64,000 bases of DNA from Rickettsiales bacterium. GTDB taxonomy: Bacteria; Pseudomonadota; Alphaproteobacteria; Rickettsiales; JABSSG01. The translations under genes were made by a program, and so were the position numbers. The stretch is taken from the NCBI GenBank assembly GCA_013214525.1, contig JABSSG010000024.1:44754-108753 (forward strand), given 5' to 3'. Below the pieces are notes generated by a model. That model was given only the letters and a program-made list of their open reading frames with translations. It searched no databases and was not told the origin of the DNA. Shown in pieces: positions 1-64,000 of this stretch. How positions within the stretch are numbered: position 1 is the stretch's first letter; every line of letters begins with the position of its first letter.

Positions 1-1064
1 TGTAAAACTATATCCTCCCGCCACTTACTATCATTTAATAGCTGCTTTGCTAATGTAAAAGCTTCTGCATTCGAATTATACATAGGTAGTTTTATTTCTG
101 GAAAATCTGATTCCAAATCAGCCCTATAATCTGACAATAAAACTGATGAAGATGCCATAATATCATATACTCTCCATGAACACCCTGTCGGAGTTTGAGT
201 ATGGTTTATATTTAAAGAAACATAGCTTCTGTTATAAATCTTTTCGTTATGTTGCAAAGAAAAAACTGCTCTTTTATCATAAGAGTTAAATATTTTTGGA
301 GACATAAACCCAAGCTTCAGCCACTCCTTTGGTCCAAATATTTTTATACTGAGATCAAGTAGTGAATATACAATTTGAGCTCTTTTAAAACCAGTATTAC
401 TATATTTCAGTATAGGTTCTATATTACCATAGAGAGATGTAATATCAATCTCCTCAATTTTTCTAGAAAACTCTTTAGTATCCTTAACTATATCAATATA
501 TTCAGGTCTATCAAAAAAAAAATTTAGTACACAAGCACCATTAAAGAAAGGATTTCCAATAAAAGATATATTATATTTTTTTTCTTCTTCAGTAGAAACA
601 CATCCAGATGCATTAGGCACTCTAAATATTCTAGAATGATTTTCACAAAATAAATATTTTTTATAATCCGCAACACCAGATCTAGTGGTAGATAAGTAGT
701 AAAAGCGATCCTGATTATTTAAAATAAACTTCTTATCATTAAAAAATTCAAAATAATCAGCATTCCAAAGAGCTATAGGACAACTAAACTCCTTTTCTAT
801 GCCTTCAATTGAAGAATTATTAAACGATATAATTAAATCAGGAGAAAATTTTTTTATTTTCTTTAGTATTTCATACTTTAAAAATTTTGAACGCGGCGTA
901 TTCGATCCGTTCCAAGGACTATATAAAAAATCATTCGTTATTATATGTGCTACATTATGCCCCGCAGAACAAAAAGAGTTTATAAGCCCCTCATACAAAG
1001 AAATAGCTCTAAATTTATTATTGTAAAATACTCCACAATGATGTGTGATTAGTATATTTGCCAT
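1..1064 (-). CDS. CgeB/DUF3880-like glycosyltransferase family protein (start in window, 3' end runs off the left edge)
   Basis: Absent from the ORF track because it has no stop in the window. I checked the frame codon by codon: ATG at 1064-1062 and no stop down to position 3 (>=354 codons). Starts MANILITHHCGVFYNNKF, 1 nt after the stop of the upstream GNAT gene. Strings ISFIGNPFF, IYNRSYVSLNINH and SWRVYDIMASSSVLLSDY resemble CgeB-type glycosyltransferase C-domains. Confidence 0.6.
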   Translation of the reverse strand, partial: MANILITHHCGVFYNNKFRAISLYEGLINSFCSAGHNVAHIITNDFLYSPWNGSNTPRSKFLKYEILKKIKKFSPDLIISFNNSSIEGIEKEFSCPIALWNADYFEFFNDKKFILNNQDRFYYLSTTRSGVADYKKYLFCENHSRIFRVPNASGCVSTEEEKKYNISFIGNPFFNGACVLNFFFDRPEYIDIVKDTKEFSRKIEEIDITSLYGNIEPILKYSNTGFKRAQIVYSLLDLSIKIFGPKEWLKLGFMSPKIFNSYDKRAVFSLQHNEKIYNRSYVSLNINHTQTPTGCSWRVYDIMASSSVLLSDYRADLESDFPEIKLPMYNSNAEAFTLAKQLLNDSKWREDIVL

Positions 1065-1065
1065 T

Positions 1066-1674
1066 TTATGTCCTTTTATTTAACACTTGAATTCCATTGG
1101 GCAAAAATTCACTATATTTTTTTAATAAGTCTTCAATTTCTTCTTTTGAAATAGAGAAAAAATAATCCAACCATGTTTCACCTATACGTTTTGCACCAAG
1201 TTTTTCATAAAATTTCCAAACACGTATATTTTTTTTTCTAGCATTAAAATGTGACATCATAAACCCTAACTGTAACCCATAACAATACAGTATTAATATA
1301 GACTCAAGACCAAAAAACTTTGAAATTCCATCTTTAAGTATCCAAGAACCCCAAGAAAATGAATCTCCTTTTTGATCATATAACCTAATTGTGCCTAAAG
1401 CTTCTCCTATTTTATTTTGTATAATAAAATAAGCTTGTGAATTATCTCTGCTATATTTATCTAACCAATCCTTTTGTGCACCAATATCTCGCTTGGTATA
1501 GGATATAAACCTAGATTTTTTAATGTCTGTCCTCAAATCCAGTATAAATTTTGCATCTTTAACAGATGCATTTCTAAATACGAGATGGTTGCCTATTATT
1601 TTATCAGCTTTTTTTAAAATTGGCTTATCAAGATTCAAATTTATTTCAGTCATATAAATTAATTTCTTAAGCAA
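1066..1674 (-). CDS. GNAT-family N-acetyltransferase, likely amino-sugar acetyltransferase of the dTDP-sugar cluster
   Basis: 202-aa ORF with RimL/WecD-like GNAT layout (LVFRNASVKDAKFILDLR..., QLGFMMSHFNARKKNIRVWKFYEKLGAKR). Start is ambiguous: ATG 1674 overlaps rfbB by 16 nt, while ATG 1653 (MTEINL) lies 5 nt after the rfbB stop. Confidence 0.7.
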   Translation of the reverse strand: MLKKLIYMTEINLNLDKPILKKADKIIGNHLVFRNASVKDAKFILDLRTDIKKSRFISYTKRDIGAQKDWLDKYSRDNSQAYFIIQNKIGEALGTIRLYDQKGDSFSWGSWILKDGISKFFGLESILILYCYGLQLGFMMSHFNARKKNIRVWKFYEKLGAKRIGETWLDYFFSISKEEIEDLLKKYSEFLPNGIQVLNKRT

Positions 1675-2729
1675 TATTCATTAATACTAGTCACTTCAAT
1701 CATTGCACTATTTTGCAAAGCATCATTTCTTTTCACTCCAATATACCATTTTATAGTTTCATGCCAATATTTTTTATAATCATTGCCTGGTATAAACCCC
1801 AATTCTTGAGAAGCTTTTTTAAAATTAATAGCATAACGCCAATCATGTCCTTTGCGGTCATCAACTAGACCAAGCTGATCTAAATAACTCTTATTATCTG
1901 AGCGTGGCTTTATTCGATCTAACATTGAACAAATTAATTTAGCTACATCCATATTTTGTAATTCATTATTTCCTCCAAAACAATAGCTTTCACCAAGTTT
2001 ACCTTTTGTAATAGCTAAATACATACCTCTGCAATGATCTTTTACATATAACCAATCACGAATATTTTTGCCAGTTCCATAAATTGGAATTTTTTGGTTA
2101 TTCAAAGCATTATAAATAACTGTCGGAATTAATTTTTCTAAATTTTGTCTCGGACCAAAATTATTCGAACAATGAGAAATTATTATGGGCAATTCATAAG
2201 TAGACCACCAAGCACGAACCAAATGGTCTCCTGATGCTTTCGATGCAGAATAAGGAGAATTAGGAGCATACGGAGTTGATTCTGTAAATGGCTCATCAGT
2301 ATCACTAAGCGATCCAAATACTTCATCAGTTGATACATGAAGAAATCTAAAATCTTTGAATTTGTTACGCTTCTGCCAATAAGCATAAGCAGCATTTAAC
2401 ATTGAATATGTACCATTCACGTTAGTCTTAATAAATGCATTGGCATCTTTGATTGAATTATCTACGTGAGTTTCAGCAGCCAAATTAAAAATATAATCTA
2501 TTTTATGATCATGTAATAAGCCACTAACAAGTTCTGTATTACAAATATCCCCTTGAATAAAAACAACTTTTTTTGTTTTTAAAGCCAATTTTAGATTATC
2601 TAAACTTCCTGCATAAGTAAGCTTATCGAATATAACAACATCATATCCCAAACCTGCAAGATAATCTACAAGATGACTTCCTATAAATCCTGCACCACCA
2701 GTTACAAGTATTTTTTTTCTATTATCCAT
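1659..2729 (-). CDS. rfbB: dTDP-glucose 4,6-dehydratase
   Basis: 356 aa. Rossmann motif VTGGAGFIGSH, catalytic YSASKASGDHL (YxxxK) and SNNFGPRQNLEKLIP, all typical of RmlB. Sits in an rml-type cluster. Confidence 0.92.
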   Translation of the reverse strand: MDNRKKILVTGGAGFIGSHLVDYLAGLGYDVVIFDKLTYAGSLDNLKLALKTKKVVFIQGDICNTELVSGLLHDHKIDYIFNLAAETHVDNSIKDANAFIKTNVNGTYSMLNAAYAYWQKRNKFKDFRFLHVSTDEVFGSLSDTDEPFTESTPYAPNSPYSASKASGDHLVRAWWSTYELPIIISHCSNNFGPRQNLEKLIPTVIYNALNNQKIPIYGTGKNIRDWLYVKDHCRGMYLAITKGKLGESYCFGGNNELQNMDVAKLICSMLDRIKPRSDNKSYLDQLGLVDDRKGHDWRYAINFKKASQELGFIPGNDYKKYWHETIKWYIGVKRNDALQNSAMIEVTSINEYCLRN

Positions 2730-2732
2730 ATT

Positions 2733-4307
2733 TTAGCGATTCTCTAATCTATTGAAACATTCTATAATAACTTTACAAACATACAATACCTCATCTGCAG
2801 AAATAAAGGGATCTATTGGCAAAGAAATTTCTGTTTTAGAAATCCTTTCTGCAACAGGAAATTTTTCTGTAGAACAATAAATGTTAGACTTGTGAATTGG
2901 TATAGGATAATGCATATTTGTATCAATGCCATTATTTTTTAATTCTGCTATAAGATCTTCCCTGAGGTTTGAATTACGTACACAAATTGGAAAAACATGC
3001 CATACTGGCTTAATAGAATAAACAAATTTAGGTAGTTGCAACCCTTCAACATTAGATAGTTCTTTCAAATATATGTTAGCTAATTCACATCTTTTTTGAT
3101 TCCAGTTATCAAGAAATTTAAGTTTAACACTTAAAAAAGCTGCCTGAATAGAATCAAGTCTAGAGTTTACACCTTTAATTTCATGAATATATTTTTTATT
3201 ACTACCATAATTACATAACATTCGAATTTTTTTAGCTAAACTGTCATCATTTGTAGTAACACAACCAGCATCTCCTAAGGCACCAAGATTTTTTGTAGGG
3301 TAAAAACTAAATGCAGCGGCATGACCTAAAGATCCTATTTTTTTATTTTTATAAAACGCTCCATGAGCTTGTGCCGCATCTTCCAATACAAAAAGATTAT
3401 GTTCTCTTGCAATTTTCATAATAGAATCCATATCAACTGGAATACCATAAAGATGCACTGGAATAATAGCTTTGGTTCTTGAAGTAATTTTTTTCAATAT
3501 TTGATCTATTTGCAATCCATAAGAACTAGGACTACAATCAACAAAAACTGGGCTTGCACCACATGATTCAACAGCAAGTGCAGTTGCAATGAATGAATTT
3601 ACTGGAATTATGACCTCATCACCATATCTAATTCCTAATGCTTTAAGAGCTATAGTCAAAGCATCCAGTCCATTACCACATCCAATAGCATTTTTTACAC
3701 TACAATAATTTGCAAATTCTTTTTCAAAACTCTGTACAGAGCTGCCTATAATAAAATCATTTTTTTCTATTTCTTTATTAAAGGCTTCCTGTAATTTAAA
3801 CTCCATATCTTTGTGACATCTATTTAAAGCAAGATATGGAACGTTTTTTATACTATTATTTTCTCTAAGCCATATTTTAAAATTATCATAATCTCGAATA
3901 TAATCAGATTCTTCGTATTTTTCTGATGCTAAAACAGAAACTATAGCATCATTAGACATTTTTATCTCACGCCAATATCCTGGTGGTAAAAGCAGACCTT
4001 GATTATTTGTAGAAAGATTAAATGTAAATTTACCTTGAACTCCTTCCAAATAAATTTCACATTGCCCCGATATACAAACTATAAACTGCCAAAGTTTCTT
4101 ATGAGCATGTTGACCTCTAACTTTATTACCAGAAGAATTAGTTAATAGATAATGTCGCTTTACATAAAAGGGAAGCTCTTTTGAATATTCTATAACAGTC
4201 AATTCTGCTCCATCTTTTTCAATATGTTGACATTGAACAACCATGGGCAAAAGTTTAGATTTAGATATGCTGATATTAAAACTTTTCTTAAAAACCAAAT
4301 CAGTCAT
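2733..4307 (-). CDS. Fused FdtA/WxcM-type dTDP-4-keto-6-deoxyglucose 3,4-ketoisomerase plus DegT/DnrJ/EryC1-type PLP aminotransferase
   Basis: The track ORF starts at 4370, which would overlap rfbA by 71 nt. ATG at 4307 (MTDLVFKK) gives the coupling overlap ATGACTGA with the rfbA stop. The N-terminal cupin carries RGQHAHK (FdtA-like). The C-terminal ~370 aa carry [16 protein letters not shown] (PLP lysine region) and the DegT layout. Confidence 0.85.
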
Positions 4308-5175
4308 CAATATGCTCCAATATCTTTTTCTTATATCTAATATCTTTTCTGCCTTGAACAGTCTGATCAAATAATTGCTGTTTGGAGATATAACCCATAT
4401 TATACGCAGCTTCTTCTGGAGACCCTATTAATTGACCAGTATATTTTTGTTGTAACCGAATATAATTTGATGCATCATTCATAGTATCATATGTACCTAC
4501 GTCAACCCAAAAATCACCTCTTGAGAGTTTAGAGCATTGGAGAGTTCCAGCACTTAAATATAAATTATTAAGATCCGTTATTTCCAGTTCTCCCCGATCA
4601 CTCGGTTTTAAAGATTTAGATTTCTCAACCACCGTTTCATCATAAATATATAAACCTATCGCAGCAATATTTGATTTAGGATTTAAAGGTTTTTCCTCAA
4701 TAGAAATGACTTTTGATGTAGTTTTTTCAAATTCAATAACACCATAACTCTCTGGATTATGTACAGGAACTCCAAATATTGTTGCTCCAATATTTGCACA
4801 TATAGATTTATTAATAAAATTTCCAATCTGGGATTTATTCAAAATATTATCTCCTAATATCATCACACAAGGAGAACCATTAAGAAATTTTTCTGCAATA
4901 ATAAAAGCTTCTGCTATACCATTGGGTTTTTCTTGTGATGCATATTGTAAAGAGATCCCAAATCTTGAACCATCACCAAGAACACGCTGTAAAATGGAAT
5001 TAGACTCTTCTGTACTAATTATCAAGATTTCTTTTATGGACGAAAGCAATAACATTGTTAAAGGATAATATATCACTGGCTTATCATAAATTGGTAACAA
5101 TTGCTTACATACAACATTTGTCAATGGAGACAACCTTGTTACATATCCACCAGCCAGAATGATTCCTTTATGCAT
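4300..5175 (-). CDS. rfbA: Glucose-1-phosphate thymidylyltransferase
   Basis: 291 aa. [13 protein letters not shown]...[16 protein letters not shown]...ILIIST...RGELEITD aligns along its whole length with RmlA. The G-loop reads GGYVTRL instead of the canonical GGSGTRL. Confidence 0.9.
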
Positions 5176-5237
5176 TATTTAACCTATTTTTAATTTTTAT
5201 ATTACTCCAAATATAATGAACAATATACTAAATTAGA

Positions 5238-6392
5238 TTATATTATCGCTTGCTCTAATATTGCTTGCTGCTGTTCATTATATGCAATATCCATTGCACA
5301 TAAAATCTTTTTATTCACTTTTCGCACATCATATTTTTCTTCAGCTATTCGCCTGCTTGCCTTACCCATCTTTAAAATATTTCTTGGAAATAAAATAAAT
5401 CTTTCCATTGCTTTAGCCAAAGAATTACTATCTTTTATTGGAACTAAATAGCCATTCACTCCATCGTAAATCGTTTCTCTACACCCTGCTGTATCCGTAG
5501 TAATTATAGGTCTCCCCATTGCCATAGCTTCCAAAGTTGCTTGTGATCTCCCTTCACGATATGAAGGAAGAACAAATATACTTGCGTTTTTTAGAGCTTG
5601 TCTTACATCAGTATTATCATCAATATAATTAATAATTTTATTATCAATAAAATAATTAAACTCTTCTTGTGTTAAAGAAGTAGGGTTTGAATCCAAACTA
5701 CCAAACAAATAAAATGAAATCTGAGGATATTTATTTTTTAATTTATTACATGCATATATATATTCATAAATCCCTTTATCTTTAATAAATCTAGCCACCA
5801 TTACAAAAGAAATTTGCTTAGGAATTGTACTAAAACTATAGTGTTGTAAATTTACACCTTCGCCGTCTACCAAAACCACTTTTTCTTTTTCTGTAATTTT
5901 TTTGTGAACGAAAAAACTGAGATCATCTGAGTTTTGAAAAAACACTTTTTGGTTATATCTCAATGCAAACTTGTATAATAATTTTGTTAGCTCCCTAACA
6001 AACTTATTACCACTTACAAAAATAGAACCAAGACCAGTAATAGTGGAATATATTTTTTTGATTCCACAAAATTTTGCAGCAAGTGATCCATAAATCACTG
6101 GCTTAATATTGGATAAATAAACAATATCAGGTCTTATTTTTTTAAAAATTTTATACAAAGATATAAAACTAAAGATATCATTAAAAATATTATAACTAGC
6201 TCGATCTAAATTTACATTTACAGTCTCTACATTTAATTTTCTTAAACATTCCTTAACTTGCCAAACATGAGAATCTGACGGAATACAAGCAATAACCTTA
6301 TAGTTTGCTCGTTGAAAGTCTTTCATTAGATCTAGACGCATTTTTATCAAAGAAATCGAAGCTGCACTAAAAAATAAAATTGTTTTACTCAT
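5238..6392 (-). CDS. GT4-family (GT-B) glycosyltransferase
   Basis: 384 aa. C-terminal EGRSQATLEAMAMGRPIITTDTAGCRETIYDGVNGYLV is the classic GT4 E-x7-E region. Confidence 0.85.
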   Translation of the reverse strand: MSKTILFFSAASISLIKMRLDLMKDFQRANYKVIACIPSDSHVWQVKECLRKLNVETVNVNLDRASYNIFNDIFSFISLYKIFKKIRPDIVYLSNIKPVIYGSLAAKFCGIKKIYSTITGLGSIFVSGNKFVRELTKLLYKFALRYNQKVFFQNSDDLSFFVHKKITEKEKVVLVDGEGVNLQHYSFSTIPKQISFVMVARFIKDKGIYEYIYACNKLKNKYPQISFYLFGSLDSNPTSLTQEEFNYFIDNKIINYIDDNTDVRQALKNASIFVLPSYREGRSQATLEAMAMGRPIITTDTAGCRETIYDGVNGYLVPIKDSNSLAKAMERFILFPRNILKMGKASRRIAEEKYDVRKVNKKILCAMDIAYNEQQQAILEQAII

Positions 6393-6863
6393 TCTGTCCT
6401 AACTACACTTGAAACATTAAAATATTATATAATAAATGACTTCAACCTTTTCTACCAGATTAATGCTCATATCAATATTTTCTTACAATTCCTGTAATTT
6501 TATACATATTATGTAGAAGTTCAATACATATTGGACTCATGCAGCAAGTCTCAAAGATTGTTTAATATACTCAAGAGGAGTAAAATATACTAATAAATAT
6601 TGCAGCTGTTATAACAGAAACCAACAAACTTAGGCGCCCATTAATATAATTAATAATTATCTTAGTCATTTTATTGATCATTAAATAAGGAATCATTGGC
6701 AGCAATGCTACCACATTCTAAAAAAATTGCTAATAAATCATACCTACATTGCACAGCTGTAGTTCGCAATTTTAAAGAAAAATAACAACTGATCGTCATT
6801 AACTCTTAATGCACCCCTTCAAAATGCTTACCAAATAACAATTTTGACCAGTTTAGTAAAACA

Positions 6864-8681
6864 TCAAAAACCACTAAGAATAGCGTCAAGAATGATAATT
6901 TCAACACGTTCTTGATTTTGCCAACGATTGAGAGAGAGAGTAGCAATAAGATTAAGGTTAGGTCTTTTTGATAATAATATTTCACCTATAGAGCTTTGAG
7001 TTCCTCTAAAGCAAATCCCACGAATAGTTTTATTTGAGTCTGGATTAGAAAAATCTTTCAAAACACAAGAAACATGCTCTCCTCTAACCAGAGAAGGATG
7101 AACTATTGATACTGAACTCAGCATAAATTTAGGTTGTTCATTACCTATGCCAAACGGCCCTATTTTATTAATTTGCCTAACTAAATCTATAGTAATTGAT
7201 TCTATTGAAAGCACGTTATCATAAAAATTAACTCCATTTTCCATTATAGCTTTGTAAGGTTCTTTAAATTGCTCATTAAAAAAAGATTTAAGATCATCTA
7301 TTTTATTTTGTTTAACTGTAAAACCTGCTGCCATTGCATGACCACCACCTGCTTCAAGTAAGCCTATCTTCTTAGCTTCAAGTATTGTTTGACCAATATC
7401 AATCCCTTTTATAGATCTACAAGAAGCTTTACCTAAACCTTCTTTATCAATTGAAATTACAAAAGATGGTTTACCAAATTTTTCCTTTAATCGTTCAGCA
7501 ACTATACCAATTACTCCGTGATGCCAATCTTCACCATCCACGCATGTAAATGGAACATCCTTACCAACAAAAGCAGCCTCAGCTATCGCTTCATTTAAAG
7601 TTTTATTTTCAATAATTTTACGCTCATGATTATACATCTCCAGTCTCATGGCAATATCCAGACATTTTTTATAGTCCTCACAACTAAGAAGTTCTGAACC
7701 CAAATGAGATTGACCAACTCGACCGCTTGCGTTAATTTTAGGTCCAAGCACAAAACCTAAATGATAAGTTGAAATATTAGTAGACCCCACAGGAACTCTT
7801 GAAGTTTCAAGTAATGCTTTTATACCTAAATTGTTCTGTGCTTCTATTACCTTTAATCCTTGCTTAACAAAAATTCTGTTTAAACCCATAAGTGGCATCA
7901 TGTCGCATACAGTGCCAAGTGCTACTAAGTCTAATAACAATAATAGATCTGGAATTTCTACAGGCTTAACAATTTCCAATTCTACTGCCTTCTTTGTAAC
8001 TGCAATCACAAACAAAAAAGATACCCCTACTGCAGCTAAATAATTCAGATTTGAAGAATCATCCAATCTGCTTGGGTTTACTACAACTGCATCAGGTAAA
8101 TTCTCGCCACAAAGATGATGATCTATAACAATTACCTTCATGCCTAAAGCATTTGCTTTTTCTATTGCTTCATGTGAACTTGAACCACAATCTACTGTAA
8201 TTAAAAGTTCAGTCCCATAATTTCGTATTTTATCCATTGCCTCCAGATTAAGACCATACCCTTCTAATGTTCTATCAGGAATATAAATTTCTACTTCCTC
8301 CATTCCTAAGAAAGTTAAACATCTTTTAATTAAAGCAGAAGAAGTTGCCCCATCTACATCATAATCACCAAAAATTGTAATTTTTTTCTTTTCTTTTAAA
8401 GCAGCAATTGTCAGATCGACTGCTTTATCTATGTCCATTAATTTATCTAACTCAGGCAGAAATTTTTTCAACTTTGGATTTAAGAAATCATCAATCTTCC
8501 CTGGGTGAATATTTTTTCTTGCAAGAAGTTCTGCAATTATATGTGGTATATTAGAATTATTCTTTATAGCATTAACTAAATTTTCATCTACAGAAAGTTT
8601 AGTCCATTTCTTGTTTTTTACAGATTTATAAACTGGAAAAGATTTAAGATCAGATGTCCGTTGCTCTTCTGCTTTGATCAT
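6864..8681 (-). CDS. recJ: Single-stranded-DNA-specific exonuclease RecJ
   Basis: 605 aa. DHH family motifs IFGDYDVDGATS, TVDCGS, VIVIDHH and GGGHAMAAGF. Confidence 0.93.
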   Translation of the reverse strand: MIKAEEQRTSDLKSFPVYKSVKNKKWTKLSVDENLVNAIKNNSNIPHIIAELLARKNIHPGKIDDFLNPKLKKFLPELDKLMDIDKAVDLTIAALKEKKKITIFGDYDVDGATSSALIKRCLTFLGMEEVEIYIPDRTLEGYGLNLEAMDKIRNYGTELLITVDCGSSSHEAIEKANALGMKVIVIDHHLCGENLPDAVVVNPSRLDDSSNLNYLAAVGVSFLFVIAVTKKAVELEIVKPVEIPDLLLLLDLVALGTVCDMMPLMGLNRIFVKQGLKVIEAQNNLGIKALLETSRVPVGSTNISTYHLGFVLGPKINASGRVGQSHLGSELLSCEDYKKCLDIAMRLEMYNHERKIIENKTLNEAIAEAAFVGKDVPFTCVDGEDWHHGVIGIVAERLKEKFGKPSFVISIDKEGLGKASCRSIKGIDIGQTILEAKKIGLLEAGGGHAMAAGFTVKQNKIDDLKSFFNEQFKEPYKAIMENGVNFYDNVLSIESITIDLVRQINKIGPFGIGNEQPKFMLSSVSIVHPSLVRGEHVSCVLKDFSNPDSNKTIRGICFRGTQSSIGEILLSKRPNLNLIATLSLNRWQNQERVEIIILDAILSGF

Positions 8682-8717
8682 AACCCATTATCTTATCATA
8701 AGAAAACTTCCAATCTT

Positions 8718-9692
8718 TTAATTTGGTATATGTTCTGTTTTAATATATCTGATAGCTTTATGTTTCGAACTCATTGAAATAGAATTTGTTCGTACACCGC
8801 CATTTTTTAGCTTTTTAACGCCTTCAAGCAAAGAACCACTTGTTACTCCTGTTGCAACAAACATAATATCTTCTCCTTTAGCCATATCATCAATTATATA
8901 TTTGTGATTTAAATCACTGATCCCCATACTATAGGCACGAGTTTTTTGTATTTCATCATCAAATTTTAAACGACTCATCATTTGTCCACCAGTTGTAGAT
9001 AAAGCAGCAGCGGCAAGAACACCTTCTGGTGCACCACCTATCCCTACATACATATCCACAGCAGTATTAGGTAGTGCTGTTGCAATCACAGCAGCTATAT
9101 CGCCATCTTTTATTAACTGAATTCTGCTGCCCGCTTCCCTAATTTTAGCAATCAACTCTTCATGTCTGGGGCGGTCTAATACAACTACTGTTAGATCCTC
9201 TATGGAACATTTCTTTAATTTAGCCAAATTAGCCAGATTTTTTTTTATAGGATCATCAAGATCAATTATCAATGAATTATGTCTCTCACCAATAGCTATC
9301 TTTTCCATATAAACATCAGGTGCATTCAATAAACCACCTGCTTCTGTCATTGCTATTACAGACATGGAGTTAAGACCTCCTGTAGCACAAATAGTTGTTC
9401 CTTCTAAGGGATCAAGAGCTATATCTATTTTAGGGCCATTTCCTGTGCCAACTTTTTCTCCAACATATAACATTGGAGCTTTATCTCTTTCCCCTTCACC
9501 AATTACAACAGTTCCTTCTATATTCATCTGAGCAAGCGCAGACCGCATTGCATTAACAGCTACTTCATCAGCTTTCTTTTCATCCCCTCTGCCAATCATT
9601 GAATATGCTGCAATAGCTGCTGCTTCAGTCACTCGTATTGCTTCCAATAATATATTACTGTCCAATTTAGTTGCTAGTGATGTATCAGTCAT
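8718..9692 (-). CDS. glpX: Fructose-1,6-bisphosphatase class II
   Basis: 324 aa. GlpX-type strings VAVNAMR, GEGERDKAPMLYVGEKVG, DPLEGTT and GGAPEGVLAAAAL. Confidence 0.92.
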   Translation of the reverse strand: MTDTSLATKLDSNILLEAIRVTEAAAIAAYSMIGRGDEKKADEVAVNAMRSALAQMNIEGTVVIGEGERDKAPMLYVGEKVGTGNGPKIDIALDPLEGTTICATGGLNSMSVIAMTEAGGLLNAPDVYMEKIAIGERHNSLIIDLDDPIKKNLANLAKLKKCSIEDLTVVVLDRPRHEELIAKIREAGSRIQLIKDGDIAAVIATALPNTAVDMYVGIGGAPEGVLAAAALSTTGGQMMSRLKFDDEIQKTRAYSMGISDLNHKYIIDDMAKGEDIMFVATGVTSGSLLEGVKKLKNGGVRTNSISMSSKHKAIRYIKTEHIPN

Positions 9693-9743
9693 AGATAATT
9701 TTTAGCTAAATATAATACTCTGTCCTAGACTAACATTTTAATG

Positions 9744-10664
9744 TTATTGTTGCAACGGTATTGGTTTATTTTTTATATCATATGTAGAATCATCTGTAGA
9801 TTCGCTTTTTGATTGAGTAGAACTCTGTTGTTGTTGCTGATTAGAAGAATCTTTTTGCTTTGATTGCACCGAATCTTGTTGAGGCTGCGACAAGGTTTGC
9901 TGCTGCTTTGCATCTTGTTGCTCCTGATTAGCAGACTGAACTGAAGGTTGCTGCTGAGATTTAAGAGACGTTTGCATTTGAGTAGCATTTTGTAGTTCCT
10001 GCAATTTTTTATTAAGTTGCTCTTTACCTTTTTGTGTTGGAGCAGCAGGTGCTTTTTCCAGTTCTAAAGTTTTAGTTTGAGCATTAGGATTTTTAACTTG
10101 TTTAGCTTTTTCTGATAATTTTTGTATAGTTTCTGTTTTTTTAGTTAACATCTTCTTTTGTTGAATTGCAGAATATTCTTTTTTAGGGCTATCAGATAAT
10201 GGAGTATATCCTGTTTTATTCTTAGTGTTGGTGTTGGTTTTAGTATCAGTTTTAGAAGAAGCAGTTACTTTATTATCTGATTTTTGTGTTTTTTTAGATA
10301 AATCTTGAGTTTTAATTTCTCCATGCACAGATACAGGTTTCTTTTTTGGTCTAATATAGGTTTTTTTATTTGAAGTTCTTTTTTTCTTTTTAGAAATTTT
10401 TGATCTTTTTACAGTAGTTTTTCTCTTTGGTAAAGGTAATGGCTTAATTTCATTTTGTTCCTCCTCACTAACAAAATCATAAATATAATCATTTTTATTT
10501 TGTACAGCTTTTTGCTTATTACCCTTTCTACAATTTTTATAAGATACATAGGGAGAATTGCCAAAAGGAACCCTTCTTGAAGTATAAGGGTTACATGAAA
10601 CACACGTGAACAAAAATACAAAAACTATTATTACTCTAAATAAAGCCACGCTGTAATGAATCAT
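9744..10664 (-). CDS. Secreted or lipoprotein-like low-complexity protein (K-rich middle, Q/S-rich C-terminus)
   Basis: 306 aa. Hydrophobic signal peptide ending LFTCVSC (possible lipobox). Then lysine-rich segments (KRKTTVKRSKISKKKKRTSNKK) and a glutamine-rich tail (QQQPSVQSANQEQQDAKQQQ...NQQQQQSS). No recognisable domain. Confidence 0.6.
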   Translation of the reverse strand: MIHYSVALFRVIIVFVFLFTCVSCNPYTSRRVPFGNSPYVSYKNCRKGNKQKAVQNKNDYIYDFVSEEEQNEIKPLPLPKRKTTVKRSKISKKKKRTSNKKTYIRPKKKPVSVHGEIKTQDLSKKTQKSDNKVTASSKTDTKTNTNTKNKTGYTPLSDSPKKEYSAIQQKKMLTKKTETIQKLSEKAKQVKNPNAQTKTLELEKAPAAPTQKGKEQLNKKLQELQNATQMQTSLKSQQQPSVQSANQEQQDAKQQQTLSQPQQDSVQSKQKDSSNQQQQQSSTQSKSESTDDSTYDIKNKPIPLQQ

Positions 10665-10673
10665 TATATTAAT

Positions 10674-11834
10674 TTATCTCTTATTTAAAAATTTACCACG
10701 ATATTTGAGTTGTTGTATACAATTTTTAACTAAATTATAAAAAGAATTATTCCAATCTTTAAACATTTTTCTTGCATTACCTGCAAAACTTGGAAGCTTT
10801 TTAGAGTTATTTAGTAAATCCTGCAACTTTAATGCTAAATAATCCGGTGCGAAATTCTTTTCAAGAATAATAGTAGCAGCCTTCTTTTTCTCCAATTCCC
10901 TTGCATTAAAAAATTGATGGTTATCTGTAGCAAAAGTAAATGGCACAAGTATTGCAGGTCTACCAAGTGCAATCAACTCCGAAACTGTTAAAGCTCCAGA
11001 CCTTGAAATTATCAAATGAGATCTAGCAAATTTTTGTCCAATATCATCAAAAAAAGTTTTAACTTCTGCATGTATTTTATTTTGTTTATAAAAAACTTTC
11101 AAATTTTGAAAGTTTTCTGCCCTACATTGATGATACACATATATTCTATTCCTCAAACTTGGTTCAAGTAATAAAATTGCTTTGGGTATAACATCACTAA
11201 ATATTTTAGCTCCTTGACTACCACCTAAAACCAAAATATAGATCTTACCTCTGGCAGATAAAATTGGATATCTGTGTTTTCGAGCAGCTAGTATTTCTGA
11301 TCGCATTGGTGTTCCAGGATAAAAAATCTTCTTAGGACTCATATTATCAACTCCCTTTGTTTCTTTAAAGCATAAGGAAACTGCAACTGCTAAATTCAAA
11401 AAACATTTACTTGCCCTACCAACAATAGAATTAGGTTCATGTATTAGTATCGGAACTCTAAGCAAGACTGCTGCAACCATAGTAGGAAAAGATGGATAAC
11501 CTCCAAAACTTACTAAAATATCTGGTTTAAATTGAAACATTAAAATAGTAGCGTGTAATACCCCAAACAAAATCTTTAACGCTCCAAATAATTTTTTAAA
11601 AATATTGCCAGACAACGATGACGAAACTATTATTTTATATTTTAAATTTTTTGAAAATTGGCTTTTAAAATTCAAGAATCTTTTATCTGCTAAAATTAAG
11701 CATAAATTTTTATCTTGCTGCAACATTTCATCTAATGCTAACGCGGGAAAAATATGTCCACCTGTGCCACCAGTTGCCACAACCACTTTATATTGCTCTT
11801 TACTCTGAGTGTTCTTTTTATTTGTAGTACTCAT
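10674..11834 (-). CDS. murG: UDP-N-acetylglucosamine--N-acetylmuramyl-(pentapeptide) pyrophosphoryl-undecaprenol GlcNAc transferase
   Basis: 386 aa. GGTGGHIFPALAL near the N-terminus and the RSGALTVSEL C-domain motif. Confidence 0.92.
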   Translation of the reverse strand: MSTTNKKNTQSKEQYKVVVATGGTGGHIFPALALDEMLQQDKNLCLILADKRFLNFKSQFSKNLKYKIIVSSSLSGNIFKKLFGALKILFGVLHATILMFQFKPDILVSFGGYPSFPTMVAAVLLRVPILIHEPNSIVGRASKCFLNLAVAVSLCFKETKGVDNMSPKKIFYPGTPMRSEILAARKHRYPILSARGKIYILVLGGSQGAKIFSDVIPKAILLLEPSLRNRIYVYHQCRAENFQNLKVFYKQNKIHAEVKTFFDDIGQKFARSHLIISRSGALTVSELIALGRPAILVPFTFATDNHQFFNARELEKKKAATIILEKNFAPDYLALKLQDLLNNSKKLPSFAGNARKMFKDWNNSFYNLVKNCIQQLKYRGKFLNKR

Positions 11835-11870
11835 ATCAATTTTTTGATCAGCTTGTTTTTAGTATTTTGA

Positions 11871-12031
11871 TAATATTAACCATACGTAAAAAGTCCGAGA
11901 TTTTAAAAAAGAAAATGTAAATAATATCAAGCTCCTGCCTTCGCAGGGACAAGCTTAAGACATTTTTTAGCGAAGATAATAGTTTCATTTTCTTTTTTAA
12001 AATCTCGGACTTTTTACGTATGATTAGTATA
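11871..12031. repeat. RPE/MITE-like palindromic element, copy A (161 bp)
   Basis: Perfect 37-bp inverted arms: CATACGTAAAAAGTCCGAGATTTTAAAAAAGAAAATG at 11881-11917 is the reverse complement of 11986-12022. Right terminus is ATGATTAGTATA. The centre carries a GC hairpin (CCTGC-CTTC-GCAGG) and the shared module AGACATTTTTTAGCGAAGATA. Confidence 0.9.
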
Positions 12032-12064
12032 TATATTTAATATAACATAAAAATCTTAGATAAC

Positions 12065-12343
12065 ATGAGCCATTTAATTTTAGAACCATTAGAAAAAGCA
12101 ATTACGCAACTAGAGATTGGCATGGCTCTTAAAGAGCAGTCATCAGATAATGAATTACTTCGTGATGGTGTTATTCAAAGATTTGAATATACTATAGATT
12201 TGGCATGGAAATTATTAGCATATTTACGTGATGCTTTTAGTGAATCCAATTTACCATATAAAGTAGATATAGTAGATTGGAACACCCTCTCTGATGATTT
12301 TAAAAAAATTGTGCAACAGGATAAAATCTTGCTCCACTATTAA
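12065..12343 (+). pseudogene. Chimeric remnant of a HEPN/MNT (HI0073/HI0074-type) toxin-antitoxin pair
   Basis: 92-aa ORF. Residues 1-55 (LEKAITQLE...LLRDGVIQRFEYTIDLAWKLL) match the N-terminus of HI0074-family nucleotidyltransferase substrate-binding (HEPN) proteins. The last ~30 aa (LPYKVDIVDWNTLSDDFKKIV) look like the C-terminus of a minimal nucleotidyltransferase. Both parts are far too short to be functional. Confidence 0.6.
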
Positions 12344-12348
12344 GAGTA

Positions 12349-12512
12349 TATACTAATCGTACTTGAAAAATCCTAGTTTTAAAGACAGAAAATGGAATTA
12401 ATATCAAGTTTAAAAATTCGCAAATATCGTTGATATTTAAGACATTTTTAAATGAAGATAGTAGTTTCATTTTCAAACTTTAAAACCGGAGGCTTCAGGT
12501 ATGATTAGTATA
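12349..12512. repeat. RPE/MITE-like palindromic element, copy B (164 bp)
   Basis: Termini are TATACTAATCGTACTTGAAAAA and CTTCAGGTATGATTAGTATA. The interior is near-identical to copies F and J (AATGGAATTAATATCAAGTTTAAAAATTCGCAAATATC.TTGATATTTAAGACATTTTTAAATGAAGATAGTAGTTTCATTTTCAAAC). Confidence 0.9.
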
Positions 12513-12518
12513 CATACA

Positions 12519-13613
12519 TCATTTTTTAGTAAGAGAAAGCATTATGCCCATAGCAATTGCTGTCGCAAGTATTGAAGATCCTCCATAACTTATAAACGGA
12601 AGAGTCATTCCTTTAGTTGGGAATAGATTCAATGTCATGCCCATGTTAAAAACTGCTTGCATACCAATTTGTATTAAAATGCCTGAAATCGCAATTATTT
12701 TAAACTTATTACTGCTATGCAAGATAAGATATAAACCACGCGTAATCAAAAGAGCAAACATTATTATTAAAAAACAACAGGCAATAAAACCCATTTCTTC
12801 ACCCATTACTGCAAATATAAAATCAGCATGCGAATCAGGCACATATTTTTTTATAGCACCATCACCTGACCCCACACCATAAAGGCCTCCTTTTTTAAAA
12901 GCTTCCATTGCCTTCTTTATCTGGTAATTACCAAAATTTTGTGGATCCAGAAATAAATCTATCCTTGTTCTTACATGAGGCAAAAAAACATACGCTAAAG
13001 AAATACCAATTATACCAATTATACCCATCACAAGAATCCATAAAATAGATAACCCACCTATAAATAATTCTCCCACCCAAATTACAGAAAACATTATTGC
13101 CATTCCAAAATCAGGTTGCAAAATTAAAAGTAATACTGTCAGCACATAAAAAAATCCTGAAATTATAAAAACAGGAAAATCAGGATGCTTATATCTAATA
13201 GATATAATCCAAGCTATAAAAACAATAAAAAATGTTTTAGCAAGCTCAGAAGGTTGAATTGAAAACATTCCCAAACTTAACCAACGTCTTGCCCCTTTTA
13301 TTTCATGTCCTTTAACTAATACTAAAACAAGAAGAATTAACGATAAAAAAAAGCCAATTATAGCAAATCTTTTCAAACATTGCTCTGTCATCAAAGTTAT
13401 TGAATACATCAATACAAATGCAACTGATAAATATAGCACATGTTTTTTTATAAAATAAAATGAATCTAATTTTAGTTTCAAAGCGATAGCTGGACTTGCA
13501 GTAACTACCATTATCAAACCTAAAAAAAAAGTTATAGCTATAATAACAACTAAAAACCTATCTAGTGATAATAAAGGAGAGATAAATATTGATTTTAAAC
13601 TATCTTTTATCAT
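12519..13613 (-). CDS. ftsW: Peptidoglycan glycosyltransferase / lipid II flippase FtsW (SEDS family)
   Basis: 364 aa, polytopic. SEDS motifs RRWLSLGMFSIQPSELAK, QPDFGMA, HADFIFAVMGEEMGF and TKGMTLPFISYGGSS. Confidence 0.9.
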   Translation of the reverse strand: MIKDSLKSIFISPLLSLDRFLVVIIAITFFLGLIMVVTASPAIALKLKLDSFYFIKKHVLYLSVAFVLMYSITLMTEQCLKRFAIIGFFLSLILLVLVLVKGHEIKGARRWLSLGMFSIQPSELAKTFFIVFIAWIISIRYKHPDFPVFIISGFFYVLTVLLLILQPDFGMAIMFSVIWVGELFIGGLSILWILVMGIIGIIGISLAYVFLPHVRTRIDLFLDPQNFGNYQIKKAMEAFKKGGLYGVGSGDGAIKKYVPDSHADFIFAVMGEEMGFIACCFLIIMFALLITRGLYLILHSSNKFKIIAISGILIQIGMQAVFNMGMTLNLFPTKGMTLPFISYGGSSILATAIAMGIMLSLTKK

Positions 13614-13633
13614 AAAAAAATCATGATTTGAAT

Positions 13634-13674
13634 CTATGTACTTGAAGATACAATTTTTAAATGTGATGAGTATA
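13634..13674. repeat. Minimal (termini-only) copy of the palindromic element family
   Basis: CTATGTACTTGAAGA...AATGTGATGAGTATA fills the 63-bp ftsW/kinase spacer. The ends resemble the type-2 termini seen at 20161-20177 and 31293-31312. Confidence 0.5.
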
Positions 13675-13676
13675 AA

Positions 13677-15518
13677 TTAGCTTGTGTAATTATCAATAAG
13701 GTTAGCCATTTTATTAATTTCTTTTCGAACAAAATATCCATTATATGGTTTTGAAACAAACCCTACTTTACCTAAAGCAAAAAGCTTATTCAGTTCCTCA
13801 TTATTCACAACTCCACTCTGTGCTATTATTGCAATATCATTATATTTTTTATCAGCCCTAATTTCACTAATTACACTTACTCCTGAAATTGGCATCATTA
13901 TATCTACAAAAATCATATCTATATCTCTATAGTTACTTTTTAAATATTTAAAGAACTCATCTACTTTGGTAAATGTTTCCACTTTATGACCTAACTTAGT
14001 AAGTAATATACTTGCAGATGCACAACATAATTCTTCATCATCTATAAACAATATATTACAAGAGCGTATTGTTTCCATATTCTGTTGGCATCCAGAAACT
14101 TCCTCTTGAATACCAAAAGGAATAAAAAAATAAAAAGTACTACCACGAGAATTTTGGTTATTTTCCACCCATATTTTTCCATCATGCCTATCTATAATTT
14201 TTTTAGCTAAAGCCAACCCTAAACCTAATCCCTTTTTGACTGACTCACCATCCGTTTTATCTCCTCTTACAAACAGTTCAAATATTGAATTTAAATCTTT
14301 TTCCTCAATTCCTTTTCCTTGATCTTTTGTAGCCACACATAGACCATTAACTTTTTTATTTTGTGCATTCTCCAAAGTATAACTATAAATATCTACTGTA
14401 ATTGTACTATTTTCTGGACTAAATTTTATAGCATTCATACAAACATTTGAAAAAACTTGCTCAATACGATATTTATCACAAACAATTTGATATCCTTCAA
14501 TATCTCCTAGTTTCTGATCCGACAAAGAAACAGTTATATTCTTCTTATGTGCAAGAATTGCTATATCCTGAATCATATTTTTTATCAACTCTAGAAGATT
14601 AACCCTTCTCATATCAAATTCTGAATCTCTAGAGATAGATGATACATCTATCCAATCATTGACCAAATAAGCTAATTTCTGAGTGTTTTCAGCAATATGT
14701 TTTAGTGAATCTGATATCTTCTTCTTAGAATATTGATTGTATTGATCCAATAAGTCATTAGCCAAAATATCAACCACATGCACAGGTCCCTTAATTTCAT
14801 GACTTACAAAATTTAAAAATCGTTCTTTAACAGCCAAAGATTTTTCTAATTCTTGTGTTTTCTTAGAAACTCTCCTGCGTAAAACTTCACCAATGCCAAA
14901 ATGGAATTGATCTTTACTTCCCGCAAAGATCACACAAAATAGAATGATCATGGAATACAAGTAAATGGCAATATTAATATTTTGTGAATCTACTTGAAAT
15001 TCTATAAAACCATACTGTAAAATAAATATTAAGTATCCAAAACATGTACCAATAAACATACATATTAAAAACATCAACCAATCTATTACCAAGAGAGTAA
15101 TTAATAACCCTATCGCAGTATTTATAATCCATTCCAACGAGAAATTGTTCTTTATTAACAAATATCCTATGTGCATTGGTATAGATACAGTAACAGCTAC
15201 ATACCAATAAAGAGATAGATATTTTTTTAACTTCTCTGGCCAATAATCCCTAAAAAACAGTATCACACACAATATTGTAGCTAGCACTCTAAAAAAAAAG
15301 CTTTCTAAATCAGGTACACCTTGAATATAAACACGTATAAAATACGCTAACGGATAATTAATGATGCCAAAAATAGCAAATATATGATAAGGTGCACCAA
15401 AATTTGCAACTCTTTCATCACAAAATTTTAATATCTTTTTTAAATTACAATATTTAAGTAATTTTTTTAAATTACTATAACGTTGCAATACGTGAATTAA
15501 TCCTACCCTCTTAAGCAT
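13677..15518 (-). CDS. Hybrid sensor histidine kinase (multi-TM sensor, HisKA, HATPase_c, C-terminal receiver)
   Basis: 613 aa. N-terminal ~200 aa polytopic. H-box FVSHEIKGPVHVV, N-box NVCMNAIKFS, G1 DQGKGIE, G2 GLGLGLALAKKII. Receiver has ILFIDDEE, the IFVDIMMP acceptor Asp and VSKPY. Confidence 0.9.
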   Translation of the reverse strand: MLKRVGLIHVLQRYSNLKKLLKYCNLKKILKFCDERVANFGAPYHIFAIFGIINYPLAYFIRVYIQGVPDLESFFFRVLATILCVILFFRDYWPEKLKKYLSLYWYVAVTVSIPMHIGYLLIKNNFSLEWIINTAIGLLITLLVIDWLMFLICMFIGTCFGYLIFILQYGFIEFQVDSQNINIAIYLYSMIILFCVIFAGSKDQFHFGIGEVLRRRVSKKTQELEKSLAVKERFLNFVSHEIKGPVHVVDILANDLLDQYNQYSKKKISDSLKHIAENTQKLAYLVNDWIDVSSISRDSEFDMRRVNLLELIKNMIQDIAILAHKKNITVSLSDQKLGDIEGYQIVCDKYRIEQVFSNVCMNAIKFSPENSTITVDIYSYTLENAQNKKVNGLCVATKDQGKGIEEKDLNSIFELFVRGDKTDGESVKKGLGLGLALAKKIIDRHDGKIWVENNQNSRGSTFYFFIPFGIQEEVSGCQQNMETIRSCNILFIDDEELCCASASILLTKLGHKVETFTKVDEFFKYLKSNYRDIDMIFVDIMMPISGVSVISEIRADKKYNDIAIIAQSGVVNNEELNKLFALGKVGFVSKPYNGYFVRKEINKMANLIDNYTS

Positions 15519-15522
15519 TAAC

Positions 15523-16509
15523 TTAATATTTTTGTATTAAATAAGTTATCATTGTATTATTATCATCAGTAAATTTTCTTACTAACTTTAAATGATTCTT
15601 TTGCAAAATACCATCTACAAATTCCCTTCTGAATTTCCTTGACACTGCTACATGATATTTTTGATTCTTGGATATCATAATTCTTTCATTAAGAAAATAA
15701 AAACTTTGTTCTTCCTTAGCAACAAGATTAACATATACAGCACAACTCTTCGCACTCCACTCATAAGAATACTTAAACTGTTCTGGATCAAAATCATTTA
15801 CATGAAAAATATCCTTGAAATAACGCATTATGGATAAAGCAAGTTGCTTAACATAAGAATTATCATATGCATTTTTTATGCTTAATAAATCCTTATTACA
15901 ATCCACTGTAAATATACAATACTCACCTTTCTCTAAAAAATTAGCAAATGAAGAAAAGATTTTATTAATCTCAATATTGGTAAAATTACCTAATGTCCCA
16001 CCTAAAAATAACAGACAAGTTTTACCATCACAATACCTCTGCAATTGTGTTGCACAATCTACTTTATAAGAAAAACTATCAACATTTCTCATATGATCTT
16101 CTATAAATTCAGATGCTTTTATTGCATATTCTAAATTTGTGTCTAATGCAGTATAGGAAGCAAGATTTTGTAAAGACTTCAATAATGGTAAAACTTTTGT
16201 TCTCAATATATATTCAGGACCTGGACCTATTTCAACTATATTACAATTTTCACCTAAAATTTTTGCAATTTCGTGACTGTTTTTTACTAAAATTTCAGTT
16301 TCTGTCCTAGTCAAATAATAACCTGTTTCTTCTTGTACTAATCTTTCATAATAATCAGTATCTGAACAATATATATATTTTGTAAGATGACCAGAACGTT
16401 TTCCTAAAAATAAATCTTTATAATCTTTTATAGCCTCATATGGTATAATTTTTTTTGTTGATGCTAACGATACTGGCTGAATTTGTGCTACGTTTGCGTG
16501 CTGCTTCAT
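15523..16509 (-). CDS. EgtD-like SAM-dependent methyltransferase (histidine-specific methyltransferase family, Methyltransf_33)
   Basis: 328 aa. GYYLTRTETEIL, IVEIGPGPE, YTALDTN, LFLGGTLGNF, TVDCNKD..IKNAYDN and SRKF...LV.KFTD follow the EgtD motif order. The stop lies 4 nt before the hybrid kinase start. Confidence 0.75.
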   Translation of the reverse strand: MKQHANVAQIQPVSLASTKKIIPYEAIKDYKDLFLGKRSGHLTKYIYCSDTDYYERLVQEETGYYLTRTETEILVKNSHEIAKILGENCNIVEIGPGPEYILRTKVLPLLKSLQNLASYTALDTNLEYAIKASEFIEDHMRNVDSFSYKVDCATQLQRYCDGKTCLLFLGGTLGNFTNIEINKIFSSFANFLEKGEYCIFTVDCNKDLLSIKNAYDNSYVKQLALSIMRYFKDIFHVNDFDPEQFKYSYEWSAKSCAVYVNLVAKEEQSFYFLNERIMISKNQKYHVAVSRKFRREFVDGILQKNHLKLVRKFTDDNNTMITYLIQKY

Positions 16510-16541
16510 AACATTTCTACTGTTAAATAAAAACTGGAGTT

Positions 16542-16629
16542 TTCAAGCATAATTAGTATTTACTCCTTGTGCTTGAACTTTCCTATTTTCTACCTTAAAA
16601 TTTTGTAATCTTCAAATACGAGAAGTATA
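16542..16629. repeat. Degenerate termini of the palindromic element family (solo right end plus ~73-bp mini copy)
   Basis: TTCAAGCATAATTAGTAT (right-end-like) abuts TATTACTCCTTGTGCTTGAAC...TTCAAATACGAGAAGTATA. The match to the family termini is imperfect. Confidence 0.45.
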
Positions 16630-16714
16630 TTAATACAATTTCGTTAACTTACTAGAGTATTTTCACCTACTTACAAAAAACTTAACTCACGTTAAGTACT
16701 ATGACAGATTAAAA

Positions 16715-17869
16715 TTAATCGAAAAGGTTTTTAACTTTTTTGAAAAAACTTTCACATTTAGGACTAGAATGATTATTTGCAGCATCTTTGTCAAATTCTT
16801 GAAGTAATTCAATTTGTTTTTTTGTCAAGTTAACAGGTGTTTCAACCTGAATATGTACATATAAATTACCTCGCGCTGTTGATCTTAATCTACGCATCCC
16901 CTTTTCTTTGATTCTAAATTTATCATTAGATTGCGTACCAGCTGGAATAGTTAATTTTAGTTTTTTTCCATCAATAGATGGTACTTCAATCTCTCCTCCT
17001 AAAGCTGCTGTAACCATCTTTATGGGCACTTCACAATGCAAGCTATCTCCTTCCCTTGTGAATATAGAGTGATGTGATATAGAAATAAAAACATATAAAT
17101 CACCATTCTGACCTCCCCTATAGCCAGGTTCCCCTTCACCTGTAAGTCTTAATCTTGTTCCATCTTCAACTCCTTGCGGTATATTAACTGAAAGTGTTCT
17201 TTCCTTACGAACACTACCACTACCTAGACAGGCCTTACAAGGATCTTTTATAATTTGTCCTTCACCCTTGCAAGTATGACAAGTTCTCTCCATTGAAAAA
17301 AAACCCTGCTGAGCTCTAATATAACCAGCTCCTTTACAAGTATTACAACTAATTAGGTCAGAAGTTTCACTACCACTACCATTACATGTGTCACATTTCA
17401 CAGAAGCTGTAAAATTAATATCAGATGCCTTGCCAGAAAAAGCTTCCTCCAGAGAAATTGTCATATTATAACGAAGATCTGCTCCTCTAATAACTTTTCG
17501 AGAAGTTTTTCTTTTTCTTCCATGACCTAAATCACCAAAAAACTCGCTAAAGATATCAGAAAAAGCACCTCCACCAAATTCAAAGCCTTCAAAACCCTGT
17601 TTTCCTCCAAAAGGCCCTCCGCCGCCAGCACCTGCTCCTCCTTGGAAAGCATTATGACCAAGTTGATCATAGGCAGCTCGCTTTTGATCATCATTTAAAA
17701 TTCCATAAGCTTCGCTTATATCTTTAAACTTTTGTTCAGCACTTTTATCATCAGGATTTTTATCTGGATGATACTTCAATGCTAATTTTCTATAAGCCTT
17801 TTTGAGCTCATCTTTACTAGCATTTTTATTTACCCCTAGAATCTCATAATAATCGCGTTTGGAAGACAT
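16715..17869 (-). CDS. dnaJ: Molecular chaperone DnaJ
   Basis: 384 aa. J-domain with HPDKN, a G/F-rich region and four CxxCxGxG zinc-finger repeats. Confidence 0.95.
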
Positions 17870-17894
17870 TTATCTTAAATTTAATTATAACCCT

Positions 17895-17930
17895 ATAAAA
17901 CAATATGCCCCTGCTCTTACAGAGGCATAT
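17895..17930 (-). terminator. Candidate intrinsic attenuator/terminator hairpin between dnaK and dnaJ
   Basis: Arms ATATGCCCCTG (17903-17913) and CAGAGGCATAT (17920-17930) pair at 10 of 11 positions around a 6-nt loop. On the coding (minus) strand the hairpin is followed by TGTTTTAT. Confidence 0.45.
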
Positions 17931-17966
17931 AAAATTTTGTAAATCATAATTTCATACAAATATGAT

Positions 17967-19895
17967 TTACTTCTTTTTCTCACTTTCATCAACTTCTTTG
18001 AAATCTGCATCAACAACTTTTTCTTCTTTTTTATCGTTGCCAGACTCCTTAGATTGCTCCTCTTGAGTTCCAGCAGAGCTATCTTGTTGTTTTTGTTGAT
18101 TCATATATTCTCCAATCTTCATAGAAGATTGCATCAAAGCTTGTGTTTTAGTTTTTATATCTTCAGCATCTTCTTTAGTTAAAGCTTCTTTTAAAGATTT
18201 AATGTCTGATTCAATTTGGCTTTTTATATCTGCAGAGATTTTATCTTTAAGTTCGATTAGACTTTTCTCTGTAGAATGAATCAATCCCTCAGCATGGTTT
18301 TTAGCATCAACAAGTTCTTTTTTCTTTTTATCTTGTTCAACATTTGCTTCAGCATCTTTTACCATTTTATCTATCTCGTCATCACTTAAACCACCAGAAG
18401 CTTGAATAGTTATTTTCTGTTCTTTTCCAGTAGCTTTATCTTTAGCAGATACATGTAAAATACCATTTGCATCAACATCAAATGTTACCTCAATTTGAGG
18501 CATTCCTCTAGGTGCAGGAGCAATCCCTTCTAAATTAAACTGTCCTAATAATTTATTATCTGCAGCCATTTCACGCTCTCCTTGAAATACACGAATAGTA
18601 ACAGCGTGTTGATTATCTTCTGCAGTAGAAAATACTTGGCTCTTCTTAGTAGGAATAGTAGTGTTCTTATCAATTAAACGAGTAAATACACCTCCTAAAG
18701 TTTCTATACCAATTGATAAAGGAGTTACATCAAGCAATAGCACATCTTTCACATCACCCTGAAGAACTCCGCCTTGAATTGCAGCACCAACCGCTACTAC
18801 TTCATCAGGGTTCACTCCTCTATGAGGATCTTTACCAAAGAAGTCTTTTACTTTTTCAATAATTTTAGGCATTCTTGTCATACCACCCACTAAGATCACT
18901 TCTGAAATCTCACTTGCCTTAATGCCTGCATCCTTTAATGCACGCTTACAAGGTGCAATTGTTTTTTCTACCAAATCACTCACTAAACTTTCAAATTTTG
19001 CTCTTGTAAGCTTTACGTGAAGATGTTTAGGGCCAGAAGCATCAGCTGTAATATATGGCAAATTTATTTCAGTCTCTTTTGAACTAGACAATTCAATTTT
19101 TGCTTTTTCTGCTGCTTCCTTAAGACGTTGCAAAGATAAAGGGTCTTTAGATAAATCTATACCATGCTCTTTTTTAAATTCATCTTTAATATACTCAAGC
19201 AACTTATAGTCAAAATCTTCTCCCCCTAGGAAAGTATCACCATTTGTTGATTTTACTTCAAAGACTCCATCACCTATTTCTAAAATAGAAACATCAAAAG
19301 TACCACCACCTAGATCATATACAGCAATAGTCTTGTTACCTGTTTTCTTATCTAAACCATATGCAAGTGCTGCAGCAGTTGGTTCATTAATAATTCTAAG
19401 AACCTCAAGACCTGCTATTTTACCTGCATCTTTAGTTGCTTGTCTTTGTGCATCGTTAAAATAAGCAGGAACAGTAATAACTGCTTTAGTAACTTTCTCA
19501 CCAAGAAAACTTTCTGCTGTTTCTTTCATTTTTTGTAATGTAAAAGCACTGATTTGGCTTGGAGAATATTTTTTTCCTCTTGCTTCTACCCATGCATCAC
19601 CATTACTATTCTTTACAATAGCATATGGAACTAAATCTTTATCTTTTTTAGTAATTGGATCATCATATGGTCTGCCAATCAAACGTTTAATTGCAAACAA
19701 AGTATTTTTAGGATTTGTTACCGCTTGTCTTTTTGCAGGATCTCCTACTAACATCTCACCAGACTCTGTAAATGCTACTATTGACGGAGTGGTCCTTCTG
19801 CCTTCAGAATTTTCAATTACACGTGCATCTTTACCCTCCATAATAGAAACACAAGAGTTTGTAGTTCCTAAATCTATTCCAATTACTTTACTCAT
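17967..19895 (-). CDS. dnaK: Molecular chaperone DnaK (Hsp70)
   Basis: 642 aa. [18 protein letters not shown] and [11 protein letters not shown]; full-length Hsp70. Confidence 0.97.
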
Positions 19896-19917
19896 AATAA
19901 TTTATCTTATTAATTAA

Positions 19918-29584: not shown

Positions 29585-29680
29585 AAAATTATATTTTTTA
29601 AATTAAAAGCTTTTAATACAGTTCCAACCTGAATCCCTGTAATATATATATAAAATACAAATTAGTCAAAGCCTAGTTTA

Positions 29681-30607
29681 ATGCAAATTTTTAAAATAAG
29701 TAATTTAGAAACTCCAACTCGCCTTACCTCATGGCTAAAATCTAATTTCAGCTTAAATTATACGCTAATTCAAAAACTTATTCGCAAATCAGACATAAAG
29801 GTAAATGCACAAAAAATCTCTCAAAATTATAAATTATCTAATGGTGATATAGTTACTATTTATACAACCATAAACACACAAAAATCAATTACTCGTAAAA
29901 TTGACCCTCAATTACATTCACAGCTATTGAAACAAATAAAAAAATCAATTGTCTTTAAGGATAACAACATAATAGTGATCAATAAACCATATAACGTTGC
30001 TACTCAAGGCGGCAGCAAAATAAAAATTAGTATCGATGACATATTAAATGATCTAAAATTTGATTATACAATATCACCTAGACTAGTTCACCGACTAGAC
30101 AAACATACAACTGGATTATTAATCCTTGCACGCACAAAACAAATAGCAATTTTACTGACAAAATACTTCAAGAATAATTCAATAGAAAAAAAATACCTAG
30201 CTGTAACGATCGGAACACCTAAAAATAAAACCGGAATTATAGAATCACAAATTACAAAATTAGGGAAACAAGATTTCAAAAATGCTATCACTCATTATAA
30301 AATAACTAAATCAAACCCTAATACTAAAATGTCACTAATAGAGTTTAAACCAGTTACAGGACGCACTCATCAAATTAGAATTCATGCAGCAAAAGATTTA
30401 CAATGCCCAATAATCAGCGATACAAAATATGGGCAAAATACTATACTTGCAAAGATAGTAGAAAACAAATTGCACTTACATGCATCAGAAATCAAAATAA
30501 AAAATGTCTTAGGTAAAAATTATTCCTTAAAAGCACCTTTGCCAGCTCATATGCAATCAACCATAAAAAAATTCTTGCTAAGTTATAAAACTCAAGATAG
30601 CGTATAG
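29681..30607 (+). CDS. rluC: RluA-family 23S rRNA pseudouridine synthase (RluC/RluD-like)
   Basis: 308 aa. S4-like N-terminus, catalytic HRLDKHTTGLLILAR and TGRTHQIRIH. Confidence 0.85.
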   Translation: MQIFKISNLETPTRLTSWLKSNFSLNYTLIQKLIRKSDIKVNAQKISQNYKLSNGDIVTIYTTINTQKSITRKIDPQLHSQLLKQIKKSIVFKDNNIIVINKPYNVATQGGSKIKISIDDILNDLKFDYTISPRLVHRLDKHTTGLLILARTKQIAILLTKYFKNNSIEKKYLAVTIGTPKNKTGIIESQITKLGKQDFKNAITHYKITKSNPNTKMSLIEFKPVTGRTHQIRIHAAKDLQCPIISDTKYGQNTILAKIVENKLHLHASEIKIKNVLGKNYSLKAPLPAHMQSTIKKFLLSYKTQDSV

Positions 30608-30631
30608 TAAAATTTAAAGCAGTTTGAATAT

Positions 30632-31288
30632 ATGCTAACTGGACCAGAGGTAGTGCCAAAAAATGGCAACAAACCTAAACAACTAATTTTATTACTGCAT
30701 GGAGTAGGAGCTGACGGCAATAATTTGTTAGATATTGCCCACCAACTAAGCCCTCTTCTTCCAGACGCACATTTCATTTCTCCTAATGCCCCCAATACAT
30801 ATGACATAGCACCTATTGGCTATCAATGGTTTAGTCTTCGAGACACATCTGAAGAAGCTCTTCTAAAAGGTTTAGAAGAAGCAACACCATATTTAAATGA
30901 ATTCATAGATCAGCAACTTAAAAGATTCAATTTAACAGAAGAAAATATGGCTGTAATAGGTTTCTCACAAGGCACCATGCTAGCATTACATAGCTTCCCT
31001 CGTAGAACGCGACCAATAGCATTAATTGCAGCACTTTCTGGCACTTTAATTGCCCCTCATTTACTAAAAAAAGAATTAAAATCTAAGCCTAAAGTTCTAT
31101 TCATGTATGGAGAACAGGATCAAGTTTTACCAGCCAAATATATGAGACTTGCTTCCCAATATCTAAAAGATTTAAATTTTAATACAGAAATTCATACATA
31201 TCCAGATCTGGAACATTCTATAAACCAAGATGAAATAATTATAATTGCTGACAGATTAAAAAAAATATTTCACTCAGAATATTCTTAG
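30632..31288 (+). CDS. Alpha/beta-hydrolase, phospholipase/carboxylesterase family
   Basis: 218 aa. LLLHGVGADGNNL, nucleophile elbow GFSQGTM and late D...H (DLEHSI). Confidence 0.8.
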   Translation: MLTGPEVVPKNGNKPKQLILLLHGVGADGNNLLDIAHQLSPLLPDAHFISPNAPNTYDIAPIGYQWFSLRDTSEEALLKGLEEATPYLNEFIDQQLKRFNLTEENMAVIGFSQGTMLALHSFPRRTRPIALIAALSGTLIAPHLLKKELKSKPKVLFMYGEQDQVLPAKYMRLASQYLKDLNFNTEIHTYPDLEHSINQDEIIIIADRLKKIFHSEYS

Positions 31289-31292
31289 CTTA

Positions 31293-31456
31293 TATACTCA
31301 TAACACTTGAAGAACCCTAGTTTTAAAGACAGAAAATAGAGATGATATCAAGCTTAAAAACCCAAGAATATTGGTGATATTCGAGGCATTTTTAAGCGAA
31401 GATAGCAGTTTTATTTTCAAACTTAAAAACCGAGAGTCTTCAAGCGTTATGAGTAT
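31293..31456. repeat. Palindromic element copy E (164 bp, type-2 termini)
   Basis: Termini are TATACTCATAACACTTGAAGAACCCTAGTTTTAAAGACAGAAAATAG and AAACCGAGAGTCTTCAAGCGTTATGAGTAT. It occupies almost the whole spacer between the convergent esterase (stop 31288) and xseA (stop 31459). Confidence 0.88.
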
Positions 31457-31458
31457 CC

Positions 31459-32796
31459 CTACTGCGTTTCAGAATCAGACTTTTCAGGTGTGATGGGTGT
31501 AGTGATATTGCCATCATGCATTTCTATCACTACATTTTTAGATTCAATTATCTGTTTAACTGATTTTAGAATTTTATTATTTTTATCACGAACTAAAGCA
31601 AAACCACGTTTTAATACGTTTTTATAGTCATAAGAACAGAGTAATTTTGTAAGAGAGGTTAATTCTCTCTCTTTGCCTTCTACTAACATAGTCAAAACAT
31701 TTACATTTAAAGTCTTTTTAAAAACCTCTAATTGATTAGATAAATTATCTCGATACCTAGAAGACGATTCCATTAACCTAAAGCTAACTTCATCTAGTTT
31801 TTGCACATAATTAGCAATTACTAAAGCTAAATTAGCCATAGTGGCTTTGGTAGATACAAGAGCTGACTTCCTATTATCTAAATAATTTAGAGCAGCAAGC
31901 TCTTGCCTTCGTTTCAAATCATTAATAGCCATCATAAGCTCATTCCTAACAGGAACAGTCATTTCAGCAGCTGCTGTCGGCGTTGGAGCTCGTCTATCTG
32001 CAACATAATCAATCAAAGTAGTATCTGTTTCATGCCCTACTGCTGAAATAATTGGAATTTCAGAAGCAAATGCTGCTCTCACTACAATTTCTTCATTAAA
32101 TGCCCAAAGATCTTCAATTGATCCTCCTCCTCTAGCAACTATTAAAACATCAGGCTTTACAGAATATTTATTAAAGCCATAAATAGCCTCAGCAATCTGC
32201 TTAGCTGCCTGCTCTCCTTGAACTAGCACTGGCCAAAGCAAAATTGGCATCGGAAACCTGTCTTCAATTCTATGAATAATATCTTGTATAACCGCACCAG
32301 TCGGCGAAGTAACTACACCAACTATCTTTGGTAAAAATGGTATTTCTTTTTTATGACTAGAATCAAACAACCCTTCTTGTTGAAATTGCTTCTTTCTTTT
32401 TTCCAGCAATGCCATTAAAGCACCAATACCAGCTGGACTAGAAGAACGCACAACCATTTGATATTTAGATTGACCCGAATACGCCGTAAGCATACCTGAA
32501 CATATCATTTCTAATCCTTCTTGAGGCTTGTGTTTAATTGCACTCCATTGTCCCCTCCAGCAGACAGCTGATAATACAGCACCATTATCTTTTAATGAAA
32601 AATACACATGCCCAGATGGAGCAATTTTTAACCCTGACACTTCACCTCTAACTTTCACATATTCAAAATTATGCTCAATTGACTTTTTTATCAATGCTGA
32701 TATCTCACTTACCGTATACTCAGCTTGAGTGTTGGTGTTTATATTTTGATCGTCATTATTATATGTAGTTTGCATTATTTTTTTTATAGAAACCAT
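31459..32796 (-). CDS. xseA: Exodeoxyribonuclease VII large subunit
   Basis: 445 aa. OB-fold N-terminus (V.GEVSG......GH.YF.LKD), VGVVTSPTGA, ARGGGS.EDLW.FN and PIISAVGHETD. Confidence 0.93.
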   Translation of the reverse strand: MVSIKKIMQTTYNNDDQNINTNTQAEYTVSEISALIKKSIEHNFEYVKVRGEVSGLKIAPSGHVYFSLKDNGAVLSAVCWRGQWSAIKHKPQEGLEMICSGMLTAYSGQSKYQMVVRSSSPAGIGALMALLEKRKKQFQQEGLFDSSHKKEIPFLPKIVGVVTSPTGAVIQDIIHRIEDRFPMPILLWPVLVQGEQAAKQIAEAIYGFNKYSVKPDVLIVARGGGSIEDLWAFNEEIVVRAAFASEIPIISAVGHETDTTLIDYVADRRAPTPTAAAEMTVPVRNELMMAINDLKRRQELAALNYLDNRKSALVSTKATMANLALVIANYVQKLDEVSFRLMESSSRYRDNLSNQLEVFKKTLNVNVLTMLVEGKERELTSLTKLLCSYDYKNVLKRGFALVRDKNNKILKSVKQIIESKNVVIEMHDGNITTPITPEKSDSETQ

Positions 32797-32809
32797 TTGT
32801 TGAGGTTAT

Positions 32810-32995
32810 TATACTAATCGTACTTGAAGAATCCTAATTTTAAAGACAGAAAATGGAATTAATATCAAGTTTAAAAATTCACAAATATCATTGATATTTA
32901 AGACATTTTTAAATGAACATAATAATTTTACTTTCAAACCCCTGTCTTCACATGGGCATGCTTAAAAACCGGAGGTTTCAGGTATAATTAGTATA
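32810..32995. repeat. Palindromic element copy F (186 bp, longest variant)
   Basis: Same termini and central module as copy B, plus a decayed hairpin module (CCCCTGTCTTCACATGGGCATGCTTAAAAACCGGAGG). Confidence 0.9.
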
Positions 32996-33035
32996 ACATA
33001 TCTAATAATTAAATTGCTTATTTTAAATTATTGAA

Positions 33036-33104
33036 TATACTAATCGTACTTGAAGAGTCTGGTTTTTAAGAAAGAAAATGGAGACTTCAGGTATAATTAG
33101 TATA
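33036..33104. repeat. Palindromic element copy G (69-bp minimal variant)
   Basis: TATACTAATCGTACTTGAAGAGTCTGGTTTTTAAGAAAGAAAATGGAGACTTCAGGTATAATTAGTATA has both termini intact with the interior collapsed. Confidence 0.88.
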
Positions 33105-33172
33105 TCATCAGTTACTCCTATAAAAATATACCAATTATACTAAAACTAGTATATACAAAAAATAAAATCTCT

Positions 33173-34576
33173 ATGGCATTTAATCTAAATTCTGTAATCT
33201 TATCTGGCAAAGAAGTTTATCCCATCATTGAGGGGGGGAAAGGCATTGGTGCAAGCTCTGGAGCATCTGCAGGTGCTTTTGCTGCAGCAGGAGCTGTTGG
33301 AACATTTTCAGGAGCAAATGCTTTTAGCTATGATAGTCAAGGTAATATTAGTCCTCTAGTTTACATTGGCAAAACTAGAAGAGATAGACATGAAGAATTA
33401 GTAAAAAATGCTATTGAAGGAGGAATTGCCCAAGCAAAAATTGCTTGGGATATCTGCAAGGGCAAAGCACCTATACATGTAAATGTATTATGGGAAATGG
33501 GAGGGGCCCAAAGAGTACTTGAAGGAATTTTAGAAAAAACAAAAGGGTTAATAAATGGCATAACTTGCGGAGCTGGCATGCCCTACAGATTAGGGGAAAT
33601 AGCATCTAAATATAAAGTTTATTATTACCCTATAATATCTTCTGCACGAGCATTTAGAGCATTATGGAAAAGAGCATATAGTAAATACTCAGAATTACTT
33701 GGAGGAGTGGTATATGAAGATCCATGGAAAGCTGGCGGACATAACGGCTTATCAAATAAAGAAGATCCAACTATGCCTGAAAATCCATATCATCGCGTAG
33801 CTGAAATAAGAAAATTCATGAACGAAGTTGGTTTGCAGAATATTCCAATAATTATGGCTGGAGGTGTTTGGCATCTGAAAGAATGGGAGAATTGGTTAAA
33901 TAACAAAGAAATAGGCAAAATAGCTTTTCAATTCGGGACAAGACCTGTTGTTACAAAAGAAAGCCCTGTGCCAGAAGAATGGAAAATAAAACTATTAAAT
34001 TTACAAGAAGGTGATGTTTTTCTAAATAGATTTAGCCCAACAGGATTTTATTCATCCGCAGTTAAAAATAACTTTATTAAAGAACTAGAAGGACGCTCTA
34101 ATAGACAAGTAAGCTATTGCAATGAACAACCAAATGATACTTATAACAAATTTGATATAGGCAAGGCTAGATCACGTATTGTATATGTATTAAAGGAAGA
34201 CCTTCAAAAAATTAAACTTTGGGAAACACAAGGTTTTGATTATCCCTTAATTACACCAGATAATACTTTAATTTTTGTCACAAAAGATAAAGCTAAACAA
34301 ATAAGACAAGATTGCATAGATTGCATGGGATGTCTAAGTGGATGTAAATTTAGTAACTGGATGGATAGTAAAAACTATACAACAGGAAAATTACCTGATC
34401 CAAGATCATTTTGTATTCAAAAAACATTACAAAATATAATGCGAAAAGGCAATGTTGAAAATGAACTTATGTTCTCTGGCCATAATGCCTATAGGTTTGC
34501 AACAGATCCTTTTTATAAAAATAACTTCATCCCTACTATTAAACAATTAATAGATAGAATCTTACTTGGAGAATAA
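33173..34576 (+). CDS. Nitronate monooxygenase (2-nitropropane dioxygenase) family FMN oxidoreductase, long form with Cys-rich C-terminal extension
   Basis: 467 aa. PIIEGGKGIG, ITCGAGMP, EDPWKAGGHNG and IIMAGGV fit the NMO TIM-barrel. The C-terminal part carries CIDCMGCLSGCKF. Confidence 0.75.
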   Translation: MAFNLNSVILSGKEVYPIIEGGKGIGASSGASAGAFAAAGAVGTFSGANAFSYDSQGNISPLVYIGKTRRDRHEELVKNAIEGGIAQAKIAWDICKGKAPIHVNVLWEMGGAQRVLEGILEKTKGLINGITCGAGMPYRLGEIASKYKVYYYPIISSARAFRALWKRAYSKYSELLGGVVYEDPWKAGGHNGLSNKEDPTMPENPYHRVAEIRKFMNEVGLQNIPIIMAGGVWHLKEWENWLNNKEIGKIAFQFGTRPVVTKESPVPEEWKIKLLNLQEGDVFLNRFSPTGFYSSAVKNNFIKELEGRSNRQVSYCNEQPNDTYNKFDIGKARSRIVYVLKEDLQKIKLWETQGFDYPLITPDNTLIFVTKDKAKQIRQDCIDCMGCLSGCKFSNWMDSKNYTTGKLPDPRSFCIQKTLQNIMRKGNVENELMFSGHNAYRFATDPFYKNNFIPTIKQLIDRILLGE

Positions 34577-34578
34577 TT

Positions 34579-35811
34579 ATGCCTTCTGTAATCCGCCAAT
34601 ATTTCTCTCTAAATGATCCAATAACCACTCAAGACAAGCAAACTATAAATCTAGCTGCAAAAAAATTACTTAATAACCCTGAAGAGCCATGGATTAAAGA
34701 AATTTTTCAGCCTAAAGTAAACACACAATATTTAGAATCTATTGCAAAAGAATTACTATTGGGGTGTAAACATTTAGTTATAATAGGCACTGGAGCTTCC
34801 AATAATATTCCCAAAACATTATTTTCTCTTACCACATATGATAAAAATCTTCAGATATATTTCCTTGAAGATACAGATGAATTCAAATTTGAAAATGTAA
34901 TATCAAAACTTGATCCCGCTTCAACACGTTTTCTTGTAATTAGCAAATCTGGACGAACTTTAGAGATCCTTACCCTAACTTTACTATGCTTGAAATGGAT
35001 ACAAAAAAAAATTCCAATGATAAGACTAAATAAAATATTTTATTTTGTAACCTCATCTAAAGAAAATAATAATCATCTATTACAAATAGCAAATAAATAT
35101 AAAGCTACAATAATAGAACACCCTTCTTTAAATGGACGCTTTTCATTTTTTAGTTCTGTAGGACTCTTACCTGCTGCAATAGCTGGACTTGATTTAAATT
35201 TAATTTTAAGACATGCATCTTGGTGCATTAATACAATCTTTAAAGAATCTTCATGGATTCTCGACTACGCTACCTACTTCACTACCATGTCTAAAAAATA
35301 TCATAACGCCGTTCTAATGACATATAGTAATATATTTCATAGTATAGCTATTTATTCAAGACAATTAATCTCAGAGAGCTTGGGAAAAAAAGGCATCGGA
35401 ATAAATCCTGTTATTTTTGAAGGAAATATTGATCAGCATAGCCAACTACAATCTTATTTAGATGGATTACCAGATAAATTTTTTACAATATTAATGCCGG
35501 CTGCTTATACCACACGTCATGATCATATAACAATTACTAACACTGAAATTTCAGAACTTACCCACTTAAAAAACAAAACTCTCTTAGATATAAACAAATT
35601 ACAAATAAAATCGGTTATCAATCTTCTCGAAAAAAAAGCTAAGAATCTTAGGATAATTGAAGTCAAGAAATTTAACGAGGTATCCTTAACTGAAATCATT
35701 ATTTGCTTTATAATTGAAACTATTTTATATGCAAAATTAAACAAAATTGATCCATTTACCCAAGAAGCAATTGAAACTATGAAAAATACTGTAACAAAGA
35801 TTGCCATTTAA
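34579..35811 (+). CDS. pgi: Glucose-6-phosphate isomerase-like SIS protein (short bacterial/archaeal PGI type)
   Basis: 410 aa. IIGTGASNN, VISKSGRTLE, GRFSFFSSVGLLPAAIAG, ESLGKKG and DQHSQLQ follow PGI motif order. Starts 2 nt after the NMO stop. Confidence 0.75.
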   Translation: MPSVIRQYFSLNDPITTQDKQTINLAAKKLLNNPEEPWIKEIFQPKVNTQYLESIAKELLLGCKHLVIIGTGASNNIPKTLFSLTTYDKNLQIYFLEDTDEFKFENVISKLDPASTRFLVISKSGRTLEILTLTLLCLKWIQKKIPMIRLNKIFYFVTSSKENNNHLLQIANKYKATIIEHPSLNGRFSFFSSVGLLPAAIAGLDLNLILRHASWCINTIFKESSWILDYATYFTTMSKKYHNAVLMTYSNIFHSIAIYSRQLISESLGKKGIGINPVIFEGNIDQHSQLQSYLDGLPDKFFTILMPAAYTTRHDHITITNTEISELTHLKNKTLLDINKLQIKSVINLLEKKAKNLRIIEVKKFNEVSLTEIIICFIIETILYAKLNKIDPFTQEAIETMKNTVTKIAI

Positions 35812-35823
35812 TCACTTATCACC

Positions 35824-36717
35824 ATGAAGGTATCATCTCTGGATATTACTAAATTTAAAGGCATATCTTGGTTCATTTCAAGCTTAATTATAGGAATCAC
35901 AAATGACGTTATAATGAAGTTTTTGGGAGGAAACCTTCCCGTTTATGAAGTTGTCTTTCTAAGATTTCTTTTTGGCACATTAGTACTAATACCATTTTTA
36001 TTTTTCAACAGAAAAAATTCTAAAACACCTAAAATACTTCTACATATAATCCGAGGAGGAATATTATTTTTTGCTATAGCAGCATGGTGCATAGGTATCA
36101 ACTCAGGAAAACTAGCCGTCGCTACAACAATTAACTTTACTATCCCTATTTTTGTCTTAATACTTGCTACTAAATTTTTAGGAGAAAAATTTACAATCAC
36201 AAAAATATTAGCTACAATTATAGGATTTATTGGCATCATTATAATTGTAAATCCAGCCTCCAGCGACTTCACTATAACTTCCTTAATGTTAGTTGTAAGT
36301 GCCTTTCTATTTGCATCACTTGATGTAATTAATAAGAAATTTACATCAAGTGAATCACTGTTAAGCATGCTTTTTTATTCAAATTTATTTGCACTGTTAT
36401 TTAGTACTATTCCAGGTGTTTATCATTGGGTTACCCCAGACCTAAAAACCCTTATGCTCCTATGCATATTAGGCACTGGTGCAAATTTTATTTTATATTG
36501 TTTACTAAAATCTTTCTCTTACATAGATGTATCTGCTGCCTCTCCATACAGATATCTAGAATTAATATTTTCAATTTCTCTTGGTTATATGTTTTTCAAA
36601 GAAAAATTTGATATAACAAATTGGACAGGTGCTACTGTAATAATTATATCAACAATTATAATGTCATACGAATATTTATTTGTGAAACATCTTAAAAAAT
36701 CCTCTCAACCTCAATAA
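35824..36717 (+). CDS. EamA/DMT-superfamily transporter
   Basis: 297 aa, ten predicted TM helices in two EamA repeats. Substrate is not inferable from sequence (the Rickettsia SAM importer belongs to this superfamily). Confidence 0.8.
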   Translation: MKVSSLDITKFKGISWFISSLIIGITNDVIMKFLGGNLPVYEVVFLRFLFGTLVLIPFLFFNRKNSKTPKILLHIIRGGILFFAIAAWCIGINSGKLAVATTINFTIPIFVLILATKFLGEKFTITKILATIIGFIGIIIIVNPASSDFTITSLMLVVSAFLFASLDVINKKFTSSESLLSMLFYSNLFALLFSTIPGVYHWVTPDLKTLMLLCILGTGANFILYCLLKSFSYIDVSAASPYRYLELIFSISLGYMFFKEKFDITNWTGATVIIISTIIMSYEYLFVKHLKKSSQPQ

Positions 36718-36736
36718 CAGGTTAGGGTTTTTAATC

Positions 36737-36899
36737 TATACTCATCGTGCTTAAAAAGCCCTAGATTTTAAGAAAGAAAATTAAGTTAGTATCAAGTATA
36801 AAAATCCGAGAATATTGAACATATTCAAGGCATTTTTATACGAAGATAATAATTAAATTTTCAAAATTAAAAATAGGGATCTTCAAGTACGATGAGTAT
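36737..36899. repeat. Palindromic element copy H (163 bp, type-2 termini)
   Basis: Termini are TATACTCATCGTGCTTAAAAAGCCCTAGATTTTAAGAAAGAAAAT and AAATAGGGATCTTCAAGTACGATGAGTAT. Confidence 0.85.
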
Positions 36900-36912
36900 C
36901 GTATTGAAGCTC

Positions 36913-37497
36913 CTAAATTCGTTTAGATATATTTGAAGATTTATGATAGCCTTTATAAGGAGGAGGTGTAGGGCGAGTAACAACCTTCTTTGAGCTTACT
37001 CGTTTCACATAATTTTCTATTTCATCTTTCAATTTTTGAGGCACTTGTCTATTTTGAGAAAGATAAGCTTGTCTTTTTTTATATAACTCAATCAAAGCAA
37101 CATCTGCAAATCTACGCTTTAAATTCTTTTGTTCTTGTTTATTTAATTGATCTGTCACAGATATAAACTCCTTTGAATATTTATCAAAATTAGCAGCTAA
37201 ATTTTTACCTAACATCTCCATAACCATTTCCTTATCGCTACTTCCTTTCATTTTTTTCAATAAAATTATTATAGTTTTTATTTCATTGTAAATTGCTAAT
37301 TTAGCGTCTTCACTCATATTTTCAAAATTTAGAAACTCCTCTTCTCTACCTGCAAATAATTTTGCTATATCTTCAAAAAGAGCTACCATATCTTCTTCTA
37401 TAAATTCAGACTCATGTTGCATAGATAATTCATCAAGAATATTACTAACTTTATTTTTAATAAGATTCTTCTTTTCTGGTTTAAAATTATTTTGCAT
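36913..37497 (-). CDS. Hypothetical helical protein with basic, proline-containing C-terminal tail
   Basis: 194 aa, acidic N-half, ends KRVSSKKVVTRPTPPPYKGYHKSSNISKRI. No family recognised. Confidence 0.5.
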   Translation of the reverse strand: MQNNFKPEKKNLIKNKVSNILDELSMQHESEFIEEDMVALFEDIAKLFAGREEEFLNFENMSEDAKLAIYNEIKTIIILLKKMKGSSDKEMVMEMLGKNLAANFDKYSKEFISVTDQLNKQEQKNLKRRFADVALIELYKKRQAYLSQNRQVPQKLKDEIENYVKRVSSKKVVTRPTPPPYKGYHKSSNISKRI

Positions 37498-37569
37498 ATA
37501 ACTCTTCTATATTAGTAACTTTAATTATAAGCAAATAAAGTTAATCATTTATTAAACGCTCTGAGGAAA

Positions 37570-39369
37570 CTATTCTAACGTTTTTAAAATATCTCTAACT
37601 ATCATAGGTGGGTATCTCCACCCTCCTACTCTTTTCATTGGAGAATAATTGTCATTACCTAACCACACACCAACTACATACTTATCACTAAAACCAATAA
37701 ACCAAGCATCCCTGTAATCCTGTGAGGTACCCGTCTTACCACTTATTTTTAAATCTTCAAGAAACGCATTACGACCAGAACCTTGTGTAACACAACTTCT
37801 AAGAAGCACTTGCATATCCTGAGCAACCTCTCTTGTTACTGCCTGTAATTCTTGTTGACGTGGTTTTAAATATAATAATGTTCCAGTATTAGAATTTTTT
37901 ATAGATTCCACAGAATATGGTTCAGAAAAAAGACCATCATTTGCTATAGCAGCATAAGATGATGTGATCTCTAACAAATTAACAGAAACTGACCCCAAAG
38001 CTATAGATAGATTATGCTCTATATTAGAATTAATTCCCATTCTATGAGCTAAATCTATTACATTCCCCACACCAACCTCGTGTGTTACTTGTACTGCCAC
38101 AGTATTAATCGATTTAGCAAATGCCTCTTCCATTGTTATCTCTCCATAATATTTGTCTGAATAGTAGTTTGTAGGAGACCACGATCCAAAGGTAATAGGT
38201 TTATCCTCCAATATTGTATCTATTGAATAACCATGTTCTAGTGCTGATGTATAAACAAAAATTTTAAATATAGATCCTGCAGGACGAAAGGCTTGTATTG
38301 CACGATTAAATGGGCTTTTTAAAAAATTCGTTCCTCCAACTAACGCAAGTATTTTACCATAAGGAGTCATCACAACTACTGCACCTTGTGAAATTTTCTT
38401 TTCTTCACCATATTTATTGATATATTTATTTAAAATCCTTTGTGCAACATTCTGTATATGCCTATCTAAAGTAGTTCTAACTGTAATATCTACATCGCCA
38501 ACCTCTATATATTGACCTATATTTTCATTTATCCAACTTGAAAAATAACCAAATTTCCTTGATCCAAGCAAAGACGTATTAAGTTTTACATATTTTTCAG
38601 TATCATCAAGTTCATCCCTAGTTATATAACCATTTTTAAACATACTTAACAAAACTTGATATGCTCTTTGCCCAGACAGCTCTGGATTACTAATAGGAGA
38701 AAATCTGGAAGGAGCCTTAGGCAACCCAGCAATTATCGCACATTCATAAAGACTTAACTCCTGTACATTTTTTCCAAAATAATATTTAGCAGCAGCATCA
38801 ATACCATACATCCCTGCTCCTAAATATACTTTATTCAAATAGATTGATAATATTTGCTCTTTGGTATATTTATTTTCTAACTCTAATGATAATAATGCTT
38901 CTTGTATTTTTCTTTTTATAGTTTTTTTAGGATGCAAGAGAGTTATCTTTGCTAATTGTTGGGTAATTGTGCTTCCACCTTGAACTACATAACCAGCTTT
39001 AAAATTTGCAATAGCTGCTCTCAAGATGCCTATCACATCAACGCCCGGATGGTCAAAAAACTTTCTGTCTTCAATAGAAATAATTGCATTGATAAGATTT
39101 TTAGGAATCTCTGAATATGGAATATAATAACCATATATATTACCATATGTAGAAACGGCTTGTCCGTTATTATCTAATATAATAATTTTCCTTCCTTTCC
39201 TAGGCTCTTCTAGCTTATCTATATTTGGCAAATCATGAGTCACATACAATATATAACCAATCAGAATAGTGCTTATCCAAGTCCCCATTATTAACAAAGT
39301 TTTTAATAATCGAATAAAATTTAACTTAGAAAACCGCCACTTAGATAATTTATGCCATGAATTTTTCAT
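37570..39369 (-). CDS. mrcA: Class A penicillin-binding protein (PBP1A-type glycosyltransferase/transpeptidase)
   Basis: 599 aa. GT51 motifs EDRKFFDHPGVD and GGSTITQQL; transpeptidase motifs GSIFK (SxxK), SINT (SxN) and KTGTS. Confidence 0.92.
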   Translation of the reverse strand: MKNSWHKLSKWRFSKLNFIRLLKTLLIMGTWISTILIGYILYVTHDLPNIDKLEEPRKGRKIIILDNNGQAVSTYGNIYGYYIPYSEIPKNLINAIISIEDRKFFDHPGVDVIGILRAAIANFKAGYVVQGGSTITQQLAKITLLHPKKTIKRKIQEALLSLELENKYTKEQILSIYLNKVYLGAGMYGIDAAAKYYFGKNVQELSLYECAIIAGLPKAPSRFSPISNPELSGQRAYQVLLSMFKNGYITRDELDDTEKYVKLNTSLLGSRKFGYFSSWINENIGQYIEVGDVDITVRTTLDRHIQNVAQRILNKYINKYGEEKKISQGAVVVMTPYGKILALVGGTNFLKSPFNRAIQAFRPAGSIFKIFVYTSALEHGYSIDTILEDKPITFGSWSPTNYYSDKYYGEITMEEAFAKSINTVAVQVTHEVGVGNVIDLAHRMGINSNIEHNLSIALGSVSVNLLEITSSYAAIANDGLFSEPYSVESIKNSNTGTLLYLKPRQQELQAVTREVAQDMQVLLRSCVTQGSGRNAFLEDLKISGKTGTSQDYRDAWFIGFSDKYVVGVWLGNDNYSPMKRVGGWRYPPMIVRDILKTLE

Positions 39370-39643
39370 TCAACTAAAATATTTTTTAATTCATAACTGA
39401 GTTTTAAAGTACCACGAGTATAATTACCTCTTATGTTACTTATAGCTCAAGAAAATATTTTATACAATCGAATTCAAAGAATGTGCAACACATTAATCTT
39501 AATAGTTTTTTTATTTATTTATTTTTCGAACTTACAATTGAGATGTTATGCCAAGTTTGCTACCTTAGGAATGTATTGTCTTTCTAACCCTTTAGATAAA
39601 AGACAAGTATTTATAAACTTAATAAATCATATAAATACATAAA

Positions 39644-40354
39644 ATGGCTTTCTTAAATTTTTTTAAAAAAAAGGAAGAAAATACTTCTACTGATTTGATA
39701 CAAAATACAAAAGGATGGTATGAAGACAGATATCAAACATTAGTTGTGCAAAGAAATCTATTTTTTCTAATAGCCTCTCTATGCATAATATTTATGAGTG
39801 TATCAGTAGTTTTATTAAGTGGCATAATCACAAAGAAAAAAATAGAGCCTATGGTGATAGAAGTCGAAGAATCAAGCGGTATAACAAGCATAGTAAACCC
39901 AAACTTAAAAAAAGATTGGTCGGCTAGTAAAGTAATAAATCAATATTTTATTACAACATATCTACGTAACAGAGAAACTTATAATATAGCGTCCTATCTA
40001 TATAATTACAATACAGTCGTACGGCTTTTATCATCATTTAAAGTATATAATCAATTTAAAAAAATTATAAATGACCCAACTCAAAGTTCTATTGCTAAAT
40101 ATGGATCCAGAAATTCTACTAAGCTAGAAATTAGATCAATCTTATTTCTTAAAGAGTCACCAGGTGGAGGAGGACAAACAGCTCAGATAAGATTTACTAT
40201 CATAGAAAATGAAGGTCAAAAAAGAAAAATAAACAAAATAGCATCAATTGTGTGGGATTATGTAGAAATGAACTTAAATTTTGAAGATACGATGGTCAAT
40301 CCATTAGGTTTTCAAGTACAATTTTATACAGTATCAAATGATGTCAATGCTTAA
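39644..40354 (+). CDS. virB8: Type IV secretion system protein VirB8
   Basis: 236 aa. N-terminal cytoplasmic stretch, one TM (LFFLIASLCIIFMSVSVVLL) and a periplasmic NTF2-like part (YLRNRETYN...). First gene of the B8-B9-B10-B11-D4 operon. Confidence 0.85.
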   Translation: MAFLNFFKKKEENTSTDLIQNTKGWYEDRYQTLVVQRNLFFLIASLCIIFMSVSVVLLSGIITKKKIEPMVIEVEESSGITSIVNPNLKKDWSASKVINQYFITTYLRNRETYNIASYLYNYNTVVRLLSSFKVYNQFKKIINDPTQSSIAKYGSRNSTKLEIRSILFLKESPGGGGQTAQIRFTIIENEGQKRKINKIASIVWDYVEMNLNFEDTMVNPLGFQVQFYTVSNDVNA

Positions 40355-40754
40355 AAAATTTTTGCTATATTTCTTATGTTTTCTCTTCTCTCACTATGCA
40401 CTAGCTGAGATACCTATAAATACTGATAAACGTATAAAAACATATGTTTATCATCCAAGTGACGTATACCTAGTAACAATTAGCCCAGGTTTTCAAACTA
40501 GTATTGAATTTGCACACGGAGAGCAAATTCAAACTATATCTGTTGGAGATTCTTTTTCATGGCTATTAAACCCGATGGGAAATAGATTATTCATAAAACC
40601 ACTTGAAAACAATGTACGCACAAACATGACCATAATTACAAATCTTAGAACTTATCAATTTGATATCTTATCTAGTTCTGAAAAAGAATATATGACAGAT
40701 ATAGCTTACGTTATAAGATTTTATTATCCAAGCAACAATACAAACCGGTATTGA
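40338..40754 (+). CDS. virB9: Type IV secretion system protein VirB9, short form (N-terminal domain only)
   Basis: 138 aa. Signal peptide, then DKRIKTYVYHPSDVYLVTISPGFQTSIEF..GE.I..ISVGDS.SW......NRLFIKP......TNMTIITNLRTYQFDI, which matches the VirB9/CagX N-domain. There is no C-terminal domain. Overlaps virB8 by 17 nt. Confidence 0.85.
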   Translation: MMSMLKKFLLYFLCFLFSHYALAEIPINTDKRIKTYVYHPSDVYLVTISPGFQTSIEFAHGEQIQTISVGDSFSWLLNPMGNRLFIKPLENNVRTNMTIITNLRTYQFDILSSSEKEYMTDIAYVIRFYYPSNNTNRY

Positions 40755-40755
40755 T

Positions 40756-42105
40756 ATGGCAAAAGATTCAAGTGAAAATCTATCACAAAATCCTCCTCAA
40801 GAAGAAGATATAGAATCAGCAGATGCTGATGTAGCACCAACAGGTACTAATGAAAGTGAAGATATTAATACAGAAAACAATAATTCTACATCTGCTGATA
40901 AAGAAGCTGATATTGATAAGCTTGAACACCCTCAAACACAAAAGTCAGCACAAAACAATCTTTCTTTAATTATCATAGCTCTAATTGTTGCAGTTGGAGC
41001 AGTAATTGCCTATTTCTGGATCACTGGCAAAAAAGATAAAACACCTACTCAAGATAAAGTACCATTTACAGAAAAAAAACCTGATACTGCTAGTAAACTA
41101 CCAGCACCTTTATTACAAAAATCCTCTCGAGTACCAAAAAATATAGTTGCAGTAACACCACCCAAACCCAAAACGCTTCCTAAGACTATCTCTAAGTCTC
41201 CACCTGCTCCTGCTGTACCAAAATTATTAGCACCAGATAAAATTACACACCCTAAAGACATTAATACTGATGAAAAAACACCATTTAGCAATAATAATAG
41301 ACGTAATACTAAAATAAAATCTTCGATTATGCTAAAAAACAGCAGTGATACTAATCAAACAAAAACTAATAAAAACAACATTGATTCAAGTAGTGCAGAC
41401 GGAGTTTTCAATCCTGAGGTTATAAAAGCTAAAACTGCAAAGCTAACTAAAATTGGCAATATGTCTACTACCATCACTCAAGGAAAAATGTTGGATGCTG
41501 TGTTAGAAACACCCATTAACACACTATACCCAGGACCAATCCGAGGCCTAATAAGTAGAGATGTTTTCTCAGAAAGAGGCAATAATATATTAATTCCAAA
41601 AGGATCAAAGATTATAGGTGCTCTTAAAGGAGGTTATACTGCAGGACAATCTCGTGTCGCTGTAAGCTGGACTAGGATAATTTTACCTAGCGGATATGAT
41701 ATAGCAATAACTGATGCACCAGGCGTTGGAAAACTAGGCATGATGGGAGTTGAAGGAGTTGTAAACAGACAATTTATGGAAACTATAGGCAGTGCCGCAC
41801 TACTCAGCCTCATAAATATAGCCACAGCAAATATAACAGAAGATGCATTTGATATAGATTCAAGAACGCAAACCTCTAGTACTAGTTCTAGTGGCACTAC
41901 TACCACTACAAATACTATAACTCCAACACAACAAGCTGCTGAAGATGCTGTTAATAATTTAAGCAGTATTACAAAAGACTGGTTAAGTAAAAACTTTCTT
42001 GCAACCCCATATATAGTAATAAATCAAGGAACTAGATTAAAAGTATTCGTAAATCAAGATATCAAATTTCCTAAAAATATCAATTCATCAATACTCGTAA
42101 AATGA
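40756..42105 (+). CDS. virB10: Type IV secretion system protein VirB10
   Basis: 449 aa. Acidic N-terminus, TM (LSLIIIALIVAVGAVIAYFWI), proline-rich linker (PPKPKTLPKTISKSPPAPAVPK) and a TrbI-type C-domain (GKMLDAVLETPINT..PGPIRG.ISRDV). Confidence 0.9.
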   Translation: MAKDSSENLSQNPPQEEDIESADADVAPTGTNESEDINTENNNSTSADKEADIDKLEHPQTQKSAQNNLSLIIIALIVAVGAVIAYFWITGKKDKTPTQDKVPFTEKKPDTASKLPAPLLQKSSRVPKNIVAVTPPKPKTLPKTISKSPPAPAVPKLLAPDKITHPKDINTDEKTPFSNNNRRNTKIKSSIMLKNSSDTNQTKTNKNNIDSSSADGVFNPEVIKAKTAKLTKIGNMSTTITQGKMLDAVLETPINTLYPGPIRGLISRDVFSERGNNILIPKGSKIIGALKGGYTAGQSRVAVSWTRIILPSGYDIAITDAPGVGKLGMMGVEGVVNRQFMETIGSAALLSLINIATANITEDAFDIDSRTQTSSTSSSGTTTTTNTITPTQQAAEDAVNNLSSITKDWLSKNFLATPYIVINQGTRLKVFVNQDIKFPKNINSSILVK

Positions 42106-43094
42106 CGAATGCAGCATTAGAGACTTTTTTACTACCTTTCCATAAGTTATTTGCTGAAAGTGATGTTTCAGAAATTTCTGTTAACTCCCCAGGAGAAGCA
42201 TGGGTAGAAGCACATGGAGAAATGAGGGTAGAAAAAATTCCTGAACTTGATCTCAATCATTTAACAAATTTAGGCAAACTTATCGCACAATCTACAGATC
42301 AAATGATCAGTGAAGAAAAACCTTTACTCTCTGCAACACTCCCAAACGGTTACCGTATTCAAGTTGTTTTTCCTCCAGCAGCAGAAATGGGCAAAGTGGT
42401 TTTATCAATCCGAAAAGGAGCCGTTACTAAACTTAATTTAGAAAGCTATGAAAAAATGGGAGCTTTTGCTAATACTACAAATGTTACAAAAAAAAATCCA
42501 ATTGATGATATTTTATTGAAGCATTTACAGAACGGAGAAATAAAACTATTTATCCGCACAGCTGTTAAATTTAAAAAAAATTTATTAATTAGTGGTGGAA
42601 CTTCCAGTGGTAAAACTACTTTTGCTAATGCCGCACTACTAGAGATCCCTAGTGATGAGAGGCTTATCACTGTAGAGGATGCTAGAGAAGTTCAGTTACC
42701 TAATAATAAAAATAGAGTACATTTACTAGCATCAAGAGGAGATCAAGGGTTAGCTCAAGTTACAACTCAGGACTTGATAGAAGCATGTTTGCGACTTAGA
42801 CCAGATAGAATTATAGTAGGAGAATTAAGAGGTGCAGAAGCTTTCGGTTTTTTAAGAGCTGTTAACACTGGCCATCCTGGTTCAATCACTACTATCCATG
42901 CTGATTCACCTGCAATGTCCTTCGAACAATTAAAATTAATGGTAATGCAAGCTGGCTTAGGTATGCCACCTGATGAGGTTAAATCATATGTAAGCTCAGT
43001 AATTGATATCGTAATACAACTAAAAAGAGGAGACAAAGGAGTTAGGTATGTGTCTGAAATATATTTTAAAGAAGATCCAAACAGAAAAAAATAG
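42102..43094 (+). CDS. virB11: Type IV secretion ATPase VirB11
   Basis: 330 aa. Walker A ISGGTSSGKTTF, RPDRIIVGELRG and TGHPGSITTIHA. ATGA overlap with virB10. Confidence 0.95.
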   Translation: MTNAALETFLLPFHKLFAESDVSEISVNSPGEAWVEAHGEMRVEKIPELDLNHLTNLGKLIAQSTDQMISEEKPLLSATLPNGYRIQVVFPPAAEMGKVVLSIRKGAVTKLNLESYEKMGAFANTTNVTKKNPIDDILLKHLQNGEIKLFIRTAVKFKKNLLISGGTSSGKTTFANAALLEIPSDERLITVEDAREVQLPNNKNRVHLLASRGDQGLAQVTTQDLIEACLRLRPDRIIVGELRGAEAFGFLRAVNTGHPGSITTIHADSPAMSFEQLKLMVMQAGLGMPPDEVKSYVSSVIDIVIQLKRGDKGVRYVSEIYFKEDPNRKK

Positions 43095-43106
43095 TTACTT
43101 ATCTAC

Positions 43107-44921
43107 ATGAAAATTAAAAATATAACTTCCAGATTATTAATTATCTTAACAGGTTTTGCTTCTGCTATCATTTTATCATCTATATTATTTATTTATCTAA
43201 CCTACGGTCCACAATACATACAGTTAACAAATTTTGGTTCAGAATACTTAGCTCGCAACTACGAGATGTTTGTATTCTTATGGCAACAAATTATATATTA
43301 CATTAACTGGATGATCCAAAATAAAACTTTAGTTTCTTTTAGTGCCAACTCTTATTTAGCTGCAAAAGTCTTTGGAGTACCAAGTTTAGTATTTTCAATA
43401 TTTGGAATAATTCTTATTGCAAAATATGAAAATCTAATGGAATGGACACCTTTTAAGAAAAAAGAGAAAATTTATGGAGATGCAAAATGGGCTTCCCAAG
43501 AAGATGTAAAACGAGCAAAATTACGAGCAAAAACAGGTTTGCTTTTAGGAAAAGATAACAAAGGAAATTATGTTTCTAGTGGATATCAGCATGCCTTACT
43601 TTTTGCACCTACCGGTTCTGGAAAAGGTGTAGGTTTTGTTATCCCTAATTTATTATTTTGGGAAGACTCTTGTTTAGTGCATGATATTAAACTTGAAAAT
43701 TTCGAATTAACCAGCGGATGGCGAACAAAAGGCTTAGGACAACAATGCTTTTTATGGAATCCTACCGATCCAGATGGAAAAACACATTGCTATAATCCCA
43801 TGGATTGGATTAGTACAAAACCTGGACAAATGGTGGATGACGTACAAAAAATGGCCAATCTACTTTTACAAAAAGCAACAGACTTCTGGGAAAGTGAAGC
43901 AAGAAGCTTATTTGTAGGAATAGCTTTATATCTATGTGCTGTGCCTGAAAAAATAAAATCTTTTGGTGAAGTTGTTAGAACAATAAGAAGCGATGACGTC
44001 GCTTATAATTTAGCAGTTGTTTTAGACACAGTAGGCAAACAAATTCATCCAGTAGCTTATATGAACCTTGCTGCATTTTTACAAAAAGCAGATAAAGAAA
44101 GATCTGGTGTGATATCTACTTTAAGCTCCGCATTAGAATTATGGGCAAACCCATTAGTGGATGCAGCAACAGCTAAAAGTGACTTCAATATGCAAGAATT
44201 GAAAAAGAAAAGAATGACTATTTATGTTGGTCTTACTCCAGATAACATAACAAGATTAAAAAAATTGATGCAGGTGTTTTATCAACAAGCAACAGATTTC
44301 CTAACAAGAAAAATTCCTGATGATAAAGAAGAACCATATGGTGTTTTATTTATTATGGATGAGTTCCCTACCTTAGGAAAAATGGAAGCCTTTAAATCTG
44401 GTATCGCATATTTCAGAGGATATAAAGTAAGACTATTTCTAATAGTTCAAGATACACAGCAACTAAAAGGTATTTACGAAGAATCTGGCATGAATTCTTT
44501 CTTATCAAACTCTTATTATCGAATAACTTTTGCTGCTAATAATATGGACACTGCTAATTTAATTTCCAAACTTTGTGGAAATAAAACTGTAGAATCTATA
44601 TCTGAAACCAGACCTAAATTTTTAGATTTTAGTCCTGGAGGAAAATCACAAAATGTTTCTAAAACTTCAAGAGCATTATTATTACCTCAGGAAGTATTGA
44701 CACTTTCAAGAGATGAACAAATCGTATTGATTGAATCATTCCCACCTATCAAATCTAAAAAAATAAAATATTATCAAGATAGTTTTTTCACTGAAAAACT
44801 ATTGCCACATATTGAAGTACCTCGCCAAAAACCATATAACCCTGATGACCTTGCAGAACCTGCAGACGAAAACTCTGAAGGCACTGAAGAAACAGAAGAA
44901 GAACTAGAAACAGAAGAATAA
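43107..44921 (+). CDS. virD4: Type IV coupling protein VirD4
   Basis: 604 aa. Two N-terminal TM helices, Walker A FAPTGSGKGVG, Walker B-like LFIMDEFPTLG and an acidic C-terminal tail. Confidence 0.95.
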   Translation: MKIKNITSRLLIILTGFASAIILSSILFIYLTYGPQYIQLTNFGSEYLARNYEMFVFLWQQIIYYINWMIQNKTLVSFSANSYLAAKVFGVPSLVFSIFGIILIAKYENLMEWTPFKKKEKIYGDAKWASQEDVKRAKLRAKTGLLLGKDNKGNYVSSGYQHALLFAPTGSGKGVGFVIPNLLFWEDSCLVHDIKLENFELTSGWRTKGLGQQCFLWNPTDPDGKTHCYNPMDWISTKPGQMVDDVQKMANLLLQKATDFWESEARSLFVGIALYLCAVPEKIKSFGEVVRTIRSDDVAYNLAVVLDTVGKQIHPVAYMNLAAFLQKADKERSGVISTLSSALELWANPLVDAATAKSDFNMQELKKKRMTIYVGLTPDNITRLKKLMQVFYQQATDFLTRKIPDDKEEPYGVLFIMDEFPTLGKMEAFKSGIAYFRGYKVRLFLIVQDTQQLKGIYEESGMNSFLSNSYYRITFAANNMDTANLISKLCGNKTVESISETRPKFLDFSPGGKSQNVSKTSRALLLPQEVLTLSRDEQIVLIESFPPIKSKKIKYYQDSFFTEKLLPHIEVPRQKPYNPDDLAEPADENSEGTEETEEELETEE

Positions 44922-44998
44922 ATTAAATCACCACTACTCTATTTATAATTGCAAACAATTGCCCTTTTTGTTATAAAAAACTACTTACAAATAATCTT

Positions 44999-45955
44999 AT
45001 GACTAAATTAAAAAACATTATCCTTTGTTGCAAAAAAAATGTTAAAAAGCTTACTTATAAAGACTTTTTAGTATTTTCTGTACTATATTTAGGAGTGGTA
45101 GCACCTATGTTGTTCACATGGTTATCACTTGAATTCTCTATGTTGTTGACATTTATATGGATTGGTATTATTTGGCTTGTTGTGCCTCGGACACTACAAA
45201 ATTTTTATCCTACAATAAAAATTCAAGAAGCATCATTATTTGATCTGACTGATATTAACAAGCCTCAATCTAAGATTGCCACACTACAACTGATCATATT
45301 TGGGCTGTTTATAGGTTTTAGTGATATCACACTAAAATCAACATTAAAATTAGGTATATTTACACTCCTGTTGCCTATAGCAGGTCTTATTTTATTTTGG
45401 ATGTCCAACATAACTATAAAATTTATTATAAATTGTGAAAAAAAATCTGCTAATAATGCCACTATGAATAGCAACGGTAAACTTCAGCTAAGTAAAATGG
45501 CTATCGAAGCTGTAAATTTTTGTTATAATTTGCTATTAATCTTATTTTTTTTATTATTGCCTTTGTTTTTTATTGAACATGATTCCATTAAAAATTTTTT
45601 AATGGTTGCATGGGGCTTAATGGCATTAGTTACTTTTGCATCTCAAAAGTTTTTTGCTCATTTCTGGAGTGGACTTATAATTTTTATTAATAGACCATTT
45701 TGGATTGGTGACAGGATAACAATATCTAACCCTGACCCTCAAAAATATAAAGAATTCACGACAGGAATAGTAAAAGACATTTCTTGGCAAATGACTAAAA
45801 TTAAATTTGGCAATATTGATATTTCTTTAACAAATTCAGTTGTTACCAAAATGGCAATAGCTAACTATAAGAATGAGCAAGCTATAACAGAAACACAAAA
45901 AGATGTAGCTCAAAAATCTGAAAGCCCTAAAGAACTTGAAACTATAGCTGATTAA
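44999..45955 (+). CDS. MscS-like small-conductance mechanosensitive channel family protein, short form
   Basis: 318 aa, multi-TM. Pore-helix/beta-domain signature FWSGLIIFINRPFWIGDRITIS...GIVKDISWQMTKIKFGNIDISLTNSVVTKMAIANYKNE. Almost no C-terminal alpha/beta domain. Confidence 0.75.
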   Translation: MTKLKNIILCCKKNVKKLTYKDFLVFSVLYLGVVAPMLFTWLSLEFSMLLTFIWIGIIWLVVPRTLQNFYPTIKIQEASLFDLTDINKPQSKIATLQLIIFGLFIGFSDITLKSTLKLGIFTLLLPIAGLILFWMSNITIKFIINCEKKSANNATMNSNGKLQLSKMAIEAVNFCYNLLLILFFLLLPLFFIEHDSIKNFLMVAWGLMALVTFASQKFFAHFWSGLIIFINRPFWIGDRITISNPDPQKYKEFTTGIVKDISWQMTKIKFGNIDISLTNSVVTKMAIANYKNEQAITETQKDVAQKSESPKELETIAD

Positions 45956-45963
45956 GCCTTGAT

Positions 45964-46239
45964 TTATTTGTTCATTTTTTCTCGTTCTCTTCTCTGTTCT
46001 TCTTCACCTACTACTTTAAAATGAGTAGGTTCACGATTTTTAAATCTCATTTTTGAAAAACTAAAACCAAAATAAGGAGCAATTAATCTTGCTAAAAGTC
46101 CTATAATAATAAATATCAAAAGAAATTTTAGTAATAAGAACGCTATAAAAATAAACAATCCAACTACTAATACAAACTTAATTATCTCACTAAGTGAATA
46201 TCGCTTTAAAAAATTTATTATATTATTAAATATTCTCAT
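45964..46239 (-). CDS. Small hypothetical membrane protein with charged C-terminus
   Basis: 91 aa, two hydrophobic helices, tail EEEQRREREKMNK. No homology recognised. Confidence 0.35.
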   Translation of the reverse strand: MRIFNNIINFLKRYSLSEIIKFVLVVGLFIFIAFLLLKFLLIFIIIGLLARLIAPYFGFSFSKMRFKNREPTHFKVVGEEEQRREREKMNK

Positions 46240-46356
46240 GCTTTATGTATCTTAATCATTGCTAATACTATAATAACAATCACTTATATGCGAGAAAAAT
46301 TAGCAGTAGATTATTAAAATTTTCATGCTACTTTTAGTGGAAATCTAAAAAAATAT

Positions 46357-48819
46357 ATGGGAGATCTTTTAACACAAAGCTTAGTACTTGCTGTCTTGCT
46401 TTTATTTTTAGTAATTGGGTTTTTATACAAACAAAGACCTAAAACTATTACAGAATACGCGTTAGGAAGTAAAAATATTAATACAGCAACTTTAACTGCA
46501 ACTATGGTAGCAACATGTATAGGTGGTGGAAGCCTGATAGGTGCTTCATCTTCATTATATCAATATGGAATATGGATGCTTTTAGCCTTAATTATTTTGC
46601 CACTTAAAAACTGCATTACAGCATTAGTAATATTGCCTCGATGGTCAAAATATTATGGATGCTCTTCCATAGCAGAAGTAATGGAACGCATGTATGGAAA
46701 ATATGTAAGAATTGTAGTCGGCATTGCTGCATTTATATTTTGTATTGGATCACTAGGAGCACAAATTAAATCATTACATTGGGTAATGGAACATGTATTT
46801 AAAGAAAATTCATTTATTGTAACAATAATTGCTTTATTTATTATTTTAGCATATGCCAGCATTGGTGGAGTTTCTTCAGTTATTAAAACTGATGTTATGC
46901 AATGGGCTATCCTTATAATTATTATCCCAGCAATAGCTTATTACTTGATTGATATGTCTGGTGGAATTACTACCATAGTAACAAACTTACCTAAAAATAA
47001 ACTTAGTCTTTCCTCTCAAGGAAAAGATTTTGCATTAACTTCATTTATATTATGGCACGCAATTTCATCTCTTAACCCACTTATTATTCACAGATTTTTA
47101 GTTGGTAGAAATACAAAAAAAAATCAAATCACAATGTATTTGCTTGCGATTACCAGCTTAATTAATCTAATTTTTATTGCTTGCATAGCATTTATTGCTG
47201 TTGCAAAATTCCCTAATATTGCCCCAAAAGAAACGATATTTGCGGTTATACAGGGGTTTACCAATACTAAATACGTAATGACTGCTTTTGTTATTGCACT
47301 GATTGCCGCAATTACCTCTACTGCTGATTCTGTAGTTAATACTGGATCTATCATTTTAATTAATGATATTTCAACTCAAGAAATCACCGAAAAACAAAAA
47401 ATTAAATTATTACAAATCTCAACTATTATTTTGGGAATCGCATCTATAATCATTGCTTTTGCATTCTCGGATATTTTAGAGATATTATGGTTTTTTGGAC
47501 AATATTACTCAATTATTGTAGCTATACCATTAATTGCAGGACTTTTTTTAAAAGAGTTACGCAAAGAAGCATTTTGGTCAAGTATCTCTGCTGGTTTAGT
47601 AGTGTCTACTGTATTACATCTTATAAATCCTAATTTAGGTCATACTGCATTTGTAATTGCTGTTATTGTCAGCCTATGTGTTTATTTTATTACATTCTTT
47701 ATTGTTAGAGACAACAAATTGTCTCAACAAAATTTTTCTTTAGCTAAAATAGCTACAGCAATAAACAAACAAGTGTCTTTTAAAACAAATCTCCTCCCTT
47801 ATATAACCCTAGCTTCATATTTTTATACTACAATTATTAAAATAGAATATGGATCTGAACCAATAATAGCAATTGATACTGTATTAGCTTTAGGCATTTT
47901 AGGGTTTTGTTTATTTTTTGAAGATTCGGTATCCAAGAAATATAAAGGCTTTTTTATTTTAAGCATCTTGTGGTATTGCTTTGCTTTCTTCCCCATATAT
48001 TTCTTCTTAACTAAACCAATGATAATTTTTGTAATAATCAATCTAATTTTATCATTGATAACATTAGCATGGCTAATTAATTGGCATATATTTATTACAT
48101 TTTTACTATCAGGCACTATTATTGCTATTTCTACATTTTGTATATTACACAATGAAATCGTAACTTTAAAAATTGCCAAAATAATATATTTAGGATTATT
48201 TATTAGCTGTATTGGAATAACAGCGTATATATTTGCCAAAAAGGGAGAAAGTATAAGTCAAATAAATTCACCACGTAAAATATTAAGAAAATTTACAAAG
48301 TCACTAACTGCAGGTATAGAATATCAAACTATTTTACTTAAGGGAAATAAACCAATTGAAATTTCACTTGAAGACTTTAAAAACAATGTAACCAAATATT
48401 TTTATAGATTGCTTATTCAAAGAAATGTGAAATTAAAATTCCAAAGCAACCATAAAGTTTTTAATACAATACTACCTCTAGGAAACTTTTATAAAATAAT
48501 ATATAGCACCATTTTTAATATTTTATACTTTATCGAAAATGACAAAATTTTAGTTAAATTTTACTGTAATAAGAATAGTATTTCTAAGATAGAAATTTGG
48601 TGCAATCAGTATGAAATGCAAACCGCACTTAAAAATCCTCAACATGGTAAGATTAAATATTACAAGGAAATTCTTCAATGGAGAGATATACCAAAATTTC
48701 TTGGTACCGAAAAAATAAAACTTCAAATGAATACTGACAAACTGATAATGCATTTCCAATCACCCATAGAAAATAATTTCAAAGGTTCTTCTATCTCTGA
48801 AGGAAGGAAAGTTATCTAA
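46357..48819 (+). CDS. SSS-domain membrane protein with second TM block and degenerate kinase-like C-terminus (putative pseudokinase sensor)
   Basis: 820 aa. Same architecture as 56027..58783. In the C-terminal ~190 aa I find no H-box His and no DxGxG or GxGxG boxes. Only an N-box-like remnant (IIYSTIFNILYFIEND) aligns with VIDNLLENAITYS. Confidence 0.8.
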   Translation: MGDLLTQSLVLAVLLLFLVIGFLYKQRPKTITEYALGSKNINTATLTATMVATCIGGGSLIGASSSLYQYGIWMLLALIILPLKNCITALVILPRWSKYYGCSSIAEVMERMYGKYVRIVVGIAAFIFCIGSLGAQIKSLHWVMEHVFKENSFIVTIIALFIILAYASIGGVSSVIKTDVMQWAILIIIIPAIAYYLIDMSGGITTIVTNLPKNKLSLSSQGKDFALTSFILWHAISSLNPLIIHRFLVGRNTKKNQITMYLLAITSLINLIFIACIAFIAVAKFPNIAPKETIFAVIQGFTNTKYVMTAFVIALIAAITSTADSVVNTGSIILINDISTQEITEKQKIKLLQISTIILGIASIIIAFAFSDILEILWFFGQYYSIIVAIPLIAGLFLKELRKEAFWSSISAGLVVSTVLHLINPNLGHTAFVIAVIVSLCVYFITFFIVRDNKLSQQNFSLAKIATAINKQVSFKTNLLPYITLASYFYTTIIKIEYGSEPIIAIDTVLALGILGFCLFFEDSVSKKYKGFFILSILWYCFAFFPIYFFLTKPMIIFVIINLILSLITLAWLINWHIFITFLLSGTIIAISTFCILHNEIVTLKIAKIIYLGLFISCIGITAYIFAKKGESISQINSPRKILRKFTKSLTAGIEYQTILLKGNKPIEISLEDFKNNVTKYFYRLLIQRNVKLKFQSNHKVFNTILPLGNFYKIIYSTIFNILYFIENDKILVKFYCNKNSISKIEIWCNQYEMQTALKNPQHGKIKYYKEILQWRDIPKFLGTEKIKLQMNTDKLIMHFQSPIENNFKGSSISEGRKVI

Positions 48820-48836
48820 AGAACTAGTAAAATCAC

Positions 48837-50252
48837 CTATCCACGTAAAAATTCTGGTACATTATAAGCCCATTCTGTAATGCTACCTGCACCTAAAAAT
48901 AATACCATATCACCATCGTTACAAAACTTCTTTATTAAATCAGGCAATTTATCATGTGCTGGTAGTGATTGTATCTGCTTATCAGGATATGATTGTTTTA
49001 TTGCTTCAACTAATGACTCTTTAGATATCCCTTCAATAGGATCTTCACTTGCAGCATAAATATCTGCAATGTAAAGGATATCAGCATCTTTAAAACAATG
49101 AATAAAATCATCAAATAAATTACGTGTCCTTGAATATCTATGTGGTTGAAAAATTGCAAACACCTTTCCTTTACTATCTGAAACCATTTGCTTTGCAGAA
49201 GATAATGTTGCCTCAATTTCACGTGGGTGATGTGCGTAATCATCTATAAATCTAACTCCATTTACTTCACCAGTTAAAGTAAATCTCCTTTTAACATTAT
49301 CAAATTGTGCAAATGCATCTTTCAAAACTTCAAGATTTAGATGAAGACGTGCAGCTACAGAAGCAGCCGCCAAAGAATTTTGTATACTATGTACTCCTGG
49401 AACATTAAGTTCAATATCTTTTATTCTTATACCGCCAAATTTTGTCCCTAAACAAATATCAAATATATGACCTCGTTTTGATTTTTTTATATTATCTGCA
49501 AATACATCTGCTTTTGCATTTTTTACACTATAAGTAATAATTTCTCTGCTCGTAATTTTCTTACTTAATTCATACAACTCTTTATTATCTATACATAAAA
49601 CACCAAAACCATAAAATGGTACTCCTTCTATAAAACGACGAAAGGCTTCTTTTAAGTTATCATAACTTTTATAAAAATCCATATGCTCTCTATCTATGTT
49701 AGTAGCAACAGCAATAGTTGAAGGTAGCCTTATAAAAGTTCCATCTGACTCATCTGCTTCAACTACTACAAAACTACCCATGCCAAGATAAGCATTTGTT
49801 TTTTTATGATTAATAATCCCCCCCACTATAACAGTAGGGTCTAATCCTGCTTTTTCTAGTAAAGAAGCAATAAATGAAGTTGTTGTGGTTTTTCCATGGG
49901 TTCCAGAAACTGAAATAGCAACTTTTCCAGTCATTAATGAAGCAAGAAGCTCTGCTCTTGTCACAATAGGAATATTATTTTTAATACAATACTGAATCTC
50001 ATAATTATCATCCTTGATGGCTGAAGATTTAATCAAAAATGAAATATCACTTAAATCAGAATTTTTATGGTCATAAAAAACTTTAATACCACTCTCTTCT
50101 AATTTTTTTGTAATGGCATTATTTGTAATGTCAGTTCCTTGTACATTATAGCCTAGTTTAAACATAATCTCTGCTAACCCGCTCATGCCTATACCACCTA
50201 TACCGCTAAAATGTAAATTTGCGTTTGGAGTAAGTTTATTTAAATGAATCAT
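48837..50252 (-). CDS. murC: UDP-N-acetylmuramate--L-alanine ligase
   Basis: 471 aa. HFSGIGGIGMSGLAEI, GTHGKTTTTS and DDYAHHP. Confidence 0.95.
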   Translation of the reverse strand: MIHLNKLTPNANLHFSGIGGIGMSGLAEIMFKLGYNVQGTDITNNAITKKLEESGIKVFYDHKNSDLSDISFLIKSSAIKDDNYEIQYCIKNNIPIVTRAELLASLMTGKVAISVSGTHGKTTTTSFIASLLEKAGLDPTVIVGGIINHKKTNAYLGMGSFVVVEADESDGTFIRLPSTIAVATNIDREHMDFYKSYDNLKEAFRRFIEGVPFYGFGVLCIDNKELYELSKKITSREIITYSVKNAKADVFADNIKKSKRGHIFDICLGTKFGGIRIKDIELNVPGVHSIQNSLAAASVAARLHLNLEVLKDAFAQFDNVKRRFTLTGEVNGVRFIDDYAHHPREIEATLSSAKQMVSDSKGKVFAIFQPHRYSRTRNLFDDFIHCFKDADILYIADIYAASEDPIEGISKESLVEAIKQSYPDKQIQSLPAHDKLPDLIKKFCNDGDMVLFLGAGSITEWAYNVPEFLRG

Positions 50253-50646
50253 TAAAAGTTTCTATAAGTGCTGTTGCTATTGCATTTTCCTTATCATCAC
50301 TAATAGACAAATGCAAGGAATATTCCGTTTTAAATAATTTCTTAATAAAAAGATCTAGTTTATTACTTAAATGATAGTACGGTTTTCCTCTTTTGTCATT
50401 CTTAATTGCTATATCACATATTATAACTTCTTTTGCAAAACCCGTACCAATAGCCTTAACTAACGCCTCCTTAGCTGCAAATCTCTTTGCTAAATATTGA
50501 ATAATATAATCTTCTGATCTCATATTTTTAATTTCTTCGATCTCAGAAGACGATAATATCTTTAATACAAACTTATCTTTATGATGAAAATACAGTTTTT
50601 TTATTCTATCAACTTTAACTAAATCTATTCCTATTCCTAAAATCAT
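50236..50646 (-). CDS. acpS: Holo-[acyl-carrier-protein] synthase
   Basis: 136 aa. ILGIGIDLVKVDRI, FAAKEALVKA and LSISDD. Overlaps murC by 17 nt. Confidence 0.9.
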   Translation of the reverse strand: MILGIGIDLVKVDRIKKLYFHHKDKFVLKILSSSEIEEIKNMRSEDYIIQYLAKRFAAKEALVKAIGTGFAKEVIICDIAIKNDKRGKPYYHLSNKLDLFIKKLFKTEYSLHLSISDDKENAIATALIETFNDSFK

Positions 50647-50651
50647 AATTT

Positions 50652-52859
50652 TTACTTAATAACTCTGCAAGCAGAATAAACACAAGACTTACTCTTAATC
50701 ACACTAATAATATTTGTTAATTGCTTTAAACCCTTCATTTCTACATCAATAGTAATTTCAAAAAAATCATGCCCCCTCTCTAAAATCCTAAAATTGGATA
50801 TATTGCAATCATTTTTAGCTATCTCTAATACAACTTCCGCTGCCGCACCTACAACATTCTGTAACACTAGATTAATAGAACCTGTAAAAATCCTTCCTGT
50901 AACATTTTTATCCCAAGATAAATCTATCCATAATACAGGATCTTCTACATAATTCTGTAAAGTTGCACAATTTAATGTATGAACTACTACTCCCCTATTA
51001 ATATCTCTTATCCCCACTATACGATCTCCAGGAATGGGTGAACAACATGGAGCGAGATGAATAGTAATGCCAGGAGTTACCCCTTTTATTGGTATAGAAT
51101 TATCGCCAGCTAATTTCTTTTTCTTACGTAACTTAAAAAAAGAAAATGCTTGTAAAAGAAACGTTCTTTTTGAGCGGATTTTTTTAAGTTTTAAATCTGG
51201 ATAAACCTGAACAAATACATCTTGTGAACATATAACACCTTCTCCTACAGCACAAACCAATTGCTCAATTGTTTTTTTATTAAAAAAAAGTAATACAGAC
51301 TCTAAACGCCTGAGAGAAAACTCTTTATTGCATTTCACAAATGTTTGTGTCAGAAGTGCTTTACCAAGTTCAAATATCTCTTTATATTTAGATGCTTTAA
51401 TTGATTTTCTAATTTCATTCAATGCCTTACTCGTAATAGCAATCTGTTCCCAATACGGCAAAGGCTTATTATCAGCAGATGTTAATATTTCTACTTGATC
51501 ACCATTTTCTAATTTTGCTTTAAGAGGTGCAAGTCTGTGATTAATCTTCACTCCTACACATGAATTTCCTAAATCAGAATGTACTGCATATGCAAAGTCT
51601 ATTGCTGATGCTCCCCTAGGCAAAGCAATTACAGACCCCTTTGGAGTAAAACAAAATATTTGATTCGCATATATTTCTAGTTGTGTGTTCTTAACTAATT
51701 CTGAAATATCATTTGTTGTGTTAGACAAATGAACCAAGCTTTTAATCCAATTAGAACCAATTTTATCAATATCTTTATATTTTTGTTTATATGTCCAATG
51801 TGCAGCTATACCGTTTTCAGCAATATCCTGCATTTCAGCAGTTCGTATCTGTACTTCTATCCTATGTCTTTCTGGCCCTATAATTACAGTATGAATGGAT
51901 TTATAACCATTTTGTTTAGGTAGACTTATAAAATCTTTAAACTTACTTGGTACAATATGATAATTGCTATGAATTATCCCTAAAGCTTTATAACAAGAAA
52001 GAACATCGGGAACAATTACTCTGAATGCCATTACATCAGACAGCTGTTCAAAGCTTATGTTTTTCCTCTTCATCTTTTCCCAAATTGAAAAAGGAGTTTT
52101 CTCTCTACCTACTATTACTGCATCAACGCCATGCAATTTAATTATCTCATTAAGAGTATTGGCAATTTTTTGTACTAACTCAATGCTATCTCCTTTCTTC
52201 AATAAACTTAATCTCTTCAAAATAGAATCTCTACTAGCAGGATATAAAGTCGCAAAAGAAAGATCTTGTAGCTGAGTTTTAATTTGATGCATGCCTACTC
52301 TTTCTGCAAGTGGTGCATATATCTCCATAGTTTCTAGTGCTATTCTACCCCTCTTTTCTACAGAAGCTAAATAAGGTAGCGTTTGCATATTATGTAATCT
52401 GTCCGCCAATTTTATAATTAATACTCTGATATCTTTTGATATCGCAATAATTAATTTTTTAAAATTTTCCGCTTGTGAAATGCTTTCGCTCTTCCCTTCT
52501 ATCTTAGTAAGCTTTGTTACACCATCTACTAGAGAGGCAACTTTAGATCCAAATAATTCTCTGACTTCCTCGAGCGAAATTTTTGTATCCTCTACTACAT
52601 CATGAAGTAAGGCCACAATTATTGTAAGACTGTCCATAGAAAGAGAAGCTAAAATACTAGCCACTGCTAAAGGATGGGTAAAAAAATCTTCTCCAGATGC
52701 TCGCTTTTGACCAGCATGAGCTTTCTTAGCAAATTCAATTGCAAGAGGAAGTTTCAATAAATACTTCTTGAACCTGTCATACGACTGGACTTGACTTAAT
52801 AAATCACCTTCACTTATTGCTAAGGAATTCTCTGACAGTTTATTGACAGCCTCTATCAT
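50652..52859 (-). CDS. spoT: Bifunctional (p)ppGpp synthetase/hydrolase, RelA/SpoT family (full length: HD, synthetase, TGS, ACT)
   Basis: 735 aa. HD motif LLHDVVEDT, synthetase region REKTPFSIWEKM...YKSIHT and VQIRT.EM. Stop lies 5 nt from the acpS start. Confidence 0.92.
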   Translation of the reverse strand: MIEAVNKLSENSLAISEGDLLSQVQSYDRFKKYLLKLPLAIEFAKKAHAGQKRASGEDFFTHPLAVASILASLSMDSLTIIVALLHDVVEDTKISLEEVRELFGSKVASLVDGVTKLTKIEGKSESISQAENFKKLIIAISKDIRVLIIKLADRLHNMQTLPYLASVEKRGRIALETMEIYAPLAERVGMHQIKTQLQDLSFATLYPASRDSILKRLSLLKKGDSIELVQKIANTLNEIIKLHGVDAVIVGREKTPFSIWEKMKRKNISFEQLSDVMAFRVIVPDVLSCYKALGIIHSNYHIVPSKFKDFISLPKQNGYKSIHTVIIGPERHRIEVQIRTAEMQDIAENGIAAHWTYKQKYKDIDKIGSNWIKSLVHLSNTTNDISELVKNTQLEIYANQIFCFTPKGSVIALPRGASAIDFAYAVHSDLGNSCVGVKINHRLAPLKAKLENGDQVEILTSADNKPLPYWEQIAITSKALNEIRKSIKASKYKEIFELGKALLTQTFVKCNKEFSLRRLESVLLFFNKKTIEQLVCAVGEGVICSQDVFVQVYPDLKLKKIRSKRTFLLQAFSFFKLRKKKKLAGDNSIPIKGVTPGITIHLAPCCSPIPGDRIVGIRDINRGVVVHTLNCATLQNYVEDPVLWIDLSWDKNVTGRIFTGSINLVLQNVVGAAAEVVLEIAKNDCNISNFRILERGHDFFEITIDVEMKGLKQLTNIISVIKSKSCVYSACRVIK

Positions 52860-52891
52860 TTATTTCATATGGTTTATAGCCTACCGAAAGC

Positions 52892-52978
52892 TACACTAAT
52901 CATACTTGAAAATCTAAGATTTTAAAAAAGAAAATAATATCAAATTTAAAAATAGGTATTTTAGGTATGATTATTATA
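52892..52978. repeat. Palindromic element copy I (87-bp short variant)
   Basis: TACACTAATCATACTTGAAAATCTAAGATTTTAAAAAAGAAAATAATATCAAATTTAAAAATAGGTATTTTAGGTATGATTATTATA. Sits between rpoZ and spoT. Confidence 0.8.
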
Positions 52979-52996
52979 TACTTATTACAATTGAAA

Positions 52997-53434
52997 CTAG
53001 TTTTTCTTGCTGTCATCTTCTTTAGAAGTATCTTCTTCTACAGAATTTACTTCTAAACCACTAATATCAGAAGATTGATCTTCTTCATCAACCGATATAA
53101 ATTCATTTTCAATAAGTTCATCAGAAAGAGAACTAGATTCTTTTAATTCATCTTCTGATGCATTTTCTTCTAATTGTTTCTTATCATCTTCTATAACATC
53201 ATCACTTGGCAAACATAATTGCAAACTTTGAATATAAGATCTTTTTAAAGTAGGTATATCAACATGTTCACTTGCAATCTCCCTAAGTGCTATAACAGCA
53301 TTTTTATCATTTCGTTTATCTACTGGAGTCGCTGCCCCCTTTGATATTTGCTTTGCTCTATAACTTGCAAGAATTGATAATTCAAATTTATTATTTAACT
53401 TTTTAAAACAATCCTCTACTGTAGTTCTAGCCAT
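52997..53434 (-). CDS. rpoZ: DNA-directed RNA polymerase subunit omega with long acidic C-terminal extension
   Basis: 145 aa. MARTTVEDC....NKFEL...AS.RAKQI is the RpoZ core. The C-terminal ~70 aa are D/E/S-rich. Confidence 0.9.
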   Translation of the reverse strand: MARTTVEDCFKKLNNKFELSILASYRAKQISKGAATPVDKRNDKNAVIALREIASEHVDIPTLKRSYIQSLQLCLPSDDVIEDDKKQLEENASEDELKESSSLSDELIENEFISVDEEDQSSDISGLEVNSVEEDTSKEDDSKKN

Positions 53435-53526
53435 AATTTTCTTAGATTAATTAAACATTTATCTGATAAATATATATGATTTATATAGATATTAAAAGGA
53501 TTTATTGCCAATATCTAATATTTTAC

Positions 53527-53716
53527 TATACTAATCGTACTTGAAAAGCCCGAGATTTTAAAAAAGAAAATGGAAGTAATATCAAGCTTAAAAATTCGCA
53601 AATATCATTGATATTTAAGACATTTTTTAGCGAAGATAGTAGTTTCATTTTCAAATTTAAAAATCGGTATTTTCATGTATGATTAGTATATAGAGTTTCC
53701 AAGTATGATTAGTATA
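53527..53716. repeat. Palindromic element copy J (164 bp, 53527-53690) plus a duplicated right terminus (53698-53716)
   Basis: Full copy runs TATACTAATCGTACTTGAAAAGCCCGAGATTTTAAAAAAGAAAATGGAAG...TTTCATGTATGATTAGTATA. Seven bp later a second CAAGTATGATTAGTATA occurs, and its ATG is the hemW start codon. Confidence 0.9.
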
Positions 53717-54862
53717 TACATCCATTGGCCATTTTGTATAAAAAGATGTCCTTATTGTAACTTTAATACTTACGTACTTAAATCTTTAGATACACAACAA
53801 TGGCTAGAATCGTACATAAAAGAACTACAATATTTCAGAAGAGTCTTCCAAGATAAAAAAATTAAATCTATTTTTTTAGGAGGTGGCACTCCTTCACTAA
53901 TGCCAACCAAAATTATTGAGAAAATTCTTAATTATATTGGGAGTTTAGCTCAAATAGACAATAATACAGAAATAACAATAGAGGTAAACCCAACCTCAGC
54001 TGAAAAAAATAAACTTAAAGAATTCAAAAACATAGGCATTAATCGAGTTTCAATAGGAATACAATCATTCAACGATCATGACTTAAAAATTTTAGGTCGT
54101 ACACATTCAAGTACAGAAGCAATTCAAACAATAAAATTAGCTCAAACAATTTTTGATAACTATTCATTCGATTTAATTTATGCACGACCAAATCAAACGC
54201 TAAAAAATTGGCAAACAGAATTAAGAAAGGCCTTAAAATATATAAAACATCATATATCTCTTTATCAGCTTACAATTGAGGAAAATACCCCCTTTTATTT
54301 TCAACATAAAAAAGGAAAACTTAAAACATTAAATCATGCAATTGAAGCACAAATGTTTACCACCAATTTAGAAATTCTAGAAGCACATAATATTTACCAA
54401 TACGAAATATCTAACTATGCTATAAAAGGAAAGGAATCCCTCCATAATATGGCATATTGGAATTACGATGAATATTTAGGCATCGGACCTGGAGCACATA
54501 GCAGAATTGTGATAAATAACGATATATATGCAATTTTAATTGAAAAAAACCCGAATTTATGGCTTAAAAAACTTAAAAACAATTCATCATCTATTCAAGA
54601 AAAAGAAAAATTATCAAAAACCCAAATAGCATACGAGTATATATTAATGAATATTAGAAAAACTATAGGGATAAATACAAATGATTTTTATATCAAATTT
54701 AAAGAAGACATCTTCAAATATCTTGATCAAAAAGCATTAAATTCATTACAAAAAAACGGTTGGATTCATTATAATAAAAAATATATTCTTGCTACAAAAA
54801 TAGGAAGAAATTTTTTAGATACAATAACAAGAGAAATTATTAGCGATAATGTTAAATGTTGA
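53705..54862 (+). CDS. hemW: Radical SAM heme chaperone HemW (HemN-like, oxygen-independent coproporphyrinogen oxidase family)
   Basis: 385 aa. IYIHWPFCIKRCPYCNF (CxxxCxxC), GGGTPS and the HemN C-domain. There is an in-frame stop at 53684-53686, and the first ATG after it is 53705. Confidence 0.9.
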   Translation: MISIYIHWPFCIKRCPYCNFNTYVLKSLDTQQWLESYIKELQYFRRVFQDKKIKSIFLGGGTPSLMPTKIIEKILNYIGSLAQIDNNTEITIEVNPTSAEKNKLKEFKNIGINRVSIGIQSFNDHDLKILGRTHSSTEAIQTIKLAQTIFDNYSFDLIYARPNQTLKNWQTELRKALKYIKHHISLYQLTIEENTPFYFQHKKGKLKTLNHAIEAQMFTTNLEILEAHNIYQYEISNYAIKGKESLHNMAYWNYDEYLGIGPGAHSRIVINNDIYAILIEKNPNLWLKKLKNNSSSIQEKEKLSKTQIAYEYILMNIRKTIGINTNDFYIKFKEDIFKYLDQKALNSLQKNGWIHYNKKYILATKIGRNFLDTITREIISDNVKC

Positions 54863-55943
54863 TTTATCAAGTTTTATTAGGCTAAAAATAGAAACAGAGG
54901 GACCAATTCCTCTTAAAGAATTCCTAACTTACGTTTCAAAAGTCCAAAATGAACACATATCACCACAATATTTAAACGAGTATCTAAAAAACTATACAGC
55001 AAACAACACTTCTTATATATTTGAAAAGATTATTGCAGAATGGTGTCTAAAATTCTGGGAAACTCACAATAAACCAACAAAATTAAAAATTATTATATTC
55101 TCTCCTAAAACTGGTTCTTTAATCCCAAAAATTCTTAAACATTTCTATAACACTAAAATAAAAGAATCTATAAAAATCTATATTGTAGAATCCAATCCAT
55201 ATCTCACAAAATATCAAAAGCAAAATCTAAAAAATTACTCAAATAAAATAACATGGGTAACAAAATTTGAAAAAATTCCTATCAACTCCTTTTCAATAAC
55301 CATTGCAGATAAATTCTTTAGTTCTCTACCTATCGACCAATACACACGCAAAAAAGGGGAGTGGGTATTAAATACTATCGATTTAAGTAGAGATGGTCAA
55401 CATTTCTGTATTTCTCATTTAAATATTTTAAATAAAAATATGATTGCATTTTTAAACCAAAAATATCCTCACATACAAGATGGAGAAATAATAGAACTTC
55501 ATGATAATGCCACCACTTTATTAAAAAAAGCTTTCGATAACATAAAAAAATTTAAAGGAGGAATCTTATTAACAGATTATGGCTATACCAACCAGAATGA
55601 TAGACCTTTTATATCTTCGCTACAAGCGAAAAACATGAAAAAATGGCACTCCCCTTTTCATAATATCGGTAGAAATTTTATTAGTAGCCAATTAAATTTT
55701 TCTAATCTTAAAGAAAATATTGAATTACATGGAGGTCAAATTCATGGCCCCATCAACCAAAGAAATTTCTTAGTCAATATGAAAATAGAGGAAAGGAAAT
55801 CAAAATTATTAGAGCAGTTACCAGATAGTGATCATCTAAATATAATTTCTGAATACAAAACCCTCACCAGCAAAACACAAATTGGCTATTTACTTAAAGC
55901 AATGTTAATTTGTAACCCACCATATAACTCTATAGGATTCTAA
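54849..55943 (+). CDS. MidA/NDUFAF7-family SAM-dependent methyltransferase (DUF185)
   Basis: 364 aa. IVESNPYLTKYQKQNL and IADKFFSSLPIDQY follow the MidA pattern. Overlaps hemW by 14 nt. Confidence 0.7.
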   Translation: MLNVDLSSFIRLKIETEGPIPLKEFLTYVSKVQNEHISPQYLNEYLKNYTANNTSYIFEKIIAEWCLKFWETHNKPTKLKIIIFSPKTGSLIPKILKHFYNTKIKESIKIYIVESNPYLTKYQKQNLKNYSNKITWVTKFEKIPINSFSITIADKFFSSLPIDQYTRKKGEWVLNTIDLSRDGQHFCISHLNILNKNMIAFLNQKYPHIQDGEIIELHDNATTLLKKAFDNIKKFKGGILLTDYGYTNQNDRPFISSLQAKNMKKWHSPFHNIGRNFISSQLNFSNLKENIELHGGQIHGPINQRNFLVNMKIEERKSKLLEQLPDSDHLNIISEYKTLTSKTQIGYLLKAMLICNPPYNSIGF

Positions 55944-56026
55944 CCATATCTATATAAAAAGCTTGTTTTTGAATATAAAACATGTTAGCTCATCTACCAT
56001 AAGTTTAGCAAAGAGAGGTAGGAATA

Positions 56027-58783
56027 ATGTTTGGAATAGATATGATTAATGTAGATATAGACATAGCTATAGTGATTGGCTACATGTTTTTTTGCTTAGT
56101 AATTGGTTTGCTTAAATATGGCAAAATAAAAACCATACGCGATTATACTCTTGGCGTTAAACCCTTTTCAACAGTAGTCTTACTTGCAACAGTTTTTGCT
56201 ACTACGGTTGGAGCAGGATACGTAATTGGCAATGCAGGAAAAGTATATGAATTAGGTTTAATTTATATAATTCCTCTTTTTTTCATTTCTATTGCTTTAT
56301 TTATATTAGCTAAACTTCTTATTCCTAATCTTCAAATGTTTCGTGAGAATAATTTTATTTCTTTAAGTGATATCATGGAACATTGGTATGGTAAAGTTGG
56401 TAGATGGACAACCAATATTGTGGCTATATCATTGTCATTAGCTGTCACAGCAGTTAGTGTTATAGCCATTGGCTACCTTTTACATTATTTTTTTGATATC
56501 TCAGAAAACATGGGAATAATAGCAGGACTTATTGTAGTTACCTGCTATTCTGTGTTTGGTGGTGTAGCTTCTGTTTCTTTTACAGACGTATTCCAATTTT
56601 TGATCTTTTTTATAGCATTACCTGTCGCTTGTATTATTAGTTATCAACAAGCAGGTGGCATTGAAAATGTATGGTTTGCATTACCTGATACACACACACA
56701 TATATCTTCTAAAAAAATTCCTTTATTTATTAGTTTTATATTTTATGCATTAGTACCTATGGCAGAAATTCCCTTTATTCAAAGAGCTTTAATGGCAAAA
56801 GATAAAGCACAGTTTAAAAAGAGCTTTATTGGGGTAGCAATTTTGATGATTCCTTTATTACTAATAGTCTCTTTAGTAGGTTTAATAACTTATTACAATA
56901 ATCCCAATATTGAATCAGGTAAGGTATTATATCATTTTATAGATCATTATTTGCCCGTAGGGATAAAAGGATTAATGGTTTCAGGTGTACTTGCCATAAT
57001 AATGTCCACACAAGATTCATATTTAAATACCACAAGTGTATTAATTTCTCATGATATCATTAAGCAGATATATCCATCTATTACTAACAAACAAGAATTA
57101 TTTATTGCTCGTATCTCTTGTGTTGTTATAGCCTTAATCTCTATTTTGATAGTTTTTTTTAGTAGAAGCATTATAGACATATTTTGGCTAGTTGAAAATT
57201 TTATGATGCCATTGGTCAGTGCTCCCTTAATATTAGGACTGGTAGGAATTCGTATAAATAAGAAGTCATTTATATTTGTAGTAATATCATCACTTACTGC
57301 AGTTATAGTTACTCGCTTTATTACAGGAGAATTTGATACAATAAGCATTGCTTTCGGCATGATTACTTCAGCAATTGTTTTATATATGCTACATAAAAAA
57401 CATAAAGAAGAACCCTTACTATCTTTTCCAAAAATCAATATAAAGCCACTCTCTGACAAATTAAGAAGGCAAACTTTAAGTAATTCTTATTCAATTGACT
57501 CCTTGTATATAGTTGGCATCATTTTTTTTGTAAATTTCACTTTAGGTATCGCTTTTGTTAGATGGAGTTTTTTTAATCCACTTAATATTTCTCTTGTAAT
57601 TATATCAAGTTTAATGTTATTGCTCCTATTGAATGAATTCTGGAATCATAAATTTAAAAAATACCTAACTGATATTTGGAGATTTTGTCTTATTGTAGGT
57701 CTAATCTTTATCCCTTCATATATATTTTTTACACATGAGTTTCATGTTCTTTGGTTATGCAATTTTATATTTTCAACAATTTTATATATTGTAATGAGTG
57801 ATATTGTAGTTGGCCTATTATTCATATTAATTGCTGGCTCAGTTGGCTATTTGCTTCCTCAGATCTTTTACTTTGAAGGTGATTTAATATCAACAAAATT
57901 TGCAAGCGTGTCTTGTTTTGCAATGATAATTGCAATCGGTATGCAATTATATAATCGTCAAACTGTTACTAAAACCACGCATAAAAAAATGAAGCAAGAT
58001 TTTGAGAAATTAATCACGGAAAGAACAGAAGAACTTCAGAAGTCATTAAATATAAAAAAAGAATTCTTAAATAAACTTAGTCATGCAGTTAGAACTCCAA
58101 TACATAATATTTTCGCATTTTCGGAAGGCGCTTATGACTCATGGGATGATTGGTCAGATGAAGAGAAAAAACAATTTTTTAAAGGCATAATTCAAAGCAA
58201 AGAATGTTTGATGACTTACACATCAAATATTCTTGATCTCGCTTTATTGCAAGAGAAGAAAATCACTCTTAATATAGAAAAGGAAGTAAACCTTGTTGAA
58301 ATTGCTAAAAATGCTATCAATACAGCATCTATGCTTATTATAAAACAAAATAAAAATATTGGTATTGAATTAGAGACAAAAACATCAACCCCAGCAATAG
58401 TTGAATGTGACTCAAAAAGAATACGTCAAGTAATAGATAATTTATTAGAAAATGCTATTACATATAGTCAATATGGTACAATCAAATTATCTATTAATGC
58501 TACACAAGATAATGTGAGAATTTCTGTATCAGATCCAGGGGTAGGCATCCCAGACAATGAAAAACTTGATATATTTGATCCATTCTTTGAAGGAAGTAGA
58601 ACTAAAACTTTAGCTAAAGGTAAAGGAGTAGGTCTTTCTGTAGCACAAAAGATAATCGTTTTACATGGAAGTACTATTCAAGTAAAAGATAACGATCGCA
58701 AACCTACTGGTTCAATATTTACATTTACGTTGCCATATGAAGCTGATTCTGATAACAAAAAAGGTTTATTAAAAGCTGCGTAA
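56027..58783 (+). CDS. Sodium:solute symporter-fused sensor histidine kinase (CbrA/CrbS-like architecture)
   Basis: 918 aa. N-terminal SSS domain (STQDSYLNTTS), a second TM block, coiled linker, H-box LSHAVRTPIHNI, N-box DNLLENAITYS, G1 DPGVGIP and G2 GKGVGLSVAQKI. No receiver domain and no adjacent response regulator. Confidence 0.9.
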   Translation: MFGIDMINVDIDIAIVIGYMFFCLVIGLLKYGKIKTIRDYTLGVKPFSTVVLLATVFATTVGAGYVIGNAGKVYELGLIYIIPLFFISIALFILAKLLIPNLQMFRENNFISLSDIMEHWYGKVGRWTTNIVAISLSLAVTAVSVIAIGYLLHYFFDISENMGIIAGLIVVTCYSVFGGVASVSFTDVFQFLIFFIALPVACIISYQQAGGIENVWFALPDTHTHISSKKIPLFISFIFYALVPMAEIPFIQRALMAKDKAQFKKSFIGVAILMIPLLLIVSLVGLITYYNNPNIESGKVLYHFIDHYLPVGIKGLMVSGVLAIIMSTQDSYLNTTSVLISHDIIKQIYPSITNKQELFIARISCVVIALISILIVFFSRSIIDIFWLVENFMMPLVSAPLILGLVGIRINKKSFIFVVISSLTAVIVTRFITGEFDTISIAFGMITSAIVLYMLHKKHKEEPLLSFPKINIKPLSDKLRRQTLSNSYSIDSLYIVGIIFFVNFTLGIAFVRWSFFNPLNISLVIISSLMLLLLLNEFWNHKFKKYLTDIWRFCLIVGLIFIPSYIFFTHEFHVLWLCNFIFSTILYIVMSDIVVGLLFILIAGSVGYLLPQIFYFEGDLISTKFASVSCFAMIIAIGMQLYNRQTVTKTTHKKMKQDFEKLITERTEELQKSLNIKKEFLNKLSHAVRTPIHNIFAFSEGAYDSWDDWSDEEKKQFFKGIIQSKECLMTYTSNILDLALLQEKKITLNIEKEVNLVEIAKNAINTASMLIIKQNKNIGIELETKTSTPAIVECDSKRIRQVIDNLLENAITYSQYGTIKLSINATQDNVRISVSDPGVGIPDNEKLDIFDPFFEGSRTKTLAKGKGVGLSVAQKIIVLHGSTIQVKDNDRKPTGSIFTFTLPYEADSDNKKGLLKAA

Positions 58784-58795
58784 CTGGGGCTACTG

Positions 58796-59439
58796 CTATA
58801 ACTCCGAATGTTCCCCTTCTCCTGCACAACGTACAATATCACGTTGCGAAAACTCTTGTTCACATATTTCTAAGGTATGAGTTCCATCCCAATCATATAT
58901 TGTTGTTTGCCAAACAGGTGAGGCTTGACAGGGATGTCCACTACTCACACAATCACGTGCTGCATTTATATCATCTTTTGTACTATATGTGTATTTGTAT
59001 TACGCATACATATTGTAATGTCATTTTGTTGGAATATATTAAAACATTTATCTGATGAAAACATATTAACTTCAATACTATCGTCTACTTCATCACATTT
59101 TACTACTCCTCGCTTAGATAGAGCCTTCAGACAGAATTTAAGATCATATTGCCCAAGAAATGTTTGATATACATATAAGTCCTTATCAAGAAATTCTTGT
59201 GCAGTCTTGATTTCCTCTCCTGTTTTATGTAAACATACCTTAATATGCTCTTTATCAAGAATTTTAAAACATTTTTTAGCTCTATACTCAGAACCGTCAT
59301 CACCACCAGGTATATTTTTTACAAAATCTACTGCAATATCTCTTCCCTTTTTTGCTTCCTTTTCTATTTTTTTAAGACCCTTGCTACCTTCTTTTTCTAT
59401 CTTTTCAATGCCTTTCTTAACTTCCTTTATGAAACTCAT
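58796..59439 (-). pseudogene. Cysteine-rich orphan gene apparently interrupted by a frameshift
   Basis: The track ORF 58966..59439 (157 aa, good AGGAGGG RBS) stops at 58966. A second frame is open from 58999 to the TAG at 58796 (…YSTKDDINAARDCVSSGHPCQASPVWQTTIYDWDGTHTLEICEQEFSQRDIVRCAGEGEHSEL), checked codon by codon. It fills the otherwise empty spacer. The two frames overlap at 58966-58999. Confidence 0.5.
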
Positions 59440-59525
59440 ATCTTCCCTCCTATAATGTTATAATGGTGTCAATCTAACATGAGATTATAACGTTACAACC
59501 AAAAATTTTAATTTTGGCAAATAAT

Positions 59526-64000: not shown

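Follow-up and report, generated by a model that had tools for sequence, protein, structure and literature searches.

The question raised by this locus is what kind of element the long palindromes recurring in it are, and by what route they came to be spread among its genes. The window, that is, the whole stretch of DNA analysed here, is 64,000 nt of contig JABSSG010000024.1 (positions 44,754-108,753 of the forward strand; GCA_013214525.1, Rickettsiales bacterium). The host is a GenBank MAG from an uncultured, marine organism labelled 'Rickettsiales bacterium'; its glycolytic genes and an rvh-type T4SS are present, and the best XseA from a named member of the Rickettsiaceae was 55% identical to its own. 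An earlier note, made from the letters alone, read the palindromes as a dense, modular, non-coding and mostly intergenic family resembling MITEs and Rickettsia palindromic elements (RPEs), and the statistics, folding, covariation and comparison with relatives given below support that core reading. We conclude that they most probably constitute one lineage-specific family of short, non-coding, non-autonomous, selfish interspersed repeats of MITE- or RPE-like character. The kind of repeat is well known from bacteria; what is new is this example of it.

Recurrence was evaluated against shuffled sequences. The terminus pattern TATACTMATNNNACTTGAA was matched 24 times in the window with up to 2 mismatches (0.38 expected; 24 matches were reached in 0 of 100 shuffles) and 39 times with up to 3 mismatches (4.8 expected). 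Profile and covariance models, which the earlier note had proposed to set against a shuffled background, recovered the copies with the best E-values down to 1e-45: nhmmer with a 5-copy profile gave 21 matches in the window at E < 0.01 and none in 30 dinucleotide-preserving shuffles, and the covariance model built from 5 copies recovered copies A, F, E, I, L2 and J, none of which had been used for training, at 25-93 bits. All 14 positions at which one element had been listed proved to be a copy or a fragment of one repeat. The range given for the family (11871 to 53716) did contain copies, but the family also extends outside it. Dispersed copies were counted at at least 20 loci in the 64 kb, with 3 more in 18 kb of flanking scaffold. 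Full copies were 71-87% identical to copy B, which was taken as the reference (13-29% diverged), so the family is not young. The copies, derivatives and remnants are given below in order of position; those called additional were beyond the 14 loci of the earlier note.

1028-1056, reverse strand: degenerate mini-palindrome of about 29 bp with the family terminus; outside the earlier range
6395-6413 and 6586-6604, forward strand: two terminus-like remnants in a 471-bp spacer, 3 mismatches each; outside the earlier range
11871-12033, forward strand: copy A, 163 bp, full or near-full, left terminus degenerate
12349-12512, forward strand: copy B, 164 bp, full length, AAT-type termini
13634-13674, reverse strand: copy K, 41-bp mini-copy consisting of the left and right terminus only
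16527-16631, reverse strand: locus L, solo terminus (16527-16560) adjoining a mini-copy of about 71 bp (16559-16629); a deletion derivative
19916-19961, reverse strand: copy M, half copy with one arm, A-like subtype
about 19990-20177, reverse strand: copy J, full or near-full, D-type, GC hairpin at 20034-20049, far end degenerate
21795-21830, forward strand: degenerate terminus remnant (TATACCAATCATACCGGAAAAGTCCGA...) in the htrA / Host_attach spacer; additional
22472-22494, forward strand: solo left terminus N, CAT type, directly adjoining copy F
22496-22612, forward strand: copy F, 117 bp, with left arm, GC hairpin (22557-22572) and right terminus; a deletion derivative of the D type
27433-27451, reverse strand: degenerate terminus-like remnant in the pth / symporter spacer, 3 mismatches; additional
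28824-28868, forward strand: copy O, degenerate mini-copy; a deletion derivative
31293-31457, forward strand: copy C, 165 bp, full length, CAT-type termini
31462-31501, reverse strand: degenerate arm remnant at the C-terminal end of XseA; additional
32810-32995, forward strand: copy D, 186 bp, full copy whose right arm holds a 22-bp insertion with the GC hairpin (32940-32955)
33036-33104, forward strand: copy E, 69-bp deletion derivative
33127-33154, forward strand: degenerate mini-palindrome or terminus remnant; additional
36737-36900, forward strand: copy G, 164 bp, full length, CAT-type termini
39404-39422, reverse strand: solo terminus P in the PBP1 / virB8 divergent spacer; additional
52892-52980, forward strand: copy I, 89-bp deletion derivative, overlapped by a solo terminus (52977-52995; additional)
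53527-53690, forward strand: copy H, 164 bp, full length
53691-53716, forward strand: solo right terminus Q, directly after copy H; additional

The two remnants in the 471-bp spacer are degenerate and weaker than all the others. Solo termini and half copies occur as had been noticed (for example, N, P and Q as solo termini and M as a half copy), and the solo termini often adjoin other copies directly.

The master form, of about 164 bp, is a near-perfect palindrome from end to end and is predicted to fold into one hairpin of about 70 pairs on either strand (minimum free energy of full copies, -45 to -70 kcal/mol; z-scores, -6 to -13), with inverted arms of up to 56 nt. The most conserved part of the repeat is the termini of about 20 nt (TATACT[A/C]AT...ACTTGAA), and the terminal inverted repeats (19-20 nt) pair in all 10 aligned copies. 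The two terminus subtypes recognised previously are real and differ by a compensating change from A:T to C:G. The size series described before also holds: copies span 41-188 bp, and the forms of 41-117 bp (K, E, I and F) are internal-deletion derivatives, all of which keep both termini. As for the internal modules that had been proposed, the GC hairpin was found as a nested module of 16 nt in 4 copies, at two different positions within the copies and only within elements, but the AT-rich centre is the apical part of the continuous palindrome. In copy A, the GC hairpin (11933-11948), flanked by the direct repeat AAGCT, stands in place of the apical hairpin. None of the reading frames is free of stops across the copies, and every frame has stops in most copies; the repeat family is non-coding, unlike the protein-coding RPEs.

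In the alignment of the arms, 87.9% of the cells were paired, compared with about 42% when the partner was slid. Changes on both sides were found at 19 of 70 pairs (10.6 +/- 2.1 in shuffles; 0 of 500 shuffles reached 19), a count that overstates the number of independent events because changes inherited within subfamilies are also counted. G:U and A:C mismatches were roughly balanced (37:25), so that no single strand is clearly active; as a test for strand-specific selection on RNA, these counts are not decisive. The perfect 37-bp arms reported for copy A were exact (11881-11917 and 11986-12022), but they do not indicate recent mobility, one of the two readings offered for them: the left terminus of this copy is degenerate, and the copy is among the most diverged of the full copies. 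The family is matched better by its left arm (32 of 35 positions, to copy H) than by its right arm (28 of 37), which fits the copying of one arm onto the other.

The intergenic placement noticed earlier was confirmed. Together the copies cover 1,774 bp, or 2.8% of the window and 33% of its intergenic DNA, and lie in 13 of the 30 spacers that are at least 60 bp long; only 31 of the 1,774 bases fall inside ORFs, a tally from which the remnant in the XseA tail is separate. Internal gene insertions were not found in the window, the only overlaps being three with extreme gene ends, each of which is built from element sequence. The symporter gene (27478-28842) owes its stop and the 4 codons before it to the terminus of copy O, the remnant at 31462-31501 encodes a 13-residue C-terminal tail of XseA that is missing in a 75%-identical homologue, and a hemW-like radical SAM gene (start, 53705) takes its ATG and the three codons after it from terminus Q. 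Elsewhere, copy B lies 5 nt past the stop of a HEPN-fragment ORF and is followed 6 nt further on by the stop of ftsW, copy K lies between the stop of the histidine kinase gene and the start of ftsW, locus L between a methyltransferase gene and dnaJ, copy M 21 nt upstream of the dnaK start, and copy J just downstream of htrA. Copy C fills the convergent spacer between a carboxylesterase gene and xseA, copy G is in the convergent spacer after an EamA transporter gene, copy I with its overlapping solo terminus is between spoT and rpoZ, and copy H is upstream of rpoZ. The copies occupy the few permissive places of a gene-dense genome, namely spacers and extreme gene ends.

A scan of relatives, also proposed by the earlier note, gave no family members: none was found in L089, L090, L091, L095, L096 or L097 with the HMM or with the covariance model, including the syntenic 21-kb contig of L089 (75% XseA identity), and the family was also absent from the locus of a Rickettsiaceae MAG. 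The single weak covariance-model match among the relatives (L096, 12169-12264) was an ordinary bidirectional terminator. In another relative, the xseA/esterase spacer is 28 bp, compared with 170 bp in the window, of which 165 bp are copy C. A putative lineage-specific gain of the repeat family is supported by this comparison and by the XseA tail that a remnant encodes; the nearest relatives, at 69-75% protein identity, are too distant for empty sites to be recognised at the nucleotide level. The exact terminus gave 19 isolated single matches in the GTDB species representatives and 67 in JGI metagenomes; none extended into the element with nhmmer, so these were regarded as chance matches. No match was obtained with blastn against plasmids and phages, or against 5,426 complete E. 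coli genomes (word size 11). In the Rfam 15 scan suggested earlier, only a tRNA in the window passed the gathering thresholds and no family came near threshold for the repeat; at permissive E-values, plant MIR hairpins were hit (best, 48.9 bits versus a threshold of 211), which was rejected as generic similarity of long hairpins.

These observations can be accommodated by the following scheme. A recombinase or transposase acting in trans, with the termini or the hairpin as its recognition site, would have spread the copies; its gene would lie outside the 82 kb examined or have been lost. After insertion, copies would decay by internal deletion across the palindrome. Selection for the hairpin, or else template switching between the arms (quasi-palindrome correction), would maintain arm complementarity; copy A illustrates the second of these. 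For the host, the by-products would be start and stop codons newly gained by genes, added C-terminal tails and, probably, transcript hairpins.

A rival explanation exists for the mobilisation step alone, and it concerns the type of enzyme. The absence of a transposase from the window, stated in the earlier note, was borne out among the ORFs checked (in this check, five small ORFs were without a Pfam match, and ORFs 1066-1674 and 63530-63847 were left out), and an autonomous partner IS with the same termini was not found in 82 kb of the scaffold. Inspection of the flanks for TA target-site duplications, which had also been called for, showed none outside the TATACT termini, nor were direct repeats of 2-5 nt seen there at 7 well-bounded copies. 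Since copies C and G have ...GAGTATC in common, the outer TA would seem to be part of the element; the palindromic terminus could nevertheless conceal a TA. The family has several features of MITEs, being short (41-188 bp), without coding capacity, bounded by terminal inverted repeats and present in many dispersed copies, but its membership in the classical MITEs is incomplete, because no target-site duplication is visible. It is possible, although rather unlikely in our estimation, that the mobiliser was not a DDE transposase but a hairpin- or sequence-specific enzyme acting without target duplication, such as a REP/RAYT-type or IS200/IS605-type HUH enzyme on single-stranded hairpins, or an IS110-type recombinase. 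The lack of a target-site duplication of any length at the 7 well-bounded copies is in keeping with such an enzyme, as are the hairpin formed by the entire element and not by its ends alone, the maintained complementarity of the arms, and the GC hairpin at two independent positions, as though it, too, were treated as a hairpin unit. However, an element of about 164 bp is far above the size of REPs (20-40 nt), the flanks have no conserved GTAG-like tetranucleotide or conserved 5' target tetranucleotide, no RAYT-like, Y1/HUH or DEDD gene was found among the window ORFs checked, and the balance of GU and AC mismatches leaves no strand clearly active.

A broader form of this idea, in which the repeats are not ordinary transposase-driven MITEs but self-symmetrising hairpin elements that move or are copied in single-stranded form without target duplication (by a HUH/RAYT-like or another, unrecognised enzyme), template one arm from the other, carry the GC hairpin as a nested mobile unit (cf. 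mitochondrial GC clusters) and have had their hairpins co-opted as the main transcript punctuation, seems to us improbable.

It is likewise doubtful that the hairpins are host-selected RNA elements (terminators, RNase III or RNase E sites, or transcript stabilisers) that were multiplied because they are useful and not because they are selfish. In support, compensatory changes maintain the pairing of the stem, four convergent spacers have a copy (B, C, G and O) only a few nucleotides from a stop codon, and ERIC and Correia elements are known to affect mRNA stability and termination (PMC10969869). Nevertheless, the orientation relative to transcription is mixed (in co-directional spacers, 4 copies are sense and 2-3 antisense), many of the copies occur in truncated, solo or degenerate form, copies A, D/E, H and P lie in divergent promoter spacers, the syntenic relative does without copies, and Rfam holds no family near threshold. 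There is no U-tract after the hairpins, and promoter and terminator consensus matches were not enriched, although these scans are uninformative because the DNA is 30% GC; an IHF site, looked for by eye, was not matched.

That the family is a diverged member of RPE-1 to RPE-10, related to them by descent, is very unlikely. In its favour, the host belongs to the Rickettsiales and has an rvh-type T4SS, the repeats resemble RPEs in size, hairpin form and abundance, and one RPE family has been reported outside the Rickettsiaceae (PMC1779305). Against this, no frame is open across the copies, the insertions inside genes that are the hallmark of RPEs (PMC10969869) are missing, the exact terminus gave only isolated, non-extending matches in the GTDB species representatives, no plasmid was matched, and the family is absent from closer relatives and from the Rickettsiaceae MAG locus. 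The likeness in behaviour drawn in the earlier note therefore stands as an analogy (size, hairpin and abundance) and does not extend to the open frame or to in-gene insertions.

An artefact of assembly or binning can safely be dismissed: although the sequence is a MAG scaffold and, by arithmetic, the breaks in an independent unitig-style assembly of the same run seem to fall within elements, the copies differ by 13-29% and have unique flanks in a conserved gene order, the same loci are found in independent Logan contigs, and no artefact could produce compensatory changes of the arms.

With a family of selfish repeats as the preferred reading, RPE-like palindromes have also expanded in a marine lineage of the Rickettsiales, with no detectable sequence relationship to RPEs. 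Here they make up about one third of the non-coding DNA and have rewritten at least 3 gene ends (a start codon, a stop codon and a C-terminal tail). Their recognition is of use for the annotation of such MAGs, in which the repeats also appear to break assemblies, and for understanding how reduced genomes tolerate and recycle selfish DNA; they also form a compact natural data set on the compensatory evolution of a long DNA or RNA hairpin.

Among known systems, REP/RAYT differs in its imperfect palindromes of 20-40 nt with a conserved 5' tetranucleotide, located near a RAYT (Y1 transposase) gene, whereas the present unit is about 164 bp and no RAYT-like ORF accompanies it among the window ORFs checked. 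Correia elements (CREE/NEMIS) of Neisseria and IS630-mobilised MITEs such as RUP are alike in size (about 100-160 bp), in their shorter variants with internal deletions, in conserved terminal inverted repeats starting with TATA, in their intergenic position close to genes and in their capacity to form transcript hairpins. In Correia elements, however, the terminal inverted repeats measure 26 bp, the interior is not palindromic and the TA target duplication is clear, whereas the present family is palindromic throughout, has no duplication separable from the terminus and shares no sequence similarity with them. The ERIC and YPAL elements of enterobacteria are also imperfect palindromes over their whole length (about 127-170 bp), intergenic, and variable in size through internal deletions or insertions. 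ERIC is also reported to maintain its stem; its copies are typically transcribed, with orientation-dependent effects. ERIC and YPAL differ in host lineage at the level of the phylum, and the present family had no blastn match in the E. coli genomes. The MITEs of Orientia tsutsugamushi (mISOt1/2/4) and SROt2 are massively amplified short repeats, also in a Rickettsiales host. The mISOt elements, for which cognate IS elements have been identified, are reported not to be conserved in the sequenced Rickettsia genomes. SROt2, like the present family, has terminal inverted repeats and no known partner IS (PMC2575882). From RPE-1 to RPE-10, the family is set apart by the descriptions of RPEs and by its terminus, which gave only chance-level single matches in the GTDB representatives. 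It has no conserved open frame and no in-frame insertions within genes, and its host is an unclassified marine Rickettsiales MAG, not a member of the genus Rickettsia or a close relative in the Rickettsiaceae; the stable-hairpin palindrome of about 100-150 bp that is typical of RPEs is present. Both occasionally add residues to proteins, the present family only at gene ends. Both consist of interspersed palindromes of 100-190 bp that form a long hairpin in the same host order, and both are abundant, lack a transposase of their own and have proliferated in a lineage-specific manner.

The palindromic repeats are best explained as a lineage-specific, non-autonomous family of interspersed elements. 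When the coordinates were read directly, all 14 loci of the earlier note proved to be copies or fragments of a single repeat. They are given here together with solo termini P and Q (window positions; handle and form; orientation of the flanking genes):

11871-12033, A, full form; divergent
12349-12512, B, full form; convergent
13634-13674, K, 41 bp; co-directional
16527-16631, L, solo terminus (L1) and mini-copy (L2); co-directional
19916-19961, M, half copy, and 19990-20177, J; co-directional
22472-22494, N, solo terminus, and 22496-22612, F, 117 bp; co-directional
28824-28868, O, degenerate mini-copy, about 45 bp; convergent
31293-31457, C, full form; convergent
32810-32995, D, 186 bp, and 33036-33104, E, 69 bp; divergent
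36737-36900, G, full form; convergent
39404-39422, P, solo terminus; divergent
52892-52980, I, 89 bp; co-directional
53527-53690, H, full form, and 53691-53716, Q, solo terminus; divergent

The terminus pattern TATACTMATNNNACTTGAA was matched 24 times with up to two mismatches (0.38 expected from dinucleotide-preserving shuffles) and 39 times with up to three (4.8 expected). A nhmmer profile made from five full copies recovered the other copies with E-values from 1e-33 to about 1e-2, giving 21 matches with E < 0.01 in the window and none in 30 shuffled windows. A covariance model trained on five copies gave scores of 25-93 bits to copies outside its training set (A, F, E, I, L2, and J). The family thus stood out from shuffled AT-rich background, and the failure against such background that the earlier note had named as fatal was not observed. 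Degenerate termini or mini-palindromes of the family were also found in other spacers (1028-1056, 6395-6413, 6586-6604, 21795-21830, 27433-27451, and 33127-33154), some of them beyond the coordinates noted before; the family is therefore older and more pervasive than 14 loci imply. Measured against copy B as the reference, identity among the full copies is 71-87%, so the family is not young.

The full form (A, B, C, G, and H) is 163-165 bp long, and copy D reaches its 186 bp by a 22-bp insertion. The palindrome takes in the entire element; inverted arms reach 56 nt, and every full copy folds as a single hairpin (minimum free energy, -45 to -70 kcal/mol; z-scores, -6 to -13). The AT-rich centre, previously taken for a separate module, is instead the apical portion of this whole-length hairpin. 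The size series is real; however, its short forms (K, O, E, I, and F) are internal deletions in which both termini are retained. The two terminus subtypes, TATACTAAT...ATTAGTATA and TATACTCAT...ATGAGTAT, were likewise recovered, and they are distinguished by a compensating change in both arms. The 16-nt GC hairpin CCCTGCCTTCGCAGGG occurs four times, only within element copies (11933-11948 in A, 20034-20049 in J, 22557-22572 in F, and 32940-32955 in D). It lies at the same right-arm junction in D, F, and J, whereas in A it replaces the apex, with a direct repeat AAGCT on either side; these positions imply at least two independent placements, and the hairpin may be a nested mini-element.

Pairing between the arms was scored for a 70-pair structure on a ten-copy alignment, in which 87.9% of the cells held standard pairs, compared with about 42% when the partners were slid by 1-3 columns. 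Two-sided changes were counted at 19 pairs (shuffled, 10.6 ± 2.1; none of 500 shuffles reached 19), a count that includes changes inherited within subfamilies, so that independent events are fewer. Despite this inheritance the direction of the signal is clear: the complementarity of the arms has been maintained. G:U and A:C mismatches were roughly balanced (37:25), and this balance singled out neither strand as a functional RNA. The perfect 37-bp arms of copy A (11881-11917 and 11986-12022) were confirmed; as a sign of recent insertion they do not fit, because its left arm matches the left arms of the family at 32 of 35 positions (to H) and its right arm the right arms at only 28 of 37. Quasi-palindrome template switching is a known mechanism in bacteria, and the unequal match fits the overwriting of one arm from the other by this process.

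Intergenic DNA makes up 8.3% of the window when the main ORFs are used; element DNA amounts to 1,774 bp (2.8% of the window, 33% of the intergenic DNA). Of the 30 spacers that are at least 60 bp long, 13 hold element DNA. The elements frequently start 1-6 nt from a stop codon. Copy O (28824-28842) provides a symporter gene (27478-28842) with its final four codons and its stop, solo terminus Q provides a hemW-like gene (start, 53705) with its ATG and next three codons, and a 13-residue C-terminal tail of XseA, missing in a 75%-identical homologue, is encoded by a degenerate arm (31462-31501). No frame is open across the copies; thus, the element does not code for protein in the way that the Rickettsia palindromic elements (RPEs) do. 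Solo termini repeatedly adjoin copies (N beside F, a terminus at 52977 beside I, Q beside H, L1 beside L2, and the xseA-tail arm beside C), which points to insertion within or next to older copies, or to a severe scarcity of permissive space. Seven well-bounded copies showed no target-site duplication of 2-5 nt, and scans for promoter and terminator consensus sequences gave no enrichment.

Copies A and B share one orientation and enclose a 92-aa gene fragment of a HEPN/nucleotidyltransferase-substrate-binding (HI0074-like) toxin (12065-12343), and this unit (11871-12512), which separates ftsW from murG, looks like a composite-transposon-like insertion with a decayed toxin-antitoxin remnant. 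A canonical intrinsic-terminator-like hairpin (12 pairs and a T-run) in the dnaK/dnaJ spacer (17903-17930, minus strand) is unrelated to the family. Five small ORFs lack a Pfam match (in 22642-24349, 36913-37497, and 45964-46239); two of them flank element copies.

The scaffold that holds the window is 307 kb long and belongs to a bin from a marine metagenome (ENA ERZ23489196; sample SAMN09765703, run SRR7648327). The name tag of the bin suggests that the sample may come from the abyssal sinking-particle series of Station ALOHA, a project whose metatranscriptomes are stated to be deposited (PMC6575173). Proteins of the bin, NRA74007.1 and NRA73993.1 among them, appear in GenBank as "MAG: ... 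[Rickettsiales bacterium]". The genes point to a type IV secretion system of the rvh type, encoded by virB8, virB9 (CagX), virB10, virB11, and virD4 in the window (39644-44921) and by virB3, virB4, and two virB6/TrbL paralogues just past its end (1959-7482 of the flanking stretch L093), with an element remnant between the two virB6 paralogues (L093, 6171-6229). Three further partial copies were found in the 18 kb of scaffold flanks. Genes for phosphoglucose isomerase, GlpX-type fructose-1,6-bisphosphatase, and phosphofructokinase (window 34579-35811 and 8718-9692; 19175-20419 of a further stretch, L092) and a full-length SpoT/RelA (735 aa) are unusual in Rickettsiaceae and suggest a less reduced, deep-branching marine lineage of Rickettsiales. 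Three sodium:solute symporter paralogues are present (27478-28842, 46357-48819, and 56027-58783), one fused to a histidine kinase, and a 205-nt stretch of 74% identity is common to 27749 and 46628; amplification of a transporter-fused sensor kinase is also reported for Orientia (PMC2575882). An independent, unitig-style Logan contig (SRR7648327_26760, 7,465 bp) starts inside copy M, and coordinate arithmetic places its end in copy B; assemblies thus appear to break at the repeats.

The nearest XseA homologues are only 69-75% identical. In the syntenic 21-kb contig of one such relative, neither the HMM nor the covariance model detected a copy, and inverted repeats of a comparable kind were absent; in another relative the xseA/esterase spacer is 28 bp, compared with 170 bp in the window, of which 165 bp are copy C. 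The other relatives examined, a Rickettsiaceae MAG locus included, had no copies. A degenerate 19-mer terminus gave isolated chance matches only among 185,579 GTDB species representatives and the JGI metagenome collection; blastn matched nothing in collections of plasmids, phages, and E. coli, and nothing in Rfam came near threshold. As noted earlier, the window yielded no transposase, here by Pfam and NCBIfam scans of most of its ORFs (the small ORFs 1066-1674 and 63530-63847 excluded), and none was evident from the Pfam tags that accompany the gene tables of the scaffold.

A primary role as host-serving RNA elements is less likely: the copies are mixed in orientation relative to transcription, U-tracts are absent, many copies are broken, and one relative does without them, although secondary effects on transcripts are plausible. 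As non-autonomous repeats, the copies would have been mobilised in trans, by an enzyme whose gene lies elsewhere or has since been lost, would decay through palindrome-mediated deletion, and may have their arms homogenised by template switching. Neither a target-site duplication nor a partner IS was found, and the enzyme could be a DDE transposase whose TA target is cryptic, or one that is specific for a hairpin or a sequence and makes no duplication.

No single feature would surprise specialists in bacterial repeats; one third of the spacer DNA, three remodelled gene ends, a nested GC hairpin, and a clean compensatory signal make the family worth recording. A partner IS aside, it answers to the description of a MITE except for target-site duplication. 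From RPEs it differs in lacking in-frame coding insertions, their hallmark, and in its host, which is outside the genus Rickettsia, a distinction drawn from descriptions of RPEs and not from their consensus sequences. In its general kind the family is at one with RPEs, with the ERIC/YPAL and Correia elements, and with bacterial MITEs of other sorts (review, PMC10969869; PMC1779305; PMC2575882).
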